Source of the DNA: Candidatus Saccharimonadota bacterium
Lineage (GTDB): Bacteria; Patescibacteriota; Saccharimonadia; Saccharimonadales; UBA4665
DNA: 64,000 nucleotides
Direction of reading: 5' to 3'
Assembly: GCA_050436805.1 (NCBI GenBank)
Contig: JBNQGE010000023.1
Coordinates: 10,606-74,605, forward strand
Shown here: positions 1 through 64,000 of the stretch, in pieces
Numbering within the stretch: position 1 is the stretch's first letter
How the letters are laid out: the number at the start of each line of letters is the position of its first letter
Position numbers and translations under genes: made by a program
Notes under the pieces: generated by a model
Databases searched by the model: none
Told to the model about the DNA's origin: nothing
Seen by the model: the letters and a program-made list of their open reading frames with translations, nothing else

Positions 1-2
1 GC

Positions 3-260
3 GTTCCATTCATTTACGAATTACAACCCGGCGTTACGTACTGTATTTCGACGTCATTCCCCAACGGCCACTACTCTGTCGACAGCAACTATTTCACGGC
101 ACCAATTACCGTTGGGTCAGTTACTTCGGTTGCCAATGGTAGTTTCTTTTCGAACGCAACTGGCCATATTCCAGACCAAGGCTCTGGCTCGACCAACTAC
201 TGGACGTTCTTTACTTGGGATGAGCCCGATGCCAACTGGACAATTCTCGGTCGATTCTAA
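3..260 (+). CDS. 3' fragment of a hypothetical (probably secreted) protein; 5' end lies outside the window
   Basis: The frame is open from the window edge to TAA at 258-260 (..GHYSVDSNYFTAPITVGSV..NYWTFFTWDEPDANWTILGRF*). A hairpin terminator follows. The ORF is absent from the track only because it has no start codon. Confidence 0.4.
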   Translation, partial: VPFIYELQPGVTYCISTSFPNGHYSVDSNYFTAPITVGSVTSVANGSFFSNATGHIPDQGSGSTNYWTFFTWDEPDANWTILGRF

Positions 261-280
261 TCCGACATTTTCTGTCATAC

Positions 281-315
281 AAAAAGCCTGGGATCAAAGA
301 TGCGCCAGGCTTTTT
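281..315. terminator. Bidirectional intrinsic terminator between convergent genes
   Basis: AAAAAGCCTGG-(13 nt)-CCAGGCTTTTT: a GC stem flanked by an A-run and a T-run. Confidence 0.6.
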
Positions 316-319
316 AGTT

Positions 320-1513
320 TTATCCGGTGTAGTCGGCGTTGTGCCCAACACCATCGCTCGGCCACCAGTATTGGCCGTCGAGGGAAGGGGCATAGTCGGG
401 GTCACCACTCCGAGCCTGCCAGCGGTTCCGACGCCACGTGTTGCCCTTCGCCGTACCTGCCATGGTGCTGTCGTAGTTTGGTGAACACGCCGTATTACCA
501 CCTAGCCCAATACCACTATATGCGCCATTGTTGACGTTAATAATCTCACCTGACGTAATATTGTCGGTTATTGTGCAGTTGGTATTGTTGGCGTCAGTGC
601 CGCCCGACCCGATAGAAAGTTGCAAGCCCCAGCCACTAATATAATTATTGGTGACAACTATGTCGTGATAGGACGTGCCCTGCAGTGCAATGGCATTTGT
701 GTTGCCCATTGAAGCAATGGTATTCTGGTGGATCAGGACATACCCATGGCCACCCGCACTATCGGGACCAATACCATCGTGGTGGAACAGGTTTGGAATG
801 CCTGATGTGCCCCATGGGTCTGCGTAGTCATGTATGTAATTGTTAGTGAAGGTATGGGGGTTGCTGGGGCCAACGTTGCCGCCACCAAACTGACAGCCAC
901 CGCCACAGCCCCACCATTCGCAGTGGTCTACAACAATCTGACCAGTCCCCAATTGGGTTTGGTAGGATGCGTTGGTTAGCGGACCTTCATAGGCATTGGC
1001 ATGACCACCACCATAGCTGACGGCGTTAATGCCAGTGGTGCTAGCCGAGGCACCGCTGACGTATCCCGGAGGAGTTGCGTAGGCCGAGGGTTTCCAGGTG
1101 CAATATTTGAAGGTAACTTTTGTGTTGAGATACATGTAGCAGCACCAGTCGCCCGTGCCGTCACCAAATTCGCATTCGAATAAACATCCTACAAAGGTTA
1201 TGTTGTCGCCACCGGTATAACCAATGCCGATTTTACCCTTAAAATGAGCGTAATAAATAGTCGTCCCACTGGTTGGGCTATAGTCTGTGAAGCCGGTGAA
1301 ACTCGTGCCGATAACCCCACCCGTAAAACTGCCCGGCCAGTTTGGCTCATTTGCATAGCCCGTATTGGTAGAGTCTGGCCAGTAACCCGAGCCGTCATTT
1401 GGACGAAAGTCGAGTGGGTTAGGGACGCCGCCACCTGAAGTATCACCCGCAGCCACGGCACCACGCCGCGCAAGGTGAATTCCGCTCACGCCAGGTCTCC
1501 GGCAAGTACCCAA
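320..1513 (-). CDS. Right-handed beta-helix (pectate-lyase-like) repeat protein; paralog of the C-terminal domain of 2504..5743
   Basis: It shares motifs with the 1079-aa protein: RPNDGS(G/S)YWPD, TFVGCLFE, KPS/VSYATPPG, TNNYIHD, HHDGIGP, NNYISGWG, TWRRN/TWRNN. Confidence 0.6.
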   Translation of the reverse strand: MGTCRRPGVSGIHLARRGAVAAGDTSGGGVPNPLDFRPNDGSGYWPDSTNTGYANEPNWPGSFTGGVIGTSFTGFTDYSPTSGTTIYYAHFKGKIGIGYTGGDNITFVGCLFECEFGDGTGDWCCYMYLNTKVTFKYCTWKPSAYATPPGYVSGASASTTGINAVSYGGGHANAYEGPLTNASYQTQLGTGQIVVDHCEWWGCGGGCQFGGGNVGPSNPHTFTNNYIHDYADPWGTSGIPNLFHHDGIGPDSAGGHGYVLIHQNTIASMGNTNAIALQGTSYHDIVVTNNYISGWGLQLSIGSGGTDANNTNCTITDNITSGEIINVNNGAYSGIGLGGNTACSPNYDSTMAGTAKGNTWRRNRWQARSGDPDYAPSLDGQYWWPSDGVGHNADYTG

Positions 1514-2055
1514 ACATTAATCGCGCGCTGCCGTAAGCTGATTGTGGCGTATTGGCCCGCAGTATTGAGTTTGCCCCCATCGGAAAGCAAGGTCACACCC
1601 ACGCCAGCTGCAATAGTAATTTGGCCCGATCCAAACTGAAAGACTTCGACAACGGTGCCGAGCGCAAAAGCAACGGTGCTATTGGGTGGAATCGTGAACG
1701 TTTGTGCCGAGGCGCTCGTTCCTTCAACACAAGTGCCAGCATCTGCCAGCACAAAGGTGTAGTTGCTGGCCTGAGTTGTTGCAGGGATTGTGGTATTGCC
1801 AGCGGCAACCGCCGCATCAACATAAGATTTATTCGCTACCTGGCTGGAAATTGTCGGTGCTGGAACTATAGGAGACGCGGTGAAGGTCTTGATACCGGCA
1901 ATTACTTCGTCACCAGCTGTATGCGCCAAGTTGGCCAGGGTACCATCGGAGCGAATCTTCAATATACCGTTAGAGCTAGCCTCAACCGACACAAAATCAT
2001 TTAAAATACTACCCCAGTTGCCATCATCACTACCAGGAACAGGAAGTCGCACCAT
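1486..2055 (-). CDS. Hypothetical protein with a tail-fibre-like N-terminus
   Basis: 189-aa ORF. The N-terminal PGSDDGNWGSILNDF motif resembles phage tail-fibre/surface-adhesin N-termini. It overlaps the downstream beta-helix gene by 28 nt, suggesting an operon. Confidence 0.45.
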   Translation of the reverse strand: MVRLPVPGSDDGNWGSILNDFVSVEASSNGILKIRSDGTLANLAHTAGDEVIAGIKTFTASPIVPAPTISSQVANKSYVDAAVAAGNTTIPATTQASNYTFVLADAGTCVEGTSASAQTFTIPPNSTVAFALGTVVEVFQFGSGQITIAAGVGVTLLSDGGKLNTAGQYATISLRQRAINVWVLAGDLA

Positions 2056-2123
2056 CTGTATAACACCAATTACGTTACCTTAAGCTTATGCACTATGGAT
2101 GGGAAATGCAACCACAGAATTAT

Positions 2124-2423
2124 CTAGGGTGAAGCGTACCACGAAAAGTCGCTTAAGCTCGTGGTAATGGTGTAAGCCGATTGGGCTGGGATATCGAGTA
2201 CGTCCCCGGGTTGTAGCGAAAAAGTTTGGTCGGCTACGGCTACCACCGCCGCGCCTTCAGCGCTCCACAGATGCGTTAGAGTGGAGACAGCGGGTACGGA
2301 TTGCGTATCATAACTTTCAAGATGGTGGCGCGTGGCCGTAATTTGCTTGGCCATCAGAAAATCAAGTAGTTCTTCTTCCGCAGATTCGTAGACCCGCGAC
2401 CAGCGATATTTTCTAGGGTTCAT
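2124..2423 (-). CDS. Small cupin-like hypothetical protein
   Basis: 99-aa ORF. The C-terminal beta-rich segment (FSLQPGDVLDIPAQSAYTI) is cupin-like. The assignment is weak. Confidence 0.35.
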   Translation of the reverse strand: MNPRKYRWSRVYESAEEELLDFLMAKQITATRHHLESYDTQSVPAVSTLTHLWSAEGAAVVAVADQTFSLQPGDVLDIPAQSAYTITTSLSDFSWYASP

Positions 2424-2503
2424 GATACCAAGTATGCCATAGCTTGCCCGGTAAGCGCCAATGCAAAAGACCAGTTGGTAGGACTGGTCTTTTGCGGTTT
2501 AGG

Positions 2504-5500
2504 TTAGTTTGTGTAATCGGTTCCGTGGCCTGCATCGTCGGTTGGCCATGCGTACATACCGTTATCGGTAGTGGGGTACGCCTTGTTGTCGTCATTTGCG
2601 CGAGCCTGGATAAGGTTATTGCGCCAGGTAGACCCGTGGCTCATTCCGCCCCAAATGTTTCCATACAAGAAACCGTAGAGTTGGCTCAGCTCAGCCGAGA
2701 ACACGTTACCGGTCACCGTGATGTTCGTAGCATTGTTCTGCGTGCCAAATGCTAACGCATATCCCCATCCAGAGATGTAGTTATTGGTGACGCTGATGTG
2801 ATCGTAAACGCCGCTACCTTGCAAAGCCAAACCGTTGGTATTGCCCAGCGTAGCAATCGTGTTGTGATCTACAATCATCGGACCACCATTGCCCTCGCTT
2901 TGAGGACCGATACCATCGTGATGGTAAACATTGTTAGCATTGTCGGCAGCATCATGAATGTAGTTGTTGGTCCATGTAGAGGGCTGGCCAGGGAAGCCAG
3001 TTACGATTTCCATACCTGCGTTACCCCAGATATCATTGTGGTCCATTGTTGCCACTGATTCTTGCATAGTTGTGGCAATTTGCCATGATTGGTTGAATGG
3101 CGTGCCAGGTGCAGTGTGTGATGAGGACACCGTGCCGTTGTTGCCCGGAGGCGTTGCATACGACACCGGCTTAAAGGTGGTGTAGAGGAATTTGATCTTA
3201 TCTGGAGTGTAGATCTGCACGAGGTTATCGTTAGGGTTTGTTCCTTCGAATAAACATCCCACGAAGGTCAGATTCTTACCAAAGATGCCGACTTTTCCGA
3301 CGAAATGTTTGTAGGAAATCACACTGTTGTCAGGGAAAGTGATGCCCATGTAGTTGTTGGCGCTCATACCTGGCTGCCAGTCAGTCAGCTGACCAGGGTA
3401 TGCAGGGACACCCGTGCCACCGGCGTTGGCAGGAGTATGCTTGTAGCCAGTATTTGAGAAGTCTGGCCAGTAACTCGAGCCATCATTTGGTCGGCTAGAG
3501 ATTGCTGAACCACCAGAAGTAGGAGGCGTAGGTACGGTAATATCTGGAGTCTTTACGGTTGCCGCAAACGACTGTGCTGAAGCATTGCCAGCACCGTCGT
3601 AGGCACTCACTGTGTACGTGTAGGAAGTGCTTGCAGAAACAGTTCCATCACCGAACGAAGTAGTTGTACTGACAGCGATCTTTGATCCGTCACGGTAAAT
3701 GGCGTAACCTGCAACGGCAACGTTATCGGTGCTTGGAGCCCATGTCAGATTAACTTGATTCTCATTAACTGCGGTTGCCAGTAAGCCCGTTGGAACATTT
3801 GGTGCAGTCGTGTCGGCGGGGTTTGGTGTCTTTACGCTCACGGCATTGCTAGCAGGTGAGGTATTGCCCGCAGCATCTTTTGCTTCTATGGTGTAGGTAT
3901 ACGTAGTGTTCGCTACTGCGCTCATGTCGCTATAGGTAGTGCTGGTGGTAGTTGCGATAACGGCGCTATTGCGGAGCACTAAGTAACTAGCGACGGCAAC
4001 GTTATCGGTGCTTGGAGCCCATGTCAGATTAACTTGCGTGGGGCTCTTGGCAGTCGCCGAAAGACCGTTCGGCGCACTCGGTGGCGTCTGGTCAGGGCTC
4101 GTGAGCGTCGAGGCAGCAGTTGTTGAACTAGGCGCACTCATATTTCCGGCAAGGTCGTATGCTTCGACGTAGTAGGAATACGTAGTACTTGAAGCTAAGC
4201 CAGTATCGCTGTAGGTAGTGCCAGTAACGGTGGCTACTTTGATGCCGTTTTGGAAGACAGCATATCCCGTAACTCCAACGTTATCGGTGCTTGCGTTCCA
4301 ACTTAGGTTGATCTGCGTAGAGCTGGTACTGGTTGCCGAAACGTTGGTTGGCACCGAAGGAGCGGTCGTGTCAGTGGTTGGTGGAGGCACAGGAGGACCG
4401 GTCGGCGCTGGCGTTGGTGTCGGAGTCGCAGTAGAAGGCAGAATCTCAATAGCTGCCATATTCCAACGATCACCAGTTGGGGCGGTGTCATTGAGCACTA
4501 CAGATGTGCTGCTGACCGGTGTTGCGGCCGCTTGGCGCTGTACCCAGTAAGTATCACCAACAGAGGCAAGTACCTGATCAACAAGTACTTGGCCCGATCC
4601 AGTCGTTCGTGCTACAGCATGATCGTAGTCGTTACCCGCAGCCCATACCCATGCACCGTTGCGCGTTGTGGTTAGTGATACTTTTGGTGTACCACTGGTA
4701 GCGTTTGCCGCAGCTATCGCACCGTTTGTCGTAACGTCAGCACCCTTGAAGGCCGTAACTACCATCGAACCAGTAAACGAGCCGGACAATGTGGCTTTAA
4801 CTGCAGTCGCAGATAAGTGCGTTGGTGCCACAGCTTGCCAAATTTCGGTCGTACCACCTTGAGCATTGCTTCGCTGGCGCAGTGTCCAGGTTAGCCCACC
4901 ACCAGTGATCGCATTAACGGTAGCACCCTTGGTGGTACTGGGACCATCAGTGGTAACAAATGCTACGAGCAATTCATTACTATCAGAAGTAGCCAACATG
5001 GGCGACGTAATTGTCGTTGACGCCCCGCTTGGGTGCGCTATTACTTGTTGGTCAACGCTCAAACTCGCAACCGTAGGTGGTGTTGGAGTTGGTGAAGGCG
5101 TTGGCGTCGGTGGTGTTGGAGTCTCCGGCTTAAAAACAACATCAACCCAATAGTTGGTCGCTTTCCAGCCATTGGTTGGAAACGCGCTCGCGCCGTAGGA
5201 GTACACACCATCGGAGCCGCTCACGCCATCAGCCAAAGTGTGCAGCGACACATTGCCGATCTGAGTTGTGAGGCCGTTCAGCGTATCTGAATAGTGACCT
5301 GTATTGGTATGGTACGACACGACATATACCGTGTTGGCCGTAATATTCACAGGGCTAGAAAAGGTGGCTTCTTGCCAACCAGTGCTTGACTCGGCCGTAA
5401 AGGTTACACTCGCCAGGCGAGTGCCGGTGCTGGACCAAAGACTACCCGTATGCGTGCCAGTGTTAGCGGCACTCTTGTAAAAGCGCACGCCCGTAATTGT

Positions 5501-5743
5501 GCCGGCGACATCACTTTTAAATTTGAGCCCAAGTTCGACTGCTTGACCGTCAGCTGAATCGATCTGTGCAGGCGTACCCGAACTGGCAAAAAGGCTAACC
5601 GTATCGCTGCTAGCAAAACTGTGCGTCAGTACTACTGCGCCTACAACCGCAAAAACTGCAACGAATACCACCAATGGTATGCGATTTTTTAGTCCAGTTG
5701 CAATAGACGTCCGGCTGAATGATTTACGAGAGAAAAGTGCCAT
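2504..5743 (-). CDS. Large cell-surface protein: N-terminal anchor, DUF4082-like domain, Pro/Thr linkers, 3 fibronectin type III repeats, C-terminal beta-helix domain
   Basis: 1079 aa. Elements in order:
- an N-terminal TM segment;
- a DUF4082-like block (ELGLKFKSDVAGTITGVRFYKSAANTGTHTGSLWS..NYWVDVVF);
- PTPTP linkers;
- three ~90-aa repeats with (L/W)(S/T)W..STDNVGV/AV.GY;
- a beta-helix tail paralogous to 320..1513. Confidence 0.8.
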   Translation of the reverse strand: MALFSRKSFSRTSIATGLKNRIPLVVFVAVFAVVGAVVLTHSFASSDTVSLFASSGTPAQIDSADGQAVELGLKFKSDVAGTITGVRFYKSAANTGTHTGSLWSSTGTRLASVTFTAESSTGWQEATFSSPVNITANTVYVVSYHTNTGHYSDTLNGLTTQIGNVSLHTLADGVSGSDGVYSYGASAFPTNGWKATNYWVDVVFKPETPTPPTPTPSPTPTPPTVASLSVDQQVIAHPSGASTTITSPMLATSDSNELLVAFVTTDGPSTTKGATVNAITGGGLTWTLRQRSNAQGGTTEIWQAVAPTHLSATAVKATLSGSFTGSMVVTAFKGADVTTNGAIAAANATSGTPKVSLTTTRNGAWVWAAGNDYDHAVARTTGSGQVLVDQVLASVGDTYWVQRQAAATPVSSTSVVLNDTAPTGDRWNMAAIEILPSTATPTPTPAPTGPPVPPPTTDTTAPSVPTNVSATSTSSTQINLSWNASTDNVGVTGYAVFQNGIKVATVTGTTYSDTGLASSTTYSYYVEAYDLAGNMSAPSSTTAASTLTSPDQTPPSAPNGLSATAKSPTQVNLTWAPSTDNVAVASYLVLRNSAVIATTTSTTYSDMSAVANTTYTYTIEAKDAAGNTSPASNAVSVKTPNPADTTAPNVPTGLLATAVNENQVNLTWAPSTDNVAVAGYAIYRDGSKIAVSTTTSFGDGTVSASTSYTYTVSAYDGAGNASAQSFAATVKTPDITVPTPPTSGGSAISSRPNDGSSYWPDFSNTGYKHTPANAGGTGVPAYPGQLTDWQPGMSANNYMGITFPDNSVISYKHFVGKVGIFGKNLTFVGCLFEGTNPNDNLVQIYTPDKIKFLYTTFKPVSYATPPGNNGTVSSSHTAPGTPFNQSWQIATTMQESVATMDHNDIWGNAGMEIVTGFPGQPSTWTNNYIHDAADNANNVYHHDGIGPQSEGNGGPMIVDHNTIATLGNTNGLALQGSGVYDHISVTNNYISGWGYALAFGTQNNATNITVTGNVFSAELSQLYGFLYGNIWGGMSHGSTWRNNLIQARANDDNKAYPTTDNGMYAWPTDDAGHGTDYTN

Positions 5744-5744
5744 A

Positions 5745-6113
5745 TTATTTTACCACCCCTATACTGCCATTATGTGTCGGCTGCGTATCATCGTGATAGG
5801 TGATGACACCCGTCTTGGTTGCCGTGTAAACATAGCTTCCGTCGGGCAAAATGGTTTTGGAATGTAAGCCGGGGACACTTGAATCGCTGGGATATGGGTT
5901 GCTAGCCACGGAATGTGGAGCTGAGTCGACATTCTTCCAGACAATTTGTGCCCCAGCCTTAACAACGACAGCATTTGGACTAAACCCACTGGCAGAAATC
6001 TGAATCTCTGTCTGATGGCCCGCAGCTTTGGTCGTAGATTTGTGAATTGCCACAAACCCAATCACGCCGACAACGACGACTAAGACCCCTGATGCAAGGA
6101 ACATTCTCTTCAT
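5745..6113 (-). CDS. Membrane-anchored cupredoxin-like protein
   Basis: N-terminal TM helix, then EIQISASGFSPNAVVVKAGAQIVWKNVDSAPHSV, a plastocyanin/cupredoxin-type pattern. Confidence 0.5.
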   Translation of the reverse strand: MKRMFLASGVLVVVVGVIGFVAIHKSTTKAAGHQTEIQISASGFSPNAVVVKAGAQIVWKNVDSAPHSVASNPYPSDSSVPGLHSKTILPDGSYVYTATKTGVITYHDDTQPTHNGSIGVVK

Positions 6114-6192
6114 ACTATTAAATCCCGCTTAAGCTTTACTTACGAGTATAGGGTACCGCTCGCTTAGCACAAAGGACTTTCTACCATAATGA

Positions 6193-7125
6193 CTATCGAA
6201 ACGCGCAGGCCATGTTCGTAGCCAAGGATCCCAGTGTGCCGCCATCGATAACGAGCGCCTGAGTTACCCAATATTCGTGGCTTGAACCTGTGAGATTCAC
6301 GTCGAATTGCGTATTAATTTCGCTGAGCGTCTCTGCCCGTGACGTAACACCTGTTACCACGCCGAATTGCTGGCCAGCCGCGTTAAGCGCCGGACCACCG
6401 CTGTTGCCAGGAACCGTATGATTTGGTGTATCTGGCTCGATAAGAATCGCAAGTTTATTGTGCTGCGCAACGTATTCAGCAACGGTAGAATTTGAAACAA
6501 ATTTTCCGCCTTTGTAGGTGGTACATCGCGTAGAGGCAATAGCACCAACATCGGGTGTGCCGCTCGCCAGCGGAATTGCAGGAAACGCGTTTCGGGCAGT
6601 ACGACTATTTTTGGCGCGCAGGACGGACACATCGTCACTCGAGCTAACACCTTCGCTCGGCGTGTATTTTGTGCCAGCACCTGCAAGCGGGATAGCAGTA
6701 CCCGTCGCTGAGATCAGATGAGATATAGCCGTATTGCAGTTGATAGGGTGCCCCGGTTCACCCTTAACAGGGTGGCCAGCAGACACAATCCATGAACTGC
6801 TGCCAGCTACAATGCGTTCAGCCGTCGCAGCTACATTTGTAGTAGCTCCTGCAGGCAAAACCTCGATAGTTCCAATATGAGCAGCCGCGATTACGTTTGG
6901 CAGAGAATGTCCCGCAACCGTATCAAGAGCCGTAATACTTATTGGCGCCTTTTTTGCCTGATCTGCAGGAGTGCAGCCCGCAAGCAGCAAGCTCGTGGCG
7001 GCCAGAGCGCCAACACCAATTACGAGTGACTTTTTAGAAACACGTTCACTGACACAACTCGATGGGATAGATTCATGTGTTTTGTTCATAACCGTTACGA
7101 TACACCCGCCCGCTGCATCCGACAA
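6193..7125 (-). CDS. Trypsin-like (S1 family) serine protease, membrane- or lipid-anchored
   Basis: GNSGGP active-site motif, AAH His region, and an N-terminal hydrophobic segment ending in ..LLAGC (lipobox-like). An alternative start is ATG at 7089. Confidence 0.65.
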   Translation of the reverse strand: MSDAAGGCIVTVMNKTHESIPSSCVSERVSKKSLVIGVGALAATSLLLAGCTPADQAKKAPISITALDTVAGHSLPNVIAAAHIGTIEVLPAGATTNVAATAERIVAGSSSWIVSAGHPVKGEPGHPINCNTAISHLISATGTAIPLAGAGTKYTPSEGVSSSDDVSVLRAKNSRTARNAFPAIPLASGTPDVGAIASTRCTTYKGGKFVSNSTVAEYVAQHNKLAILIEPDTPNHTVPGNSGGPALNAAGQQFGVVTGVTSRAETLSEINTQFDVNLTGSSHEYWVTQALVIDGGTLGSLATNMACAFR

Positions 7126-7134
7126 GCACAGGCA

Positions 7135-8184
7135 TTAGGTGTGGGTGGTGCGCAATTTGCGGCGCTGTTCGGCACGATCGATCGCCAGCAGTAAAAGTTG
7201 CGTAATAAGATCAGTGTACGAAATGCCGCTCGCTTCCCACATTTGCGGATACATGCTAAATCTCGTAAAACCAGGAATTGTGTTAATTTCATTAATAATC
7301 ACTTCGCCCTCAGGTGTTACGAAGGTGTCGACGCGCGACATGCCCTCGCAACCCATAACTTTGTACGCCTGGAGCGCCAGCGCCTGTACGCTTCGGGCCA
7401 CGTCGTCGGGTATGTTGGCTGGTATTTCCAGGACGGTATTGTCTTCGTCCTGGTATTTTGCCTCGTAGGTGTAGAAGTTTGCTTTAGGGATAATGCGCCC
7501 CAGACGCGCGGCTTTGGGGGACTCGTTACCGAGCACAGCACACTCAACTTCATCACCTACAATAGCTTTTTCGATAAGTATTTTACGGTCGTATTGGAAT
7601 GCATCGTCGATGGCATGCAACAGATCTTCTTGCCGCTCAACCTTACTGACACCAATGGATGAACCCATGTCTGCGGGCTTAACAAAAAGCGGCAAACCCA
7701 GCGCTTGCACGGTCGCAGCCACGTCGATAGTGGGTCGATCAACGGCAGCGACTGTTATCCAGTCGGCAACTGCGATGCCGGCAGCGCGCAACAGTCGTTT
7801 GGCAATATCCTTGTCCATGTTGGCGGCCGAGCTCATCACCCCACAACCAACGTAGGGAATACCCGCCAGTTCGAGCAGACCTTGCAGGGTACCATCTTCA
7901 CCGAGCGGGCCGTGCAAAATAGGGAAGGCCACATCAATACCTGTCAACAGATCTAAATCAAGATGATTTGGCCGTACCGGCGCGCCATCAAGCATATCCG
8001 GGTCGCTCAAACGATGCCATCCGCCTTGGGCGTCGATGCCGATTAGCACCGCTTCAAAACGATCGACGTCAAGCGCGGCGATAACATTCTTGGCCGACAG
8101 AACTGATATCTCGTGCTCGGCGGATTTACCACCGAACAAAATACCGACGCGAAGTTTGGTAGATTGCTCGTGATCATGTTTCAT
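7135..8184 (-). CDS. ddl: D-alanine--D-alanine ligase
   Basis: 349 aa. Typical Ddl N-terminus (RVGILFGGKSAEHEISVLSA) and ATP-grasp motifs throughout (..EINTIPGFT..). Confidence 0.9.
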   Translation of the reverse strand: MKHDHEQSTKLRVGILFGGKSAEHEISVLSAKNVIAALDVDRFEAVLIGIDAQGGWHRLSDPDMLDGAPVRPNHLDLDLLTGIDVAFPILHGPLGEDGTLQGLLELAGIPYVGCGVMSSAANMDKDIAKRLLRAAGIAVADWITVAAVDRPTIDVAATVQALGLPLFVKPADMGSSIGVSKVERQEDLLHAIDDAFQYDRKILIEKAIVGDEVECAVLGNESPKAARLGRIIPKANFYTYEAKYQDEDNTVLEIPANIPDDVARSVQALALQAYKVMGCEGMSRVDTFVTPEGEVIINEINTIPGFTRFSMYPQMWEASGISYTDLITQLLLLAIDRAEQRRKLRTTHT

Positions 8185-8239
8185 GACTTTAGTGTACGGC
8201 AGAGTGCTACAATTCTAAATCATTATTTAATACCAAGCC

Positions 8240-10069
8240 TTAACCCTCATCGATAAAACCACCACTTTGGTGCGCCCATAACGATGCATACAGGCCTTTG
8301 TGCCGGACGAGCTCTGCGTGTGTGCCGTCTTCGACAATCTGCCCATTATCAAGCACAATAATCCGATCCATTTTTTGAATAGTACTCAGGCGATGAGCGA
8401 TAACAATTGATGTCCGGCTTTTCATTAGTTCGTCGAGGGATGCCTGGATATAGTGCTCGCTCTCGCTGTCCAGGGCGCTGGTGGCCTCATCGAAAATCAG
8501 AATCGGGGCATCTTTGACAATCGCTCGGGCAATCGCCACGCGTTGCCGTTGGCCACCGCTTAGCTTGACACCACGCTCGCCAACTTTAGTGTCCAAGCCT
8601 TCGGGCAGGTTCTGCAATAGCTCACTAATGTGCGCTTTTTGGATAGCGTGCTTGATATTTTTAACGCTAGTTTGTGGCTTGGCGTAGGCAATATTCTCAC
8701 GGATTGACCTATGAAATAAATGAGAATCTTGGGGTACGTACGAAATGGCCTGCCTGAGCGAAGCTTTCGTTACCGTACTGATATCCTGGCCATCGATAGC
8801 AATGGCGCCGCCAGAAATATCTGCAAAACGCAATAGTAGCTGCGTGAGCGTGGTTTTGCCGCCGCCGCTCCGGCCAACAACTCCCACACGCTGACCGGCT
8901 GGAATATGCAGGGTAAGATGATCAAAAATCGGTTCGGCGTCTGGTTCATAGCGATAGGTCACATCTTTGAGGTCGACCACGCCGCCGCGCACAACAAGCT
9001 TTTTGGCAGTTGGCGCATCAAGCACCGTTGGCGCTGCCATAAGTATTTCGCTAATTGGCGCGGCATCCATTAGGGCGCCTTGGTAGGTTTGGACCATCGG
9101 CCCAAGCTCCACCAGCGCTCCGCTCAAACGCTGCAAATACGAAATTGCAAACACGACCAGACCCAAGCTAATCCTTCCGGACACCGCCAGCCATGCCGCG
9201 AGTCCAATGCCCACCACTTGCAACGTATTGATACTCCCAACCAGCTGAACGTAGTGCCGGCCAAACAGACTTATATTACGCTGGGCCGCTTGGCGCCACA
9301 CGTCCTGAACGCGCTCCAGTGATCGCTTTTCATATGCTTCTCCGGCAAATATTTGCACGGCAGCATGATTACTAATAACATCGCCTACGAACCCGTTGAG
9401 CCGATTGCCAGCATCCTTGCGAGCACGCCTGTAAGCCGACCTACTGCGCGAATCACGAAGCGTTTTAAAGGCAATTGCCACTACCATCACCAAAAACATA
9501 GCAGCCAACAACGGCGACTGCACAGCAATTACAAAAATGCCGGCCACCAGTGGCAAAACCAGATTGATGCTCCGCTGAAAAACGTCCTGAACCGTAGCAT
9601 ACCCATTGGTAAAAGCAATGACATTTCCGGTAAGTGATCCGCCCATAGCATTGGCATAGAACGCAGCGCTCTCGTAAAGCAAGCGATGCATAACCGTACT
9701 ACGGAGATAGTTCTGGGTTGGTGAGTCGAGTCGGGCAAAGCCGCGCAAACCAATTGCATTGCTCAAAGTCCCAACTAACACCGTAATTGCCGCTATTATA
9801 AGTGTCGACAGCAAACTACCACCCCAGACTAATGGCTGGCGCATGCCAACGAGGTCGATGGCATGCGCCAACATATAGGGTAGCGCCGTCCCAAAGCACA
9901 ATGCCGTACACGAAAACCCAGCAAGCACCACCAGTGCGGGGCCCTTGTGTTGGCGTACAGCCTTCGCATACTGCTGCATCGTGTATCGCTGCGTCGCCGC
10001 ATCTTTTTGCCCATCCGTAGCACGATGAATTTCTTGTTTTCTTACACCACGCCAAAAACGTACCGCCAT
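8240..10069 (-). CDS. ABC transporter, fused permease/ATPase (MsbA/exporter type)
   Basis: A six-TM N-terminal half followed by Walker A GRSGGGKTT, signature LSGGQRQR and Walker B ILIFDEATSALD. There is no C39 peptidase domain. Confidence 0.85.
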   Translation of the reverse strand: MAVRFWRGVRKQEIHRATDGQKDAATQRYTMQQYAKAVRQHKGPALVVLAGFSCTALCFGTALPYMLAHAIDLVGMRQPLVWGGSLLSTLIIAAITVLVGTLSNAIGLRGFARLDSPTQNYLRSTVMHRLLYESAAFYANAMGGSLTGNVIAFTNGYATVQDVFQRSINLVLPLVAGIFVIAVQSPLLAAMFLVMVVAIAFKTLRDSRSRSAYRRARKDAGNRLNGFVGDVISNHAAVQIFAGEAYEKRSLERVQDVWRQAAQRNISLFGRHYVQLVGSINTLQVVGIGLAAWLAVSGRISLGLVVFAISYLQRLSGALVELGPMVQTYQGALMDAAPISEILMAAPTVLDAPTAKKLVVRGGVVDLKDVTYRYEPDAEPIFDHLTLHIPAGQRVGVVGRSGGGKTTLTQLLLRFADISGGAIAIDGQDISTVTKASLRQAISYVPQDSHLFHRSIRENIAYAKPQTSVKNIKHAIQKAHISELLQNLPEGLDTKVGERGVKLSGGQRQRVAIARAIVKDAPILIFDEATSALDSESEHYIQASLDELMKSRTSIVIAHRLSTIQKMDRIIVLDNGQIVEDGTHAELVRHKGLYASLWAHQSGGFIDEG

Positions 10070-10395
10070 GGCAATCTCCTTTTATTGTTTTGTTGTTTAT
10101 TTTCGTCAAGAGACGATTGATCCAAGCCTCTCACAGCTTGCTTCAATCATAACACTCGTGCCTGGGCGACGCCACCCGCAATTTATTCTTGAAACTTTTT
10201 GAGTTTAACCGGAATATAATAGATATGACGAGTAGGAACCGTGCATCTCACACAAGATAGTGACAGCAGAAGATACCGCTGGCTGACGCAAAAGCTATCG
10301 TCGCTGCGCTCAAAAAATTGTAGAATAGTTACACAGTGCACCCTCGGGGCGCCTAATAACTAATCCGCCCCTCTACAAAAAGGAGTTGGCACTCG

Positions 10396-12429
10396 ATGAG
10401 TAGTCCAGAAGGTTTTGAAACATACACAATCCCAACAAGCCTTCTGGGCGCCCTCGGCGAAGGTGTCGAGCACCAGCAATCATGGGAGCTTTTTCAATCC
10501 ATCGAGGAAGACGCTCGCAAGTACCTCCTTGTCCAGTTCTACAACAAGGTAAAGGAACAGCCAGAAGCCTTTGGCAAAACGTCCCCACTCCACGAATCAT
10601 GGGATGTTCTAATGGAAATGGAACGGGACAAACCGGAAGTAGTTGAGTCCTTGTTAACGAGCCCAGCGACAGGCAGCTGGCTCAGTCACACCCTTCGACG
10701 GCTGCAGGGCGAGAGAAGCGACAGGCAGGCACCATTATGGGCCGACGTTGGATATTTTAACGCGCTCGTGGCCGGATTTGCACATCACAGCGGCATGGAT
10801 TTTACCCTAACCGTACCAACAATTGACGGCAAGGCATTTTTGCCGCAAGTAGGTAGCGCCATGTTGTCAGATCGCTCTTCATACGGCACGGCTACCGTTG
10901 AATCTCGGGATAACGTGCTGCACATTAACAACAGCCGCACATCTCTCGAAATCACGGATACAGCGATGCCCAACACCAATTGGCGGCCTGTCATACGGCA
11001 TGAGAGCCGAGCCAACTTGGCGACAACCTCTAAGGACATTGCGCTTACCGTTACTCTGGACGATGCCGACCCCTACAACACAGCAACACCCTACGAACTA
11101 TCGGCCGAGGAAACAACAGAATGGCACACCATGCTTGATGAAACATGGAACCAGCTGGCCGCAGTCCACCCCCGCTTTGCCGAGGGTCTCAGCCGCCGTT
11201 TGTCCGTTATTGTGCCGTCGGCTCGTCGAAAACAGTTTGAAGCCAGCAGCTCGTCAGCCGACATCAACATCGGGAGTATCGAGATGTCATTGCCAACCAA
11301 CCCGATTGAGGCAGGGGAGATGATCGTCCACGAATCCTGTGGTCATGGCGTGCTAAATAGTGTACTTGGAGCCTTGGAGCTTATCAAAAATCCGCCCACG
11401 CGAGCAGATCAGTATGCACCCTGGCGCGATGACCCAAGGCCCTTAATGGGCCTGCTGCACGGCATTTACTCATTTTCGAGAGTCGTGGATTATTACACAA
11501 CACAACGAAGCCACCTGCCTGACGGTACTCCACGCGCCGACCTTGCCGACTTTGAACGTTTGCTGTGGGGTCAGCAGGTACAGACCGCCGCACATGCCTT
11601 GAGTCGCCGATTAGTCGTTAACGACTCCGCTCGACTTGTCACCAACCCTCTCGATAGGCTCACGGGCATGTACACTCAGGAGGACGGTATTATTACCATG
11701 TCGGCAGACTCCTACTCTAGAACGCGCGGAACTCTCGGGGGCACCCACAGAAATACCTTTCTTGAAGCCATGGATACCCGCGTGAAACAGTATGAGGTAT
11801 TGCCGACAACACACTCAAAAATATCCCCAACAGTTGCAGCACATGTTCGGCTGGCCATCGCAGACCACAAGGCGCTCTGGAATGCATATCACAGAAGACC
11901 CACGCCTGAGGATGTTTCCATGTTTGTCAATGCTTGGACGATGCCCGCTCATGTCGAGATGCCCAAGCTAACAACTATCCGCCCTATATTACAGCCAGAC
12001 CCTAGCGCCTGCCGGCTGAATGCCAGGGCTATACTGGCTCGACACCACATTCTTGATCCAGAGGGTTTTGAACAAGCTTTTCACGAAAGCGAGTCCATGC
12101 GAGATAAAGCTGATCGGGCACTCATCTTGGGTAAGCTATCGACAGCTGAGGCATTATACGAAGGCATGCTCGAAGCGAACCCCCTGGATAAGCCTGCATT
12201 CATTGGCTTAGCATTATCCACGCTGCAAGGCGATCCAGGGTTCGCGGCAAAGGCAATGACTCTGGCAAGTACCGTAATTGACATTCAAGCTAGACTTATA
12301 GACACAACGGGGAGAGCACCTCATTACTCCAAGCTACTGGGATGGCTCCTGGAGCCCAGCATCGAGGTCCAGACAGGTTGGTATGATTACCTGGACTTAA
12401 GTCCTATGAACCCTCGGAACCAGCTTTAA
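10396..12429 (+). CDS. HEXXH-motif-domain protein (FxsC-like / aKG-HExxH peptide-modifying family) with a TPR-like C-terminal tail
   Basis: AAAGGAG SD upstream. The central block ..GEMIVHESCGHGVLNSVL..YAPWRDDPRPLMGLLHGIYSF.. matches my memory of the 'HEXXH motif domain' family (metal motif followed by aPWR.DPRP..GLL.G.Y.F). Here the two His residues are spaced HExxxH. Confidence 0.55.
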   Translation: MSSPEGFETYTIPTSLLGALGEGVEHQQSWELFQSIEEDARKYLLVQFYNKVKEQPEAFGKTSPLHESWDVLMEMERDKPEVVESLLTSPATGSWLSHTLRRLQGERSDRQAPLWADVGYFNALVAGFAHHSGMDFTLTVPTIDGKAFLPQVGSAMLSDRSSYGTATVESRDNVLHINNSRTSLEITDTAMPNTNWRPVIRHESRANLATTSKDIALTVTLDDADPYNTATPYELSAEETTEWHTMLDETWNQLAAVHPRFAEGLSRRLSVIVPSARRKQFEASSSSADINIGSIEMSLPTNPIEAGEMIVHESCGHGVLNSVLGALELIKNPPTRADQYAPWRDDPRPLMGLLHGIYSFSRVVDYYTTQRSHLPDGTPRADLADFERLLWGQQVQTAAHALSRRLVVNDSARLVTNPLDRLTGMYTQEDGIITMSADSYSRTRGTLGGTHRNTFLEAMDTRVKQYEVLPTTHSKISPTVAAHVRLAIADHKALWNAYHRRPTPEDVSMFVNAWTMPAHVEMPKLTTIRPILQPDPSACRLNARAILARHHILDPEGFEQAFHESESMRDKADRALILGKLSTAEALYEGMLEANPLDKPAFIGLALSTLQGDPGFAAKAMTLASTVIDIQARLIDTTGRAPHYSKLLGWLLEPSIEVQTGWYDYLDLSPMNPRNQL

Positions 12430-12634
12430 GAACACTCGGTATAGCATTGATGCGTTCGACACCAGCCATACCAGGCAAGTGGTTGTCGTAGGCGTCCATA
12501 AGTTCTACCATGCTGCCAAGAGGCATGGTAAGTCGAGGGATGGTTGTTTCGGCGGAAACTTCCTCGAGATTTGGCGCTCCACTCTCTACAACTTCATTAT
12601 CTACAGAATAAAGGTTTTCATATACTAAAGACAT
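12404..12634 (-). CDS. 76-aa acidic peptide, candidate precursor peptide (copy 1)
   Basis: TAAGGGGG SD 8 nt upstream of the ATG. It is a paralog of 12677..12910. Its 3' end overlaps the 3' end of the HEXXH gene by 26 nt (convergent). Confidence 0.6.
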   Translation of the reverse strand: MSLVYENLYSVDNEVVESGAPNLEEVSAETTIPRLTMPLGSMVELMDAYDNHLPGMAGVERINAIPSVLKAGSEGS

Positions 12635-12676
12635 GCGCGGTGCCCCCTTAATGTTTCAATTTTAGCGTAACAATCT

Positions 12677-12910
12677 CTATGAGCCACTGGAGCCAGCCTT
12701 ACGGAAACTAGGAGTAGCATTAACCTGCTCAACGCCGTCCATGCCCGGCAAGTGGTTGTCGTAGGCGTCCATAAGTTCTACCATGCTGCCAAGAGGCAAG
12801 CCAAGTCGAGGGATGGTTGTTTCGGTAGCAACAGGTTCAAGCTCTAATGCTCCACTTCCTAGAGCTTCCTCACCTTCCGCAAAATAAAGGTTTTCATACG
12901 CTAAAGACAT
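12677..12910 (-). CDS. 77-aa acidic peptide, candidate precursor peptide (copy 2)
   Basis: I place the start at the internal ATG 12910, preceded by AAGGGGGG, the same SD context as copy 1. About two thirds of residues are identical to copy 1, and the core PLGSMVELMDAYDNHLPGM is invariant. Confidence 0.6.
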   Translation of the reverse strand: MSLAYENLYFAEGEEALGSGALELEPVATETTIPRLGLPLGSMVELMDAYDNHLPGMDGVEQVNATPSFRKAGSSGS

Positions 12911-12938
12911 ACACTGGCACCCCCCCTTAATTGCTTTC

Positions 12939-12947
12939 ATTCTAACA
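12939..12947 (-). promoter_or_regulatory. Possible extended -10 promoter (TGTTAGAAT) for the twin-peptide operon
   Basis: TGnTAGAAT lies about 29 nt upstream of ATG 12910. I see no good -35 element. Confidence 0.35.
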
Positions 12948-13529
12948 TAAGCGTGTTCATACAAACACAACGACATGTCAAAAACCAACGTTCCAACTTT
13001 AGTGATACACTACTAGCATATTTATAAGAACACAATATGAAATACGGACTACCCCCACACGAATCAAATGGTCTTCTAAGGCGCCTCGACGCGATGCCCG
13101 AAGGATTTATCTTGGGACTTCCGGTAACAGAGGACGACATGGTAGTCAGGATCAAAACGCTGCAGCCGTTTCGCTTAGAGCTCCTTCGCTTGCCGAACTA
13201 ACGAGTCCGCAGCGAGCGGAAGAGTCAGCTTCGCTGGTTGTCCCAGATTGGCATATGCTTCCTACCGAAAGTCCGACACGAAGAGTTCCCTGCGAGTTAG
13301 TCCTGCCACAGCAAGAACGATTTGCCGAGTCATTTGATCGACTTATGCAAACGTCCAAGGGTCAGGAATGGTTTCTTGGCGCAGGCTACGAAACCGATAT
13401 TGAAGCCTGCGAAGACAGGGCCAAATTTTTTAGAGTCTACCCGCCAGTTGGTCGTTTTGTGGGAATGAGAGAAGAAATATACCAAGCTTCGTCCATGTAC
13501 GAACTTTTCTTACTCTAGAAGTTGACCAT

Positions 13530-14189
13530 CTAGTCGAAATGGCCCTTTGCCATGGGTGCCGCTTGGGTGGCAACGGTCAGTGCGCCTAATTTGAACTGGA
13601 TTCTTGTGGCACGCAATCGAAACATCTCTTTATGTGCCTTGTGACCAAATCGGGTCGCATCCGACATTCCGCCCTTAGAAAATACCATAAACGGCAGTGA
13701 GAAATCGTCGTCGTCGAATCGCGGAACATCTCCATACGCGGCGGCACGCACTTCGAAATCTGGATGATAATCGATAATTGTGTCGAGTACATGTTGGCGA
13801 TCCGCACGCACCCGATCCTTTGCTGTCGTACCCATGATAAGCGGGAAATACATCGTAAAATTATTCGTAAGCGGGTCAACATCAAAAATCGGATCGTCTT
13901 CCAATTGAGCCGTTACCAACGAATGACGTGAAGACATTTGAGCAATCGCACGATTGGCCACCAAAGCCAAAAGTCCTGGTTGCTGACCATATGATTCATC
14001 AATTTCTTGCAACGCAGCATACTGGTATTCATTAAAAATTGGCAGTGCCAACGGTGGAAGTTCCGTGAATGGAAACATGCGCTGTGTTTGCAGTCGCGCG
14101 TCGCTAAGCCGGACGCTACCTTCGTCGATCGCCGGACGCTCTACAAAAAGGGTTGATACAAGTTGTTGCGAGGGTTGTTCTTCAATCAT
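13530..14189 (-). CDS. Hypothetical protein
   Basis: 219-aa ORF with no motif I recognise. Confidence 0.45.
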   Translation of the reverse strand: MIEEQPSQQLVSTLFVERPAIDEGSVRLSDARLQTQRMFPFTELPPLALPIFNEYQYAALQEIDESYGQQPGLLALVANRAIAQMSSRHSLVTAQLEDDPIFDVDPLTNNFTMYFPLIMGTTAKDRVRADRQHVLDTIIDYHPDFEVRAAAYGDVPRFDDDDFSLPFMVFSKGGMSDATRFGHKAHKEMFRLRATRIQFKLGALTVATQAAPMAKGHFD

Positions 14190-14330
14190 AGTACCGTATG
14201 CCGCCTTTACCTATCTCAAATATAAAGCATTAGCGCATTTCAGGGAAGTAGTCGAGGGTTGCTAGCTCTCACTACCATATTCTTGTTGAATGTGTGCCCC
14301 CTGAGCAAAAGAATGCCCAGGGGGCGGAGA

Positions 14331-14885
14331 CTACGCGGCGAGGCCGAGATGCTGCAGCACCGTAGCCCACGTCAGGACAGGCACGAGACCGTCCGTCGAC
14401 ACGAGTTCCGGCTGCTCCTGCGGGCCGAACAAGTACCGCGTGCCGACATGAGGCATGTGGCGCAGAACGTCGGCGCGGTCATCTGCGAAGTGGGTCAACG
14501 GACCGCCCGGGAGGCTGTCCGCAATCGGACCTTTTTCGTAGCGCTCGCGACAAAAGCGCAGGTTCTCGGGGCGGAAACGTGTCCGTTCGTAGAAGCTGTT
14601 GTGCCCCAGCCACAAGCGGGTTTTGGCGTCCGACTTCACCTTCGAAATGATGAAGACGTTCTGCGGACCGAACGCGCTCGTTATGGCCCTGATGGCCTCG
14701 AACGCTCCAGGCACCGCTGTGGTGCGTAGGAAATTGTCGCTGCGGAACGACGTGTCGGTGTTGTCGTTCTTGATGCGATCAATGATCACACCGCCAACGT
14801 CCAATCCAATGCGTACGTGCACTGTTTCTCCCTTGATCTCTCTGGCGTCCTCAACCAGGATAGCATGGTGGCCGCCGGCGATCAA
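14331..14885 (-). CDS. GC-rich hypothetical protein (weak HAD-like N-terminus)
   Basis: 184 aa. Third codon positions are visibly G/C-rich compared with the neighbours. IGLDVGGVI resembles a HAD motif I only loosely. Confidence 0.45.
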   Translation of the reverse strand: MIAGGHHAILVEDAREIKGETVHVRIGLDVGGVIIDRIKNDNTDTSFRSDNFLRTTAVPGAFEAIRAITSAFGPQNVFIISKVKSDAKTRLWLGHNSFYERTRFRPENLRFCRERYEKGPIADSLPGGPLTHFADDRADVLRHMPHVGTRYLFGPQEQPELVSTDGLVPVLTWATVLQHLGLAA

Positions 14886-14897
14886 AAGAGCCCCAAT

Positions 14898-15326
14898 CTA
14901 CAACGCAACAGAGAGGCCGTTGAGCGCAATGGTGTTGCTTGGCACGAGTATTGTCGTCGCCATGTTCTCAGATGGCGACGTGTTAGTTTCTGTGCCATCC
15001 GCTAGACACAGGATATCACCGCCCAAATGGGCCGTGTCTGCCATCGTAACCGCCGAGGCCTGCGGCATATCTAGTGCTTCGATAGTTTGCGAGTGTTCAG
15101 CCGATAATCCGTACCCGGTACTAAGCGCTATGAGTGCTACCGCGCCAGCACCCTGGCCACGTCGACGACCATTAAGTCGCGATGGCTTGCCCTCGTGACA
15201 TACGTTTCGTGCGTTTGGCTCCAATCTGTCGTAGCCCCTCTGGCCGTACGGTGTGGTTTTTTGTTGGCCCCCATTGGGACCAAACAGCTTGCCCCAAGCC
15301 TTTGCTTCGTCTTTACACTTTGTCAT
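14898..15326 (-). CDS. Hypothetical protein with one predicted TM segment
   Basis: A perfect AGGAGG SD lies 6 nt upstream of the ATG. The gene sits 12 nt upstream of 14331..14885. Confidence 0.5.
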   Translation of the reverse strand: MTKCKDEAKAWGKLFGPNGGQQKTTPYGQRGYDRLEPNARNVCHEGKPSRLNGRRRGQGAGAVALIALSTGYGLSAEHSQTIEALDMPQASAVTMADTAHLGGDILCLADGTETNTSPSENMATTILVPSNTIALNGLSVAL

Positions 15327-15480
15327 GTCAGCCTCCTATTCGTAGAAGTTACGTGTGATCTTCTATGCTCATAGTCTAGGCCGCGGGCAGTAGCGCTGTC
15401 TGTCTCCCAGATCACACTAATACGCGTGTGATTTTGTAGTATTAGCACGAGCGCTTTGTGTGTATAATGCACCATAGAAT

Positions 15481-16389
15481 ATGGCTGCTAACAGAGAAGG
15501 AAATCCTCCTGAGATTGTACCTAGCCCATCTCCCAACGATGTGCGTGTGCGGTCTGTGGCCCAACGTGCCGTGGCAGAAACTACTAACCTTGGGGATGTT
15601 CGAATACCTTTTAATACGCAGTGGGAGATGGAAGATTTCGCGTATCTTGTTGGCATAGATGAAGGCTGGCATAGTCTGACGGATGGCCAAACGCCGAGCC
15701 TCGATGAGATGGAGACCACGGCGGCCCATGAGCGCATCACGAGCATACTTGAACACCCGCTATTCCCGGACCATGTCGTCGGCTACGCGTTTAGCCATCT
15801 CCATTTGAAGGAAGGGTGGGTACGGCCGGGGCAGATACTTAGTCGCCTCTGCGACACCTACTACGCGATACCTTACGCACATTTCACACAGCTCAATGCT
15901 ACGCTCCGCACACTCACGGACCAGGAACGTTTAGAGGGTGCCAAGGGAGCTTACCGAGTCACGGAGCACTGCCGACAAGAAGAATTCTGTCCCGAACTTG
16001 GCGAAGAGTTTTTTGATTGGACAGTAGACCAGCTTAAGCAGCGCGGTGGCCGGGGCAAGCCCAAATACCTTGCCTTGGCGTACTTTGGCGAGACGATCAC
16101 ACCTCACGAATTCTGGGCTGGCATGCAGGCGCTGGGCCAATGGCAACACGCCGGAAGATTCGACTTCTCAAGGCTTGACGGCAAGCTATGTCTGCCGAAC
16201 TACGAAGATCCCAAAAAAACTGCATTTCTCGACCTTCTTGATGGCAAATTGAAACAGCAAGAACCAGGCCACGACCCCATCAAGCTGGAAAAAGCCATGC
16301 GTGCTGCAGGTGTTGTCCGGGGACCTCGGCGACTCAGCAACAGAAATCATTGGATAGGCGGCAGCGAGGAGCCTCGTGAAACCGATTGA
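15481..16389 (+). CDS. Hypothetical protein
   Basis: 302-aa ORF that overlaps the next gene by 14 nt. A TATAAT box lies about 14 nt upstream of the ATG with no SD, so the transcript may be near-leaderless. Confidence 0.5.
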   Translation: MAANREGNPPEIVPSPSPNDVRVRSVAQRAVAETTNLGDVRIPFNTQWEMEDFAYLVGIDEGWHSLTDGQTPSLDEMETTAAHERITSILEHPLFPDHVVGYAFSHLHLKEGWVRPGQILSRLCDTYYAIPYAHFTQLNATLRTLTDQERLEGAKGAYRVTEHCRQEEFCPELGEEFFDWTVDQLKQRGGRGKPKYLALAYFGETITPHEFWAGMQALGQWQHAGRFDFSRLDGKLCLPNYEDPKKTAFLDLLDGKLKQQEPGHDPIKLEKAMRAAGVVRGPRRLSNRNHWIGGSEEPRETD

Positions 16390-17962
16390 GCTCCGGCCCA
16401 TTGAGAACGTTGATCCCCGTGCAGAGTCTGGGATCGACGCTACAAATATTTCCTTGCTATTTGAAGAGCTCGGCCAGCAATCCACACCAGAAAGAACTAC
16501 CCTTGTAACCGTGGAAGACATGCAGAGTGGCATCGTGCCAACAGAAATGCTCCCCACCTCAATGTCTGCCCAGCGCGACCAGACTCCGCCAGTAAAAATC
16601 ATCGGTGATAACACGCTCGAAATAGGCGGACAAAAGGTAACGTTAGGACGCTCCGAGCTTCGTGTTTTTAATCTTCTCCTACTCAATCCAGAGGACTCTG
16701 TGCATTGCGGCAGTGTTTGCGAGAATCTAGAAGTTAGCAAAAGAGTGGCCCTGGTAGCGTTAAACGGCGTTACCACTAAGTGCAACCTGGAAGATGTCGA
16801 ACCTATCATTCTCCGAGGCTATCAGCCACCGCAGCGTCAGCGAATAGTTTACCAGCTCAATCCAGAACAATCGTTCGTAGATGAGCGCCTCAAATTTGGC
16901 ACCGAGCGCAGAGACATCCTGAGCGCCATGTGCAAAAAATATGCGGACGACCCTCGTGTCTTGGCAGGGCTACAGGATTTTGTACCTGCTGGACTATCAG
17001 TTGCTGATTTGCCATCTTACCGTTTGTATCGAAGACAGAAGGCTGCCATCCCCCGGATATCCGAAGCAGAACAGGCTTTATCAGTACGTCAACTTGATGA
17101 GGTCATCGAATGCGTTCTGCAGCAGCGCGATAGCGAAGATCAACACATTCGTGCAGTGATCGCCGCTAACAAGCTCTGCTTTTCGATGCTGGGGCTTGCC
17201 GATTACATTACAAACAAGTTTGTTAGTCGGATGAACACCGGTACGTGGAACGACCTTTACGGATCAACTGACGACATTCTCCAGTCGGCAAACATTGCAC
17301 TCATTGAAGCAATATATACCTACGAATCGACAAAGGGATCATCGCTGGTGGGTTTTGTGGGTACGGACATCGATTTTGCGCTCCGGCATGGGCGCCTTAG
17401 GGAACGACGACATGCTGACGGTATGACAAGACTAGAACTAGAAAAACACATCGGCGAACTCGTTTCCCGGGAAGCCGCAAAGGACGATACACTTCCGATG
17501 CCCGTATTAAAGTCGCGCCGGAAGCATCTCGACGAGGATCTCGAAGCGTCTTTGCACGACCACATGGACAAAAGTCTCTACATTGATGGTCTCGATACAG
17601 TTATTAGCGAAACTACCGCCCGACGACTTAGTAAAATTATTTTTAGGTCAACTATGCTTCGTCCTATAGAAAAATTTGCCCTGAGTATGATGTTTGGCGT
17701 ATATGATCCAGCGTTCGCAGGAACACTATTCACCGTTCAGGAGAACGGCAAGACGTTTGTGTATGACGAGCATCTTGAGCAAAACCTTATTTTCCGGGAA
17801 GGCATATCTCCATGGTTGTTTTGTCGGTATTTCGGCATCAGCCAAGCCGACGCAGAAGTGATCCAAGCCGATGCGTTGGAAAAAGCACGCAATACTGTGG
17901 TTTCAACGCTCTCAGACTACGAAGAAGGCCAAAGGTGGGCAGACTGGATGTGGCAAGCTTAA
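16376..17962 (+). CDS. Sigma-70-family-like protein with a long N-terminal extension containing a winged-helix-like segment
   Basis: Region-2-like SANIALIEAIYTYESTKGSSLVGFVGTDIDFALRH and region-4-like RPIEKFALSMMFG...YFGISQADAEVIQADALEKAR. The N-terminal VTLGRSELRVFNLLLLNPEDSV resembles an OmpR-type wHTH. Confidence 0.5.
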   Translation: MKPIELRPIENVDPRAESGIDATNISLLFEELGQQSTPERTTLVTVEDMQSGIVPTEMLPTSMSAQRDQTPPVKIIGDNTLEIGGQKVTLGRSELRVFNLLLLNPEDSVHCGSVCENLEVSKRVALVALNGVTTKCNLEDVEPIILRGYQPPQRQRIVYQLNPEQSFVDERLKFGTERRDILSAMCKKYADDPRVLAGLQDFVPAGLSVADLPSYRLYRRQKAAIPRISEAEQALSVRQLDEVIECVLQQRDSEDQHIRAVIAANKLCFSMLGLADYITNKFVSRMNTGTWNDLYGSTDDILQSANIALIEAIYTYESTKGSSLVGFVGTDIDFALRHGRLRERRHADGMTRLELEKHIGELVSREAAKDDTLPMPVLKSRRKHLDEDLEASLHDHMDKSLYIDGLDTVISETTARRLSKIIFRSTMLRPIEKFALSMMFGVYDPAFAGTLFTVQENGKTFVYDEHLEQNLIFREGISPWLFCRYFGISQADAEVIQADALEKARNTVVSTLSDYEEGQRWADWMWQA

Positions 17963-18330
17963 GCCGTCCAGCCTTTGCACAAAATATACGCCACAATAAG
18001 AACCACGCTCAGGCCACCATCCCAACCGATGATGGTGCTCGTGCCCGTAATAGTCTTGTCGTGCATCATAAGTAGTGCAGTCACCGTGAGCGCAAGCTTA
18101 TTAAATATGGTGATCTCCCATAGTCCCCGATAATTTTTGGGCCGCAGGGCAAGCAGAGCGAACAGTGCTGCAAATACAAAGTAGCCATAGCAATTCCATA
18201 CATATGCCATTTTTGTCGCATGACTCGCAGTATGGACATCGCTCATTGCAGTAATCCCCGAGGCGAATGCAGCGATAGCCGCCAGCCACATAAGTATTTT
18301 TACGATCAGGAGAGAAGTGTTTTTATTCAT
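17959..18330 (-). CDS. Small integral membrane protein (4 TM)
   Basis: 123-aa hydrophobic ORF. Confidence 0.5.
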   Translation of the reverse strand: MNKNTSLLIVKILMWLAAIAAFASGITAMSDVHTASHATKMAYVWNCYGYFVFAALFALLALRPKNYRGLWEITIFNKLALTVTALLMMHDKTITGTSTIIGWDGGLSVVLIVAYILCKGWTA

Positions 18331-18437
18331 TAGCTTAGTTTAGCAATTCTTTGGCTGTTTTTAAATCAGGTAGTGGATTTATCTCTTAAAAGTGCTTTTA
18401 TGGCAAAGTTAGGGTATAATATAAAAATCCCAAAGCG

Positions 18438-19508
18438 GTGACGAGCGTTATGCTGTTTGACCTAGTAGACACACTACAAAAGAAACGGCGACTTTTATTT
18501 GTCGTGGCGTTTATCAGTATCGATTTTTGGCTCCTAACATTCTTCTGCCAAGTACTGCAAACACACCGTTCGAACATTGCCGCTCATATACATACTTCCG
18601 AACTTGCGCTGACTCAAGTTCAATATCAAAACGGCGCGCTCACAAGCGGCACCATCACCGATAGTATGGGCCACCTTGTTACCGTTTTAGAAATTAGGGT
18701 CTTGCGCACCACGGTGTCGAGTGCAGATGGCATCACCAAAGCCGAGCATGGCCTACAGCTTGGTGCCCGAACGACGCTCCATGCCATAAACACTGGAGCC
18801 GTCGCTACGGTCCATGCGGTCGGGTATGGCATTGGATTTACATTGCGCACGATTGGTCAAATCATCCTATTTATTTGGCGCGTGGTGACATTCCCCTTTG
18901 TGGCAATCGGGCACGGAGTAGAGCATGTGTTCGGAGCTACAAGTAGCAGCCTAGCTTCTGTTATTCAGCCAAAGAATACGGCGAACGTGCCGGTCATCAC
19001 GCCCGAGCAAGCCCAGCAAGCTACGTTAATTCAGAAAGATACGCTTGCCGTTACACCGGTCAAACCCACCGGGTCGGGCGGCGCCTGCGATAGTGGGGCA
19101 GGTAACGGCGGCTATCCTGTAGATTGGTGCAATGCACGTATGGATACGATGCAGACGGTTTCTTACAGTAGCGATCACATCAACCGCGAGTGCACATCGT
19201 ATGCTTATTGGTATTTCACAACCATCGAAGGCCACACCAATTTTTACGTTACGGGCAACGCCAACCGCTGGGCGCGCACCTCAAATTATCCAGCGCACGC
19301 CGCGCCAGCAGTCGGTGGTATTGCTGTAGAAACCGGCGGATACTACGGCCATGTCGCTATCGTGCAGGCATTGCCGGGCCAAACGTACGATGGCAAAGTC
19401 GTGCCCGATGGCTACGTGCTTGTCAGTGAAATGAACTACGACTGGCAAGGTCACTTCCGTTATTCGTACAGCCCACTCAGTAAGTTTTCGTCATACATTT
19501 ACCCATAA
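18438..19508 (+). CDS. Membrane-anchored CHAP-domain peptidoglycan hydrolase/amidase
   Basis: The C-terminal ..NRECTSYAYWYF..GGYYGHVAIVQAL.. pattern gives the CHAP Cys/His residues. The N-terminus has TM segments. Confidence 0.7.
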   Translation: MTSVMLFDLVDTLQKKRRLLFVVAFISIDFWLLTFFCQVLQTHRSNIAAHIHTSELALTQVQYQNGALTSGTITDSMGHLVTVLEIRVLRTTVSSADGITKAEHGLQLGARTTLHAINTGAVATVHAVGYGIGFTLRTIGQIILFIWRVVTFPFVAIGHGVEHVFGATSSSLASVIQPKNTANVPVITPEQAQQATLIQKDTLAVTPVKPTGSGGACDSGAGNGGYPVDWCNARMDTMQTVSYSSDHINRECTSYAYWYFTTIEGHTNFYVTGNANRWARTSNYPAHAAPAVGGIAVETGGYYGHVAIVQALPGQTYDGKVVPDGYVLVSEMNYDWQGHFRYSYSPLSKFSSYIYP

Positions 19509-19515
19509 AATCATC

Positions 19516-20130
19516 CTAAAACACTACAGTAGACAAGTGAGCCTGCATAGTCGCCACGTACAGAGGATCTGCAACATCATGGCCAACATCCAAGACAGTT
19601 GTTAATTGGGCATGCGGCAATATTCTTTCGGCTTCTTCACTACGAAAGGCGAGTTCAGCCCTCTCATCGTAACCGACAAATAGCTGGACATTGCAACTAA
19701 TATGTTTGGCGATTTCCGCAAACACCATCTGTTTGTAGCCCTCAAGCTGGCGAGCCGAATAACCAGCTGCAAGCAATTCATTAGTAAAGCTCGTGGAGGC
19801 TAGGTCTTCTTGGAAAAAGGGCGAAAGCGAAGCCAATACCAAACCCGTAGGCTGGCGGTCTTCAACCTGCCGGGCGGCAACTAGCAGGGCTGCCACAGCC
19901 CCAAATGAAAACCCGCCCAAGATAACCTGGCTCGTGTCTGGATACTCCTCGTAGGCAGCCTCTAGTTGCCTAGCAACACCGTCGGCGGTCGGTGCCTTCA
20001 CCGTCCAATCAATGTCTACGAAGCGGGCGGTATAGCCAATATCCTCAAGGGCATTAAGCACATCTCCGTAGGGCCGACTCGTTAGTCCCTCGTTACGACC
20101 TGGCGCAAATAAAATTGTTTTCTTTTCCAT
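19516..20130 (-). CDS. Alpha/beta hydrolase
   Basis: GFSFGA nucleophile elbow (GxSxG). I place the start at ATG 20130 (MEKKTILFAPG). Confidence 0.6.
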   Translation of the reverse strand: MEKKTILFAPGRNEGLTSRPYGDVLNALEDIGYTARFVDIDWTVKAPTADGVARQLEAAYEEYPDTSQVILGGFSFGAVAALLVAARQVEDRQPTGLVLASLSPFFQEDLASTSFTNELLAAGYSARQLEGYKQMVFAEIAKHISCNVQLFVGYDERAELAFRSEEAERILPHAQLTTVLDVGHDVADPLYVATMQAHLSTVVF

Positions 20131-20222
20131 AGCGATATTGTAACATTCGTGCAATAATCCCAGCTGGCCACATAAAACAGCATAGTATCTTAGTGGTAGA
20201 GTGGCATAATAGAGTCTAGTTT

Positions 20223-20900
20223 ATGTCACAAATGCATCATCACCGTCTTTCCAATAATCCGTACATCGATCGCGTATGGGCAACACAGAATGTCACCGAC
20301 GGCATATATCTGGCTACACCTGATGGATCGTGGGATATTATTGTCCTCATTCAGGCAGATGGCTCGCGGGGCGTCATGCTTGCCGGACAAGCCACCGAGC
20401 CCATGAACGTTCCTTATCAGGCCGACACAAGTTCAGTTGTGATTTCGTTCGCTGCCGGTACCTTTTTGCCAGCATATCCCGGCAAAAGGATGCTCAACCT
20501 CGCACAAATGCTGCCGTGCCCGGATGCTAATCACTTTACGCTAGCGGGCGCAACGTTTGCGATACCAACCTTCGAAACTGCCGAAGAGCTCGCTGAGGCC
20601 ATGGTTGATCAAGGTTTGCTTAAGGTAGATGCGGTGGTTGCTGCTATTCTACAAGGCGACACCAAGGCGCTATCCGACCGTGTCAAACAACGGCATTTTC
20701 TAGAGGTAACTGGCCTAACTCGCAAATCACTCGAACAGATCCGGCGTGCCCAAGAAGCAGTTCGACAGCTACAAGCAGGCAAACGGCCGGTTGACGTTGC
20801 TATGGATGCCGGCTTTGCAGACCAGGCACATCTTTCTAAATCCCTCAGGAAAATCATGCACAAAAAACCATCCGATGTGAACGAAATTCATAAACTGTAG
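20223..20900 (+). CDS. AraC-family transcriptional regulator
   Basis: C-terminal HTH ..VAMDAGFADQAHLSKSLRKIMHKKPSD. Confidence 0.65.
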   Translation: MSQMHHHRLSNNPYIDRVWATQNVTDGIYLATPDGSWDIIVLIQADGSRGVMLAGQATEPMNVPYQADTSSVVISFAAGTFLPAYPGKRMLNLAQMLPCPDANHFTLAGATFAIPTFETAEELAEAMVDQGLLKVDAVVAAILQGDTKALSDRVKQRHFLEVTGLTRKSLEQIRRAQEAVRQLQAGKRPVDVAMDAGFADQAHLSKSLRKIMHKKPSDVNEIHKL

Positions 20901-20975
20901 GTTGTCGCTTTTGTACAAAACATAGCCTGCAACAACTGGTTAAATAGTGGTACTACCACATAAAGAGGAGCCATC

Positions 20976-21344
20976 ATGGAAATGAAACTCGAACTAGTAC
21001 CAGTACCCGTAAGCGACACCGACCGCGCCAAAGACTTTTATGTCAACAAAGTAGGTTTTAATGCCGACCACGACCACAAAGTCAAACCAGGTCTGCGCTT
21101 TGTGCAATTAACACCTCCGGGTTCAGCCTGTTCAATTGTAATTGGCGACGGCACAACCGAAATGAAACCAGGCACACAAAAGAGCTTACAGATGGTTGTT
21201 AAAGATGTACGAGCACTTCGTGAGGAGCTTATGGGCCGAGGCGTTGAAACGAGCGAGGTTCAAGATATGCCTTGGGGGAGATTCGTTTACTTTAGCGATC
21301 CCGACGGTAACACCTGGGCCCTTCAGCAAATTGTCCACCAATAA
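20976..21344 (+). CDS. VOC/glyoxalase-bleomycin-resistance family protein
   Basis: 122 aa with VPVSDTDRAKDFYVNKVGF..FSDPDGNTWALQQ. GAGGAG SD. Confidence 0.75.
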   Translation: MEMKLELVPVPVSDTDRAKDFYVNKVGFNADHDHKVKPGLRFVQLTPPGSACSIVIGDGTTEMKPGTQKSLQMVVKDVRALREELMGRGVETSEVQDMPWGRFVYFSDPDGNTWALQQIVHQ

Positions 21345-21435
21345 TTAGCTGTTTTACCATCTTCGTAGCGCGTTGACAAGCTTTGACGCGCTACGTTATA
21401 GTGGAGTTCATATACGAGCAGCCTGCGCGATAACT

Positions 21436-21984
21436 ATGATTACCATATTTTTTGAATCCCACTCCACAACCAAAGACAACGAAGCCGGAACGGCAGCCGG
21501 CTGGTATGATGTAGAACTTTCCGATCTTGGCAGGAGCCAAGCCAAGGAAATGGGATCACGCTATAAAGGTCAGTCGTTTGATGCGATATTTTGCTCCGAT
21601 TTGCAGCGTTCCTATAAAACCGCGCAGCTGGCGTTTGGCAACAAATATCCGATCATCCAGGATGTGCGGTTGCGGGAATGCAACTACGGCGATCTGAACC
21701 GTGCTCCCAAAGAAAACATTGAGGCTATGAAGGCTGACGCTGTTGAAATACCATTTCCACACGGCGAAAGCTACCGCGATACATCAGCTCGTATGAAAGC
21801 TTTTTTGGAAGATCTGCGCAAAAGCTACGACGGCAAGACAGTGATGATCATTGGTCATCGAGCCACACAATACGGTCTGGAAGAACACATTACAGGCATC
21901 GAACTTGCAGACGTTGTGACTGCTCCATGGCAGTGGCAGCCAGGCTGGAAATACGAACTGCAGGGTGGCGAATCCGCTCGGTGA
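21436..21984 (+). CDS. Histidine phosphatase (PGAM-like) family protein
   Basis: The start is placed at MITIFFESHSTT.. Family-typical motifs: LSDLGRSQA, SDLQRS, GHRAT. Confidence 0.6.
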   Translation: MITIFFESHSTTKDNEAGTAAGWYDVELSDLGRSQAKEMGSRYKGQSFDAIFCSDLQRSYKTAQLAFGNKYPIIQDVRLRECNYGDLNRAPKENIEAMKADAVEIPFPHGESYRDTSARMKAFLEDLRKSYDGKTVMIIGHRATQYGLEEHITGIELADVVTAPWQWQPGWKYELQGGESAR

Positions 21985-21985
21985 A

Positions 21986-22777
21986 CTAAGGGGCCAAAGG
22001 CGAGGGATATTCCCCTATATTTACGGGGTCGATGGCGCAAAATAGTGCCGTAGAGTGCTCTGAGCAGCCTAGGGTTGAGCCATCATGCATGGCATACGCT
22101 ACTGGTGCGTTAAGAATTGCTTCAATGTAATCTTCAGTCGGTGCTGCAAGCTTAAGCCAGTATACTTTCATGGAGCTGGGATCAGGGTGAGTTTCCATAA
22201 AACGTGCTCGCTCAGACCTTTGCGCGCCGCCAACGCTGTCTCTGTTGAATTCGGGCACAATTTGATGCCACCGCTCTCCTGGACCCATGTTGCCGATGAG
22301 CAATGATGCATCGGGATTTTCACGCGTGTCGATATGGCAGCCGACTTTCGCGGGGAGACCTGTTAGCTGGTTAATTTCCTGGAGATTTACGGAGACCGTC
22401 AACTGGTTTGCGTCATCCAGCCGACTCGTCATATATAACCCTCTGATGCCTGGAACGATTTCTTGATAGGGCTTATGCTCATCGAAACTACTCAGTGGCT
22501 CCTTGTTGCATTCTTCCAATAAGCGCGCACCGAGAATACGAGGCAGACGAACAAGCTGCATCGTCCTTTTGGTGTCGGTGCTGGCAGTTATGCCATCAAG
22601 CTCTTCGCTAGTTGCCAGGCGCGGTAGGGTAGCGGGTACGATAACTCGCGCGATATCTGACGCCAAGTAGCCTTGGCGTTCTGCCTCGGTAGGCTCCAAT
22701 ATTGTCAGCCCCGACGACACCATACAACGTTCTCGGAGCGCGTCACGATTTGTGCAGTGAATACCTATCTGCGCCAT
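21986..22777 (-). CDS. Hypothetical protein
   Basis: 263-aa ORF, apparently in an operon with the upstream Nudix gene. Confidence 0.45.
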   Translation of the reverse strand: MAQIGIHCTNRDALRERCMVSSGLTILEPTEAERQGYLASDIARVIVPATLPRLATSEELDGITASTDTKRTMQLVRLPRILGARLLEECNKEPLSSFDEHKPYQEIVPGIRGLYMTSRLDDANQLTVSVNLQEINQLTGLPAKVGCHIDTRENPDASLLIGNMGPGERWHQIVPEFNRDSVGGAQRSERARFMETHPDPSSMKVYWLKLAAPTEDYIEAILNAPVAYAMHDGSTLGCSEHSTALFCAIDPVNIGEYPSPLAP

Positions 22778-22793
22778 AGTTTACCCATATTAG

Positions 22794-23243
22794 CTAGCGC
22801 GAAACAATCTTTGTTGGCCTACCATTTGCTTGCTTGGTGAGATTTTCTGTACTCAAGAATTCAGGCAAGACTCGTCTGCCATCTGCAGGATTTATGAACT
22901 CGATCTCCTCAATTTCTGTCTCGCCGTGAGTTGTCTTGGCCAAGTCGATATCTAAGTAATCTTCGCTATTTGTGATATGAAAGAAAAACTCTAGGTGGTC
23001 TATTTCACCGTGAGTAAACTGCTGGACGTACAAAAGATCACCAACATGCGCCTCAACGCCTGTTTCCTCGAGCATTTCACGCTTCACGCCATCCAATAGC
23101 GATTCGCCATCGTCCAAGCCACCGCCAGGCAAGCACCAGTAGCTATTGTCTTGTTCTAGATGGGCTTTGTATTTTTTGAGTCGCACACATAAAAGCCTAC
23201 CCTCGTGCAATACAATGCCGCGTACTGAAATTCGTCGAGCCAT
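22794..23243 (-). CDS. Nudix hydrolase
   Basis: Complete Nudix box GGGLDDGESLLDGVKREMLEETGV. Confidence 0.8.
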   Translation of the reverse strand: MARRISVRGIVLHEGRLLCVRLKKYKAHLEQDNSYWCLPGGGLDDGESLLDGVKREMLEETGVEAHVGDLLYVQQFTHGEIDHLEFFFHITNSEDYLDIDLAKTTHGETEIEEIEFINPADGRRVLPEFLSTENLTKQANGRPTKIVSR

Positions 23244-23453
23244 CAGAGCACTCCTATTGTTTAGTTAGCAAAATTATACCAGATACTCCCGGTCAGTTAG
23301 GTAAATCGTTGGTAACGTTATTGGGAATATATGTCGCTAAGGTAAGATCCGTCCCCATCGTAGAGTCAACCATAGAAAAAAATCGGGCAATGCTATCTCT
23401 GGTCATCGTAGGGCTTGAACAAATATTGCATTATTGTATAATATAGTTTAATT

Positions 23454-24308
23454 ATGTACGAGCCGCCGTTTGAACAGATTGCCGCCAGCAATTTCATGCC
23501 TTTTATTCCCGTACAGGAAGAGATCGGCAATGCCGAGAAAGTATACGAACTGAGCGATCCCGCTCGGTCAATAGTTCGAGTGTTTACAGCCAGCCAAGCC
23601 TACAAATTGCTAACTCCAGATGAACGACACGACGAAATCGAACGATGCATTGCATACTCCCGTGAGATTACCGATGACATGACAAGGCTGAAAAACCAGT
23701 ATGACATCAAAACGCCCGGCATAGCCTTTGCAATCGGTGCGCCCAGCGATATGCCCGGTGCAGTGACATTGTATGCAAACGTAGAACGCGTGCACGGAGA
23801 ATCGCTGCCCACGGCCCTCGACAATCACGCAGTCCCGGATGAGATATACGATCACTATTTGGTAAGCCAGGCGCGCTATGCCATGGATTGCATAAAGACA
23901 GGTAGTCCTTGCCGGTTTGATATCATAGGTCGCGAAGTTCAGTACGTCTATGGCCACGTGTCACCACATGCCGCGTCCGATGAAATCTATCTGGTCGATG
24001 TTGGTGACATGGCCAAGGAGATGCCTGCAGCCGAGCTGATACTTAAATCCGGTAGGCGCTCACGGGATGGCGTTCGGAAACCTCCGTATTCTCCGCTACG
24101 TTCGGTTATAAATAATGCCGTGTACGCTACCGCCAAGCAGCTCGACAAACGGGAGAGCGAAGGCTACCAACTACCCGTTGCCTCCGAGGTAATCGCGCAG
24201 GCACGCACCGATTTGCTCCAACTATGGCCAAATCTTGTCCAGCCCCTCGAAGATAGATATAACTCCAGTCAGCAATCCGACCCTCGTTTCCATTATCCAG
24301 TTCGGTAA
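23454..24308 (+). CDS. Hypothetical protein
   Basis: 284-aa ORF with no motif I recognise. Confidence 0.45.
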   Translation: MYEPPFEQIAASNFMPFIPVQEEIGNAEKVYELSDPARSIVRVFTASQAYKLLTPDERHDEIERCIAYSREITDDMTRLKNQYDIKTPGIAFAIGAPSDMPGAVTLYANVERVHGESLPTALDNHAVPDEIYDHYLVSQARYAMDCIKTGSPCRFDIIGREVQYVYGHVSPHAASDEIYLVDVGDMAKEMPAAELILKSGRRSRDGVRKPPYSPLRSVINNAVYATAKQLDKRESEGYQLPVASEVIAQARTDLLQLWPNLVQPLEDRYNSSQQSDPRFHYPVR

Positions 24309-24416
24309 GAAACTTCGTAACACACAATACACATACTATGTGTTACGATTATTATTACAAAAAATGTGGGAAATTATTGAAGCCAACCTAATTAAAGATA
24401 CTACCGAGGAACATAC

Positions 24417-25049
24417 ATGGCACGGGTACTAATTGAAGGCAGCAGCACTGCTTACGGTTTATGGGGTGGTGTTGGTGGCGGCTGGGCAGATCGGCTCAAA
24501 GTTGACTTGCTTACAAATCCAGATCGCAACCAATACGCAACAGTAATTAATCTGGCAACACCGTTGCGAGAAGTTGGCGTTATCGAAGAAACACTTCCTC
24601 AAAATGCACGTACCTATGCGGGCCGTAGTTTAGCACGTATAGGCATTTTTATGCTGGGTACGAATGAGTCAAGAAAGATACATGGTCGGCACTCTGTGCC
24701 TCCCGAAGACTTTAGGCGATCCGTGGGAAGAATTTCCGCTATTAGCCATACCTTTGGCTATACGCCAATTTTTCTAGGCATGCCACCAATCGATGAGGCT
24801 CGAACCCTGCATCTTAATTCCCGCTATACAGAAGAAGCTCGCGTACTTTACCAGGGTATTGTGCAAGAAGTAGCTGCTCAAAACAACGACATATACATTG
24901 ACATTGAATCAGGTTTGGCGCAACGTTTTCCTAACCAAGACACCATACTAGATAAAGACGGGATGCACGTCAACGATATCGGACATGCTGCAATTTATGA
25001 AATGGTCACGCCCATCGTGACCAATACGCTTACTCAGTTCCGCAGCTAG
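24417..25049 (+). CDS. SGNH/GDSL-like hydrolase
   Basis: An N-terminal G-S-S block (IEGSSTAYG) and a C-terminal DGMHVNDIGH (DxxH). Confidence 0.55.
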   Translation: MARVLIEGSSTAYGLWGGVGGGWADRLKVDLLTNPDRNQYATVINLATPLREVGVIEETLPQNARTYAGRSLARIGIFMLGTNESRKIHGRHSVPPEDFRRSVGRISAISHTFGYTPIFLGMPPIDEARTLHLNSRYTEEARVLYQGIVQEVAAQNNDIYIDIESGLAQRFPNQDTILDKDGMHVNDIGHAAIYEMVTPIVTNTLTQFRS

Positions 25050-25077
25050 CTCTTGGAGCATCCACTGCGCTCTGTCA

Positions 25078-25105
25078 TTGACAAATTGGCAAGTTTCCTT
25101 ACAAT
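25078..25105 (+). promoter_or_regulatory. Sigma70-type promoter of leader A
   Basis: TTGACA (25078-83), 16-nt spacer, TACAAT (25100-05). Confidence 0.55.
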
Positions 25106-25111
25106 ATATGA

Positions 25112-25355
25112 CATAGTCATGGTATAAAGCGTTAGAGTTCCAGTCACGATGGAACGAGCTGAGCGTCAAAATACGCTACGGAATCTAAACCGTAAAATAC
25201 AGTAGCCGTTGTCGCAGGAAACTGTGGAGCCGGTACCAAGAGCCTCTGAACGGTAACGTTCACTGGAATAAGGATGGGACCGCGGAAGGTCTTTTTTATT
25301 GCCTTTCGTTCCTTAGTAATCACTACATTAATGCATAATTAATACTAAGGATACT
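25112..25355 (+). promoter_or_regulatory. T-box riboswitch leader A: translational (SD-sequestering) type, predicted tRNA-His specific
   Basis: - Short Stem I: GUUCCA-[GUCACGA]-UGGAAC (25137-55), with CAC in the terminal loop.
- T-box core: AAGGA / 7-nt bulge UGGGACC / GCGGAAGG (25270-89), pairing with CCUUUCGU/UCCUU (25302-14).
- Alternative helix: UCCUUAGUA (25310-18) with UACUAAGGA (25343-51), which buries the SD 4 nt before ATG 25356.
- Support: covariation with leader B. Confidence 0.7.
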
Positions 25356-26030
25356 ATGGAAAATTATCTTACTTCTCGTAAAATTCTCACGTATGATGAC
25401 CTAAAAGCTCCCGAGTCTGGCACGAGTTCAGAGCCGCTTGTCGATGTTCGAACATATGACCCGCGAATTGTGGCGCAATACATCAAGGACGACATGCGCA
25501 AATATACCGGTGATCAGATTTACGTGCGAGATACACTTGCACAAAAGCTCGGTAACGTTAGTGCTGAACTTGCTGCATCAAATTTACGTCTTAAGGTTGT
25601 GTATGGCTATCGACACCCCGAGGTGCAGCAAGCATATTTCTCAAAACGACAAACAGAGATCCTTACCGAATTTCCCGATCTTTCGGGTGACGACTTAGAG
25701 CGATACACACACAACTTTGTTGCCGTTCCTGATGTAGCTGGCCACCCGGCAGGTGCAGCTGTGGATCTCACGATTATCGACATGTCCGGTGATGACCTAG
25801 ACATGGGAACGGGTATCGCCGACTACAGTGATCCGCAGCTCATTCGCACCTTTGATTCGCGCCTTTCTAATCAACAGCAAAATAATCGTTTAGTTCTGCA
25901 CGATCTGATGATAGACCAAGGCTTTGCACCATTTTATGGAGAATGGTGGCACTTTTCGTATGGCGACCGAGAATGGGCAGCCTTTAACCATAAAAAAACA
26001 GCACGTTACTGTGCTGTCGAATTAACGTAG
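25356..26030 (+). CDS. M15-family D-Ala-D-Ala dipeptidase-like (VanX/DdpX-like) metallopeptidase
   Basis: YGYRHPEVQQ.., ..VPDVAGHPAGAAVDLTI.. (SxHxxGxAxD-like) and ..GEWWHFSYGD. Confidence 0.7.
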   Translation: MENYLTSRKILTYDDLKAPESGTSSEPLVDVRTYDPRIVAQYIKDDMRKYTGDQIYVRDTLAQKLGNVSAELAASNLRLKVVYGYRHPEVQQAYFSKRQTEILTEFPDLSGDDLERYTHNFVAVPDVAGHPAGAAVDLTIIDMSGDDLDMGTGIADYSDPQLIRTFDSRLSNQQQNNRLVLHDLMIDQGFAPFYGEWWHFSYGDREWAAFNHKKTARYCAVELT

Positions 26031-26039
26031 TAAGGTCAG

Positions 26040-26083
26040 GTGGAGGCTACTCGGTAAGTGCTTGTAGCACGAGTAGCCTCCAC
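26040..26083. terminator. Perfect 14-bp hairpin between convergent genes (no U-tract)
   Basis: GTGGAGGCTACTCG-(16 nt)-CGAGTAGCCTCCAC. Confidence 0.45.
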
Positions 26084-26117
26084 ATGGCGAAAGGTTAGCG
26101 GTGTCCTGCGGGACGGA

Positions 26118-26711
26118 TCAGGACGGAAGCTGGGTAAGCGCGTCGGCGATGTCACCGAAGAGGTAGACCCGCTGTGTGCTCTCGGACCCATTGACGACCA
26201 CCTGGTCGGTGTCGCCCACGTTCTGTAGCTCGGGGATCTCCTGGGCACCGATCTTGCGGTACAGGTGGATCGAGTTCGAACCCATCGCGGCAGTACGGAA
26301 CGCGTAGTGCATGTCGCCGCGATGGCAGATGGTGAGCATCCGATGGCGGACCAGCTCGTAGGCGATACCACGACCGCGATGGGTGTTAATCACGCCCAGC
26401 TCAGACATGTACCAGGTCTTCTGCAGGTCTCCGGTGTAGTGCTCCGAATCGCTGAGAAACCTCTGCACCTCGTCCGGCGCCTTGAGAACAGGCAGGGCGC
26501 AGCCGAAGCCGACGACCTTTTCGTTCTCGATTGCCAGGATGACGATGCCGTCCTCGACGTGAGGGTGCCAGACGTGGTCAAGCACGTCGTCGTCGCTGTA
26601 CTGCTCGTTGTAGGGTGGACCGCCGAAAGCCTCCTGGTAGGCCCGAATGAAGCCGAGGCGGTCACTGGGAAGGGTGGTTTCGTCGCTGAGAACAGGCAGA
26701 TACCTGGTCAA
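26118..26711 (-). CDS. GNAT-family N-acetyltransferase (GC-rich)
   Basis: The acetyl-CoA motif-A region ..LGVINTHRGRGIAYELV.. is present. The gene overlaps the upstream gene by 4 nt. Confidence 0.65.
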   Translation of the reverse strand: MTRYLPVLSDETTLPSDRLGFIRAYQEAFGGPPYNEQYSDDDVLDHVWHPHVEDGIVILAIENEKVVGFGCALPVLKAPDEVQRFLSDSEHYTGDLQKTWYMSELGVINTHRGRGIAYELVRHRMLTICHRGDMHYAFRTAAMGSNSIHLYRKIGAQEIPELQNVGDTDQVVVNGSESTQRVYLFGDIADALTQLPS

Positions 26712-27466
26712 CGTACGACCTCCATTTCGCTCTGCAGGACGACAACGTCGTCACTGATGGTTGCCTTGATGGACTTGCCGGTGGGCTGGACGATGGATTG
26801 CACGCCCGTAACACGACCAACAGCGATGGTTCCAGACCCACACGATTCTTCGTAGAAGAACGTGTCGATGGCGCGGACCCAGACGACCGGGTGCATCCTG
26901 ATAGAATCACCTACGCGTTCGAACCACACCACGCCGACAGCATCGCGCGTGTCAAGGCTGAACTGCGTCATGATGTCACGGTGAGCAGTCTTGTACGTCG
27001 ACGGGTCAGACGGGAAGTCACCTTCGATCACGACGTGCACAATGCCGCCGAGGTCGACGATGTCAGCCAGCTGACCGTTTACGAGCGTGACGTGCTCGAC
27101 GTCAGTCGGCATGCCCGGGAATTCGCAGCGAACGTCGTAGAACTTGGCGTTCTGCTTGGCGACGACAGCGTGAACCACACCTTCGAAACCCGAGACCGTG
27201 AACGACAGATCGTTCAGGCCAAAGTGCTCCGAAAAAAGCAGTGCGGCAGCGCGCGTGGCGTTGCCACAGAACTCGCCACCGGCCATCTCGAAGTGGTGGT
27301 CGTTCAGGACCAGAAAGCCTGCCTGTTCGGCACCGTCCCGTTCCATGCTCTCGCCAAGCGCCTTGCCATCGTGCTCGTACTGAGCGCGGGGCAGGGGTTC
27401 TTCGATGATGCGGATGGCTGTTCCGTTACCACCTGCGGCGGTAACCAACGTGTCATGTGGGCTCAC
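26708..27466 (-). CDS. DapF-family (PLP-independent, two-Cys) amino-acid epimerase/racemase-like protein (GC-rich)
   Basis: GGNGT near the N-terminus, then MAGGEFCGNATR and EESCGSGT. These positions match the two catalytic Cys motifs of diaminopimelate-epimerase-fold enzymes. Confidence 0.5.
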   Translation of the reverse strand: MSPHDTLVTAAGGNGTAIRIIEEPLPRAQYEHDGKALGESMERDGAEQAGFLVLNDHHFEMAGGEFCGNATRAAALLFSEHFGLNDLSFTVSGFEGVVHAVVAKQNAKFYDVRCEFPGMPTDVEHVTLVNGQLADIVDLGGIVHVVIEGDFPSDPSTYKTAHRDIMTQFSLDTRDAVGVVWFERVGDSIRMHPVVWVRAIDTFFYEESCGSGTIAVGRVTGVQSIVQPTGKSIKATISDDVVVLQSEMEVVR

Positions 27467-27751
27467 GATCGTGCTCCTAACTTTTTTGTCTTGATTTGGC
27501 TAACCTAGCCGCCGTAATTTTAGCATGGATGTCAATGCATACACAAGCATAGGGGTTTTCCAAAATACTGCCCAGCTTACGCTCATTTTATAATTCCTAT
27601 AAGTATATACTAATGGCATATCTGCGCTATTGTAATTGTCGTAAATTTGACTTATACCCATTTTAATTTATAATTTCGCGCATGGTTCATTGAGTCAACC
27701 GACTCAGTACATTGAGAACCATAGCAGATTGAGAGAGGAACAAACACAGTC

Positions 27752-29071
27752 ATGGCACAGGTACAGGCCCGCACCGCGAGTGGACTCGTAGAGTACACCC
27801 CTGCGGAACAGCTCGAATTCAACCGCCTCATGGAGATCATCCGTGAGGTCTACGAACGATACGGCTTCGCGCCGATCGACACCACGGTGCTTGAACTGTC
27901 CGAGGTGCTCCTTGCCAAGGACGCCGGCGAGACGAGCAAAGAGGTCTACCGCTTCCAGCGGAACAACGACCCCGAAGGCACCGACTTCACGATGCGCTTC
28001 GACCTCACCGTACCCCTGGCACGCTACGTCGCGCAGAACGAATCCAAGCTGGTCTTCCCGTTCAGCCGTTACGCCTTCGGCAAGGTCTACCGTGCAGAAC
28101 GCGCACAGGCCGGTAGGTTCAGGGAGTTCTGGCAATGCGACATCGACACCATCGGCAGCGACAGTCCGATGACCGATGCACAGTTCCCGGCGGTCATCAA
28201 CGAGATCTTCGAACGCTTCGGCTTCGGTGAGTTCACCATCCGTCTGAACAACCGCATGGTTCTCAACGGGTTCTTCGAAGGCATCGGCCTCAAAGACTCG
28301 GCAGCCAACGTGCTCCGAGTCGTCGACAAGATGGAGAAGATCTCGCAAGACGAGTTCGTCGATGAGCTGCAGAGGCTCGGCCTCAACGACAAGCAGGTGG
28401 ACCAGGTCCTCAACTTCACCGCGATCAGCGGTGATAACGACGAGGTCCTCGCCCAGCTGGAAGGCCTGAGCATCAGCAACGGTACTCTCACCGAGGGCAT
28501 CGCCAAGCTCAAGAGCGTCATCCAAGCCCTGCGCGTGATGGAGGTACCCGAGCGTCGGTTCAAGATCGACCTAAAGATAGCCCGAGGGCTGGACTACTAC
28601 ACGGGTACCGTGTACGAGACCGTGCTCAACGACTACCCGCAGGTCGGCAGCGTCTGCTCCGGCGGCCGCTACGACGATCTGGCAGGCCTGTACACCAAGA
28701 CCAGCCTGCCCGGCGTCGGCATCTCCATCGGCCTGACGCGCCTGTTCTACGCGCTCAGCAAGCTCGGCGTCATCAAGGCCGAGGCTCAGTCTCCGGCGCG
28801 CGTGATGGTCATGCCATTCAGCGCCGAGCAGTTCGACGTGGCGCTCAACGTTGCCGCGACGGTTCGCAAGGCCGGTATCAACACCGTGTTCTACGGTGAA
28901 CCGGGCAAGGTACAGAAGAAGATGCGCTACGCCGACAAGATGGGATTCACCTACGTGGTCCAGATCGGAGCACGCGAAGCCGAGAACGGCGAGGCAACCA
29001 TCAAGGACATGGCCAATGGTGGAGTCACCACAATCGCCCTCGGCGACCTGGTGGAGTTCATCTCCAAGTAA
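27752..29071 (+). CDS. hisS: Histidine--tRNA ligase
   Basis: Class II motifs (..KVYRAERAQAGRFREFWQCDID.., RGLDYYTG, SGGRYDDL) plus a C-terminal anticodon-binding domain. Codon usage is markedly GC3-rich. Confidence 0.9.
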   Translation: MAQVQARTASGLVEYTPAEQLEFNRLMEIIREVYERYGFAPIDTTVLELSEVLLAKDAGETSKEVYRFQRNNDPEGTDFTMRFDLTVPLARYVAQNESKLVFPFSRYAFGKVYRAERAQAGRFREFWQCDIDTIGSDSPMTDAQFPAVINEIFERFGFGEFTIRLNNRMVLNGFFEGIGLKDSAANVLRVVDKMEKISQDEFVDELQRLGLNDKQVDQVLNFTAISGDNDEVLAQLEGLSISNGTLTEGIAKLKSVIQALRVMEVPERRFKIDLKIARGLDYYTGTVYETVLNDYPQVGSVCSGGRYDDLAGLYTKTSLPGVGISIGLTRLFYALSKLGVIKAEAQSPARVMVMPFSAEQFDVALNVAATVRKAGINTVFYGEPGKVQKKMRYADKMGFTYVVQIGAREAENGEATIKDMANGGVTTIALGDLVEFISK

Positions 29072-29111
29072 CACTCGTTCGTCACGAAAGTGACACCATC
29101 TCCACTCTGCG

Positions 29112-29161
29112 CTCGGGAAGGGTGACATGATGCAGCAATGCGTCACACATTCCTTCCCGAG
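29112..29161. terminator. Long hairpin between convergent hisS and the HAD gene
   Basis: CTCGGGAAGG...CCTTCCCGAG (10 bp) enclosing an inner GTGAC/GTCAC helix. Confidence 0.45.
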
Positions 29162-29162
29162 T

Positions 29163-30065
29163 TCAGACAGTCTTATTTTGCCCCTCACTAAGAGGGGCAT
29201 TTTTTATACGTCCTAAATAGTCTGCAAAATCACGCGGCTCAACACGGTCAATGTGTGCCGGGAAGATGCTTGCATCCACGTTAGGGTTGCGGACTACTAC
29301 CGCCTTGATCCCCTCAATACTAAGCATGCCTAGGTCTGGTAGACTATCGCCGCCTACCAATATTGCTTCGCGGCGCAAACCGAGTATCGAAGCGATGCGC
29401 AATACGGCGGCACTTTTGTCAGCATTGGCTGGCAAAAAATCCAAGGTCTTAGTACCCGAAAAGCGGGTCACATGAGTCGTAAGTGACACGTCTTTTGTGA
29501 CTGGAGTATCTGTGTTTCGAAACTTAACCGCAACCATGCCTGGCTGCGCGTCTTCTATAGCACGAGCAAGCGAGTTGATAGGCCCGCACCGTGTTATGCC
29601 AGCCTCCGTGTTTTGTGACTGGTTCCCATGCTGTGAGGAAGATGGAAACCACAAGGTGCGTGGCTGTGCAGGATATTGACCATAAAAAGCAACGCGCAAA
29701 AAGGGCAGATCACTAATAAGTGACATGAGCTCAGTTTGTTCATGTAAGCTCAACGCCGTATGGTGAACGCTTTTATAGCACGATGCATCAGTGTAGTCGG
29801 TGCTTGTCACAAGCTGAGTCCCGTACTCAAGCCCTACCGGAAGTCCAGCACTCGGCACAAGCTCAGGATTTTTGCGAACTACATCTTGGTATAGGCCAAC
29901 GCCCCGAGCAGTTACTTCCGTAAAAGAAAATCGACGATGTTCGGGGTCGAGCACGTATGAAAGTCCGTCATGCAGGACGTGAGTGCCTGAGGCAACTAGT
30001 GTTCTATCAATATCAAAAAATGCAGCCTCAACGTCGGGCATACTCTGTAATTCTTTTTCTGTCAT
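29163..30065 (-). CDS. HAD-superfamily (Cof-like) phosphatase
   Basis: Motif I FFDIDRTLV and motif IV GGDSLPDLGM. Confidence 0.6.
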   Translation of the reverse strand: MTEKELQSMPDVEAAFFDIDRTLVASGTHVLHDGLSYVLDPEHRRFSFTEVTARGVGLYQDVVRKNPELVPSAGLPVGLEYGTQLVTSTDYTDASCYKSVHHTALSLHEQTELMSLISDLPFLRVAFYGQYPAQPRTLWFPSSSQHGNQSQNTEAGITRCGPINSLARAIEDAQPGMVAVKFRNTDTPVTKDVSLTTHVTRFSGTKTLDFLPANADKSAAVLRIASILGLRREAILVGGDSLPDLGMLSIEGIKAVVVRNPNVDASIFPAHIDRVEPRDFADYLGRIKNAPLSEGQNKTV

Positions 30066-30109
30066 ATGTAAGATTCTCGCTTAAAAATGCCCAAAACACA
30101 ATGTAGCTG

Positions 30110-30139
30110 TTGACAATGTCGGTGGAAGTTTCCTAGAAT
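30110..30139 (+). promoter_or_regulatory. Sigma70-type promoter of leader B
   Basis: TTGACA (30110-15), 18-nt spacer, TAGAAT (30134-39). Confidence 0.5.
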
Positions 30140-30145
30140 TAGTGT

Positions 30146-30375
30146 AAAGCGTTAGAGTTCCGGTCACGACGGAGCAAGCTGAGTGTCAAAATGCACTACG
30201 GAAACTAAACCGTAAAATACAGTAGCCGAAATCGCGTTTACGTAGAGCCGGTGCCGAGAGCCCACAGTCAGTAATGGCTATGGGAATAAGGATGGGACCG
30301 CGGAAGGTCTTTTTTATTGCCTTTCGTTCCTTAGATACTATTTTACTAATTTTTTAGTGTATCTAAGGAGTTCTT
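30146..30375 (+). promoter_or_regulatory. T-box riboswitch leader B: translational type, predicted tRNA-His specific
   Basis: - Stem I: GUUCCG-[GUCACGA]-CGGAGC (30157-75).
- T-box core: AAGGA/UGGGACC/GCGGAAGG (30288-307) with CCUUUCGU/UCCUU (30320-32).
- Sequestrator: UCCUUAGAUAC (30328-38) with GUAUCUAAGGA (30359-69), upstream of ATG 30376. Confidence 0.7.
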
Positions 30376-31053
30376 ATGACACGCGAGACCCGTCCTCTCT
30401 GGCCCGAAGCTACTGAAGACATGCAAAATGCTGCTGAACTATTTGAACAGTTTAAGCGTACAAAAACAAAAATTGCTATTCAAAAAGATGGCGAACTAAC
30501 TGACGTCTCTCGGGCTATTCTTGCCGACGTTTTTGATATCGTTGTACCAGCCAAAGATCCCAAGGATCGTCGACTGGTCTCTGTCTCAGAAGACGGTGAA
30601 TACGGTTTTGTATACGCCCGTAACAAGGGCATCTGCGAACTAGTCGCAAACGGCGCCGTGGATTTGGCGGTTGTAGGTACCGATAGATTAATCGAAGATC
30701 AAGCCGAAGACCGTGTGGATATTGTGGCATCCTACAAAGATGCATACTCCTGGCCGCTTGTGCTGGCGACACCCATAGGCAGTGGTATCGAAACGCCTCA
30801 GCAGATACGGCGCATAGCGACACAGTACCCAGTCATTACCCAGCGCTATTTTGAGACCATGGGGATAGAAGAGATCGACATTATTCAGACTGTCGGCGGC
30901 ACCGAATTATATCCGTACCTTGACTATAATGGACCCATCGACGCTGTTGTTGACATGTCAGTAAGCGGCCAATCGCTGGCCGCCCACAACCTAACTCCAT
31001 GGACGCCAATTATTGGTGACGTTTATCCGGTGCTTATCCAGGCTCAGAAGTAA
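30376..31053 (+). CDS. hisG: ATP phosphoribosyltransferase, short (HisG-S) form
   Basis: 225 aa. KIAIQKDGEL, GAVDLAVVGTDRLIE, RIATQYPVITQRYFE and GGTELYP..DAVVDMSVSGQSLAAHNL align with HisG blocks as I remember them (for example the Thermotoga enzyme). Confidence 0.65.
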   Translation: MTRETRPLWPEATEDMQNAAELFEQFKRTKTKIAIQKDGELTDVSRAILADVFDIVVPAKDPKDRRLVSVSEDGEYGFVYARNKGICELVANGAVDLAVVGTDRLIEDQAEDRVDIVASYKDAYSWPLVLATPIGSGIETPQQIRRIATQYPVITQRYFETMGIEEIDIIQTVGGTELYPYLDYNGPIDAVVDMSVSGQSLAAHNLTPWTPIIGDVYPVLIQAQK

Positions 31054-31055
31054 AA

Positions 31056-31907
31056 TTAGGCTAAACCAGTAAGCCTAGCCAACAGATCATTCCTAGCTTG
31101 TTCTTTAAAGATAACTTTTCCGGAATCAGGATCAGCCGTAAGTACCTGATACTCCTTGTTGAGTGCAGGCAGGCAAGGTGTCTTCTGGCCGTCTTCGGCA
31201 CTCACATAGGAACGATAGTCGGTGTACGCGGACACGTCCGCCATATAAACAACGCGCATCAAATCCAGGTATCGATCTTGATATTTCTCTGGAGTAAACT
31301 GCTTAAGCTGATCAATTTCTGCCTGCGCGACAGACTCTTCAATGCCTTTGTAACCTTTCAGCGCGCCCCCTAAAATGTCGTGGCTCAATAGCAATCGGAT
31401 CGTTTGCTTGTCGTCGGCGTCAAGCGTCGTTTCAGCAATCGAGGCCAAAAGATTATCCACGACAGCTGCATTATAGGGTGACTGTTCGCGACGATTACCA
31501 CAATGTGCAATACACAATGACTTGCCCATATCCTGTAGCAGCAAAGTGGTGCGAAGTAGTTTTCTATCCTGAGGATCGGGATAGACATCAGCGTAATCGG
31601 CCTCGAAACCATTAAGCACTGCCTGCGTGTGCTCATGCAGGCGATAGCTTTCACGAACGCCTGTCTTGCCGCCGAGCATGTGGGCGATTACAGGGACAGT
31701 CTGTGCCATAGCGCTCACCGTCTGGTAGGAGTCGAGGGGTGTGGGAGCCTCAAAGGATTGCACGAGTGCGTCAAAGCTTCCGTCCTGCACAAGCAGTTCG
31801 CCTTTTGCTAATGACCGCAGCACTCCCTCGGCAAATTCTCGTGACAAATCATCTTCAATGATTAGGTTTGGGTTAGCAACATTGTTGCGAGTAGGTTCAA
31901 ATTCCAT
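31056..31907 (-). CDS. Hypothetical protein with a degenerate HD-domain signature
   Basis: ..YRLHEHTQAV...LLLQDMGKSL.. follows the HD pattern H...(H->Q)D. It is the last gene of a 3-gene operon. Confidence 0.45.
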   Translation of the reverse strand: MEFEPTRNNVANPNLIIEDDLSREFAEGVLRSLAKGELLVQDGSFDALVQSFEAPTPLDSYQTVSAMAQTVPVIAHMLGGKTGVRESYRLHEHTQAVLNGFEADYADVYPDPQDRKLLRTTLLLQDMGKSLCIAHCGNRREQSPYNAAVVDNLLASIAETTLDADDKQTIRLLLSHDILGGALKGYKGIEESVAQAEIDQLKQFTPEKYQDRYLDLMRVVYMADVSAYTDYRSYVSAEDGQKTPCLPALNKEYQVLTADPDSGKVIFKEQARNDLLARLTGLA

Positions 31908-33109
31908 TAATGGTCCTCTAGGTAGCTCGGTAATGATTCGTGTTCGATGTAGTGCCGAAGATCGCTTTCAACGATTGCCAAGTTGCCTGTTGGCAGAATT
32001 CGCTGCTTGTAATCTTTGTAGGTAGCCTCATCAAAGTGACGCTGAGCGATACGGGAAGTGCGGTCAGCGAGTGCCATATCGCCAGCCTGACGAGCAGACT
32101 CAGAGTAGGCATGTAAAGCCATCGTGCCGTAGAGACGTAGGCTCAGGCTATCCTCCTGTATGACAAGCCGTTCATGCTGGGCTACAAAAGTATCTGGCTG
32201 TTTGAGAATTTCCTTGTGGTCATACGCAAACTGGCCACGTGTCACGCCACTTGTAATCGCATTTCGTGGTGCCAACGTCAGCATACCCTGCAAATAAGAC
32301 ACCATGTAGTCTGTTTGTTCTTTTGTAGGCACTATAGATTGCTGCACCAACTCGCGTACAGGCATGGGTGTTGCCCCAACCTGGTTCACGATATCATCAG
32401 GAGAACTGATAGGATAAAATTGGCCGTGCCGCATCAGATATTTAGGGATCGAAAGTGGTTCAATAACTTCTTCGAACTCACGGGAAGGGAAGTCGCTCGT
32501 AGAGCCGCCAGGCTCATCCTGGCAATAGTATATTCCAGCTAATCCGTCCATTTTGACATTAATTTCGTTGTAAAGACGTCGTGCCTGCAACGCATGCGCC
32601 ATTTGTTCGGATGGTCGCACACCTTCAAAGCGTGATGAAAATTGCGAGAATATTTTTCCTTGTTTGACGCTTGTAGTCGCATCGTAGGGATACGCCGTTT
32701 GAACTGTGCCTGCCCCTACCACTATGCCCCAGTTACCGTACAAGTTGTCACTACTGTCTCCTGCGGTAATACTCGATGCGCAGACGATCTGCAGTGGACG
32801 TAGCAAAATATCAAAGATACGAACACCCTTGAAAGATCGTGCATTTAAAGGTCTAAACGGCCCTAAATTACCATACGCACGCACTGCACTTACTAGTGCA
32901 ACATCATGGTCTTCGGCAATAGATTGGACATCAAATGCTCGAGTATCTTCGTCACTGTACGTTTGCATCTGTGCGTAAAAACTAGCCTCCAGCTGCTGCG
33001 CTTCATCGGGATGCTGCAGCTGATTAGCTTGCTCGCGCAGCGCTGTAACGCCATCTATAAAATAGGTGTTTGCGTATGACTCAAGCGGCTCTCTATTCAT
33101 ATACTTCAT
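31907..33109 (-). CDS. Hypothetical protein (400 aa)
   Basis: Long ORF whose boundaries overlap both neighbouring genes, indicating translational coupling. Confidence 0.5.
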   Translation of the reverse strand: MKYMNREPLESYANTYFIDGVTALREQANQLQHPDEAQQLEASFYAQMQTYSDEDTRAFDVQSIAEDHDVALVSAVRAYGNLGPFRPLNARSFKGVRIFDILLRPLQIVCASSITAGDSSDNLYGNWGIVVGAGTVQTAYPYDATTSVKQGKIFSQFSSRFEGVRPSEQMAHALQARRLYNEINVKMDGLAGIYYCQDEPGGSTSDFPSREFEEVIEPLSIPKYLMRHGQFYPISSPDDIVNQVGATPMPVRELVQQSIVPTKEQTDYMVSYLQGMLTLAPRNAITSGVTRGQFAYDHKEILKQPDTFVAQHERLVIQEDSLSLRLYGTMALHAYSESARQAGDMALADRTSRIAQRHFDEATYKDYKQRILPTGNLAIVESDLRHYIEHESLPSYLEDH

Positions 33110-34301
33110 CCTTTATTATTCTTTCTATTGCATCGATAGGCCCAGAAGCCAATGGGTAGCGAATGGTGTTTAGGTCCTGCTTATCGCGCGCCGGGTAGAA
33201 CACACGTGCGATACCGTTGAGTACCGACAAGTCACCCCACTGGATTCCCGCTCCACGAGCTTTTTCCAAGCTTGTCCAAAATGTATGTGCTGTTGTAGTT
33301 GCATACTCGAAAAGTTTGCGCCTAAAACTAGGCGTCATCTCATCTTCTGTTATATCTACTTGCCAGGGGTAGTTGCCCGTAATAGCATCGACGGACACCG
33401 CAACGTTAACCGCAAAGCGTCCTACGCTAAAGGCATACGTGGGAGCGCCCACCATTGTCTCAACACCAGGATGGCGCCACCCGATAGCTCGCCCACCGAG
33501 CGTGGGGATCATATCCGTTTGGTCGATACATTTTGCCGGTGCACTATTAAAGCGCATCGCAGCGATTGCATTAATATTCGCTTCTCGGAAGTTCTCCGCA
33601 CCAGACTGGTTTAAGGCACCGAGAATGACTGACAGACCATTATAGTCTCGGCCTCGTACATTGGCGTTGCCAAACGTATTTATAATACTCTTGCCGCTGT
33701 TTGCATAGCCATCAACTAATGCAACATCAATAGGAGCAAGCTGCTGGTGCGCACCAATCATACTCTTGATTTCCGCCATCTGCCGAGCGAGGGGTTTTCC
33801 AGCACCATTGTGTACGCTGACCTTTTGGACAAATCTATTTACATAATCACGGTCATTGCACTCCAAGTCTATAAACGGCCTATTAACATCTACGAGCGAC
33901 ACCCGCGACTCTTGGTATACATAATCAGCGTGTTGCTGGGAGGCAATGATCGGATCGAGCGATATGATAAAGGGCATACGTTCTTGATAAAACGAGTGCT
34001 GTTTAAACCGTTGGATGCTTTTATGGACATCTGCACGAACACGGCGTGCATCGACTAGCACCACAGGCTTCTCGTAATGCTCTTCGAGAAGGCCCCGAAG
34101 CTCTCCATTATTCTCACCGTACCAATCCTCAAACTCGTGTGGTCTCTCAATGCCAAAAGCATTAGCTATAAGTTGATGGCGCAAGGGTACGTCAGCTTGT
34201 ACGCATATAGTCGAGCTATCTATCACCGGATAAGATACGGTCTCTGGCTCAGATTCTAGGCTCATTATGGGTTTCTCAATTTCGTTTATGCTTTTACACA
34301 T
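33093..34301 (-). CDS. Hypothetical protein (402 aa)
   Basis: Long ORF. IDVALVDGYANSGKSI only loosely resembles a PRPP-binding loop, so I make no functional call. Confidence 0.5.
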   Translation of the reverse strand: MCKSINEIEKPIMSLESEPETVSYPVIDSSTICVQADVPLRHQLIANAFGIERPHEFEDWYGENNGELRGLLEEHYEKPVVLVDARRVRADVHKSIQRFKQHSFYQERMPFIISLDPIIASQQHADYVYQESRVSLVDVNRPFIDLECNDRDYVNRFVQKVSVHNGAGKPLARQMAEIKSMIGAHQQLAPIDVALVDGYANSGKSIINTFGNANVRGRDYNGLSVILGALNQSGAENFREANINAIAAMRFNSAPAKCIDQTDMIPTLGGRAIGWRHPGVETMVGAPTYAFSVGRFAVNVAVSVDAITGNYPWQVDITEDEMTPSFRRKLFEYATTTAHTFWTSLEKARGAGIQWGDLSVLNGIARVFYPARDKQDLNTIRYPLASGPIDAIERIIKDEVYE

Positions 34302-34429
34302 AGTGTGTGTAGATCAAAATTTTGCCATAAACATTGGCATAAGTCCAGTGGAATCTTGCCGTGGTGCAATCCACATCGTAACGAGTGCTGGGCTTTTTCC
34401 GACGTCGAATAGCGCACTTGGCACCTCAA

Positions 34430-34600
34430 CCCTGCAGTGACCACAAAACGTGCCGCTGATACTTTTGCTTGCATTGGTTCTCGTCCTCCGTCAGCCGAAC
34501 AAAAAGAAGTGTCCGAGCAGTTGCTGCCTGGGCGCTTCTTTGTTAGTCCTGTCTGGATCTACGTTCGAATTTGTAGTAGAGGTCAATCCTCTACAGAGGT
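34430..34600. repeat. Junction module copy 'a' (degenerate): conserved spacer, long hairpin and family-1 site
   Basis: Homologous to 42100-42250. The hairpin AAAAAGAAGTGTCCGAGCAG-TTG-CTGCCTGGGCGCTTCTTT is at 34501-42. The site is TGTTAGTCCTGTCTGGATCTACGTTCGAATTTGTAGTAGAGG. Confidence 0.65.
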
Positions 34601-34609
34601 AAAGTATTG

Positions 34610-35020
34610 TTACTTCAAATAGCCAAGTTTTTGGAACAGGATTCGAGATGGAGGAACAATATCGTACGACGGCAGATCTTCGGGTTCGACCCATTCAATC
34701 TTTTCAATTCCTTCGGCAGGTTGGATTGCACCGCTCACGTATTCGCACTCAACGTCCAGATAAACAAAGAATTTCTCGATGCCGTCAAGGTCGTTCTTAA
34801 CTTCTGTATCCCAGGATATTTTGTTTTTGATAGCTACGTGTACACCGGACTTCGCGAGCACTTCGTCAATGATGGCCTGGTCAGGGTCAGCGCTGGAGGT
34901 AGCTTCGGCACCAAATATGTACCATGTTTCTTTGTAGGGCGGAGAGCCAGCAGGCTTTTTGCGCATTAAAATTGCACCATCTTTTTTCACGACGCCGACA
35001 ATAAGTACTTTTGTTTGCAT
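34610..35020 (-). CDS. Nudix-fold protein with a degenerate Nudix box
   Basis: 136 aa. ..FGAEATSSADPDQAIIDEVLAKSGV.. occupies the Nudix-box position but lacks several of the Glu residues. Confidence 0.55.
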   Translation of the reverse strand: MQTKVLIVGVVKKDGAILMRKKPAGSPPYKETWYIFGAEATSSADPDQAIIDEVLAKSGVHVAIKNKISWDTEVKNDLDGIEKFFVYLDVECEYVSGAIQPAEGIEKIEWVEPEDLPSYDIVPPSRILFQKLGYLK

Positions 35021-35077
35021 AGTGCAAGTATACCAGATACTTCGGACCAGCCAGGTAAAGTGCGTTATTATAAGAGG

Positions 35078-35410
35078 ATGAATTTCACTCGAGTCAAAAT
35101 CACCACCACTGTTCCCTTAGAAAATGCGGATGCCGTGCGCCACGCCCTTGGCGAAGCTGGAGCTGGTGTCATCGGCAATTACAGTTTTTGTAGCTTTTCG
35201 GTGATTGGTAAGGGCTGGTTCATGCCTAATGAAGATGCAAATCCCCATATTGGTTCAGCAAATGTGCTCGAAGCAGTTGAAGAAGAAAGAGTTGAGGTTG
35301 TTTGTGATCGCAAAAACGCCAAGCAAGTAATAGTTGCACTAAAAGCGGCACATTCGTACGAGGAAGTTATTGTAGACATCACGCCACTTATCGACGAGGA
35401 TCAATTGTGA
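35078..35410 (+). CDS. Stand-alone NIF3/YqfO-type PII-like insert-domain protein
   Basis: ..AGAGVIGNYSFCSFSVIGKGWFMPNEDANPHIG..RVEVVC...ALKAAHSYEEVIVDITPL matches the insert domain of NIF3-family proteins. The start is placed at ATG 35078. Confidence 0.6.
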   Translation: MNFTRVKITTTVPLENADAVRHALGEAGAGVIGNYSFCSFSVIGKGWFMPNEDANPHIGSANVLEAVEEERVEVVCDRKNAKQVIVALKAAHSYEEVIVDITPLIDEDQL

Positions 35411-35465
35411 AAAATGTCCTAATTTTGAGCACAGCGATTGGCTTGCCGGGAGACGTGGCGAGGTC

Positions 35466-36092
35466 GTGAAGGATCAAGACAAGACCAGGGCTGCCTACGA
35501 CAACGTTGTTGAGCTATATGCTTCAATGTTTGCGAATCGGCTAGAGACACAGCCATTTTCACGAGCCATGCTCAATACTTTTACCGAGCTAGTACATGGA
35601 AATGGAAACCTGCGAGTAGCTGATGTTGGGTGCGGACCCGGAGATCTAACGGCCCTGCTGCGTGAGCTGGGGTTGGATGCGTTTGGACTTGACCTCTCGC
35701 CGGGCATGGTTGAGCATGCTCGGCGGGCCAATCCAACGTTGCAATTTGAGGAGGCACGAATGGAGGCTCTACCAGTCGAGAGTGGTACGCTCGGCGGTAT
35801 ACTAGCTCATTATTCAATGATTCATACCCATCCCGAAGAGCTGCCTGCGATATTCACCGAACAAGCACGTGTCTTGGCGCCAGGAGGGCTCATCTTGGTT
35901 TCGTTCTTCGGGACCGATCGAGCCGAGCCGGTTCAATTCGATCACAAGGTAGCGCCCGCCTATAGCTGGCCGATTGATCAGCTCGTCAAGTTACTGACTG
36001 ATGCTGGGCTCGTTACCTTTGCTCGACTGATCCATGATCCAGATTCTGAGCGAGGATTTCTTGATGCTCATGTGCTAGCCCGGCTCAGGTAG
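35466..36092 (+). CDS. Class I SAM-dependent methyltransferase
   Basis: Motif I VADVGCGPGDL. GTG start. Confidence 0.7.
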   Translation: MKDQDKTRAAYDNVVELYASMFANRLETQPFSRAMLNTFTELVHGNGNLRVADVGCGPGDLTALLRELGLDAFGLDLSPGMVEHARRANPTLQFEEARMEALPVESGTLGGILAHYSMIHTHPEELPAIFTEQARVLAPGGLILVSFFGTDRAEPVQFDHKVAPAYSWPIDQLVKLLTDAGLVTFARLIHDPDSERGFLDAHVLARLR

Positions 36093-36186
36093 TTTGAACT
36101 TTGTAGCTAATGACTATGCAAAAGCCCTCAGTCTCATCAGTGTGTGATGAATGTGACCGAGGGCGTCAGCACCGTGCAGCGAGACC

Positions 36187-36633
36187 TCAGATGAGGCCGC
36201 GGAGATACTGGAAGAAGAGCTGACCCGGGCCACGATTCCACAGGATGACAGCCTGGATGGTGACGCAGACGTCAGCGGGAAGGCCATTGGCCCGATGGAA
36301 GAAGCCACGGAGGTCGACGCTGCTGGCCGGCCTTGTGTTTGGGATGTACACCTGGATGAGGTAGGGCTGGTTCCGGTTGATCGAGGGGGTGACCTCCTCC
36401 ATGACTCGAAGAGAGTCAAAGAGTCGGTTGCCGAACTTAGTCGTAGGGCCGCCACCCAGATCGGGGCTGACGCGTCCGAAGACACCCTGTCGCTTGACCG
36501 CCATCGGCAGTCCCACGATGAAATGTGTACCGTCATCGTGGACTTCGGCAGACATCACCTGGAAGTTGGAGTTGCCGTCGCACAACTGCTGTCTTGCTTC
36601 TTCTCGCAGCATTGCTTGGGTGCTGGTTTTCAT
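36187..36633 (-). CDS. GC-rich hypothetical protein
   Basis: The start is placed at ATG 36633 (MKTSTQAML..), with GGAG 9 nt upstream. The fold is not recognisable. Confidence 0.45.
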   Translation of the reverse strand: MKTSTQAMLREEARQQLCDGNSNFQVMSAEVHDDGTHFIVGLPMAVKRQGVFGRVSPDLGGGPTTKFGNRLFDSLRVMEEVTPSINRNQPYLIQVYIPNTRPASSVDLRGFFHRANGLPADVCVTIQAVILWNRGPGQLFFQYLRGLI

Positions 36634-36745
36634 GGTTGTACTCCAAAGTCGGAGGAACATGACAACAATATTTATACCATATAATTAACATATCATCAAA
36701 TATACTAGAAAAGGTACGTTGCCCACACTCGGAAAAATGAAATAG

Positions 36746-36814
36746 TCCAAGCAGCAACTGCTCGGACGCTTCTTTTGACAGTCTGCCTGAACTAAGTTCG
36801 AATTTTATGTCATC
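36746..36814. repeat. Junction module copy 'b': 5'-truncated hairpin plus family-1 site
   Basis: TCCAAGCAGCAACTGCTCGGACGCTTCTTTTGACAGTCTGCCTGAACTAAGTTCGAATTTTATG is nearly identical to 42178-42240. Confidence 0.75.
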
Positions 36815-37268
36815 TGCTATACAGGCCAGCCAGCTTGGCCGAAGTAATAATGTACGTTTGAATTGCCGCCTCAATGGTCGCTCGAGGTGCAGTAGCAGCC
36901 AAATCCAACATCCTGTCCAGTGCGTATAGCTCAAAAATGTAGCGATGCATACCTGTTCCTTTTGGGGGCATAGGACGGATATAGTTTGTTTTCTTCATGT
37001 CATTCATTCCTATAATGGCGCCCTGGGGAATGGCGCCTTCGGCGATGGTAGCAGTATTGGAGTGAATATTCCACACAGCCCAATGGAGGAAATCTTTCTT
37101 CCTAGCGTCAGGATCGTGCATAAGTAGCACAAGGCTAGCCGTTCCCTCGGGTACATCGTTAATAATAAGTGGAGGGTTTTGATTCTTACCCGTAAAACCA
37201 TAGGGCTCAGGAATCTGACTCATATTAGTAAAAACAGGACTCGTAAGCTTCATTGTGCTCCTTTTCAT
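36810..37268 (-). CDS. YbhB/YbcL (PEBP/Raf-kinase-inhibitor-like) family protein
   Basis: LVLLMHDPDA, HWAVWNI and GMHRYIFELYALD. Confidence 0.75.
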   Translation of the reverse strand: MKRSTMKLTSPVFTNMSQIPEPYGFTGKNQNPPLIINDVPEGTASLVLLMHDPDARKKDFLHWAVWNIHSNTATIAEGAIPQGAIIGMNDMKKTNYIRPMPPKGTGMHRYIFELYALDRMLDLAATAPRATIEAAIQTYIITSAKLAGLYSR

Positions 37269-37439
37269 ATCTCTACTCTAGAGTAATCTTGAATTTATTT
37301 CACATTGTAAAAACATCTACAAGGTAGGGCGATAATTTTAGATATTCAGATAATAGGGGACATAGCGTACGGACAACCCAGAGTGGTACCATAGGCCTTA
37401 AGGCGAAGAAGAAATCATGCAAAACAAGGAGGTACTGTA

Positions 37440-37970
37440 ATGACGCAGTCTAATCTCTCATGCGAGACACAGCAACTATGTGCGATTGCCGCGACCGGGC
37501 AATATCTCTTTCACGGAACGAACCTTGAGTACCCTGTGCTATATTCATCGATACCTCATTGGAATTATGAGGGCAACACCTACCCGGATAGTGACATTCC
37601 GGTTGTCTGCGCCATGGACAAGCCTCTCGTGCCTACCTTTATGGGGCTCATCGCGGTAACCAACGCACGTCCATGTCGATCTCTTACGAACGAATTGGGC
37701 GGTAAGGATTTCGCCGTGCCTACTCGTAGCCGTGAGTCTTTGGAGCAAGCCGTGGGCTTTGTGGCGATACTCTCTCGTGATCTATTTGAGCTTGTCGAAG
37801 ACATCGAAGTACCAGCAGGTTACTCTGGTCCTCGCCCTGGGGGCAGGCGAGCGGAGTGGCGTAGTTATGCGGGGAGCTTGGAGCCGGTTGGTTACGTATC
37901 TGTTACGTTCGATGACTTTTTGGGACTTCTGTCAACTGCGCCCGAGTCGACTTTTAGGTTCATGGATTAA
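37440..37970 (+). CDS. Hypothetical protein
   Basis: 176-aa ORF with a GGAGG SD upstream. Confidence 0.5.
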   Translation: MTQSNLSCETQQLCAIAATGQYLFHGTNLEYPVLYSSIPHWNYEGNTYPDSDIPVVCAMDKPLVPTFMGLIAVTNARPCRSLTNELGGKDFAVPTRSRESLEQAVGFVAILSRDLFELVEDIEVPAGYSGPRPGGRRAEWRSYAGSLEPVGYVSVTFDDFLGLLSTAPESTFRFMD

Positions 37971-38424
37971 TGCCCATCTTCTTAATTCGGTAGTTGGTAA
38001 ACGTACCCTGTCTAATCGAGCGACCAATCTCGCGTACCACTTTTGGTTTATCACTTTGCATGCGTACGATAAAGGCCTCACTGGCAAGAGAATCTGCATC
38101 GTGCTCGAGGCCCCATAGTGTCAACTCTATGAGCATTGGGATGAGTTGCTCGCCTTTTTCTGTGACAGTATAGATGTATTGGTTCCTTAGTGTGAGGTCA
38201 CGCCGTTTCTCAATAATACCTTGCTGTTCTAGCTTTTTGAGCCGATCACTGAGCACATTAGTCGCTGCTTTTTCCTGTGGCGTGAAGTCACTGAAGCGGG
38301 TACGGTGATAAAAAATAATGTCACGCAAAATGAGTAATGACCATTTGTCACCAAAAACATCCAGCGCAAAACTGATCGGACAGCTGGACCTACGCTTAGA
38401 TCTATTTTCATCGATTTCCTGCAT
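37960..38424 (-). CDS. HxlR-family transcriptional regulator
   Basis: CPISFALDVFGDKWSLLILRDI. Confidence 0.75.
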   Translation of the reverse strand: MQEIDENRSKRRSSCPISFALDVFGDKWSLLILRDIIFYHRTRFSDFTPQEKAATNVLSDRLKKLEQQGIIEKRRDLTLRNQYIYTVTEKGEQLIPMLIELTLWGLEHDADSLASEAFIVRMQSDKPKVVREIGRSIRQGTFTNYRIKKMGINP

Positions 38425-38503
38425 CTCAGCATCTTAACATCCTTGTCTTTTGCAAGCAACCTGTCTATACTCCGAAGTGACTATAAAAAGCAAAGGGTGA
38501 AAA

Positions 38504-38923
38504 ATGAGCATACATATTGATTGGGTCGCGGTTGTTGTAGCGCTAGTGGCGAGTATGGTTCTGGCAAAGACTTGGTTCACGCCAAAGGCATTCGGTGGTC
38601 CATGGCGAAAGTATACGGGCATTACTTCGGCAGATTCCAAAAAAGCCGGGAAGCGACCGATTATATTGACGCTGTTTGCAAACATCCTAACAATAGTAGC
38701 GCTTGCCGCCACGATTAATATAAGCGCTGTGTTCTTCCAAAATAACTCTGTTTGGCTCTCTTCGGCTGTTGGCCTTGCCTCCTGGCTAGCCTTTTCAGCA
38801 ACAACGCTTGCCACTCATAACGCCTTTGAACAGAAGCCGCAAAGATTAACCCTCATTAATAATGGATACCAGTTCGTCCTATTTCTAGCCACGTCAGTAA
38901 TCATTGGTTGGTTTGGCGCATAA
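38504..38923 (+). CDS. DUF1761-like membrane protein
   Basis: Four TM segments and an N-terminus ..WVAVVVALVASMVLAKTWFTPKAFGGPW. Confidence 0.55.
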   Translation: MSIHIDWVAVVVALVASMVLAKTWFTPKAFGGPWRKYTGITSADSKKAGKRPIILTLFANILTIVALAATINISAVFFQNNSVWLSSAVGLASWLAFSATTLATHNAFEQKPQRLTLINNGYQFVLFLATSVIIGWFGA

Positions 38924-38924
38924 G

Positions 38925-39254
38925 ATGGCCTACAATGAACCGCGAACTGAGCAAGTGCGTATCTTGCTTGCAAATATCCCTAACGTTACAGAGAAGAAAA
39001 TGTTTGGCAGCGTAGGCTTCATGGTCGATGGCAAGTTATGCCTAGGTGTGGGCGACCATGCCGACCATAACATGATGGTGCGCATCGGCATTGAAAAGTA
39101 CGGAGAAGCGCTGCAGCACCCTGGCGCATCGCCTGCAGTAATGCGAGGACGAGAACAACCGGGCTATGTGTTTCTGACTAACGAGGCAATTCAAACTCAA
39201 AATGATTTAGAGTACTGGGTAGATTTGGCCTTGGAATATAACAGGAGTTTGTAG
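38925..39254 (+). CDS. TfoX/Sxy N-terminal-domain protein
   Basis: ..VTEKKMFGSVGFMVDGKLCLGV.. The start is placed at ATG 38925, directly after the upstream stop. Confidence 0.55.
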   Translation: MAYNEPRTEQVRILLANIPNVTEKKMFGSVGFMVDGKLCLGVGDHADHNMMVRIGIEKYGEALQHPGASPAVMRGREQPGYVFLTNEAIQTQNDLEYWVDLALEYNRSL

Positions 39255-39321
39255 ATATGGCTCACCAATTGCATAACGTAGTTTTCGGGCTAGGCGATGA
39301 TGGAAATGGTATGATAACACC

Positions 39322-39609
39322 ATGATTATGACTATTATCCTCAGTTTCCTGGCAGGTGCCTGGTTTGGAAACGGCATACCGCATTTTGTGCGAGGCATCA
39401 CCAGACAAAACTATCCTTCAATGTTAGGCAACAAACCTATTCCTAACCTTATTGCTGGATGGATGGCCCTAGCAACAACACCACTATGGTTATATTGGTC
39501 GCAGGCAGCTAGCTATCCGGTACAGGCATGGGTTGCGGGTGCCTTCGGAGTTCTTGCTATTGGTTTATTCCATGCTGGCCCTGGTGCATTTGGTAAGCAA
39601 GATAAGTAG
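39322..39609 (+). CDS. Small membrane protein
   Basis: 95-aa ORF with 3 hydrophobic segments. Confidence 0.45.
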   Translation: MIMTIILSFLAGAWFGNGIPHFVRGITRQNYPSMLGNKPIPNLIAGWMALATTPLWLYWSQAASYPVQAWVAGAFGVLAIGLFHAGPGAFGKQDK

Positions 39610-39634
39610 AGTAAATTAACGCATAAGAGGGTCT

Positions 39635-40066
39635 ATGTCAGATTACGTTCAACCAACTCATAAGTTTGTAGCAGTTTTGAACAAAAAGATTCCCGAAGGT
39701 CGCTTAATGAACGCCTTAGCTCATGCTACTGCCGGTTTAAGCGCCACGTACCCCGAAGTTGCCGCAATGCGCTTTGATAATTACGAGGATAAATCAGGCA
39801 ACATACATCAAAGCATATCTGACAACCCATTCATTATTCTCCGTGCTGATAACTCCAACAAATTGCGGGCGCTGCGTCAGCAACTCGTCGAGCAGGACAT
39901 CTGCTTCACTGATTTTGTAGATACGATGACAGAAGGCACATACACTGAGCAGCAGGAACGTACCAAGAATACGAACGAAGAAGACCTAGAATACTTTGCC
40001 GTTGTTATGTTTGGTGAAAATGAAGTACTCAATGTGCTCAATAAGAAGTTTTCTCTCTGGCACTAG
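39635..40066 (+). CDS. DUF2000-like protein
   Basis: 143 aa. The call rests on general resemblance from memory, and there is an AGAGGG SD. Confidence 0.45.
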   Translation: MSDYVQPTHKFVAVLNKKIPEGRLMNALAHATAGLSATYPEVAAMRFDNYEDKSGNIHQSISDNPFIILRADNSNKLRALRQQLVEQDICFTDFVDTMTEGTYTEQQERTKNTNEEDLEYFAVVMFGENEVLNVLNKKFSLWH

Positions 40067-40142
40067 CCTACTAGTGAAGAGATGAGAAAATTTGGCCTGA
40101 AACTTCTGTCGCAATATCAGTATCTAGGATATAGTGAGTCTT

Positions 40143-40902
40143 TTAAGGTTTTTCTGGCAACTCAAACTCAGCCCAGCAGAGGTAGTGGTCAGACTGTGTC
40201 TGCACAATGTTCGAATCTGTAAGCCGCCATTCTGGGCTATACAATATATGGTCAGGATGGGTACCATGGCTTAGTTGATATATTCGGCAACGCGTCCTTC
40301 AGGCTAAACTTCTCGAGTAGAAGCGGGAATGCATTTGATAAGTCATGTTGATTGAAGTCAGCTGGAAATAATAATGGACGGCTTAACGCGCCCGCAAGAA
40401 GAGTGTCTATACCGTGACCCAGATCTTTTCCCAAGCCCGTATCGTATTGTAGGCCAAAAGCACCGAGCGGCTCGGTGTGTATATTTGCAACTGTAAAGCT
40501 ATTGAATGTTACGACCTGTGCGTAGCGGTCATAGGGCGGAACAACCTTACCACTATGTTGAAATTTTAACTCAAAAGTTGGATGAGGTAGCAAAAGTGAC
40601 TGCTCAGTCGTAAACGGTATTCTGGAAATTATAGCGGTGGTGAGCATATACGTTGAATCAATATGGGACGGGCAGCCAGGTGATTCGGCAACATAAGACA
40701 TATCTAACGAGTTTGCTAGGAGCTCTGCAAGACTATTGTGCGAATTGGCATGCGATTCCTGCAGGCACACAATATCTAGTTGCAATGTCTGCAATTGTTC
40801 CGCAAAATAATCGAGTTCTTCTTGCGTACCATAATCAAATCGCTCCATAGAGAGCATTTTGCGTGCTCCTGCGATATTCCATGTGCCAACACGTATTTTC
40901 AT
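40143..40902 (-). pseudogene. Endonuclease/exonuclease/phosphatase (EEP) family gene, frameshifted near the 3' end
   Basis: The ORF 40252..40902 ends ..STKPWYPS*. The +1 frame continues HPDHILYSPEWRLTDSNIVQTQSDHYLCWAEFELPEKP* and carries the catalytic C-terminal (S)DH motif. Confidence 0.65.
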
Positions 40903-40956
40903 TCCTCAATAATACTACAAAATGCCATACCTTTTCGGTTAGAACTTCCGAGGAGC

Positions 40957-40988
40957 CTCTCAGGGCTAAGTTCGAACTTTGAGAGAGG
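40957..40988. repeat. Site copy 'c': near-perfect palindrome around AAGTTCGAAC
   Basis: CCTCTCAgggctAAGTTCGAACTTTGAGAGAGG. Confidence 0.6.
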
Positions 40989-41027
40989 AGGCCTAGGAAA
41001 AATAGCCGGTGATGCTATAATAAATGC

Positions 41028-41129
41028 ATGGCACAGGCAACAAAATCTCCTACACCAAAAGTTAAAGACTGGACTAAGAAGTTCGTAAAGAAATACAGCC
41101 CAGCTTTAAAAGAGTTGTCTAAAAAATAA
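41028..41129 (+). CDS. 33-aa ORF, possible antitoxin partner of Doc
   Basis: MAQATKSPTPKVKDWTKKFVKKYSPALKELSKK* ends 2 nt before the Doc start. The ORF is not in the supplied track and I have no homology evidence for it. Confidence 0.3.
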   Translation: MAQATKSPTPKVKDWTKKFVKKYSPALKELSKK

Positions 41130-41131
41130 TC

Positions 41132-41540
41132 ATGTTCGGCGGCGATCCAGAAGAAGACCTTCGGATTCTTTGCTATATTCATGATGCAATTATCGATGAG
41201 AGTGGTGGCTCCAAGGGTTTTCATAACGAGCACTTAGTTCGTTCTGCATTAGCTCGGCCAAATCATAGCGCGTTTGGCAAAGATGCCTACACCGACCTTT
41301 TTACAAAAGCAGCAGCCTTGCTCGATTCAATCGCCAATAATCACGGCTTTCGTGATGGTAATAAACGCTACTGTGATGGCGGCGGCCGTATTGTTTTTAC
41401 ACTTGCATGATATTACGGTGCAGTTTACCAACCAAGAATATGAGGAAGTCATGTTGCACGTGGTGAATGATAAGCCACCGGTTGAGGAAATCAAAGGCTG
41501 GCTCATCCAACACTCTGACAATAAAGAGAGTAGCCGATGA
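41132..41540 (+). pseudogene. doc: Doc (death-on-curing, Fic-fold) toxin gene with a 1-nt frameshift
   Basis: The Fic motif HGFRDGNKR is followed by a frame change at ~41369. Skipping one T restores ..DGNKRTVMAAAVLFLHLHDITV...EEIKGWLIQHS. Confidence 0.65.
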
Positions 41541-41848
41541 GGCGCAAGAAGCGCGTAATGCTACTCTTGTTTTCTTTAGTATCTGTCTCCGTTGTCGGTC
41601 TGTTCATTTGTAACCGTGACACTAGAAAATTTGTGCAGCCCACAGGAAACCTAGTCATGGGGAGCGATACGCAACTAGCAAAAAAGGTGGCTGCATATGC
41701 AGCTCATTATTTAAACTTCACCTCATGTAATGCAACTGTGTATGGCCACGATGGTACATATATTTATGCGCATACATCCTGCAGTAGCTACAGCTCCAGT
41801 TCGGCAAATATCGGGTTGCGTACAATTTCAAGACACAGCAGGTTCTAA
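41537..41848 (+). CDS. Membrane-anchored hypothetical protein
   Basis: 103 aa with an N-terminal TM segment. It overlaps the end of Doc by 4 nt. Confidence 0.45.
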   Translation: MRRKKRVMLLLFSLVSVSVVGLFICNRDTRKFVQPTGNLVMGSDTQLAKKVAAYAAHYLNFTSCNATVYGHDGTYIYAHTSCSSYSSSSANIGLRTISRHSRF

Positions 41849-41952
41849 AAGTAATCCTTGTGGGTGATGACAACCAAAATCCCAGCCCCAACGAGATACT
41901 GCCAAGCAAAATAGTCAAAGTGATACCTGTGTCTGATTATTAGATACGCAGC

Positions 41953-42097
41953 ATAAGTTCGATCTTTGCATGTTTGGGGTGGTGACCAGGCTCGAACCCA
42001 AATCAACACGGTGGAATAGAAAGACCCGAGTCATTTCTGGCTCGGGCTTTGAGGCGTGACCTCCGTTATTCTAGGCTGGCAGGGGAGACAGGACTCG
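41953..42097. repeat. Left ~145-bp direct repeat: family-2 site, tRNA-His-like 3' fragment, small hairpin and 21-nt tRNA-Trp 3' fragment
   Basis: It aligns with 53279-53423 at roughly 75-80% identity by eye. TGGCAGGGGAGACAGGACTCG (42077-97) is identical to the 3' end of tRNA-Trp (53403-23). TGGGGTGGTGACCAGGCTCGAACC is at 41975-98. Confidence 0.8.
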
Positions 42098-42250
42098 CCG
42101 CCGTGTGACTGCAAACGTGCCACTGGCACTTTTGCTTATATTCGTCCTCGTCCTGTGCCAGCCAATAAAAAGAAGCGCCCAAGCAGCAACTGCTCGGACG
42201 CTTCTTTTGGCAGTCCTTCAAGAACTAAGTTCGAACTTATGACAGAGGTG
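42098..42250. repeat. Junction module copy 'e': spacer, long hairpin (42167-42208) and family-1 site (42208-42250)
   Basis: AAAAAGAAGCGCCCAAGCAGCAACTGCTCGGACGCTTCTTTT followed by TGGCAGTCCTTCAAGAACTAAGTTCGAACTTATGACAGAGGTG. Confidence 0.8.
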
Positions 42251-42263
42251 TATACTTTAGAAT

Positions 42264-42935
42264 ATGGTCAAATATCCGGAATATAGCAAAGAACTCACGC
42301 AGCTTTTGAGTGAAGACCAAGAAGTCTGGAAATCTTTCTGGCGTGATAATTTTGATAGACAGAATACATCCGAGTTCCACAAGGAATTTGAAAAGGTGCG
42401 AGCCGAGCAGCAAGGTCAGTCAAAACGAATGTTGGAAATTCTGCGTCAAGTCGATAGGCCTACGTTGACTAACATCGGTGCCGATGCAGCACAAGCCGTG
42501 TCAATTCTGGCGCTGCATGATTCACTTGATGTATTACGTTCAGTGCTCGATATTTTTATAGACTGCTATGAGAAAGACAAGACAGACGCATACTGCCAGG
42601 CGATTCCGTCGATGACAGATAGAGTAAGGATTTTGGAGCGCAAACCTCAAGTGTTCGGTACACAGTGGGAACTCGATGAGCATAATTATCCATTTCTACC
42701 GACAGTTGAGGATTTTGAACATGTTAATGAGCGGCGTGAAGCATATGGCATAGAGCCGCTGCGGTGGCCAAAGTCGCTCGCCATTCCAGAAGATCGACAA
42801 CCCTGGCTCAAAAAGCCGTTGTCCGGATCAGTTATGCGCGATATTACTGACAAAGAATTCCAGCAAAAATATCAGAGCTATCTAGCCAATCCTAATCGTT
42901 CGAAAAGTGAAATTGAAGGTGGCGTTAACTTATAG
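42264..42935 (+). CDS. Hypothetical protein
   Basis: 223-aa ORF with no motif I recognise. Confidence 0.5.
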   Translation: MVKYPEYSKELTQLLSEDQEVWKSFWRDNFDRQNTSEFHKEFEKVRAEQQGQSKRMLEILRQVDRPTLTNIGADAAQAVSILALHDSLDVLRSVLDIFIDCYEKDKTDAYCQAIPSMTDRVRILERKPQVFGTQWELDEHNYPFLPTVEDFEHVNERREAYGIEPLRWPKSLAIPEDRQPWLKKPLSGSVMRDITDKEFQQKYQSYLANPNRSKSEIEGGVNL

Positions 42936-43336
42936 TCACTAAGTTTGTTTATGGGCACCCATTCCAATGTGGCAAGATCATCTGTCGGCTGCAGCTTTAT
43001 GTCTTTCGCCTCCACTAATAGGTCAACACGATAAACATTGAACTTCATATTGCAAAGTACGTGTTCGCCGGTCTCCTTGAGTGTCTTTTCGGTTTGGCCA
43101 GAGCCTTGGTCGTCAGCCAGAGCCACACTGGCGCCAGAAATATCAATGCCGACTTCTTCTAAAATCTCGCGTTGCAGAGCAATTTCTTTTGTCTCGTCTT
43201 TTTCGACACCACCGCCCGGGATGTGCCAACAATCAACATACACACCACCACTTTTGGGATCTTTCATACCCATAAGTAGCTTGCCGTCTTTGGAAAAGAT
43301 GAGCGCAGATACGATTTCGCGGTCGATTGTTTTCAT
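42878..43336 (-). CDS. Nudix hydrolase
   Basis: Nudix box GGGVEKDETKEIALQREILEEVGI. The start is placed at ATG 43336 (MKTIDRE..), 4 nt after the upstream stop. Confidence 0.8.
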   Translation of the reverse strand: MKTIDREIVSALIFSKDGKLLMGMKDPKSGGVYVDCWHIPGGGVEKDETKEIALQREILEEVGIDISGASVALADDQGSGQTEKTLKETGEHVLCNMKFNVYRVDLLVEAKDIKLQPTDDLATLEWVPINKLSDYKLTPPSISLFERLGLAR

Positions 43337-43340
43337 GGCT

Positions 43341-43835
43341 TTATGATACAGGTTTGTACTCCTCAACAAATGCCTGGCCATATGCTACATCAAGTTGTAG
43401 CGTTAATTCTTTAGGCTCCCCTCGCACGATTGGAAGCATTGATCGTATTGGTCCCCAGTGAGTTACAACGGCCACGGAATCATAGCCGAGAGTAGCAACA
43501 TGCGCTAAGGCCGAGCGCAATCGCTCTTCCATTTGCTGCCAGGATTCGCCGTTTGGCGGCACAGAAGTATACCTTTCTTCGGTGGTAAGTTTCTCGAGTT
43601 CGGCAGCAATTTGTGGCCATTCCCAATCAGACCAATCGCCAAAATTTCGCTCTTCAAGACCTTGTTGAGCAATACTTGGCGCATTTAAGGCAAGCGATAG
43701 GGCTTCTGCTGCAAATACTGCACGAGATTGTGTGGAATGAACGACAGCTCGCACCTCTTCATTACGACACGTTCCAATAACATGAGCAAGCTGCTCTTGG
43801 CCATTTGGGCTTAGTGCATCTTCATCACCGGGCAA
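43341..43835 (-). CDS. Histidine phosphatase family protein lacking a canonical start for its catalytic N-terminus
   Basis: The in-frame upstream sequence encodes (I)KLVIIRHPETNREAGLPGDED.., which carries the RH catalytic motif. It begins at ATC 43884, preceded by GAGGAG. No ATG, GTG or TTG lies before ATG 43835. Confidence 0.55.
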   Translation of the reverse strand: MPGDEDALSPNGQEQLAHVIGTCRNEEVRAVVHSTQSRAVFAAEALSLALNAPSIAQQGLEERNFGDWSDWEWPQIAAELEKLTTEERYTSVPPNGESWQQMEERLRSALAHVATLGYDSVAVVTHWGPIRSMLPIVRGEPKELTLQLDVAYGQAFVEEYKPVS

Positions 43836-43878
43836 ACCGGCTTCTCTGTTAGTTTCGGGGTGACGAATTATTACAAGT

Positions 43879-44124
43879 TTGATAGCTGGCTCCTCGTCGC
43901 ATTTAGTAAACAGGCGTATTCAGTTAATTATACCAGTTTTCACCTTAGAAGTTCGAACATCGCATATTTGGGAGGGTGACATTATAGCGCTAGAACCCGA
44001 GAGGATAGAGTCCTTGCGGCTCATCCTTGAAAGTGAACAGGATAGATCTGTCACCTATGACGAAGCATTAGAGATAGGGCGATCACTAGTACGCTTCTTC
44101 AAGGCTCTCGCCGAAGAATCGTAG
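43879..44124 (+). CDS. Small ORF upstream of the recombinase (possible accessory or directionality factor); true start uncertain
   Basis: The most plausible product is the ~47 C-terminal residues (..IIALEPERIESLRLILESEQDRSVTYDEALEIGRSLVRFFKALAEES), preceded by GGGAGGG and an ATT codon. The longer ORF runs through repeat 'f'. Confidence 0.3.
   Translation: MIAGSSSHLVNRRIQLIIPVFTLEVRTSHIWEGDIIALEPERIESLRLILESEQDRSVTYDEALEIGRSLVRFFKALAEES
43943..43995. repeat. Site copy 'f' (family 2) immediately upstream of the recombinase module
   Basis: AAGTTCGAACATCGCATATTTGGGAGGGTGAC..CTAGAACCC parallels AAGTTCGATCTTTGCATGTTTGGGGTGGTGAC..CTCGAACCC at 41955-41998. Confidence 0.6.
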
Positions 44125-44181
44125 AGCAGTCCACTCAGGTGCGCTCATACCTAACATACAATAATTACAAAGGAGAGAAGG

Positions 44182-45771
44182 ATGGGGCAAACTAACGCTG
44201 TCATACTTGCGCGCGTATCCAGTAAGGCGCAGGAAGATGAAGGATACTCACTTGATTCACAAGTGAAGTTGCTTACAGGCTACTGTCAAACAAAAGGGTT
44301 CAAAGTCGTTAAAGTCTTCAAGATTGCTGAAACAGCGTCAAAGCAGCAAAGCCGTAAGGTTTTCACTGAAATGTTGCATTACATCTCAAAGAACGATATC
44401 TACCACCTAGCGGTCGAGAAGACTGATCGATTTACGCGTAATATGCGGGATGCTGTCGCAATTGACGATTGGCTAGAACAAGATGAGGAACGACGCTTGC
44501 ATGCCGTCAAAGAAAATCTACTTGTTCATAAGAATGCTAAATCTGACGTTAAGTTTATGTGGAACATTCACTTATCAGTTGCCAAGAAGTACACGGACAA
44601 CCTACGTGAAGAGGCTATGAAAGGATGGGCTGAAAAGCTTGCACAAGGTTGGCTGCCAGCACCTCCGCCACCAGGATACATTACAGTCACTCGAAGTGGT
44701 AAGCGCATCCATATCATTGATAAGGCTACTGTTAGTATTATGCGTAAAGTATTCCGAATCTATCTTGAGCCTAACCACTCAATACTCACAATTACAGAGT
44801 TCATGAAAAACAACGGTGTAGTCACACGTAAGGGGCGGCCATGTGGCAAAAGCTATGTCCACAAAATATTGAGTAATCCATTTTATATTGGTGTTAACCA
44901 TTTCGATGGCAAGGACTATCCAGGTGCGCAAGAACCGCTTATTAGCAAAGAACTATTTAACGCGGTACAAAAGAAATTGCATAACAAGCAGCCAATACTA
45001 CGAGCGCGCCATAACCCGGTACTTAAAAACATCATCCGCTGCCAAAATTGCGGCGCAGCCGTTACTTGGGAGCGTCACAAAGAACGCTATTATGGTGCAT
45101 GCCAGCGCAAACAACCGACATGCAAGGGATTAAAGTTCCTGCGTGAAGATCGTGCCGAGGAGCTAGTTATGGAGACACTCAAAAAGTTTGTAAGCCCGTC
45201 GCAGGAGATCATTGCCTGGACGAGCGAGGCAATCCGAGCAGAGTCACAAAACGATATTCAATACTACGAGCAGACTGCCGCGCTTATCAACAGCAAGCTT
45301 AGTCGCATCGATCTCATGGATGAAACGTTATACGACGACAAGTTGGCTGGTGACATCACCAAAGAACGCTACGAAGCCAAACACGAGCGGCTCTCGAGCG
45401 AGAAGGCTAGTTTGCTCGATCAACTAGGCAAGCTCGAGGAACAACAAAAATCAGACTTTGAAGGCGGTCTAACGATACTAGAACTATCCCAAAAAGCCGC
45501 AGAAATATACGCAAGCAAGGTTCCAGAACAAAAACGCGTGATAATAACCGAACTCTTCGAAAAACTAACATCGAACGGCGACGCTTTGTCTGTTACGTAC
45601 ACAAAACTCACGAATGCAATCGCCCAAAAGACAGCAGAAACGGTTCAATTCTTGGAAGGACAGAAAATGACTAACCGAACTTTTGAAAAAGCCTTCGCTA
45701 CATCTGTTAGCGAAGGCAATTCCGAGATTATAAATCAATTATGTCCAATATGGCAGTCCTGTCTGAACTAA
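44182..45771 (+). CDS. Large serine recombinase (integrase)
   Basis: N-terminal resolvase domain (AVILARVSSKAQEDEGYSLDSQ), a recombinase domain, the Cys cluster CQNCG..CQRKQPTC and a coiled-coil tail. AGGAGAG SD. The stop codon TAA 45769-71 lies inside repeat 'g'. Confidence 0.85.
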   Translation: MGQTNAVILARVSSKAQEDEGYSLDSQVKLLTGYCQTKGFKVVKVFKIAETASKQQSRKVFTEMLHYISKNDIYHLAVEKTDRFTRNMRDAVAIDDWLEQDEERRLHAVKENLLVHKNAKSDVKFMWNIHLSVAKKYTDNLREEAMKGWAEKLAQGWLPAPPPPGYITVTRSGKRIHIIDKATVSIMRKVFRIYLEPNHSILTITEFMKNNGVVTRKGRPCGKSYVHKILSNPFYIGVNHFDGKDYPGAQEPLISKELFNAVQKKLHNKQPILRARHNPVLKNIIRCQNCGAAVTWERHKERYYGACQRKQPTCKGLKFLREDRAEELVMETLKKFVSPSQEIIAWTSEAIRAESQNDIQYYEQTAALINSKLSRIDLMDETLYDDKLAGDITKERYEAKHERLSSEKASLLDQLGKLEEQQKSDFEGGLTILELSQKAAEIYASKVPEQKRVIITELFEKLTSNGDALSVTYTKLTNAIAQKTAETVQFLEGQKMTNRTFEKAFATSVSEGNSEIINQLCPIWQSCLN

Positions 45772-45793
45772 GTTCAAACTTTTAACAGAGGTG
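45751..45793. repeat. Site copy 'g' (family 1), overlapping the recombinase 3' end
   Basis: TGGCAGTCCTGTCTGAACTAAGTTCAAACTTTTAACAGAGGTG. Confidence 0.75.
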
Positions 45794-45804
45794 ATTGGTA
45801 GAAT

Positions 45805-46541
45805 TTAATCACTAATATTTACTTGGGCTAAAATGGGCAGATGATCCGAATAAATAGTCTTCAATATCTCGGACTTCACTACTTTTACGTCGGGCGTGGA
45901 GAAGATATAATCTAGACGCCAGTTCAGTTCAGTCTCCTCAAAGCCATGTACGAAAATGGCTTTGTTGTCCACGTATTTTCTGACATAGCTGGTCCGGCAT
46001 TTCTAAGGATGGCTGACACTTTATTGACGGTCGTTGAGTCTGGAGCGGCATTTAGATCGCCTGTAAAGGTGAAGTTCTGCTGCTTCGTTCTGAGGATTGC
46101 AGTAAGCTTATCAGCTTCCTGCTCTTTGCGTGGGGTACTCGCAAACCTATCCGTGTATGACATGTGGGTTGTACCGACCGTAAGTTGGTGGGTGTCATCA
46201 ATTTGCAGTGTTACTTCGACGTAGCTGCGGTACTCATCGTCAAAGCCGTTGGTGCCGATAGGCTCGTTAATATACTGGAAGCTCTTGCTCACCAAGGGGA
46301 ATCTCGTGAAAATAGCGTTTGCCTGCACCCAGGAATTACCCGGCAAAGGCATACCTTGGCCATAGTACCGATAACCAAGGGCTCGGGCAATATGTTCGAT
46401 AGTGTCAGGCTCAGTCTCTTGATAGCCCTGGGTGAGTTCCTGCAAACAGATGATGTCTGCAGGGCATGCCTTCAGGAACGCCGCAATGTTCTGGATGTCT
46501 TCTTTATACCAGACGTTCCATTGGAGAATACTTACTTGCAT
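45805..46541 (-). pseudogene. Second EEP-family gene, frameshifted near the 3' end
   Basis: The ORF 45924..46541 ends ..TKPFSYMALRRLN*. The -1 frame continues HGFEETELNWRLDYIFSTPDVKVVKSEILKTIYSDHLPILAQVNISD* and carries the catalytic SDH motif. Confidence 0.65.
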
Positions 46542-46931
46542 CTAGTTTTTGAATCCTTGAATTTCCCGTAGCAGCTCACGGACATCTTGTAACGGCTCAT
46601 GCTTTAATATGACCGGCTTGTATTCCTCAAGAGTCTCGGTGAGCTCATCTTCTGTCATCGCAATGTAAAATTTATGTTCGCCATCTTTGAGTTCAGGCCT
46701 GAATACTGTGAATGAGCCACAGAGTCCATTCGCTCGAGAACCCACAAAGAAATCAAGTTCCACACCATCTTCGCCTGTGAAGCCCGGTAAATAGCCATAT
46801 TCTGAAGCAAAGGTCACACCTTTAAGCGGATAATCGCTCGCGCTCCCAAAATCTTTGTAATCACCACGCTGCATTTCGATAAAAATAGTATCGAGCGGCG
46901 CAGGCAGGGAAGTTAGAGCAGTACTTTTCAT
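46542..46931 (-). CDS. Inorganic-pyrophosphatase-like small protein
   Basis: EYGYLPGFTGEDGVELDFFVG resembles the family I PPase motif (YGYI..T..DGDPLDVLV). Confidence 0.45.
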   Translation of the reverse strand: MKSTALTSLPAPLDTIFIEMQRGDYKDFGSASDYPLKGVTFASEYGYLPGFTGEDGVELDFFVGSRANGLCGSFTVFRPELKDGEHKFYIAMTEDELTETLEEYKPVILKHEPLQDVRELLREIQGFKN

Positions 46932-46967
46932 ATGCCACTAGTGTAACAGCTAGGGTATACTTTGAAT

Positions 46968-47348
46968 ATGAACCAGACTACAGTTACGGGATTTCGGCTC
47001 AAGCTTTATCCGAAAGATTTCGCGAAAGCTCGAGCCTTCTATGAGCAAACACTTGGTTTTGTAGTTATCAATGAATGGGACCGAGGCGAGCACGATCGTG
47101 GTGTTATGCTACAAGTTGGACCAGCAATTATTGAACTGCTAACACCCGAGACAAACTACACACCGGTAGCTGGTGCTGATCTCTCACTGGAAGTGCCTGA
47201 CGTTCGTGCATTGTGGCAAGATTTGAAAGACAGAACAGATGTTGTGTTTGTGCTGCGTGATAACGACTGGGGCGATAGCTCGTTTTGTGTCAATGATCCA
47301 GAACGATTTGAGATTACATTTTTCACCCCACAAGAGCAACAAAAATAA
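46968..47348 (+). CDS. VOC/glyoxalase family protein
   Basis: ..LYPKDFAKARAFYEQTLGF..; ..DPERFEITFF. Confidence 0.65.
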   Translation: MNQTTVTGFRLKLYPKDFAKARAFYEQTLGFVVINEWDRGEHDRGVMLQVGPAIIELLTPETNYTPVAGADLSLEVPDVRALWQDLKDRTDVVFVLRDNDWGDSSFCVNDPERFEITFFTPQEQQK

Positions 47349-47365
47349 CCGGTAAGGACTACGTC

Positions 47366-47848
47366 ATGGAACACCCCGTTCACCAGCAAATCACCGATAT
47401 ACTTCGCGAGCACAATTACTGGTTCGAGGAATTTCAACATGAAGCTGTGCGTACCAGCGAAGAAGCTGCCGAGATCCGGGACGGCTATACATTACAACAA
47501 GGTGCCAAAGCTCTGATCGTGAGAATAAAAATCCCTAGCGAAGGCAAAAAGTTCGTCATGCTTGTCATGCCCGCAGACCAGAAATTTGACAACGTGAAAG
47601 CCAAGCAAGTACTGGGAGCAAAGGACATTCGCTTTGCGACGGAAGATGAAGTTGCAGAAATCACGCACGGTGTAAAACCCGGCGGCGTACCACCATTTGG
47701 GAATCTGTTCGGGCTTGAAGTAATCAGCGACAAAACTCTATACGACAACGAAAAGATCGTATTTAATGCTGGGCGGACAAGCTCTATTGGTATGAAGTCG
47801 GCAGATTATAGAATACTCGGGCGGCCGATTATTGCTGAGATTGTATAA
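47366..47848 (+). CDS. YbaK/EbsC/ProX-type aminoacyl-tRNA deacylase-domain protein
   Basis: ..KALIVRIK..; ..GVKPGGVPPFGNLFGLEV. Confidence 0.6.
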   Translation: MEHPVHQQITDILREHNYWFEEFQHEAVRTSEEAAEIRDGYTLQQGAKALIVRIKIPSEGKKFVMLVMPADQKFDNVKAKQVLGAKDIRFATEDEVAEITHGVKPGGVPPFGNLFGLEVISDKTLYDNEKIVFNAGRTSSIGMKSADYRILGRPIIAEIV

Positions 47849-48253
47849 ATGGATGCTGAAGCCACCTGGTACCGAGTAAGCACCAAGGCTGTCGTCATTA
47901 AAGCCAGCAAGCTATTGTTTGTCAAAGAAGGTACCGATCTTTGGGATCTGCCAGGTGGCGGGCTTGAACATAACGAAACCACAGTTGAAGGCTTAGCTCG
48001 TGAAGTACAGGAAGAGCTTGGTGTGCATGTCAAGACTAATAGTGACTTGCCGATCTTTGTTTGGAAGACCTACGATGAGGCGAATAAACGGCCGATCATC
48101 GTCCTGGGTTATAAAGTCGAATTAGCTTCAGAAGATTTTGTGCTGCAAGAGCCAGTTCGTGATATTGCCTTTATTGATCCAGCTGCACTGACCACAAATG
48201 ATTTTGAACCGTACGTCCGTGACTTTTATCGCAACATCCTAAAACTGGTATAG
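47849..48253 (+). CDS. Nudix hydrolase
   Basis: GGGLEHNETTVEGLAREVQEELGV. The start abuts the upstream stop. Confidence 0.8.
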   Translation: MDAEATWYRVSTKAVVIKASKLLFVKEGTDLWDLPGGGLEHNETTVEGLAREVQEELGVHVKTNSDLPIFVWKTYDEANKRPIIVLGYKVELASEDFVLQEPVRDIAFIDPAALTTNDFEPYVRDFYRNILKLV

Positions 48254-48261
48254 TAGGTAGC

Positions 48262-48735
48262 ATGACCCACGAAGCCTACATGCGCGAAGCAATAAAGATC
48301 GCCAAAGAAACAGAGGCCCAAGGCGGTGCGGCAATCGGTGCGATACTCGTGAAAGATGGAGAGATCATCGCCGTAGGCCATAGCCTTCCTGGGCTTACCT
48401 TTGACGCGACAGCACACGGTGAAACAACTGCCATACGGGCAGCATGTCAGAATCTTAAAACAATTAACCTCGATGGTTGCATGCTCTACTCAACGCTTGA
48501 ATCATGCGGTATGTGTTTGAGTGCCGCAGTCTGGAGTAATCTCAGCGCATGTTATTTCGGCGCTTATGCTAGCGACGTGCCGGAGAACCACTACGAGCTG
48601 AAGGACTACGGCGCCGAAAAACTCGCACCACAAACACAACGTTGGGATGGCACGCCTGTTCAAGTTACGGGTGGTATTTTGCGTGAGAAATGCAAGGCGT
48701 TGCTCGAGGGATATAAAGATTGGACGAAACAATGA
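48262..48735 (+). CDS. Cytidine/deoxycytidylate-type nucleoside deaminase (TadA/guanine-deaminase-like)
   Basis: H(G)E zinc motif ([12 protein letters not shown]) and ..[10 protein letters not shown]. Confidence 0.65.
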
Positions 48736-49279
48736 AAAACGCCATAATTCTCCACGGCACGATGGGATCGCCCGAAGGCAACTGGTTCCAATGGCTTAAG
48801 TCTGAACTGGAAGGCAAAGGTTTTACCGTCTGGTTGCCACACAGCTCCCTCATCCCGAGCAACCATCACTTCGCGCTGAAGCAGATTTTGTGCACATCAA
48901 CTGTCCATTTCCAATCAACGAAGAGACACTTATCATCGGCCATTCAAGTGGCGCCATTCTTGCGCTCATCCTGGCCCAAGAAAACGTAACTCCAATCGGT
49001 AAGATTGTGGCCGTTTCGGTATTTCACGATAACTCACTCAATTGGGATGCAAATGCTCGACTATTCGATGTTATGTTTGACTGGCAAAAGATCAAAGACC
49101 ACGTTCAGGACTTAACTTTTGTTCATTCTGATGACGATCCATATGTACCACTTAGCCAAGCTCAATACGTGGCCGATCACTGTGGCGCTCGGCTCATCAT
49201 GATTCCCGGCCAGGGCCATTTCAACCTTGAGAAAAGTAAAGAATACTTAGCGTTTCCAAGGCTACTGGAGCTCCTGTGA
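48732..49279 (+). pseudogene. RBBP9/YdeN-type alpha/beta serine hydrolase, frameshifted
   Basis: The N-terminus [34 protein letters not shown] is in one frame. [38 protein letters not shown].. continues in another frame, and the shift is near 48835-48845. Confidence 0.6.
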
Positions 49280-49380
49280 AAGTCATCATGTACCCAGCCA
49301 TCGACGGTTTCATTGCTATTAATGTTTACAATGATACTAGCTTTCAAAAGTTGGTTGAAATATTTAAAGTAAAAGGTAAC

Positions 49381-49728
49381 TTAATCGCCTAGGCCGTAAT
49401 AACCTTCAACGGGTTGAATATTTATAGTGTGGATATCTAGATTGCACGGATTAAGTTCTTGGGCAATTTCTTCCCCCACTGCTTGCGTCGAAGGCGCGCG
49501 ATAACCCTTAGTAGGCGTGATTATGAATGCCGTGCCTTCCTCGTCTTGGCGCGTCACTGCGACATCTTCTGCTAGGACTAACGTGTTAAATTCTCTCTCA
49601 CTTCTAGTGGTAAGCCTTTTAACTAATCCATCTAACGCAATCATGGGGAGCGGTGGTTGAATTTCTACAGCATATTCTCGTACATCCGCGTCTGGACTAA
49701 GTTCAGCAACATAAACATTGTAATTCAT
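49381..49728 (-). CDS. Hypothetical protein
   Basis: 115-aa ORF. Confidence 0.45.
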   Translation of the reverse strand: MNYNVYVAELSPDADVREYAVEIQPPLPMIALDGLVKRLTTRSEREFNTLVLAEDVAVTRQDEEGTAFIITPTKGYRAPSTQAVGEEIAQELNPCNLDIHTINIQPVEGYYGLGD

Positions 49729-49787
49729 AAAAATTATTATAACATATAGCTAATTAAAGATACGTCGTCAGTCGACGGGCGAGGTAT

Positions 49788-49826
49788 TTAGTCCTCCGGT
49801 AACTACGTCGAACTTTTAACAGGAGT
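49788..49826. repeat. Site copy 'h' (degenerate family 1)
   Basis: TTAGTCCTCCGGTAACTACGTCGAACTTTTAACAGGAGT. Confidence 0.55.
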
Positions 49827-49833
49827 ATTTCAC

Positions 49834-50583
49834 TCAGGCTTTCTTCGCCAGAAAAATCATTTCGTGGTCATCATTTGCGAACGGCTTAGAGGCCCAGTCA
49901 CCGTAGACATACTCAAACATAAACCCGGCATCCTGCAAAGTTTCAGTTATTTCTTCTTTGGTGCGGAAGCGAAGTTCATTGGCAGAGATTAACTCCTTGC
50001 CGGCGCCCTTAAAGTGGTAGTGAAGTTCATACACTGCTCGACAGCCATCGTAATTGAGGTTTTCTGGCCACCATTCAACGGGGCCAAGCGGCGTCTGCGG
50101 TATTTGGCCCGTGTACGATTTTGTTGGCCAATCCGCAAAAGGCCGCACGAGCGGGTTGCGACTCTCGAAAACCAAATAACCGCCAGGCTTAAGCGCACGA
50201 TACATACTTCGTAAGGCCTGCTGCCATATGTCATCATCCAAAAAGAACTGAGCAACATGTCCAGCCATAATAACAAGGTCTGCCTGCATGTCAGTCCGTA
50301 ATGCCTCTGCGCTACCAGCTATCCATTCAGCCTCATTGCCGTACTTTTTCTTAGCCTGTTTGAGCATTTCAGGCGCAGGTTCAATGCCGATAACCTCGTG
50401 GCCTTTTTTGACTAACTCGTTGCTGAGCAATCCTGTACCGCAACCAAGATCAATAACTTTTTCGATGTTAAGCTCATCGGCAAGGCTGAGATAAAAATCA
50501 ACGTAGCTGCTAATTGGATTAACGGCATCATAAATTGTGACAAGCATAGGGTCAGTAAATTCAGTGTAATTTTGAGTGGGCAT
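49834..50583 (-). CDS. Class I SAM-dependent methyltransferase
   Basis: VIDLGCGTGLLS. Confidence 0.75.
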   Translation of the reverse strand: MPTQNYTEFTDPMLVTIYDAVNPISSYVDFYLSLADELNIEKVIDLGCGTGLLSNELVKKGHEVIGIEPAPEMLKQAKKKYGNEAEWIAGSAEALRTDMQADLVIMAGHVAQFFLDDDIWQQALRSMYRALKPGGYLVFESRNPLVRPFADWPTKSYTGQIPQTPLGPVEWWPENLNYDGCRAVYELHYHFKGAGKELISANELRFRTKEEITETLQDAGFMFEYVYGDWASKPFANDDHEMIFLAKKA

Positions 50584-50587
50584 ATGA

Positions 50588-50989
50588 TTAATCAGCCCAC
50601 TTTATAGTTGCGTCACGGTCAAATAAGATTTTAATAGTATGCTCTTTCTTGCTAAAGACAAAGTTGCGGCTATGCTCCTGTAAATCCAGCTCGATCACTT
50701 GCTCTTCAGGAAAACCACGCAGGTGGAATGTGTGTTTTTGGAGCTTAGGATCAGTAGAGTAGATGCCTCGGGATTTCTCCCAGTCAATTGCTCCAACTTT
50801 GAGAAGGGTATTGCGAAACGCGTCGATACACTGCACAAAAGCCCCATCTTCAATGTCTAGCCATACATCAATGTCAGAATGTTCATTGTTGCGTCCCGTT
50901 GCCCACGAGCCTTCCAGCCACATCGCATGTATTTCGGGGATAGTCTGAACATCGGGTAGAATCTTCTGGATTATATCGAACAGTGTCAT
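50588..50989 (-). CDS. Nucleotidyltransferase-domain protein (ANT/Lnu-like minimal NTase)
   Basis: GSWATGRNNEHSDIDVWL (GS-x9-11-DxD). Confidence 0.7.
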   Translation of the reverse strand: MTLFDIIQKILPDVQTIPEIHAMWLEGSWATGRNNEHSDIDVWLDIEDGAFVQCIDAFRNTLLKVGAIDWEKSRGIYSTDPKLQKHTFHLRGFPEEQVIELDLQEHSRNFVFSKKEHTIKILFDRDATIKWAD

Positions 50990-51011
50990 GTTTACATGAT
51001 AACAGATCGAG

Positions 51012-51530
51012 TTAGCTAGTGCTGGGTGTCTTCAAATTGACGGTTTTTCTAATAAACGTCACGCTTTGCTCGACTGAATTGGTTTCGGGAATGGTAAATT
51101 CAAAGTCATAGCCCAATGATTCCACCGGCTGATACCATTCGCGCATTTGCTCAGCACTAAAAGCATGGCGCAGTTCACGTGTTTGGTGTCGACGTGCAGT
51201 TTCTTCAAATGAGACATCAAAGTTAAAAATAAAGTTATCCTGCGGATGATACTTTGCAAGAATTTGCGCCAAATAGTTCCGGTTCCGCTCGTGGGCGAAG
51301 AAAATACTATCCCAAATAACGTCAAAATCATGATCAAGGCAATACTTCACATTAAGCGCCATTAAGTCGCCGAGCGCTTCGCCATATTGGCCCTTAGGGA
51401 AGAGCATATGTTCACGGTAATAGTCACCGGCAATGATGGCCGTTTTGCGAGTGGTGTCTTTGACAAGCTCGCGCGCGACGGTGCTTTTGCCGGAACCAGA
51501 ATTGCCACGCAGAATAATGAGCTTAGACAT
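51012..51530 (-). CDS. P-loop kinase (AAA_33/zeta-toxin-like small-molecule kinase fold)
   Basis: Walker A LRGNSGSGKST. Confidence 0.65.
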   Translation of the reverse strand: MSKLIILRGNSGSGKSTVARELVKDTTRKTAIIAGDYYREHMLFPKGQYGEALGDLMALNVKYCLDHDFDVIWDSIFFAHERNRNYLAQILAKYHPQDNFIFNFDVSFEETARRHQTRELRHAFSAEQMREWYQPVESLGYDFEFTIPETNSVEQSVTFIRKTVNLKTPSTS

Positions 51531-51555
51531 GGCACTATAGTAGCATTTCCGAAGT

Positions 51556-51723
51556 AAAAGTTCGAACGTTGCACATCTGGTGGAGAGACAGGGCTCGAAC
51601 TTGATTTTACAGAGGCGGAATAGAAAAATCCGAGCAGTTGATGACTCGGATTTTGAGGTCTGACCTCTGTCATTCTAACTTGGCAGTCCTTCAAGAACTA
51701 AGTTCAAACCTGTAACAGAGGTG
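51556..51723. repeat. Composite junction 'i-j': family-2 site, foreign tRNA-like 3' fragment, small hairpin, then TGGCAG fused directly to a family-1 site
   Basis: AAAAGTTCGAACGTTGCACATCTGGTGGAGAGACAGGGCTCGAAC..CCGAGcagttgatgaCTCGG..CTTGGCAGTCCTTCAAGAACTAAGTTCAAACCTGTAACAGAGGTG. Confidence 0.75.
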
Positions 51724-51730
51724 CTATATG

Positions 51731-52540
51731 CTAAGCACTTCGAATAATTTCGGCTACGGTCGCGTAGAAACCAGCCGGATTGTCAGTCATGAGCGCATGG
51801 CCGCTACGTGCTACCTCATAAGTAACAGAGCTTTCAAGTTTCGGCACAACATCTTTCTTGCGTTTGCCATTGGCACTATATATGTACGCTTTGTGCGGCA
51901 AGGCAGTGAATAGAGGCAAAAGCTTTTTGCTATCAGACCATGCAACCAAGGATTGGATACTTCGATATAGGCCCAATGGACCTGCTTCACTAAACCATCG
52001 CGCCCACGGCCGCATACTCCGCCTCGGATGATACCGTAAAAGAGTTACGAGGAGCGGCAGCGTAACGAGTTTGAATAGCCAGAAGGGTCGATGAGCTATC
52101 GCACGCGCATCCGCACCACTGCCGTTAGGCGCCAGGTTACTCTCGGCATTAATAAATATGGCGAGATTCTTAATCAAAGGTACGGCCAGGAGTCCGATGC
52201 TTCCGCCCATACTGTGTCCTACCAAGTAAACCTTTTTTGCTTTAAGTGAGTTAACTGCCAAAGCGACAATATTTGCTTGGTCGAGCAAATCATATGAGAA
52301 ATCGTCCGGCTTTTCTGATGCGCCAAAGCCCAGTAAGTCGATAGTGCAGATACTGTATTCTTTCAGTGCATCTGCTGTGAATGATTCGGCAAAGCACTCT
52401 TTGCCGCCGCCCCAACCGTGCAAGAAAACCACAAGACTATCTGTATGCGTATTGTGGCGTAACTTTGTAGAAAGCGTGTAGCTTCTGCCCTCATGCGTTA
52501 CGTGTAATTCAAGTATACGACTTTCCATACTCTCCATCAT
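51731..52540 (-). CDS. Alpha/beta hydrolase
   Basis: GHSMGG nucleophile elbow and HGWGG. Confidence 0.75.
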   Translation of the reverse strand: MMESMESRILELHVTHEGRSYTLSTKLRHNTHTDSLVVFLHGWGGGKECFAESFTADALKEYSICTIDLLGFGASEKPDDFSYDLLDQANIVALAVNSLKAKKVYLVGHSMGGSIGLLAVPLIKNLAIFINAESNLAPNGSGADARAIAHRPFWLFKLVTLPLLVTLLRYHPRRSMRPWARWFSEAGPLGLYRSIQSLVAWSDSKKLLPLFTALPHKAYIYSANGKRKKDVVPKLESSVTYEVARSGHALMTDNPAGFYATVAEIIRSA

Positions 52541-52597
52541 ACCAGTAATACTTGTCTCGGCTACCGAGGAAGAGGCTTGATAAATAATAAATGAAGT

Positions 52598-52849
52598 CTA
52601 TTCAATTCCTGTATAGTGACAGTACTTCTTGAATTCTGTTTGGTCAGCCGGTTCTAGACCTGCATGTTTACCATCCAAGTTATAGTAAAACCCTTGCTTT
52701 GCCTTAATGGGCTGCGTGCATTGGTAAATAAAGAGCTGCTTATCTTCATAGGTGGTAAGCTTCTGCTGGGCGCGGGCATAGGATATTAGGATACCGATTA
52801 GTGATAGGCTCGTTGCGGCTATTACCGTAATAATTATTCGCCTGGCCAT
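52598..52849 (-). CDS. Small single-TM protein
   Basis: The start is placed at ATG 52849 (MARRIIITVIAATSLSLIGILI..). Confidence 0.4.
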   Translation of the reverse strand: MARRIIITVIAATSLSLIGILISYARAQQKLTTYEDKQLFIYQCTQPIKAKQGFYYNLDGKHAGLEPADQTEFKKYCHYTGIE

Positions 52850-53259
52850 TTGGCTTCTACGTGCTGAGTTAAAGTCTCGACTAGCCTCTGCATATTTGGC
52901 GGCAATTGCAAGTTGGACATTTCTTGCAGACTGAAGAAGCGTAGCTCTTGGCATTCGTCAGATGCAGTAAAATCAAGGCTCTTCAGCTCAATCTGGTAAA
53001 TGATATTTGCAATATAAACATTACTGGATGCCTTGTGTGCTGTAACAAAGTACTTTGGCTCAGGCCAGACTTTTGTCACAGTCAGATCAGTCTCTTCCTG
53101 GACTTCACGTTTGAGGCAGGCGATCGGATCTTCGCCGTGATCAAGGCCGCCGCCAAGCATATCCCATGTTCCGTCGCTTTCACGGGCCAGCAAGACGCGA
53201 TCTTGATCGTCGATGACGATTCCCTTGACACTGACACGGTAGTAGCAGGCTTCATTCAT
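52834..53259 (-). CDS. Nudix hydrolase
   Basis: GGGLDHGEDPIACLKREVQEETDL. The start is placed at ATG 53259, because the longer ORF runs into the direct repeat. Confidence 0.8.
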   Translation of the reverse strand: MNEACYYRVSVKGIVIDDQDRVLLARESDGTWDMLGGGLDHGEDPIACLKREVQEETDLTVTKVWPEPKYFVTAHKASSNVYIANIIYQIELKSLDFTASDECQELRFFSLQEMSNLQLPPNMQRLVETLTQHVEAKWPGE

Positions 53260-53278
53260 GCATACATGATAACAGATT

Positions 53279-53402
53279 GGGTTTGAACTTTGCATGTTTG
53301 GGGTGGTGACTAGGCTCGAACCAGATTCTACAGGGGTGGGAATAGAAAAATCCGAGGTTGTTACAACTCGGGTTTTGAGGTTTGACATCTGTTATTTCTT
53401 CG
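53279..53402. repeat. Right direct repeat: family-2 site, tRNA-His-like 3' fragment (53299-53322) and small hairpin, abutting tRNA-Trp
   Basis: See 41953..42097. The hairpin AAAAATCCGAG-gttgttacaa-CTCGGGTTTT probably also terminates tRNA-Trp transcription. Confidence 0.8.
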
Positions 53403-53478
53403 TGGCAGGGGAGACAGGACTCGAACCTGCGACACTCGGTTTTGGAGACCGATGCTCTACCAACTGAGCTACACCCCT
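53403..53478 (-). tRNA. trnW: tRNA-Trp (anticodon CCA), CCA end encoded
   Basis: Manual cloverleaf:
- acceptor AGGGGUG/CUCCCCU (one U-U mismatch);
- D arm GCUC-AGUUGGUA-GAGC;
- anticodon arm UCGGU-CUCCAAA-ACCGA;
- T arm GCAGG-UUCGAGU-CCUGU;
- discriminator G73 followed by CCA. Confidence 0.85.
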
Positions 53479-53637
53479 TTATGGTCGGTTGCAAGCGCCG
53501 GAGCGTACACAACAACAAAGACATAATACGACAAACGGATCAAATTGTCACCTCTAATACGCGGCAATAGTAGCAGCAAACTGTTGTGCTTCGTGCAACT
53601 TTGGCATATGATCCAAGTAGATAACAGGACAACACCT

Positions 53638-54537
53638 ATGGCCAATGAGAATCGAGAGACGAATCGGGCTGTTTGGAAATACGTAGCCATTGGGGCAGGC
53701 TGCGTTGTGCTTGGAGCCGCTGTACTTGTGGGGATGAAATTACACGCAAAACCCAATACCCACCCCAAAACTACTCAGCAACAATCGATCAACATTGGCA
53801 TCCCCATTAACGATAGCCCTGGGTTTAGCTCGATGCAGGACGGGCAGCGCAACGGGTTTGACATCGACCTGGCCAACTATATTGCCGATGCGCTCGGCAA
53901 CCACCCGAATTTTGTGCCCATTACGGTTGATTCTCGCGAGCAAGAACTCAAACAAAAGTATATCGATCTCGCGATTAGCACCTATTCGATTACCGACAAA
54001 CGCATTGGCGAAGGCGTCATTTTTGCCGGACCGTATCTGCGCACCGACCAAGGAATTTTGGTGTCGCAGGATGACAACAGCATGAACAGTATTGACGACT
54101 TGGCAGGCAAAACCGTGTGCGTGACGAAAGGGTCTACCTCGGCCGACAAGCTTGATGCGCTCGAAAAAACAATTCCGGCCATAAGCTTGGAGCGCGACAC
54201 GTTTACCCAGTGCCTTGATGACCTAAAAAATCCGGAGACAAACGTGTCGGCCCTCACCAACGACACCGTAATTTTGCAAGGCCAGGCACACGCCAACAGT
54301 TCGCTCAAAGTGCTGCCGGGCATTATTGTTCCGGGCACGTACGAAAAATACGGCGTCGGCCTGTCGAAGGACAACATGGGTTTGTGCCACCAGGTTGCGA
54401 CCATCCTCAAAAGCTTCGTGAATACCCAGTGGAACGCAGCGTTCACGGCCAACATTCAAACTGACACCAACCAAAACGTTAGCGCGCTCAAACCGGATCC
54501 CAGCACCATCGACACGGAATCATGTAGGACAGATTAG
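53638..54537 (+). CDS. Amino-acid ABC transporter substrate-binding protein (family 3), membrane-anchored
   Basis: ..GFDIDLANYIADALG..; the start is placed at ATG 53638 (MANENRE..), followed by a TM segment. Confidence 0.7.
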   Translation: MANENRETNRAVWKYVAIGAGCVVLGAAVLVGMKLHAKPNTHPKTTQQQSINIGIPINDSPGFSSMQDGQRNGFDIDLANYIADALGNHPNFVPITVDSREQELKQKYIDLAISTYSITDKRIGEGVIFAGPYLRTDQGILVSQDDNSMNSIDDLAGKTVCVTKGSTSADKLDALEKTIPAISLERDTFTQCLDDLKNPETNVSALTNDTVILQGQAHANSSLKVLPGIIVPGTYEKYGVGLSKDNMGLCHQVATILKSFVNTQWNAAFTANIQTDTNQNVSALKPDPSTIDTESCRTD

Positions 54538-54545
54538 GAGATTGC

Positions 54546-55289
54546 ATGCCAAAATCACATCACACATCGTCCAACTACATAAAGAATTATCTCAAAAAGA
54601 GGCAGCTGGCTATCGTGGTTGGGTTATGCCTGGGTTCGGTGCTGTACTTGGGTGTTTTTCTGGACAAGTTAGGGCAGGCCGGCGACCATCACGCGCAAAT
54701 ATGGGGCTTAGTTGTTGCCGTTTTGAGTCTTTTGGCCAGCATTGTCCCCGGCGTTCAGCGATTGCTGCAGCCGCCCCAATCAGCTGGCAAATCAGAAGCC
54801 AAGCCAGACGCAGCCAGCGCCAAAGATGAACCCACCCTTACGTTTGCACCACGATACGTTGTGACAGGTATTGCAGTAGGCCTTCTAGCGTTCCTGGCAC
54901 CGTTAGCCATTACCAGAATCTCGTTTAACCATTGGCAAACCTACACCGTTACACAGCAACTTCAGCTCCACAATAACGACACCATGAAGGACGGCAACAA
55001 GGCCTCAGTTGTGTTGCCACCCACCAAACATCACCGCCTCGCGATTACCTACAAACTTACGAGTCTGATCGACACGGGCTCATGCGTAGCGCCGGCCAAA
55101 CTCAATGTCACACCAACGTACAATGGCAATGACGGGCCGACGCTAGCGCCGATTCAGAGTGACACAAAACAAATCATCACCGTCAGTGGGCTGAATACAA
55201 CCGAACGCTTGACGGTTTTACTGGATCTCTCAGAAGAGCCAACATGTGTTGTGAAACTTGATGTCAGCAACGCCTATTACTACCAGTAA
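54546..55289 (+). CDS. Membrane protein, hypothetical
   Basis: 247 aa with three TM segments. Confidence 0.5.
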   Translation: MPKSHHTSSNYIKNYLKKRQLAIVVGLCLGSVLYLGVFLDKLGQAGDHHAQIWGLVVAVLSLLASIVPGVQRLLQPPQSAGKSEAKPDAASAKDEPTLTFAPRYVVTGIAVGLLAFLAPLAITRISFNHWQTYTVTQQLQLHNNDTMKDGNKASVVLPPTKHHRLAITYKLTSLIDTGSCVAPAKLNVTPTYNGNDGPTLAPIQSDTKQIITVSGLNTTERLTVLLDLSEEPTCVVKLDVSNAYYYQ

Positions 55290-55360
55290 ATACGGGATGG
55301 TCACGCAAATATCCTGCAGGTGCTTTTCCTTTTGCCGATAATCTGGCATACTTATAGTTA

Positions 55361-56020
55361 ATGTCCAAGGTTATCCCTACAAAGCCACTGCTAATTACGC
55401 TCTACGGATTCCCGGGAGCAGGTAAAACCTATTTCGCCAGGCAGCTGTGCGAACACCTCCAAGCAGCCCACATTCAGGGTGATCGCATTCGCGGTGAACT
55501 CTTCGAAAACCCCCAATACGACAAAGACGAAAACCAAGTTATTGCGCAACTCATGGATTACATGACCGGTGAATTCCTGAGCGCCGGTATTAGCGTTGTG
55601 TATGACACCAATGCGCTGCGCGTAAGCCAGCGTCGTCAATTGCGCGAAACCGCTCGCAAGGCTCACGCCCAAAACTTGCTTATTTGGCTCCAGATTGACC
55701 ACGAAAGCGCCATGGCACGCGTAACCAAGCGTGATCGCCGCCGCAGCGACGACAAATTCGCTATGCCTCTCGACAAAAACACGTTCGACCGCATCGCCGG
55801 TGGCATGCAAAACCCGCAAAACGAAGAGTATATCGTGATCAGCGGCAAGCACACCTTCAACACACAGCTTAGTGCATTTATGAAGCGCTTGCGCGAGCTC
55901 AACCTCGCCAGCCAAATGCAAACTGGTAGCAAATTGATCAAACCAGGCCTAGTTAATCTCGTACCAAATCCCACAGCCGGGCGCGTCGACATGAGCCGCC
56001 GAAACATTATTATCCGTTAA
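55361..56020 (+). CDS. P-loop ATPase/kinase (AAA_33-like)
   Basis: Walker A GFPGAGKTY. Confidence 0.6.
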   Translation: MSKVIPTKPLLITLYGFPGAGKTYFARQLCEHLQAAHIQGDRIRGELFENPQYDKDENQVIAQLMDYMTGEFLSAGISVVYDTNALRVSQRRQLRETARKAHAQNLLIWLQIDHESAMARVTKRDRRRSDDKFAMPLDKNTFDRIAGGMQNPQNEEYIVISGKHTFNTQLSAFMKRLRELNLASQMQTGSKLIKPGLVNLVPNPTAGRVDMSRRNIIIR

Positions 56021-56024
56021 TTTC

Positions 56025-56747
56025 ATGGCCGTCAAACAGATTACCATTCCCGAGATTGGCCAGGTAACTATGTACAAACGACGCGGGAATCGCAGCCTGC
56101 GTTTGAGCGTTGCCGCCGATGGTGAAGTGCGCGTTTCGTTGCCATATTGGGTACCGTATAAGGCTGCTGAGGAATTCGTGAAGGGCAAAGCTCGCTGGAT
56201 CGCCAACAACAAACACGTAAACCCAGATCCGATTGCACACGGGCAATACATTGGCAAAAATCATCGCATTTATTTTACGGCCGAAGAAGGTCGCACGACC
56301 GTTTCGACACGCGTATACAATACCGAAATTTATGTCATGCACCCGCTGCGGATTGATCCGACCGATTCCAAAGTACAGTCGCGGGCCCATGCGGCGGGTA
56401 TTCGCGCGCTCAAGCAAGAAGCCGAGCGATTATTGCCCGACCGTCTCAACCAGCTGGCCACCGAGCACTTTTTCTCGTATAAAAATGTCGGGGTCAAGCA
56501 GCTTAAGAGCCGATGGGGCAGCTGTAGCTCACAAAAGGAAATTACCCTTAATTTATTCTTAATGCAATTGCCATGGCATCTTATCGACTACGTTTTACTG
56601 CACGAATTGACACACACCAAAGTGATGCGTCATGGGCCACCGTTTTGGGCCGAGCTCGAGGAACATCTACCTAATGCACGCGAGCTGCGGCAGGAAATTA
56701 ATACCTACCAGCCAGTTCTTACACCACGAGCCCTAACTATGGCATAA
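56025..56747 (+). CDS. YgjP-like (DUF45/M48-type) metal-dependent hydrolase
   Basis: HELTHTKVMRHGPPFW. Confidence 0.7.
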   Translation: MAVKQITIPEIGQVTMYKRRGNRSLRLSVAADGEVRVSLPYWVPYKAAEEFVKGKARWIANNKHVNPDPIAHGQYIGKNHRIYFTAEEGRTTVSTRVYNTEIYVMHPLRIDPTDSKVQSRAHAAGIRALKQEAERLLPDRLNQLATEHFFSYKNVGVKQLKSRWGSCSSQKEITLNLFLMQLPWHLIDYVLLHELTHTKVMRHGPPFWAELEEHLPNARELRQEINTYQPVLTPRALTMA

Positions 56748-56757
56748 TGAAAGCATC

Positions 56758-57894
56758 ATGATAAAACTCCCTCGCCGCCGCACCAAAAGACCCGATGTCG
56801 AACACGAACGCCTGACAAGTTTGATCAACAGCATGGCCGATGGCGTTATTGCCGTCGACGGCATGATGCACATTGTCATATACAATGGTGCGGCACTCGA
56901 TGTGCTGGATGTGAACAGTTCTATCAAGGACAAGCCGCTCACAAGCGTGCTCAAGCTGTACGACAAGAACAACCAGGAAATTAACGTCACCGAACTGGTA
57001 GAAGCCGCCACAACCGCAACCTCTCGGCGCGATTTATTGCTGCACTACAAAGACGGCAGCAACGCTAATTTATATTTGAGTGTAGCGCCCGTGCATCTCG
57101 GCTATGGCCGGCAAGGGCAACGCGGATACGTGCTACTGGTTCGTGATATCACCCGCGAAAAGTCATTAGAGGAAGAACGTGATGAGTTTATAAGTGTAGT
57201 CAGTCACGAGCTGCGCACACCAATTGCTATTTCGGAGGGCAATATCAGCAACGCCCAATTCATCGCCGACAAAACTGGCGACATCGAACAGATCAAAGCC
57301 GCCCTACAACAATCACACGAGCAAATTTTATTCCTGGCGAGCATGGTCAACGACCTGGCGACATTGTCCCGCGCCGAACGCGGCAAACTTAACGTCGACA
57401 TTGTACCAATTGATATCCCTGCACTGGTAGCCGACATCGTCAAGAGCTATGGCGCTGACGCCACCACCAAGGGACTCGAGCTCAAAACACAGGTCGCCGA
57501 GACAATCACACCATTATTTTCCAGCCAATTGTACGTCCGCGAAATCCTGCAGAACTTCGTAACCAACGCCATTAAATATACCGAGAAGGGTTCCGTTACC
57601 ATTGCCGCTGAGGCCACCGATAAGGGTACCAAATTTATGGTCAGCGACACCGGTATCGGTATTAGTAAAAGTGACCAAGAAAAAGTCTTCGACAAATTTT
57701 TCCGTTCCGAAGATTACCGTACACGCAGACATAACGGCACCGGTCTTGGCTTGTACATAACACTCAAACTCGCCCGATTGTTGCACGCCGAAATCGACGT
57801 CAAGAGCCAGATCGACAAAGGATCAACCTTCACCATTTTTATTCCGAACTTGGCCGTTTCGGATGCGACCGCCAAACCGTCCAAGCAAGCCTAG
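56758..57894 (+). CDS. Sensor histidine kinase (PAS-like N-terminus, HisKA and HATPase_c domains)
   Basis: H-box SHELRTPI, N-box NAIKYT, and the G-boxes DTGIGI and GTGLGL. No response regulator is adjacent. Confidence 0.85.
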   Translation: MIKLPRRRTKRPDVEHERLTSLINSMADGVIAVDGMMHIVIYNGAALDVLDVNSSIKDKPLTSVLKLYDKNNQEINVTELVEAATTATSRRDLLLHYKDGSNANLYLSVAPVHLGYGRQGQRGYVLLVRDITREKSLEEERDEFISVVSHELRTPIAISEGNISNAQFIADKTGDIEQIKAALQQSHEQILFLASMVNDLATLSRAERGKLNVDIVPIDIPALVADIVKSYGADATTKGLELKTQVAETITPLFSSQLYVREILQNFVTNAIKYTEKGSVTIAAEATDKGTKFMVSDTGIGISKSDQEKVFDKFFRSEDYRTRRHNGTGLGLYITLKLARLLHAEIDVKSQIDKGSTFTIFIPNLAVSDATAKPSKQA

Positions 57895-59429
57895 CGCTTA
57901 GTAGCCTCAGGCAAGTGGGGATAAGTGTGCATCACGGGCACGCACACGTTGCGGCCCTTCCAGTCAACTTCCGAAAATTCGTATTGCCACATCGAGCGGT
58001 GCAATAAAACAAAGTCAGTCATCGCGACAAATGGCAGGGCGATTAGTGCAAACATCCAGTAATTGATACGCGTGCTAATTGCCATTTCCTCGTACGATAT
58101 GATCAGTAGCACGGAGGCAGCAATGGCCAGCCAAACCGTCCAATGACTAACCGGCAACCACCATCCACCGATGGCAAGCACAAACGGCAGTACCAAAAAT
58201 CCAAGCTCAAATAGGCTCAAAACATAGACCATTTCTGGGCGACGATGCAACTGCGGATAGCGCATGCGCAGGGCTGTATTGCGCTGATCTTCCGGTGATT
58301 TGATACTCTCGATGCCAAGCATGTTGTCGCTCTGGATAAAACTGTAGGCATCGTGTGTAATGAGCTGGCGCGCAAAATATGCCTCGGGCACAATAGCTCG
58401 CGTGACAGCCGCAAAACCACCGGTACGCTTGAGCGCATCAGCGTTTACAATCCAGCAGCTACTCAGGACGGCAGGGCGGTTGAACAAACGACGGGGCGGA
58501 ACCAGTTCCCACCAGTACCGCATAGCCTGAACCAGAGCAAATCGCCCCGTAACACGATCGGCGCGGCGCGGCAAAACGCTAATCATCTGCTTGTTACGCT
58601 CCAACATGACGATCACTAGTTTGCGGATAGCGTCTGGCTCAAACCGCACATCAACACCACAAAACAAGATCAGTTCACCGCTCGCTTCACGCGCCAGCTG
58701 ATCGTACGCCTGGTTTTTGGCGAGCCAGGTTTCGCGGGGTTCGTCACCTTGCAAAAAACGCACGCCATCGTGTGCAAAGCTGCGGATAATTTCTGGTGTG
58801 TGTTTATCTTGGGAACAATCATCCAAGACCAAGATTTCAAACTTTGGATAATCACTGGCGATGATACTCGCCAGGCAAGCCTGCAAATCTTCGGTTTCGT
58901 TGCGTGCTGGAATTGCAATCGAGATCGAAGGCAACTGCACATCCGAAAAATGTTTTGTACTAGCAGTCGGCATCGTACGCCGTAACCGACGAGTTGTAGA
59001 GGCCACCAGGACGCAGGCCACAAGCAACTGTGCAGCCGAAATCCCAACCCAAAGCAATCGTCGATTGCCGTTGTGCATGTGCCACAGCCACCATACTACA
59101 GCTACCAAACCCTGGAACATGATAAGCACAAAACTCGTCGTTCGCGTTGCATTGCGCAAGTACGCCTCGTGCATCCGGCCCTTGACGATACGCACCGCGT
59201 TGAATATGCGGTAGATGCCAGCGAGCCCGATCAGGAAACTCGCCGTATTTGGATGCCACATCACAATTGCGCCGCAAGCAAAAGCTGTTAAAAGCACGTT
59301 AAAGAAGACCAAGAAGTGACGGATGCGCCACATAAACGTACCGAGGTGAGTTGCAACATCCAGAATCAGTCCGAGACAGAAGGCGATAAGCACAAGGTTC
59401 ATGCTCTTATCATACAGGAGCGGCGGCAC
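57891..59429 (-). CDS. Integral-membrane family 2 glycosyltransferase
   Basis: ..SIAIPARNE..LVLDDCSQD.. flanked by multiple TM segments. Confidence 0.75.
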   Translation of the reverse strand: MPPLLYDKSMNLVLIAFCLGLILDVATHLGTFMWRIRHFLVFFNVLLTAFACGAIVMWHPNTASFLIGLAGIYRIFNAVRIVKGRMHEAYLRNATRTTSFVLIMFQGLVAVVWWLWHMHNGNRRLLWVGISAAQLLVACVLVASTTRRLRRTMPTASTKHFSDVQLPSISIAIPARNETEDLQACLASIIASDYPKFEILVLDDCSQDKHTPEIIRSFAHDGVRFLQGDEPRETWLAKNQAYDQLAREASGELILFCGVDVRFEPDAIRKLVIVMLERNKQMISVLPRRADRVTGRFALVQAMRYWWELVPPRRLFNRPAVLSSCWIVNADALKRTGGFAAVTRAIVPEAYFARQLITHDAYSFIQSDNMLGIESIKSPEDQRNTALRMRYPQLHRRPEMVYVLSLFELGFLVLPFVLAIGGWWLPVSHWTVWLAIAASVLLIISYEEMAISTRINYWMFALIALPFVAMTDFVLLHRSMWQYEFSEVDWKGRNVCVPVMHTYPHLPEATKR

Positions 59430-59444
59430 GCCGCCCAGCCGTTA

Positions 59445-60287
59445 TTAGGCGGTAGGCGTGATAAAATTGCGACCAGGCAAATGCACCCCGGCGATAGCTC
59501 GCTTTGCCTCGGTAAAACTCTTTGACCACACGTAGCCCTCTTGGTGTCGAACTGGATGCTCAGCGTTTAAAATGGTTACCTGCGGCGTGTGCTCGTTGTG
59601 CTCGTCGATGGTAATGAGCTGCCTATGGCGCAAGCCGCTCAGGAACTTCGGGCGTACACTATCATCTTCTGAATCGAAATCATCTTGTTCGAACACCAGC
59701 TCATACTGCCAGCTGAATCCAGCCGAACCCAACTCTTTGGCCAGGGCAAGATCGTACGGGTCATCTATATCCTTAAGATCGTACCAAATCGACGCACCAG
59801 CATCCATCTGATAATCTTCACCAGCGTACAGTCCCTGCGATGTTATCCACGTAGCCAGCGGTGCGCTACGGACCGCAGCGATAGCTGCTAGCTCCTGCGC
59901 CAGGGCCTCACTACTCAGCAGACCCTTGCCGGCCTGGAACACACATTGATCCATTCTATCTTCAAGAAATGCGGGCTGAAGTACCGTCAAAAATGTTTCG
60001 TACACGTCGTGTGGTATCTCCAAAGAATCAGCGCGCACCCACGGCTCATATATATTACAAATCAGCGCGCTGGCATCACATTTTTCAATCGCCCCAACAG
60101 CAAGCGCGCCGAGAGTCAGTGGGATAAGCTTGGCCTCGATCTCTTTGCGTAAGTCATGATCAGGGTCTCCGGATGGATCGGCCACGCAGTAGAACGCTTC
60201 GTCTTCGCCGTCTCGACAAAATGCTACTGGAAGGGCTTCAATCACATACATTGCTGCTATCATATAGTAAGTAGGCGTCCTGGGCAA
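59445..60287 (-). CDS. Hypothetical acidic protein
   Basis: 280-aa ORF. Confidence 0.45.
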   Translation of the reverse strand: MPRTPTYYMIAAMYVIEALPVAFCRDGEDEAFYCVADPSGDPDHDLRKEIEAKLIPLTLGALAVGAIEKCDASALICNIYEPWVRADSLEIPHDVYETFLTVLQPAFLEDRMDQCVFQAGKGLLSSEALAQELAAIAAVRSAPLATWITSQGLYAGEDYQMDAGASIWYDLKDIDDPYDLALAKELGSAGFSWQYELVFEQDDFDSEDDSVRPKFLSGLRHRQLITIDEHNEHTPQVTILNAEHPVRHQEGYVWSKSFTEAKRAIAGVHLPGRNFITPTA

Positions 60288-60390
60288 AACATTCGATTGA
60301 CATTCTTATATATATAGCCTATGCTTGACATATCGGAGCCTACTGTAATAAGTAGGCTTTTTTAGATGAGAGAATCCGAGGAGGATCAGA

Positions 60391-60786
60391 GTGGCTGAAA
60401 CAAATCAAAAACCCAAGCGCCGGATTCGAAAAATCGAAACCGTCCGCGAGACAACCGTTAAAACTACTGAAGCAGCAGAAAAAACTAGCAAAGGTCGCCA
60501 AATATGGCACGGCTTTACTGCTCCCGCTCGCGCAATCGGACGGGGAATTGCCAAAGTTGCCCACGGATTAGCTCGGTTCAAGGTGTTCCGTATCATCGGT
60601 CGCATTTTGTTACCGCGTTATTTCCGCAATAGTTGGAAGGAACTTCGCCAAGTAACCTGGTTAACGTTCAAGCAATCTCGTCAACTCACTATGGCTGTCG
60701 TGATGTTTGCGGTTATCTTCGGTGTACTCGTTGCGTTGCTCGACTTTGGACTCGATAAAATATTTAAACAGGTGCTAATCAAATAA
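60391..60786 (+). CDS. secE: Preprotein translocase subunit SecE (long N-terminal extension)
   Basis: GTG start after GAGGAGG. The C-terminal TM segment has the ..ELRQVTW.. motif, and nusG follows directly. Confidence 0.75.
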   Translation: MAETNQKPKRRIRKIETVRETTVKTTEAAEKTSKGRQIWHGFTAPARAIGRGIAKVAHGLARFKVFRIIGRILLPRYFRNSWKELRQVTWLTFKQSRQLTMAVVMFAVIFGVLVALLDFGLDKIFKQVLIK

Positions 60787-61328
60787 TGAACAAGCGATAT
60801 GACGCGACCAAACAATGGTACGCAATCCACACATACAGTGGTTACGAAGAAAAAGTAGCCGAATCAATCCGCCAGCGTGCAGATTCTTTGGACATGAAGG
60901 ACAAAATCTTCCAGGTCTTGGTTCCTAAAGAAAAAATGATCGAGATCAAGAACGGCAAGCGCCGTGTCGTCGAAAAGCGCATCTTCCAGGGCTACGTATT
61001 GGTTGAAATCAAGATGTCAGAAGACGCTTGGTACATCGTACGCAACACTCCTGGTGTTACTGGCTTCGTGGGCTCTGGTACCGAGCCAACTCCTATCGGC
61101 GTTGATGAAATCGAAAAGATTCAGAAACGCATGGGCCTCGAACAGCCTAAGCACAAGATCGACTTCCGTTTGGGTGATGTTGTGAACATTATCGATGGTC
61201 CATTCAAGGGCTTCGACGGCGCTATCAACGAAATCGACTCTCAAAAGGGCAAGCTCAAAGTCTTGGTCAACATGTTTGGCCGCGAAACTCCTGTGGAGCT
61301 CGACAGCCTGCAGGTCAAGCGCGTCTAA
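60786..61328 (+). CDS. nusG: Transcription termination/antitermination factor NusG
   Basis: NGN domain (WYAIHTYSGYE) and KOW domain (GDVVNIIDGPFKGFDGAI). Confidence 0.9.
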   Translation: MNKRYDATKQWYAIHTYSGYEEKVAESIRQRADSLDMKDKIFQVLVPKEKMIEIKNGKRRVVEKRIFQGYVLVEIKMSEDAWYIVRNTPGVTGFVGSGTEPTPIGVDEIEKIQKRMGLEQPKHKIDFRLGDVVNIIDGPFKGFDGAINEIDSQKGKLKVLVNMFGRETPVELDSLQVKRV

Positions 61329-61344
61329 TTTTTACTCTTTTATT

Positions 61345-61374
61345 AAAAACAGCACTCCGAACGGTGCTGTTTTT
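61345..61374 (+). terminator. Intrinsic terminator after nusG
   Basis: AAAAACAGCAC-tccgaacg-GTGCTGTTTTT. Confidence 0.7.
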
Positions 61375-61489
61375 AATTTTCCCGTTTCGCCCTTTTTAGG
61401 CTCATCGGAATGATTACACAATCATTGACGGGGGTCGAGGGGACGGAGATCTTTAAAAGATAGTTCTCCGTCCCGAGGAGTGGTGCTGG

Positions 61490-61960
61490 TCAGCGAAGGT
61501 AGCTGTAGGCCATAATGGCGTCAGCGTGATCTCTTTCGAGGGGGCCATCTGGGTCAGCTTCACTGCGGTGTAGCATAACACCCTCCTGGTCCGTCGCGGA
61601 CTCAGCAGTATGTTCAGCAGGCCGAGTCCTAACGTAAAAGTACATGCCTTGTGTAGCGGGAACGCCCAAGACTTCGGCAACCTTTGCGTCCACCTCGAGG
61701 ATAAGTCGGCCGAACTGATTCATGTCGACGATCATAGCACTGAAGAGAGCGTCGTTGATCACAACCTCCATCTTGGGGTAGTCGGTCACCTCCAGATCGA
61801 TGTCATGGTCGCGCCAGCATCCATAGAAGTAGGTGCTGAACTCCTGGAAGAGCGTGCTGAGATCGATGCGGTCGATGATGACCTCGGCCTCGATGAACTG
61901 GATGGCTCCTTCGAAGACGAAACCCTCCGGCAATTGCAACGTGAATGACATGGGTGCCAC
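61490..61960 (-). CDS. GC-rich hypothetical acidic protein inserted between nusG and rplK
   Basis: 156-aa ORF on the opposite strand whose composition is visibly GC-richer than its flanks. Confidence 0.5.
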   Translation of the reverse strand: MAPMSFTLQLPEGFVFEGAIQFIEAEVIIDRIDLSTLFQEFSTYFYGCWRDHDIDLEVTDYPKMEVVINDALFSAMIVDMNQFGRLILEVDAKVAEVLGVPATQGMYFYVRTRPAEHTAESATDQEGVMLHRSEADPDGPLERDHADAIMAYSYLR

Positions 61961-62146
61961 ACTCCTGTGTCTCGACGGATGAGAATACTATCTCAGTTAT
62001 ATACTATATAATGTTTAACCGCTATGTACAATTAATTAGTAGACATACTCCATTAAACACCGTATAATGGACCTCGTTACGCACATGCGACCCGAGTCGC
62101 TTCAACTAGCTCGGTCGCGTATGACAAATCTATAAGGAATAAACCA

Positions 62147-62575
62147 ATGGCAAAAGCTGTAAAAGCAAATGTAAAGATGAAACTTCCCGCTGGCCGCGCA
62201 AGTGCAGCTCCTCCAGTAGGTAGCGTTTTGGGTCAGCACGGTGTAAACATGATGGACTTCATCAACCCGTTCAACGACCAAACCAAGGACCTCAACGGTG
62301 CGATGGTAACTGTTCACGTAACTATTTACGATGACCGAACGATGTCCTTCCACGTTGTTGGCGCACCAACTGATGATCTGATTCGTGCCGAACTTGGCAT
62401 CAAAAAGGGTTCAGGCAAGCCTAACTCCGAAAAGATCGAAAAGAAATTGACCGACGCCCAGCTGACCAAAATCGCTGAAGCTAAGGCCAAAGACATGAAC
62501 ACCGAAGATATCCCAGCCGTCAAAAAGATGGTTGCCGGTACCGCACGCTCAATGGGCGTCGAAATCGAAGCCTAA
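62147..62575 (+). CDS. rplK: 50S ribosomal protein L11
   Basis: ..KLPAGRASAAPPVGSVLGQHGVNMMDF.. Confidence 0.92.
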   Translation: MAKAVKANVKMKLPAGRASAAPPVGSVLGQHGVNMMDFINPFNDQTKDLNGAMVTVHVTIYDDRTMSFHVVGAPTDDLIRAELGIKKGSGKPNSEKIEKKLTDAQLTKIAEAKAKDMNTEDIPAVKKMVAGTARSMGVEIEA

Positions 62576-62592
62576 ACCACTTCACTTCTAGA

Positions 62593-62621
62593 GGCGAGTT
62601 CTGGAAACAGGACTCGCTTTT
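62593..62621 (+). terminator. Intrinsic terminator/attenuator between rplK and rplA
   Basis: GCGAGT-(12 nt)-ACTCGC followed by TTTTT. A TATAAT box follows at 62641-46. Confidence 0.55.
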
Positions 62622-62713
62622 TATATACGTCAAAATAGTGTATAATAACAGATATCATAACTAATTTGTGGGAGACGTTTAGGGCGTCGCATGCACCACG
62701 AAAGGATTCAACC

Positions 62714-63610
62714 ATGGCAAAAGAAGACGCCAAGAAGCCAATCGAAGAAGTAGTTGAAGCTGCTGACTTGGTTGTAGAAGCAACTCCAGAAACAGAAAAG
62801 GCTACCGCCAAGGCCGGCAAGCGCAGCACAAAAGCAATCGCTGAAGCCGAAGAAAAACAAGCCAAAGAAGAGCGTAAAGCTGAAGCTGCAGAAGCTGAGG
62901 ACAAGCCTGTTCAACGCGCAAACCCAACTCGTTCACGTTTGGAACGCCAGGGCAAAAACTTCCGAAAGAGCGCTGAACAAGTTGAAAAAGACAAGAAGTA
63001 CGCCCTAGTACCTGCTCTTGAACTTGCAACCAAGACAAACCCAACCAAGTTTGACGCAACCGTAGAAATTCACATCAACCTCAACGTTGACCCACGTCAC
63101 GCTGACCAGAACATTCGCGACAACCTCGTATTGCCAGCTGGTACCGGTCGCACTGTACGTGTTGCCGTCTTTGCTGACGAAAACGCCGAAGGTGCCGACA
63201 TCAGCGGTGTAGAAGAACTCACCAAGCAGCTCGATAAGGGCCAGATGAACTTCGACATCTTGATCGCTACTCCTGCAAACATGCCAAAGCTCGGTAAGTA
63301 CGCTCGCGCATTAGGTCCACGCGGTCTTATGCCAAACCCAAAGAGTGGTACCGTTACTACCGACGTCGCCAAGGCCCTTAAAGAAGCCAAGGCTGGTCGC
63401 GTTGAATACCGCGTTGACAGCACCGGTATCGTACACATGGGCATTGGTAAAGTTTCTTTCGGCGCAGCCAAGCTTGAAGAAAACGCTCGTGCCGTGCTTG
63501 CAAGCATCCGTGGCAACAAGCCAAACTCTGTTAAGGGTAACTACATCAAGGGCATCCACCTTGCAACAGCAATGGGCCCTTCGATCACTGTTGACGTCAA
63601 CGAAGCCTAA
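62714..63610 (+). CDS. rplA: 50S ribosomal protein L1 with a ~75-aa Lys/Glu/Ala-rich N-terminal extension
   Basis: The L1 core runs from ..KKYALVPALELA.. to ..GPSITVDVNEA. The start is placed at ATG 62714, after AAAGGA. Confidence 0.88.
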   Translation: MAKEDAKKPIEEVVEAADLVVEATPETEKATAKAGKRSTKAIAEAEEKQAKEERKAEAAEAEDKPVQRANPTRSRLERQGKNFRKSAEQVEKDKKYALVPALELATKTNPTKFDATVEIHINLNVDPRHADQNIRDNLVLPAGTGRTVRVAVFADENAEGADISGVEELTKQLDKGQMNFDILIATPANMPKLGKYARALGPRGLMPNPKSGTVTTDVAKALKEAKAGRVEYRVDSTGIVHMGIGKVSFGAAKLEENARAVLASIRGNKPNSVKGNYIKGIHLATAMGPSITVDVNEA

Positions 63611-63637
63611 AACACTTCCGCGGGGTATCAGCACAGC

Positions 63638-63667
63638 AAAAGACCGCACGCCATGTGCGGTCTTTTT
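63638..63667 (+). terminator. Intrinsic terminator after rplA
   Basis: AAAAGACCGCAC-gccat-GTGCGGTCTTTTT. Confidence 0.75.
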
Positions 63668-63731
63668 GGTAGACAAAACCACACTCGGCCAGGTGTGTTG
63701 CAATGTTGCGACAATATCCTATACTTGAACA

Positions 63732-64000
63732 ATGACCGAAACATTAATTACCCTACCACTCGATAGCCTCACTCGTGAATATCCCGTTATTACACCCGAG
63801 GAGCTCCAAGATTCCTGGCAAGCTTATACTGGTCGATTCGACAAGCCCCATACTACCGCCGAATTGCTTGGAGCCGCATACATGCCACAAGAACAGCCAA
63901 AGGCGTTCGTATCGATCGACCTGTGCGAAGTTGTGCGCCACACCTGCGCTAGCTTGTGGGCACTCGAGCAACCTTTTGGAACTCCAATAGCCAACGTTCA
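63732..64000 (+). CDS. 5' fragment of a hypothetical protein; continues beyond the window
   Basis: The frame stays open from ATG 63732 to the window end (MTETLITLPLDSLTREYPVITPEELQDSW..). Confidence 0.4.
   Translation, partial: MTETLITLPLDSLTREYPVITPEELQDSWQAYTGRFDKPHTTAELLGAAYMPQEQPKAFVSIDLCEVVRHTCASLWALEQPFGTPIANV

Follow-up and report, generated by a model that had tools for sequence, protein, structure and literature searches.

The window, meaning the whole analysed stretch of 64,000 nucleotides, contains a tRNA-Trp (CCA) gene on the minus strand (53403-53478; ARAGORN; Rfam tRNA, 68.6 bits), and an array of repeats and cargo genes is anchored at this gene, as a first-pass annotation had claimed. 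The repeat motif AAGTTCGAAC was found 27 times in the 64-kb window when both strands were searched with ≤1 mismatch, against 4.1 ± 1.9 expected; this count was reached in 0 of 100 shuffles, and 20 of the 27 matches lay within 34.5-53.3 kb. The repeats are real, locus-specific and well above chance. Eleven intergenic copies (a to k) had been listed, and 10 of these, at the positions given, carry ≤1 mismatch; copy h (49804, TACGTCGAAC) has three, but its flanks mark it as a degenerate copy of family 1. A generic intergenic element had been named as one ground for doubt, and within the window the modules were confined to the island, none being found in the other 45 kb. The island had a G+C content of 0.44-0.48, compared with 0.50-0.52 on the tRNA-distal side. 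The stretch is covered by only one other assembly (L083), which was 100% identical over 8.6 kb and showed no presence/absence variation of single units. Metagenome and viral scans gave no matches to either repeat family, and both were absent from every relative locus fetched; families 1 and 2 are known from one genome, so the unit structure rests on a single sequence.

The division of the repeats into two families was upheld. Family-1 copies e, g and j, all on the plus strand, are 84-91% identical to one another over 43-44 nt. Site e (42208-42250) consists of TGGCAG, 17 nt, TCGAAC, N5 and ACAGAGGTG, with a terminator hairpin (T2) directly before it; site g (45751-45793) comprises the 3' end of the recombinase gene, TGGCAG and a P' arm; and site j (51681-51723) forms the putative left end of unit U7. 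Copies a, b and h, likewise on the plus strand, are degenerate members, as had been proposed. Site a (34541-34601; TGTTAG...TTCGAAT...ACAGAGGT) is the leftmost island junction and is preceded by hairpin T2 (34502-34541) and by a 59-nt block that recurs at 42113-42171. Site b (36776-36815; TGACAG, 16 nt, TCGAAT) also follows a T2 hairpin (36745-36785), and site h (49786-49828) reads ATTTAG, 16 nt, TCGAAC and ttttAACAGGAGTA. Beyond these six, site c (40947-40995, plus strand), which lies between divergent genes and is nearly palindromic around TAAGTTCGAACTT, was read as a seventh, degenerate relative. Each inserted unit would have family 1 as its left end (P' arm), site e being that of the recombinase-bearing unit U4.

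Family-2 copies d, f, i and k have ~32 nt in common, and d, i and k extend into a module of ~125 nt with three copies (41957-42097, 51560-51701 and 53281-53423), of which family 2 would be the start and which probably forms the right end of a unit. Each M module, on the plus strand, combines a terminator with a decayed tRNA-Trp end and a mirrored P-type arm. In M_d (41955-42097), the family-2 core, tRNA-Trp-like end, terminator and mirrored arm are followed by an exact 21-nt tRNA-Trp 3' fragment (42077-42097) broken inside the T-loop. M_i (51558-51680), assigned as the right end of U6, carries the core, terminator, P-type arm and a decayed tRNA-Trp 3' end (51582-51603), which outscored every shuffle and is, with 42077-42097, one of the tRNA-Trp 3' fragments within the island. 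M_k (53279-53402), assigned to the right end of U7, adjoins the tRNA gene. Site f (43949-43981, plus strand) is a chimera, its first ~32 nt being M-module-like and the sequence from GAGGGTGAC onward being homologous to the start of a small open reading frame (ORF) found in relatives. The alternative suggestion that the junction modules lacking an integrase are non-autonomous derivatives holds to the extent that they do resemble right ends of non-autonomous units. Breaks of a tRNA fragment in or beside the T-loop were seen in four cases (42097 in the window, and loci L030, L052 and L045) and are not accounted for by a crossover in TGGCAG.

The repeats bound blocks of unrelated cargo genes, arranged as about seven units of 1.3-4.2 kb between 34.5 and 53.4 kb, each with two to eight genes in mixed orientation. 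Units U1-U3 (34602-41954; Pfam, tblastn) encode NUDIX, methyltransferase, PEBP, HxlR, DUF1761, TfoX_N and DUF2000 proteins, an endonuclease/exonuclease/phosphatase (EEP) protein and a frameshifted Doc, and the U4 cargo (42264-43835; Pfam) comprises DUF6624-like, NUDIX and histidine phosphatase genes. Units U5-U7 (45924-53259; Pfam, gene calls) carry EEP, VOC, YbaK, NUDIX, deaminase and Ser_hydrolase genes, together with a methyltransferase, a nucleotidyltransferase, an AAA_33/CPT-like kinase, an alpha/beta hydrolase and a further NUDIX. Pfam thereby confirmed the cargo families named beforehand, namely NUDIX, Glyoxalase/VOC, methyltransferases, nucleotidyltransferase, AAA_33 kinases, hydrolases, deaminase, PEBP and the frameshifted Fic/Doc. 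In locus L084, gene pairs were seen to move without family-1 or family-2 sites too.

A single large serine recombinase (LSR) of 529 aa is encoded at 44182-45771 on the plus strand (Resolvase, Recombinase and Zn_ribbon_recom in Pfam; match to PHROG 95 integrase), and further copies or fragments were absent from the window. Its reading frame is intact and retains the catalytic serine in an ARVSS motif. Its last codons cross TGGCAG into site g, and its stop codon (TAA, 45769-45771) lies inside that site, as originally noted. Homologues number in the hundreds (56-92% identity), and those named are from Saccharibacteria. Linkage of the LSR to tRNA genes is family-wide: 64 genome-collection loci were fetched and 60 scanned for tRNAs, and at 44 of the 60 the LSR gene ended at, or ≤~100-190 nt from, the 3' end of a convergent tRNA gene (21 Trp, 19 Gln and one each of Asn, Arg, Gly and Ala). 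In relatives with 73-92% identity, the LSR directly joins tRNA-Trp, and past this gene L001 and L068 carry homologues of the genes at 55-64 kb of the window. In the window, 7.6 kb separates the LSR from tRNA-Trp, beginning right after TGGCAG, and the U5-U7 cargo found there is missing in the relatives whose LSR touches tRNA-Trp (L001, L002, L005 and L065-L068). The LSR is preceded at 43966-44124 (plus strand) by a homologue of a ~54-aa ORF conserved at this position in relatives, in which the relatives' ATG start is replaced by family-2 sequence; it gave no family match, and its product is possibly a directionality factor or regulator.

Junction comparisons placed the breakpoint at TGGCAG (53403-53408), the plus-strand reading of the tRNA-Trp 3' end CTGCCA. 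Four junction types, LSR end with tRNA (in relatives), LSR end with family 1 (site g), M module with tRNA (53403) and M module with family 1 (site j), share TGGCAG only, and at site g, the junction of U4 and U5, homology to relatives ends exactly after it. The proposal that the TTCGAA palindrome is the recombination core did not stand, as TTCGAA is not what these junctions share; TGGCAG is the likely crossover core, the exact crossover dinucleotide being a matter of inference from sequence. The repeated "palindrome" is apparently a copied tRNA T-loop to which the integrase would bind, and not the exchange point. Site j and the 24 nt of M_i to its left make up an imperfect palindrome of ~54 bp that has TGGCAG at its centre (14/27 dyad positions, best of 90 centres, single-centre p = 0.0024) and looks attP-like. 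Site g has a strong dyad (15/27) about its TTCAAA core, so the palindromic centre first proposed stays formally possible.

The spacing of the arms gave a further distinction. In tRNA-Trp, 12 nt separate the T-loop motif TCGAACC from TGGCAG (an attB-type B' arm), whereas in family-1 sites the distance is 17 nt. Every tRNA that follows the LSR had the 12-nt spacing, as did the L030 and L052 tRNA fragments; the 17-nt spacing was found in sites e, g and j of the window and in L010 and L012. The arms follow the pattern 7 nt, A-N-N-A-C, (0 or 5 nt), TC-R-R-ACC. With a gap of 5 nt, family-1 arms matched the tRNA arm at 10/19 positions (p = 0.008) and the M_k arm at 13/19 (p = 0.0003), compared with 6-8/19 without a gap; the LSR's own 3'-end arm (4/19) and the T2-hairpin arms (3/19) fell outside this half-site architecture. 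Family-wide, the LSR-side arms showed a peak of T-loop-like motifs 18 nt from TGG (6/8 strict hits). The zinc-ribbon (ZD) motif has been placed at positions 16-24 of attP and 11-19 of attB (Rutherford et al. 2013, PMC3783163), and the +5 bp offset corresponds to this published half-site rule of serine integrases. Stacking of two LSR elements at one tRNA, with the same junction type as in the window, was observed in L012. The locus begins with LSR1, TGGCTGGG, 17 nt, TCGAACC and 9 kb of cargo and goes on with LSR2 (38% identity), TGGCTGGG, 12 nt and the TCGAACC of tRNA-Gln; the 17-nt arm equals the tRNA arm plus 5 inserted nt, and the sequence common to attP and attB is TGGCTGGG only.

Taken together, the 19-kb Saccharibacteria island at tRNA-Trp probably arose by serial site-specific integration, or tandem accretion, of LSR-family cargo units. 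Strand exchange would occur within TGGCAG, which comprises CCA and the acceptor bases just before it in the tRNA gene, and would therefore leave the tRNA intact. In the attB half-site, the T-loop would be the distal motif for binding, and the incoming unit would bring a T-loop mimic 17 nt from the core (family 1, P'-type arm), the 5-bp difference providing the geometry that separates attP from attB half-sites; the assignment of motifs to integrase protein domains is likewise putative. Each new unit would insert beside the tRNA and displace older ones outward, so that internal junctions would read older unit right end, TGGCAG, newer unit family-1 left end. U4 would be the unit that kept the small ORF and integrase, U3, U6 and U7 would end in the compact ~125-nt family-2 module with its mirrored P-type arm, lacking an integrase, and U1 and U2 would end in a terminator hairpin. 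The order of insertions is presumptive, and the units without an integrase may have been inserted in trans by the U4 enzyme or may have lost their own. Besides the single source sequence, the lack of variation in L083, the ill-fitting arms, the site g dyad, the tRNA fragments broken near the T-loop and the gene pairs of L084, two further points count against accretion: repeated integration by one LSR would require attP to use an attR-like partner, and site intactness is not graded by distance from the tRNA, with h degenerate but g and e intact. Canonical serine integrases avoid attP x attR-type reactions.

It is possible, though doubtful, that the island works today as an LSR-based capture platform, in which the U4 integrase acts in trans to excise and re-insert the units without an integrase as non-autonomous cassettes; ccr-less SCC elements would be a parallel, and in function the platform would resemble an integron. 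A circular unit would then hold a complete attP, made up of the M right arm, TGGCAG and the family-1 arm. Sites e, g and j are ~84-91% identical, against 65-85% for the M modules and unrelated flanking DNA, as would fit selection acting on the sites or activity in the recent past. The M arms also mirror the family-1 arms with the same P-type spacing, the modules are compact and of one architecture, unlike random deletion scars, and the LSR is intact with its catalytic serine. Against this, no circle junction, empty site or alternative order was observed, L083 is identical to the window, the small ORF lacks its usual start codon, the LSR-side arm matches the half-site model poorly, sites a, b, c and h have decayed, and attP x attR-type reactions would be abnormal for a serine integrase. 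That the repeats are inert scars seems unlikely. Canonical LSR elements of ~10 kb or more would have integrated serially and been trimmed by deletion, with nothing mobile now and modules spread by segmental duplication or gene conversion. This would suit the one remaining LSR, the several degenerate sites and the unchanged arrangement in the second assembly; the block, T2 and family-1 copy at a form a diverged duplicate of those at e, and the T2 hairpins are 95-97% identical while the adjoining family-1 copies differ. The island nevertheless holds no pseudogene remnants of the genes typical of canonical elements (HTH, Replic_Relax, TrwB/DUF87) or of extra LSRs, its cargo genes are intact-looking and closely packed, and neutral decay would have left e, g, j and the P-type arms of M less well preserved.

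The model of the first-pass annotation, an integron-like array with the AAGTTCGAAC palindrome as crossover core and the two families as hybrid sites flanking cassettes, is highly improbable. The palindrome is common to both families and brackets each cargo block, site g has its 15/27 dyad about it, and fragment 42077-42097 breaks inside the T-loop (L030 and L052 just past it). But homology with relatives and among M modules stops at TGGCAG, family-1 sequences either side of the palindrome were never found separately, and only a core at the tRNA 3' end accounts for the 12- versus 17-nt spacing and the L012 tandem. A T-loop crossover with a family-1 left arm would wreck the tRNA, and the CG centre, itself palindromic, would confer no polarity. 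Integron features were absent, the region holding no tyrosine IntI, attI/Pc or single-ORF attC cassettes. Scarcely credible is the reading of the repeats as REP/MITE-like regulatory or terminator elements without a recombination role; T2 and the M modules do have strong hairpins with T runs, and several copies lie at gene ends, but the repeats are missing from the remaining 45 kb, one overlaps the integrase stop codon, and they share the tRNA 3' core and a T-loop mimic with the integrase-specific +5 spacing.

The claim that no LSR-driven tandem cassette system had been described was not sustained, as SCCmec/ECC composite islands and tycheposon islands offer close precedents and appear to be the closest known systems. 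In SCCmec/ECC, tandem elements occur, some without recombinase genes. Their CcrAB or CcrC LSRs insert at the 3' end of one conserved gene, rlmH, with ~50-bp att repeats containing inverted repeats, highly variable cargo and remnants close to the insertion site (PMC6222049). The island differs in targeting a tRNA CCA end and T-arm, in having a single LSR instead of a CcrA/CcrB pair (113.6 bits against the CcrB model, cut-off 900), in its CPR host and in its units of 1.3-4.2 kb. Tycheposon islands show serial tRNA integration with partial tRNAs, and LSRs occur in a minority of elements (27/937; bioRxiv 10.1101/2020.12.28.424599). Prochlorococcus tycheposon islands and other tRNA-anchored islands (Islander-type) resemble the present one in serial integration at one tRNA, where newer elements push older ones into the island, in the partial tRNAs and degraded elements spread through it and in their small adaptive cargo genes. 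Most, however, use tyrosine integrases and duplicate tens of tRNA nucleotides, whereas in the window attP and attB share ~6-8 nt only, the T-arm mimic has shifted spacing and is not a tRNA copy, and the units have no replication module.

Phage serine integrases (A118/LI, Bxb1, phiC31, SPbeta) share the Resolvase, Recombinase and zinc-ribbon domains and a short attP/attB core identity; their attP is ~10 bp longer than attB, the distal motif being moved 5 bp per half-site (PMC3783163). In the window, by comparison, a tRNA 3' end is targeted and its T-loop is the distal motif, the integrase frame overlaps the core, and there is tandem stacking of elements, an outcome that canonical attP x attB-only selectivity should block. 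Integrons are alike in their promiscuous accessory-gene array, repeated recombination sites and one adjacent recombinase, but theirs is a tyrosine and the window's a serine recombinase. The LSR family is Saccharibacteria-wide and tRNA-linked. An integron-like identity was rejected; compared with an integron, the island has multi-gene, mixed-orientation units (2-8 genes), some with their own terminators, anchored at a tRNA gene.

The only recombinase of the island beside tRNA-Trp, a 529-aa protein encoded at 44182..45771 (+), was identified as a large serine recombinase (LSR) from its Resolvase (PF00239, 4e-19), Recombinase (PF07508, 2e-15) and zinc ribbon (PF13408, 1.6e-6) Pfam domains and was matched to the PHROG 95 integrase (4e-71). 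An ARVSS motif at residues 10-14 holds the serine nucleophile of the N-terminal resolvase catalytic domain. The first-pass annotation had described a single recombinase in an array anchored at tRNA-Trp, with its stop codon inside repeat copy g; all three points were confirmed, as no other copies or fragments of the LSR were found, the stop codon does lie in g and the tRNA occupies 53403-53478 (-). Hundreds of homologues (56-92% identity) were recovered, the named ones all from Candidatus Saccharibacteria. Taking one genome per species left 64 loci, 60 of which were scanned for tRNAs, and the 3' end of the LSR gene was found to abut or lie near the 3' end of a convergent tRNA in 44 of the 60 (21 Trp, 19 Gln and one each of Asn, Arg, Gly and Ala). 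As the LSR gene ends at a tRNA across relatives, the family was therefore taken to be the integrase of elements that target tRNA genes.

In the loci of close relatives (L001, L002, L005 and L065-L068; LSR 73-92% identity), an opposite-strand HTH gene is followed by a 54-aa ORF, the LSR and tRNA-Trp, with the LSR reading frame continuing into the antisense tRNA. Replic_Relax, DUF3768 and TrwB/DUF87-like genes lie farther upstream, and beyond the tRNA L001 and L068 carry homologues of the genes at 55-64 kb of the window (AAA_33 kinase, histidine kinase, glycosyltransferase, SecE and NusG). The window departs from this arrangement: whereas the LSR of the relatives touches tRNA-Trp, here 7.6 kb inserted directly after the hexamer TGGCAG separates the two. 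Displaced tRNA fragments upstream of the LSR were also searched for in the relatives, and only L047 has one, of 60 nt. This locus, alone among the relatives in having both element ends in range, carries an exact 60-nt direct repeat (3181-3240 and 11570-11629) that corresponds to the 3' part of tRNA-Trp, in the style of a tyrosine integrase. Another relative, L030, has a 53-nt repeat present three times (85-87% identity) upstream of its LSR at 3496-6930, unrelated in sequence to the repeats of the window.

All eleven copies (a-k) of the repeat centred on AAGTTCGAAC, which contains a TTCGAA palindrome, were found where the first-pass annotation had placed them, ten of the 11 within one mismatch; h is more degenerate and was identified via its flanks. 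With up to one mismatch, the motif occurs 27 times on the two strands of the window against 4.1 expected, a number reached in none of the shuffles, and 20 of these 27 matches fall within 34.5-53.3 kb. The proposed division into two families was borne out by repeat finding and alignment. The consensus of family 1 is TGGCAGTCC-N6-AACTAAGTTCRAAC-N5-ACAGAGGTG, of which copies e, g and j are near-identical and a, b and h degenerate, while c is a palindromic relative. Family 2 is common to d, f, i and k, and in d, i and k it forms the first part of a module of about 125 nt, M, which is therefore present three times in the window (M_d, M_i and M_k). None of the repeat modules was found in the remaining 45 kb of the 64-kb window; the left half of family 1 and the family-2 pattern gave zero matches in a metagenome scan, as did the right half of family 1 in a scan of viral contigs, and Rfam returned nothing over the island besides tRNA-Trp. 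The G+C content of the island is below that of its tRNA-distal flank.

The first-pass annotation had taken the TTCGAA palindrome for the crossover site, but comparison of the junctions places the breakpoints of homology elsewhere. With the 92% relatives, the window shares DNA homology over 43972-45756, beginning inside site f and ending directly behind TGGCAG, a hexamer that corresponds to the tRNA-Trp 3' end CTGCCA in reverse complement. Four types of junction were seen: the LSR end followed by TGGCAG and the tRNA (relatives), the LSR end followed by TGGCAG and family 1 (site g), an M module followed by TGGCAG and the tRNA (53403), and an M module followed by TGGCAG and family 1 (site j). Each of the two left partners and each of the two right partners is recognisable by homology, and only TGGCAG is common to all four, which is the signature of site-specific exchange inside the hexamer. 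Models with exchange at TTCGAA (X-core-Y and Z-core-W) were rejected because every homology breakpoint lies at TGGCAG, and a crossover at TTCGAA via the left arm of family 1 would inactivate the tRNA. The broader proposal that the repeats are att-type sites of the LSR was upheld, with the exchange moved to TGGCAG. The putative attP and attB are alike only around the crossover in the window and in L012; the exception is L047, whose 60-nt repeat is unlike the 6-8-nt core of these two. Several tRNA 3' fragments adjoining an LSR or an M module end in or beside the T-loop, at 42077-42097 of the window (ACTCG/CC break), L030 ~11549-11575 (TTGAACC/AATT), L052 ~11572-11596 (TCGAAC/TTTAAA break) and L045 ~7790-7810 (GGAATA/TCC). 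A TGGCAG crossover does not account for these T-loop breaks, which may reflect a second recombination activity there or deletions.

The role of AAGTTCGAAC was considered from its distance to the core. The distance from a TGGCNG core to TCGAACC is 12 nt wherever the LSR is followed by a tRNA, whereas the T-loop-like motif of e, g and j of the window, of L010 and of L012 is separated from the core by exactly 17 nt. Rutherford et al. (PMC3783163) placed the motif bound by the zinc-ribbon domain of serine integrases at positions 16-24 of the attP half-site and 11-19 of the attB half-site, a shift of 5 bp per half-site, and the same shift of the distal motif is seen here in the window, L010 and L012 (17 versus 12 nt). 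Read outward from TGGCAG as 7 nt, A-N-N-A-C, the additional 5 nt and the T-loop motif, the family-1 arm is TCCTTCA, AGAAC, TAAGT and TCGAACT, and the tRNA arm is GGGAGAC, AGGAC and TCGAACC, with no additional 5 nt. The mirrored arms of the M modules follow the same order, with AGTTAGA, ATGAC, AGAGG and TCAGACC in M_i; CGAAGAA, ATAAC, AGATG and TCAAACC in M_k; and GCCTAGA, ATAAC, GGAGG and TCACGCC in M_d. When a 5-nt gap was allowed, 10 of 19 positions matched between the family-1 arms and the tRNA arm (p = 0.008) and 13 of 19 between M_k and the tRNA arm (p = 0.0003), compared with 6-8 of 19 without the gap. Furthermore, M_i, TGGCAG and family-1 copy j together form an imperfect palindrome of about 54 bp, with symmetry best at the middle of TGGCAG (14/27, the best of 90 centres; single-centre p = 0.0024). 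On the LSR side, T-loop-like motifs peak 18 nt from the core across the family. From the two spacings, the arm matches and the dyad, AAGTTCGAAC is read as a T-loop mimic, a putative distal binding motif of a P-type arm, with the protein domain that binds it presumed. The idea that family 1 is a decayed tRNA-Trp 3' end was rejected, because the arm similarity appears only with the 5-nt gap; significant tRNA-Trp fragments in a Smith-Waterman scan were limited to 42077-42097 and 51582-51603.

Stacking of elements of this LSR family at one tRNA is shown directly by L012:9998-20737, where two full-length LSR genes (58% and 38% identity to that of the window) are found at a single tRNA-Gln. The order is LSR1, TGGCTGGG, 17 nt, TCGAACC, 9 kb of cargo, LSR2, TGGCTGGG, 12 nt and the TCGAACC of tRNA-Gln, so that attP and attB have only TGGCTGGG in common and the 17-nt arm equals the tRNA-Gln arm plus five inserted bases. 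The 9-kb element between the LSRs has cargo similar in kind to that of the window, with tRNA_bind, a prolyl-tRNA synthetase, a reverse transcriptase, an AAA_18 kinase and two kinases of the APH type. L012 thus holds two LSR elements at one tRNA with att-type junctions, and 6-7 family-1 junctions are present in the window.

The island is best explained, in our view with fair probability, by tandem accretion through a serine integrase that targets the CCA end of the tRNA. Each family-1 site would then be the left end of one unit, giving U1 from a (34541) to ~36775, U2 from b to ~40946, U3 from c to ~42207, U4 from e to ~45750, U5 from g to ~49785, U6 from h to ~51680 and U7 from j to ~53402. U4 ends in the small ORF and the LSR, as canonical elements do, and otherwise encodes a DUF6624-like protein, a NUDIX protein and a histidine phosphatase. 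M modules form the right ends of U3, U6 and U7, in agreement with the earlier suggestions that miniature integrase-less ends exist and that cargo units are stacked at tRNA-Trp, and the right ends of U1 and U2 are a strong bidirectional hairpin, T2 (copies 95-97% identical). An M module consists of the family-2 core, a decayed tRNA-Trp 3' end (significant for M_i, 51582-51603), a terminator and the mirrored P-type arm beside TGGCAG. The family-2 core, a TGGGGT-like hexamer and a decayed T-loop are spaced by 12 and 11-12 nt, an attB-type geometry; speculatively, this set may be an attB relic or a secondary landing pad. Derivation of the right part of M from an LSR 3' end was dismissed for want of significant similarity. 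A 59-nt block at 34446-34504 and 42113-42171 (78% identity), followed by a strong bidirectional hairpin, precedes sites a and e. The hairpins themselves (34502-34541, 36745-36785 and 42168-42208), with the loop at a inverted relative to b and e, are far better kept (95-97%) than the neighbouring degenerate family-1 copies.

The conserved 54-aa ORF before the LSR gave no Pfam, NCBIfam or PHROG match, and its start codon has been lost in the window. Site f, at its 5' end, is clearly a chimera that combines M-like sequence with the start of the small ORF, scoring z = 8-11 against the three M modules and z = 20 against L065, and the T-loop-like motif that follows it is 5 nt more distant than its equivalent in M. 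Derivation of the left part of M from the 5' end of this ORF was rejected, as the comparison of M with the relatives' ORF was not significant by itself. The 5' end of the ORF (43949-44015; L065:9796-9840) contains a T-loop-like TAGAACC whose distance to a TGGGAG/ATGAGG hexamer is 5 nt greater than the equivalent distance in the M modules, making a second '+5' pair; this region may act as an operator bound by the integrase or as another att-like site.

The cargo repertoire described in the first-pass annotation was confirmed with Pfam. Units hold 2-8 genes on both strands, and neither canonical element genes nor integrase fragments are left in the island. The genes are compact and look intact, except for a Fic/Doc toxin gene (41132-41540) that appears frameshifted, a single 132-aa homologue in L057 being matched by two neighbouring ORFs (73-75% identity), and an N-terminally short Ser_hydrolase (48890-49279; 129 aa compared with 187 aa in L084:1461-2024). 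L084 carries the deaminase and Ser_hydrolase pair (78% identical) in another gene context without the repeat sites, and gene pairs therefore also move without them. Homologues of the U7 alpha/beta hydrolase (72-76% identity) likewise occur in other contexts without these sites, one in an element with a TrwB-like gene. Two of them (72-74%; L080:9803-10810 and L082:6340-10819) lie downstream of tRNA-Glu, with 3.6 kb of Fic, PIN and small genes intervening in L082, which suggests that this spot is another variable tRNA-anchored site in Saccharibacteria. Between 45924 and 53259, the cargo includes a CPT/zeta-like kinase, a Polbeta/ANT-like nucleotidyltransferase, a deaminase, several NUDIX proteins, methyltransferases and a VOC/bleomycin-resistance fold. 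Many of the cargo genes, among them those for NUDIX, VOC, CPT/APH-like kinase, nucleotidyltransferase and methyltransferase proteins, resemble small-molecule-modifying, detoxifying or antibiotic-modifying enzymes, possibly relevant to living on antibiotic-producing hosts; PADLOC gave only weak or generic matches for the cargo proteins.

Elsewhere in the window, a G+C-rich block (0.56-0.58) at 26000-31100 holds a histidyl-tRNA synthetase gene (27752-29071), and a weak T-box-like Rfam match at 30143-30334 (27.7 bits, gathering score 93) lies upstream of a HisG-domain gene (30376-31053). A probable surface protein of 1079 aa, encoded at 2504-5743, combines DUF4082 with three fibronectin type III repeats and a rhamnogalacturonan-lyase-like beta domain.

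It is a possibility that the integrase-less units are mobile today, as would be suggested by how well e, g and j are conserved and by the correspondence of the P-type arms of M to the family-1 arms, but this sits uneasily with the decay of other repeat copies, with a small ORF that has lost its start codon and with an LSR-side arm that fits the half-site model poorly, and an attP x attR-like reaction would be needed. A second assembly of the same stretch from another run, L083, is 100% identical over 44867-53449, and no alternative arrangement is documented. That the array still functions as a cassette platform run by a serine recombinase in a CPR bacterium is a possibility, though less likely than not. 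A fuller reading, tentative when all its parts are taken together, holds that Saccharibacteria possess a widespread serine integrase family that reads a tRNA gene as attB; that exchange would occur in the CCA-end bases, with the T-loop as the predicted distal binding motif; that the attP arms would be mimics of the tRNA T-arm with 5 bp inserted; that integrase-less miniature units of 1.3-4 kb would each carry a full palindromic attP; that one resident integrase would stack and reshuffle them at tRNA-Trp; and that the units would bring an attB-like landing pad (family-2 core, 12 nt, TGGGGT, 12 nt, TCGAACC). If true, the ultra-small CPR bacteria would have their own counterpart of integrons or SCC, based on a serine recombinase, and its attP/attB pairs could be predicted from the sequence alone.

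To our knowledge, very little has been published on mobile elements in Saccharibacteria and the other CPR bacteria. Literature searches found no account of this LSR family, nor of LSR elements that target tRNA genes in Saccharibacteria or Patescibacteria, an absence that is not proof. Of most interest is an attP/attB logic that can be predicted from sequence, in which a core at the tRNA CCA end, a distal T-loop motif and a +5 bp mimic would allow sites to be predicted for the whole integrase family; such sites could supply site-specific integration tools for hard-to-engineer organisms. The array also suggests a way in which tiny, reduced genomes gather accessory genes in a single safe place.

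Genomic islands that grow through successive insertions at a tRNA, or through LSRs acting at a fixed gene, are already known. The integron analogy of the first-pass annotation did not hold: integrons have an IntI-type tyrosine recombinase, attI and Pc, with cassettes of a single promoterless ORF and a folded attC in one orientation, whereas the sole recombinase here is of the serine type, attI and attC are absent, and the units are multi-gene and of mixed orientation. A closer likeness is to SCCmec and ECC, which use LSRs, a fixed target gene end, att repeats of about 50 bp and highly variable cargo (PMC6222049). The LSR nevertheless scored far below the NCBIfam cut-offs for the Ccr recombinases of SCC/ECC (CcrB 113.6 bits, cut-off 900; CcrA 61.8, 700; CcrC 34.2, 900), and integration is at tRNA-Trp with a TGGCAG core instead of at the rlmH 3' end with a TATCATAA-type core. 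No replication genes were seen by Pfam in the units of the window. In architecture, as compared with the published text on tycheposons, the island resembles these elements in that insertions follow one another at a tRNA, displace earlier arrivals into the island and leave partial tRNAs, and it differs from them in using an LSR and in sharing only 6-8 nt of core identity.

Follow-up and report, generated by a model that had tools for sequence, protein, structure and literature searches.

A probable crossover core for a large serine recombinase at the 3' end of tRNA-Trp in a Saccharibacteria island

Introduction

SCCmec and the other cassette chromosomes of staphylococci and enterococci are composite islands at rlmH (orfX) that employ the Ccr serine recombinases. 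They form tandem stacks in which recombinase-less cassettes lie between repeated copies of the integration site, and their cargo consists of small sets of accessory genes. CIMEs, together with ICESt3-type elements, provide an experimentally demonstrated case of accretion and cis-mobilisation, which there relies on a tyrosine integrase and long identical cores. In Prochlorococcus, tycheposons are tRNA-adjacent islands in which successive integrations push older elements outward; they are overwhelmingly tyrosine-recombinase elements with partial-tRNA repeat flanks and often replication genes, and 27 of 937 use a large serine recombinase (bioRxiv 10.1101/2020.12.28.424599).

Here we analyse a stretch of 64,000 nucleotides from a Candidatus Saccharimonadota bacterium (the window), in which an island of ~19 kb (34.4-53.4 kb) carries five perfect and at least three decayed TGGCAG cores, arranged head-to-tail. 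The island is a mobile-DNA hotspot of a familiar kind, whose enzyme family and host group have not been described before; the literature searched held no description of this recombinase family. TGGCAG is likely the crossover core in the attachment sites of a family of large serine recombinases (LSRs) with members across the Saccharibacteria, with serial exchange at this core having stacked the island.

Junctions at the TGGCAG hexamer

The tRNA-Trp(CCA) gene called by ARAGORN and Rfam occupies 53403..53478 on the - strand, and its last six nucleotides (53403-53408), which we take as the exchange core, read TGGCAG on the + strand. The call places tRNA positions 71-76, the encoded CCA included, at this hexamer, and so upholds the initial annotation, which had taken TGGCAG for the reverse complement of the acceptor end. 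At base level, five perfect junctions in the window (42077, 42208, 45751, 51681 and 53403) have interchangeable left and right arms that meet at the hexamer, the arms swapped being the spacer S, the terminator module X or the LSR 3' end on the left, joined across genomes by S*, and tRNA-Trp, a 15-nt fragment of it or F1 on the right. A spacer copy, S3, adjoins the intact tRNA at 53403; at 42077 the copy S1 runs into TGGCAG-GGGAGACAGGACTCG and then unrelated DNA, the 21 nt from 42077 being an identical copy of 53403-53423; X-TGGCAG-F1 stands at 42208, recombinase 3' end-TGGCAG-F1 at 45751 and S2-TGGCAG-F1 at 51681. The four junction contexts reported earlier are exactly as they had been described.

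About eight related loci (prefixed L) were compared, several of which are homologous copies and not independent events. S meets tRNA also at L010 11683 and L016 9468, and X' meets tRNA at L001 7379; the S|fragment junction recurs at L001 7206, S|F1 at L001 5943 and L010 402, and X|F1 at L008 6412 and at L016 4334 and 8086, while the LSR|F1 junction of the window has LSR|F1-like relatives at L012 2774 and L015 3572. By itself the hexamer is no rarity, with 52 matches where 38 would be expected, and the signal is its context: in every pairwise comparison among the window and seven other loci, unrelated homology blocks change over exactly at TGGCAG.

The initial annotation had read these junctions as attB-, attP- and hybrid-type products of site-specific exchange at or next to TGGCAG. 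That reading is strengthened by the recurrence of S-TGGCAG-F1 and S-TGGCAG-tRNA in L001, L010 and L016, and by the existence elsewhere of the one junction that was missing, the attR-type joint of LSR end and tRNA-Trp. In the window this joint would read AATCAATTATGTCCAATA-TGGCAG-GGGAGACAGGACTCGAACC; in two other Saccharibacteria contigs the LSR 3' end does run through TGGCAG into a complete tRNA-Trp (L002 11570; L021 2228). The window and L002 are homologous at the DNA level over 1.78 kb (81%), and this similarity breaks off exactly at 45756, the final G of the hexamer.

Homology breakpoints confine the exchange to the 6 bp of TGGCAG, the symmetry centre of which is G3|C4. Core position 5 covaries with the target tRNA, being A in Trp-type and T in Gln-type sites, including the attP-type site of L013, and we infer that the exact cut is most likely C4-A5. 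The fall of the breakpoints at TGGCAG also rules out AAGTTCGAAC as the crossover, and GTTCGA/TCGAAC fits better as a distal half-site motif than as the point of exchange.

Chimeras of this sort might also arise through homologous recombination, duplication or gene conversion among the S repeats and tRNA-like fragments, with TGGCAG being the mere boundary of the tRNA. The S copies are 72-79% identical over ~125 nt, and one joint, a microhomology at 43972, is clearly not site-specific; however, 6 bp is too short for homologous exchange, unrelated arms change over at this one hexamer in many genomes and independent pairings, and the palindromic 42- and 52-bp architecture described below would be left unexplained. 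We regard such an origin as highly improbable.

Geometry of the half-sites

To the right of the core, the hexamer TCRAAC begins at +13 (+13..18) in 6 of 6 tRNA arms, as TCGAAC in the 3' arm of tRNA-Trp (GGGAGACAGGACTCGAACC), and at +18 (+18..23) in 10 of 10 F1/P' arms, those of the distant L012 and L015 included. In serine integrases the distance of the ZD motif from the centre is 5 bp shorter in attB than in attP (PMC3783163), and the 5-bp offset between tRNA and F1 arms is in line with this rule. TCRAAC is presumably the zinc-ribbon-domain motif, and its shift by exactly 5 bp marks F1 as an attP-type half-site. By this motif spacing F1 is best read as a P'-type half-site, and the tRNA 3' arm, in which the motif lies 5 bp further in, would be of B' type.

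Three strong copies of F1 were found (nhmmer, E about 1e-13). Given with their cores, these are F1c (TCCTTCAAGAACTAAGTTCAAACCTGTAACAGAGGTG), joined to S2, at 51681..51723; F1b, fused to the recombinase 3' end in an attP-type junction, at 45751..45793; and F1a, with X on its left side, at 42208..42250. There are also four decayed copies, at 34545, 36777, 40956 and 49790, and all seven are on the + strand and within 34-52 kb. The F1 pattern had no matches in viral contigs. An earlier suggestion that F1 (then called the family-1 site) is a degenerate tRNA 3' end is not demonstrable: compared arm to arm, F1 and the tRNA are no more alike than chance allows (P 0.05-0.7), local alignment scored on shuffles and random window 40-mers gave P = 0.05-0.85, and they have in common only TGGCAG and the displaced TCRAAC. 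We therefore reject F1 as a decayed tRNA-Trp 3' end. F1 bears a modest resemblance to the tRNA-like fragment within S (P 0.002-0.4).

The left arms have a geometry of their own. S3 (53276..53402, +), the spacer adjoining tRNA-Trp, contains a terminator hairpin and has GTTTGA at -23..-18 from the core; S2 (51555..51680, +), the third copy, is 72-74% identical to S1 and S3 and has GTCTGA at the same positions; S1, given with its core (41953..42082, +), is the distal copy, and nhmmer found a further, truncated one at 43946-43981. In the window search, S and F1 copies have a single orientation and none lies outside the island. Each of the three spacers includes K|S-int, an attB-like palindromic site (GTTTGA-N12-TGGGGT-N11-TCGAAC at 53281-53321 in S3; 51560-51600 in S2; 41957-41997 in S1). 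GTTYGA is found at -18 in 7 of 7 K|S-int sites and in both S* arms, and at -19 in two K|frag15 sites of L008. At -18 (K, S*) it forms a 42-bp attB-type palindrome, and at -23, in the S arms, a 52-bp attP-type palindrome with F1; it was not found in the LSR's own P arm or in X arms, a point against the LSR as the agent of exchange. In its motif geometry S acts as a P-type arm, and stacking would then need non-canonical site pairings; nor was any B-left|F1 junction, of attL geometry, found among the compared loci, and these points too weigh against that reading.

F1, S and X could instead serve the expression of cargo operons, as terminators, leaders or a Shine-Dalgarno-like ACAGAGGTG, and be repeated through shared regulation, an account that we hold to be barely probable as a whole. 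Read in the tRNA sense, S and X each contain a clean terminator hairpin immediately after the tRNA or a cargo operon, NUDIX genes are preceded by a shared leader, and F1 ends in AGAGGTG, 13 nt ahead of the ATG at 42264; yet neither F1b nor F1c is followed by a gene on the + strand, and the account leaves unexplained why the LSR end is joined to F1 or to the tRNA, why the hexamer is fixed and why there is a 5-bp offset. A role in expression and a role as recombination sites are compatible and not exclusive.

The recombinase and its element

The LSR gene (44182..45771, +) is an intact ORF of 529 aa with the Pfam domains Resolvase (PF00239, E 4.2e-19, residues 6-156), Recombinase (PF07508, 2e-15) and Zn_ribbon_recom (PF13408, 28.8 bits against a cut-off of 25.3). 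It matches the PHROG 95 integrase at 4e-71, and its sequence match to solved structures covers only the N-terminal catalytic domain (TP901-1, E 1.5e-6). With its N-terminal catalytic domain, Recombinase domain, zinc ribbon and size, the enzyme is classed as a large serine recombinase. Homologs number more than 1,200 proteins, the relatives being Saccharibacteria proteins, and the motif ILARVSSKAQ is kept in all homologs read; an exact look-up of the window sequence returned no record. The enzyme is 92% identical to P0001, from L002, and the L021 recombinase has 85% amino-acid identity. Such closeness (92%) to an enzyme whose host clearly differs in tRNA-Trp and in flanks points to recent horizontal movement.

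The LSR reading frame runs across the core, with its stop codon (45769-45771) inside F1b, and the ORF abuts the core in at least five genomes. Since the frame continues past the site of exchange, integration gives the protein another C-terminal tail. The gene would lie at the extreme end of its element, with a tail encoded by the F1 arm in the attP state and by the antisense of the tRNA in the integrated state. Among 18 long-form homologs, the tail is antisense-tRNA-encoded in at least 13, and P'-type arms are found in 3.

In L002, L003, L005 and L013 the LSR stands at the edge of units with Replic_Relax, HTH and DUF87/TrwB genes, which resemble conjugative elements in content. This linkage is absent in the window, where only 1.8 kb of the LSR element is left, and the far end of the L002, L003 and L005 elements was not found by hexamer context within 10 kb. 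The left edge of the LSR module (43946..44181, +) consists of a truncated K|S-int (43946-43981) fused to a small ORF, and the joint, at 43972, has a 10-nt microhomology, GAGGGTGACA. A conserved ORF of 45-65 aa precedes the LSR in five loci; in the window it has lost its ATG, and its frame ends at 44124. This ORF, which has no Pfam or PHROG match, is a candidate for a putative directionality factor.

The LSR would be a passenger if the locus were a tyrosine-integrase tRNA island in which crossover in the T-loop or 3' end duplicated 21-145 bp (tRNA 3' end plus S) as attL and attR. Such an origin would account for tRNA 3' fragments of 21 nt and ~25 nt that start in the T-loop, for the 145-nt direct repeats around 11.3 kb and for an indel in L001 that is flanked by 21-nt direct repeats. 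We consider it quite unlikely: Pfam detected no tyrosine recombinase or Phage_integrase domain among sufficiently large ORFs at 20-54 kb, which tells equally against a tycheposon of the tyrosine type; the swapped arms (LSR end, S and X; F1 and tRNA) are dissimilar beyond 6 bp, unlike those of long-core tyrosine systems; and it would leave aside both the position of the LSR ORF against the core, seen in at least five genomes, and the offset of 5 bp in the motif, a signature of serine integrases.

Modules and age of the island

The 145-nt direct repeats (41953-42097 and 53279-53423) that had been proposed to bracket an 11.3-kb sub-island containing the recombinase are real, at 78.5% identity (117 of 149 columns), with S1 in the left member, but the interval between them is not one element. 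It comprises at least three modules and a 125-bp mini-module, and the recombinase element within it has been reduced to its present 1.8 kb by a microhomology deletion. Nearest the tRNA, module C1 (1.7 kb; 51687..53402, -) holds F1c, an alpha/beta hydrolase, a small membrane ORF, NUDIX and S3, and no recombinase by Pfam. Module C2 (5.9 kb; 45757..51680, unstranded) runs from F1b to S2 and includes a decayed F1-like site (49788-49826); its cargo, by Pfam, comprises an EEP nuclease/phosphatase, an InPase-like protein, YbaK/tRNA_edit, NUDIX, a cytidine/dCMP deaminase, a methyltransferase, a nucleotidyltransferase and an AAA_33 kinase. Module C3 (3.5 kb; 42214..45750, unstranded) holds F1a, a DUF6624-like gene, NUDIX, a histidine phosphatase and the truncated recombinase element.

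The mini-module, frag15+X (125 bp; 42083..42207, -), is kept in L001, L008 and L016. It contains a 15-nt tRNA-Trp 3' fragment, a T-arm-like CAGGACGAG, a hairpin with compensatory changes and a terminator that adjoins the following core; Rfam over 41900-42300 gave sub-threshold matches on the terminator hairpin and nothing else. Conservative serine recombination cannot by itself make tRNA fragments of 15-25 nt, so at least one other process contributed. Further out, an X module with an F1-like site and a decayed core, TTGTTAG (34440..34583, +), and decayed sites at 36745-36806 (core TGACAG) and 40952-40990 mark the older, distal portion of the stack.

Between the window and L001 there is a precise presence/absence of frag15+X' between S and tRNA, a difference of ~170 bp (166 bp, rising to 172 bp when one core is counted); its flanking 21-nt repeats mean that the crossover cannot be placed inside them. 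The framework S|F1 ... NUDIX-S|tRNA is common to the two loci, and its identity of 72-83% makes these junctions old and not recent. Similar frameworks occur in L010 and L016, and among these four loci the cargo between the conserved sites differs. SBP-gene orthologs in L017-L020 and L022 have neither tRNA-Trp nor an array alongside and are thus unusable as empty sites.

These observations give some weight to a reading in which the same serine-recombinase chemistry operated long ago, the junctions are vertically inherited scars, the LSR is a relic and the system is dead here. The shared framework suits it, as do the decayed cores at 34541, 36777 and 49790, the truncation of the LSR element and the loss of the upstream ATG; moreover, the attP-type junctions at 45751 and 51681 and the tRNA junction at 53403 are present together in direct orientation, un-recombined in the assembly beside an intact LSR ORF. 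Against it, five cores are perfectly kept, the LSR ORF is intact and closely matched in a host with another tRNA-Trp and other flanks, and module content and order vary among genomes, with frag15+X in different slots. We give this reading a substantial, though clearly less than even, chance.

Proposed mechanism and significance

On the likelier reading, with TGGCAG as an LSR crossover core, the region at 34.4-53.4 kb would consist of modules stacked head to tail, with this core bounding each, built up through serial conservative exchanges beside the tRNA and eroded afterwards. The junctions are combinatorial, several genomes have the LSR gene physically linked to the core, and the motif offset is 5 bp; this particular LSR would be the catalyst of the exchanges. 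These would have followed one another in time, with the older modules distal, and erosion shows in the decayed cores at the distal end and in the microhomology deletion that took most of the LSR-bearing, conjugative-type element.

We also suggest, tentatively and as a rather unlikely extension, that this is a cassette-chromosome-like system of CPR bacteria, in which the LSR of a conjugative element moves recombinase-less modules in trans and the tRNA-Trp end serves as a self-renewing pad. The modules would move as units, and circular forms with the order F1-cargo-NUDIX-S would carry a near-perfect 52-bp attP-type palindrome, GTTTGA-N17-TGGCAG-N17-TCAAAC; the circle junction predicted for S3|F1b is TCTGTTATTTCTTCG-TGGCAG-TCCTGTCTGAACTAAGTTC. 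With every module would come a 42-bp attB-type site of its own (the internal K|S-int), and the landing pad may supply ultra-small genomes with accessory genes, for the most part enzymes of nucleotide house-cleaning. Indirect pointers to movement in trans are the cargo that differs between conserved sites in the window, L001, L010 and L016 and the varying slots of frag15+X. Such a system would require LSR pairings beyond attP x attB, or the small upstream ORF as a directionality factor.

Saccharibacteria are epibionts with genomes under 1 Mb, and the island offers a testable mechanism for the gain and shuffling of accessory genes at one of their hotspots. From sequence alone, the likely sites of a large LSR family can be outlined: an attB of ~42 bp with the tRNA-Trp CCA end at its centre, and an attP of ~52 bp. 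Short, well-defined serine-integrase sites are raw material for genome-engineering tools, also for Saccharibacteria, whose genetic manipulation has only lately become possible (summarised in PMC12857230). If the recombinase-less modules are mobile, they would represent a second, independent cassette-chromosome strategy of the SCC type and a natural case for how serine integrases handle non-canonical site pairs.

Comparison with known systems

With integrons the island has in common that small cassettes, promoter-poor or sharing a leader, accumulate at a single site, and an integron is nevertheless rejected: Pfam shows no IntI tyrosine recombinase, there are no attC hairpin sites and no attI/Pc, and the sites are duplex-type palindromes of 42-52 bp. 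As in CIMEs with ICESt3, non-autonomous, att-flanked modules stand in tandem with a recombinase-encoding element, known here from sequence alone. Tycheposons have similar partial tRNA copies, decayed remnants and outward accretion beside a tRNA, whereas most junctions here share 6 bp only, the enzyme is an LSR and the host phylum is unrelated. A cyanobacterial tycheposon island, considered because of GC content and tRNA fragments, is rejected, since a Candidatus Saccharimonadales MAG shows synteny with the window flank and the relatives of the LSR come from Saccharibacteria.

The large serine integrases of phages and ICEs (A118/LI, Bxb1, phiC31 and TP901-1 type) have the same Resolvase, Recombinase and Zn-ribbon set and, as here, act on short sites that have only a tiny core in common and do not need long direct repeats. 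The distal motif lies 5 bp further out in attP in both (PMC3783163), the sites here being put at ~52 and ~42 bp. Differences lie in the target, here the CCA end of a tRNA gene; in the ORF, which here crosses the crossover point so that integration alters its tail; in the shared core, 6 bp as against 2 bp; in the hosts, here Saccharibacteria; and in the presence of attP-, attR- and attB-type sites together in one chromosome.

SCC offers an analogy rather than a family to which the island would belong: the target is tRNA-Trp and not rlmH, the relatives of the recombinase are Saccharibacteria proteins and reside on a conjugative-type element with Replic_Relax and a TrwB-like ATPase, and the recombinase-less modules are only putatively mobile. 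Common to both are a serine recombinase, a cargo of small accessory genes, insertion at the 3' end of a conserved gene and tandem elements with integration-site sequence at their junctions.

Recombination junctions at the tRNA-Trp 3' end

The sole tRNA gene in the window (ARAGORN, Rfam), tRNA-Trp(cca), lies on the minus strand at 53403-53478, and its last six nucleotides, reverse-complemented, read TGGCAG at 53403. The initial annotation had described this hexamer in several contexts, all of which are present: the spacer copy S3 joined through TGGCAG to the tRNA (53403), S1 joined to GGGAGACAGGACTCG with unrelated DNA beyond (42077), S2 joined to the right-arm site F1 (51681), the terminator module X joined to F1 (42208), and a recombinase 3' end joined to F1 (45751). 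The ~145-bp direct repeats at 41953-42097 and 53279-53423 are also there (145 nt, 78.5% identity). Bare TGGCAG is common in the window (52 copies, 38 expected), so what counts as evidence is the sequence around each copy. In the window, profile searches found three strong and four decayed copies of F1, and three full and one truncated copy of S, all on the plus strand and within 34-53.4 kb.

In a junction matrix of the window and seven further loci (L-numbers), interchangeable arms are joined at TGGCAG. S meets the tRNA in the window, L010, and L016, a 15-nt tRNA-Trp 3' fragment in the window and L001, and F1 in the window, L001, and L010. X meets F1 in the window, L008, and L016 (twice), and X' meets the tRNA in L001, while the large serine recombinase (LSR) gene meets the tRNA in L002 and L021, F1 in the window, and an F1-like arm in L012 and L015. 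Similarity between alternative arms is absent on both sides, right up to TGGCAG. Since the arms are unrelated and six base pairs cannot support homologous exchange, site-specific recombination within TGGCAG is the sole economical account of these junctions. No junction of attL geometry was seen among the window and the related loci compared. Two features are common to the window and L001 at 72-83% identity: NUDIX-S adjoining the tRNA, and a junction of S with F1. L001 carries an extra module of ~170 bp (166 bp; 172 bp with one core), made of the 15-nt fragment and X', exactly between S and the tRNA; its window counterpart is found at a distance of 11 kb, flanked by S1 and F1a.

The large serine recombinase and related loci

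ORF 44182-45771 encodes a 529-aa protein with Resolvase, Recombinase, and Zn-ribbon domains and a PHROG integrase match, sequence features that class it as an LSR; a Pfam domain search of ORFs found no tyrosine recombinase in the 34-53 kb region. Its stop codon falls within F1, so the reading frame spans TGGCAG. Homologs of the LSR number more than 1,200, most of them ~60% identical and assigned to Saccharibacteria by annotation. The comparisons that decide the matter are those with L002 (92% amino-acid identity) and L021 (85%), in both of which TGGCAG connects the LSR 3' end, ...AATCAATTAYGTCCWATA, with an intact tRNA-Trp. The L021 tRNA arm, GGGAGACAGGACTCGAACC, is identical to that of the window, and the window and L002 are homologous at the DNA level from 43972 through 45756, with homology breaking off at the last G of TGGCAG. 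In L003 and L005, the recombinases abut or overlap tRNA-Gln, with the core TGGCTG. Tails translated from antisense tRNA occur in at least 13 of 18 long-form homologs, and most 496-aa relatives terminate ~70 nt short of the tRNA. The window LSR has a four-residue tail (SCLN, 45751-45771; homologs compared, P0001-P0108); as the ORF spans the crossover point, integration would swap this tail for ~20-30 residues from antisense tRNA (...WQGWRDSNPRPSVLETDALAN).

In L002, L003, L005, and L013, the recombinase is the last gene of a unit with Replic_Relax, HTH, and a DUF87/TrwB-type ATPase, which looks like a conjugative or mobilisable element. A non-tRNA arm adjoins the recombinase end in L012, L013, and L015, and further element genes come immediately after it, an arrangement that fits an attP. 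L013 (GCA_040383985.1, 19.5-kb contig) combines a non-tRNA arm and the core TGGCTG with Replic_Relax upstream and PLD, RadC, and a TrwB-like ATPase downstream; it may be a tRNA-Gln-targeting element in unintegrated or circular form. Five loci share a conserved small ORF of 45-65 aa that immediately precedes the recombinase (window 43946-44181; L002 9785-9949; L021 438-602; L012 1068-1205; L013 6903-7097); it has no match in Pfam or PHROG and could act as a directionality factor or as a regulator. In L012, a tRNA-Met-like gene (970-1044) ends 24 nt before the pair of small ORF and recombinase, so this module has a tRNA on its 5' side too.

Half-site geometry

In serine integrases, the distal motif bound by the zinc-ribbon domain lies 5 bp nearer the centre in attB than in attP, and the minimal attB is ~10 bp shorter than attP (PMC3783163). 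Here, the T-loop motif TCGAAC begins 13 nt after the core in six of six tRNA arms, and TCRAAC begins at +18 in ten of ten arms of F1 or P' type, among them those of the distant L012 and L015. Given this spacing (+18 versus +13), F1 is best read as a putative P'-type half-site. Its initial reading as a degenerate tRNA 3' end is unsupported, the scored similarity of F1 to the tRNA arm being at chance level (P 0.05-0.85).

On the left side, GTTYGA, the mirrored motif, occurs at -18 in 7/7 K|S-int sites (the attB-like palindromic site inside each S) and in the S* arms (a left-arm variant) of L016 and L001, and at -19 in both L008 K|frag15 sites; these positions result in GTTCGA-N12-core-N11/12-TCGAAC, ~42 bp. 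In S arms, GTTYGA lies at -23 (two copies exact, two more with one mismatch), and S plus F1 gives GTTTGA-N17-TGGCAG-N17-TCAAAC, ~52 bp. The motif is absent from the LSR's own coding 3' arm and from X arms. The core has its symmetry centre at G3|C4, and the base at its position 5 changes with the target, being A in Trp-type sites and T in Gln-type sites (the attP-type L013 included), from which we infer C4-A5 as the favoured crossover dinucleotide.

K|S-int opens every S copy as a 41-42-bp palindrome, GTTCGA-N12-TGGnnG-N11-TCGAAC (window 41957-41997, 51560-51600, and 53281-53321; truncated copy 43951-43981). A tRNA-Trp-like 3' end forms its right arm, its cores have drifted to TGGGGT, TGGTGG, and TGGGAG, and the geometry thus borne within each module is of attB type.

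Island anatomy, cargo, and setting

From the tRNA outward, module C1 (51687-53402) comprises F1c, a hydrolase, a small ORF, NUDIX, and S3; C2 (45757-51680) comprises F1b, about nine cargo genes, and S2, with one decayed internal F1-like site; and C3 (42214-45750) comprises F1a, three cargo genes, and the recombinase module. The 125-bp mini-module of the 15-nt fragment and X follows (42083-42207), with S1 outermost of these parts and decayed X|F1-like sites farther out (34541, 36777, and 40956). The recombinase module is just 1.8 kb in the window: its left edge at 43972 is a truncated K|S-int joined to the start of the conserved small ORF via the 10-nt microhomology GAGGGTGACA, and the ATG of this ORF is missing together with every transfer gene known from L002 and L021. 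The ATG was lost through deletion at GAGGGTGACA. This truncated joint and the modular structure make the 11.3-kb sub-island first proposed a composite instead of a single element.

Conservation of the X mini-module extends over four genomes (window 42098-42207 and 34440-34540; L001 7228-7378; L008 5292-5387 and 6302-6411; L016 4224-4333). It consists of a core-adjacent terminator hairpin and the motif CAGGACGAG, followed by another hairpin, in which base changes are compensatory, and finally the 15-nt tRNA 3' fragment. CAGGACGAG resembles the 5' T-stem of tRNA-Trp, GTCGCAGGTTCGAG, and the whole looks like a tRNA 3' third with a ~70-nt T-loop insertion; it may represent a scar or else a small RNA.

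The right flank of the window is syntenic with a Candidatus Saccharimonadales MAG (L001), and the substrate-binding protein in the flank matches, at 100% identity, one that is annotated in a Candidatus Saccharibacteria MAG. Orthologs of this protein, which flanks the window tRNA-Trp, have no adjoining tRNA-Trp or array in L017-L020 and L022, so the adjacency of tRNA-Trp and island is lineage-specific. The 34-53 kb region has a lower GC (0.44-0.49 versus ~0.51) and small, accessory cargo genes: three NUDIX paralogs (42878-43381, 47849-48253, and 52834-53260) in the company of a histidine phosphatase, two EEP enzymes, a cytidine/dCMP deaminase, YbaK, a nucleotidyltransferase, and kinases, as well as methyltransferases and an alpha/beta hydrolase. 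This cargo leans toward the house-cleaning of nucleotides and RNA. In the window, L001, L008, and L016, the gene conserved beside S/K is a NUDIX gene. The 5' leader CATGnnTACATGATAACAGATyGrGTT stands ahead of minus-strand cargo genes (50986-51013 and 53256-53283), and an identical leader type precedes the NUDIX genes of L001, L008, and L016. In L010 (1164-8340), an IS1595-family transposase (5017-5889) separates two halves of a PPDK/PEP-utilising enzyme gene within an 11-kb module bounded by S|F1 and S|tRNA. Elsewhere in the window, GC at 26001-29000 is 0.54-0.61, well above the window mean, around a histidyl-tRNA synthetase gene (27752-29071).

Mechanism and comparison with known systems

Combinatorial junctions at a fixed hexamer, recombinase-hexamer linkage across genomes, and serine-integrase-type site geometry are seen directly. 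The feature is real, and the main point of the initial annotation, exchange at or next to TGGCAG by site-specific recombination, is correct. The LSR family would perform conservative exchange within TGGCAG. Full elements would integrate by recombining attP (LSR|F1-type) with attB (the tRNA end) into LSR|tRNA, as in L002 and L021, and modules may have been stacked by further exchanges at the tRNA-proximal core. The window holds LSR|F1, S|F1, and S|tRNA and lacks LSR|tRNA, a state that could be reached if an S|F1-bearing circle recombined with a resident LSR|tRNA junction. Formally, this step would be attL x attR or attP x attR, and therefore requires a directionality factor or relaxed pairing, as in Ccr/SCC systems. 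Conservative exchange cannot create the 15-25-nt tRNA fragments, and the mechanism leaves unexplained that the window sites remain un-recombined despite the neighbouring intact recombinase ORF.

In the paper library searched for Saccharibacteria serine recombinases or integrative elements, we found no description of this system, and we rejected an integron as the identity of the island. In how it works, the island resembles both SCC-type composite islands and tycheposon-type tRNA islands, but belongs to neither, as the Ccr/rlmH of the former and the tyrosine integrase of the latter are absent. The system is of a known type, serine-integrase elements with an island at a tRNA, to which trans-mobilised modules and non-canonical pairings would possibly be new twists.
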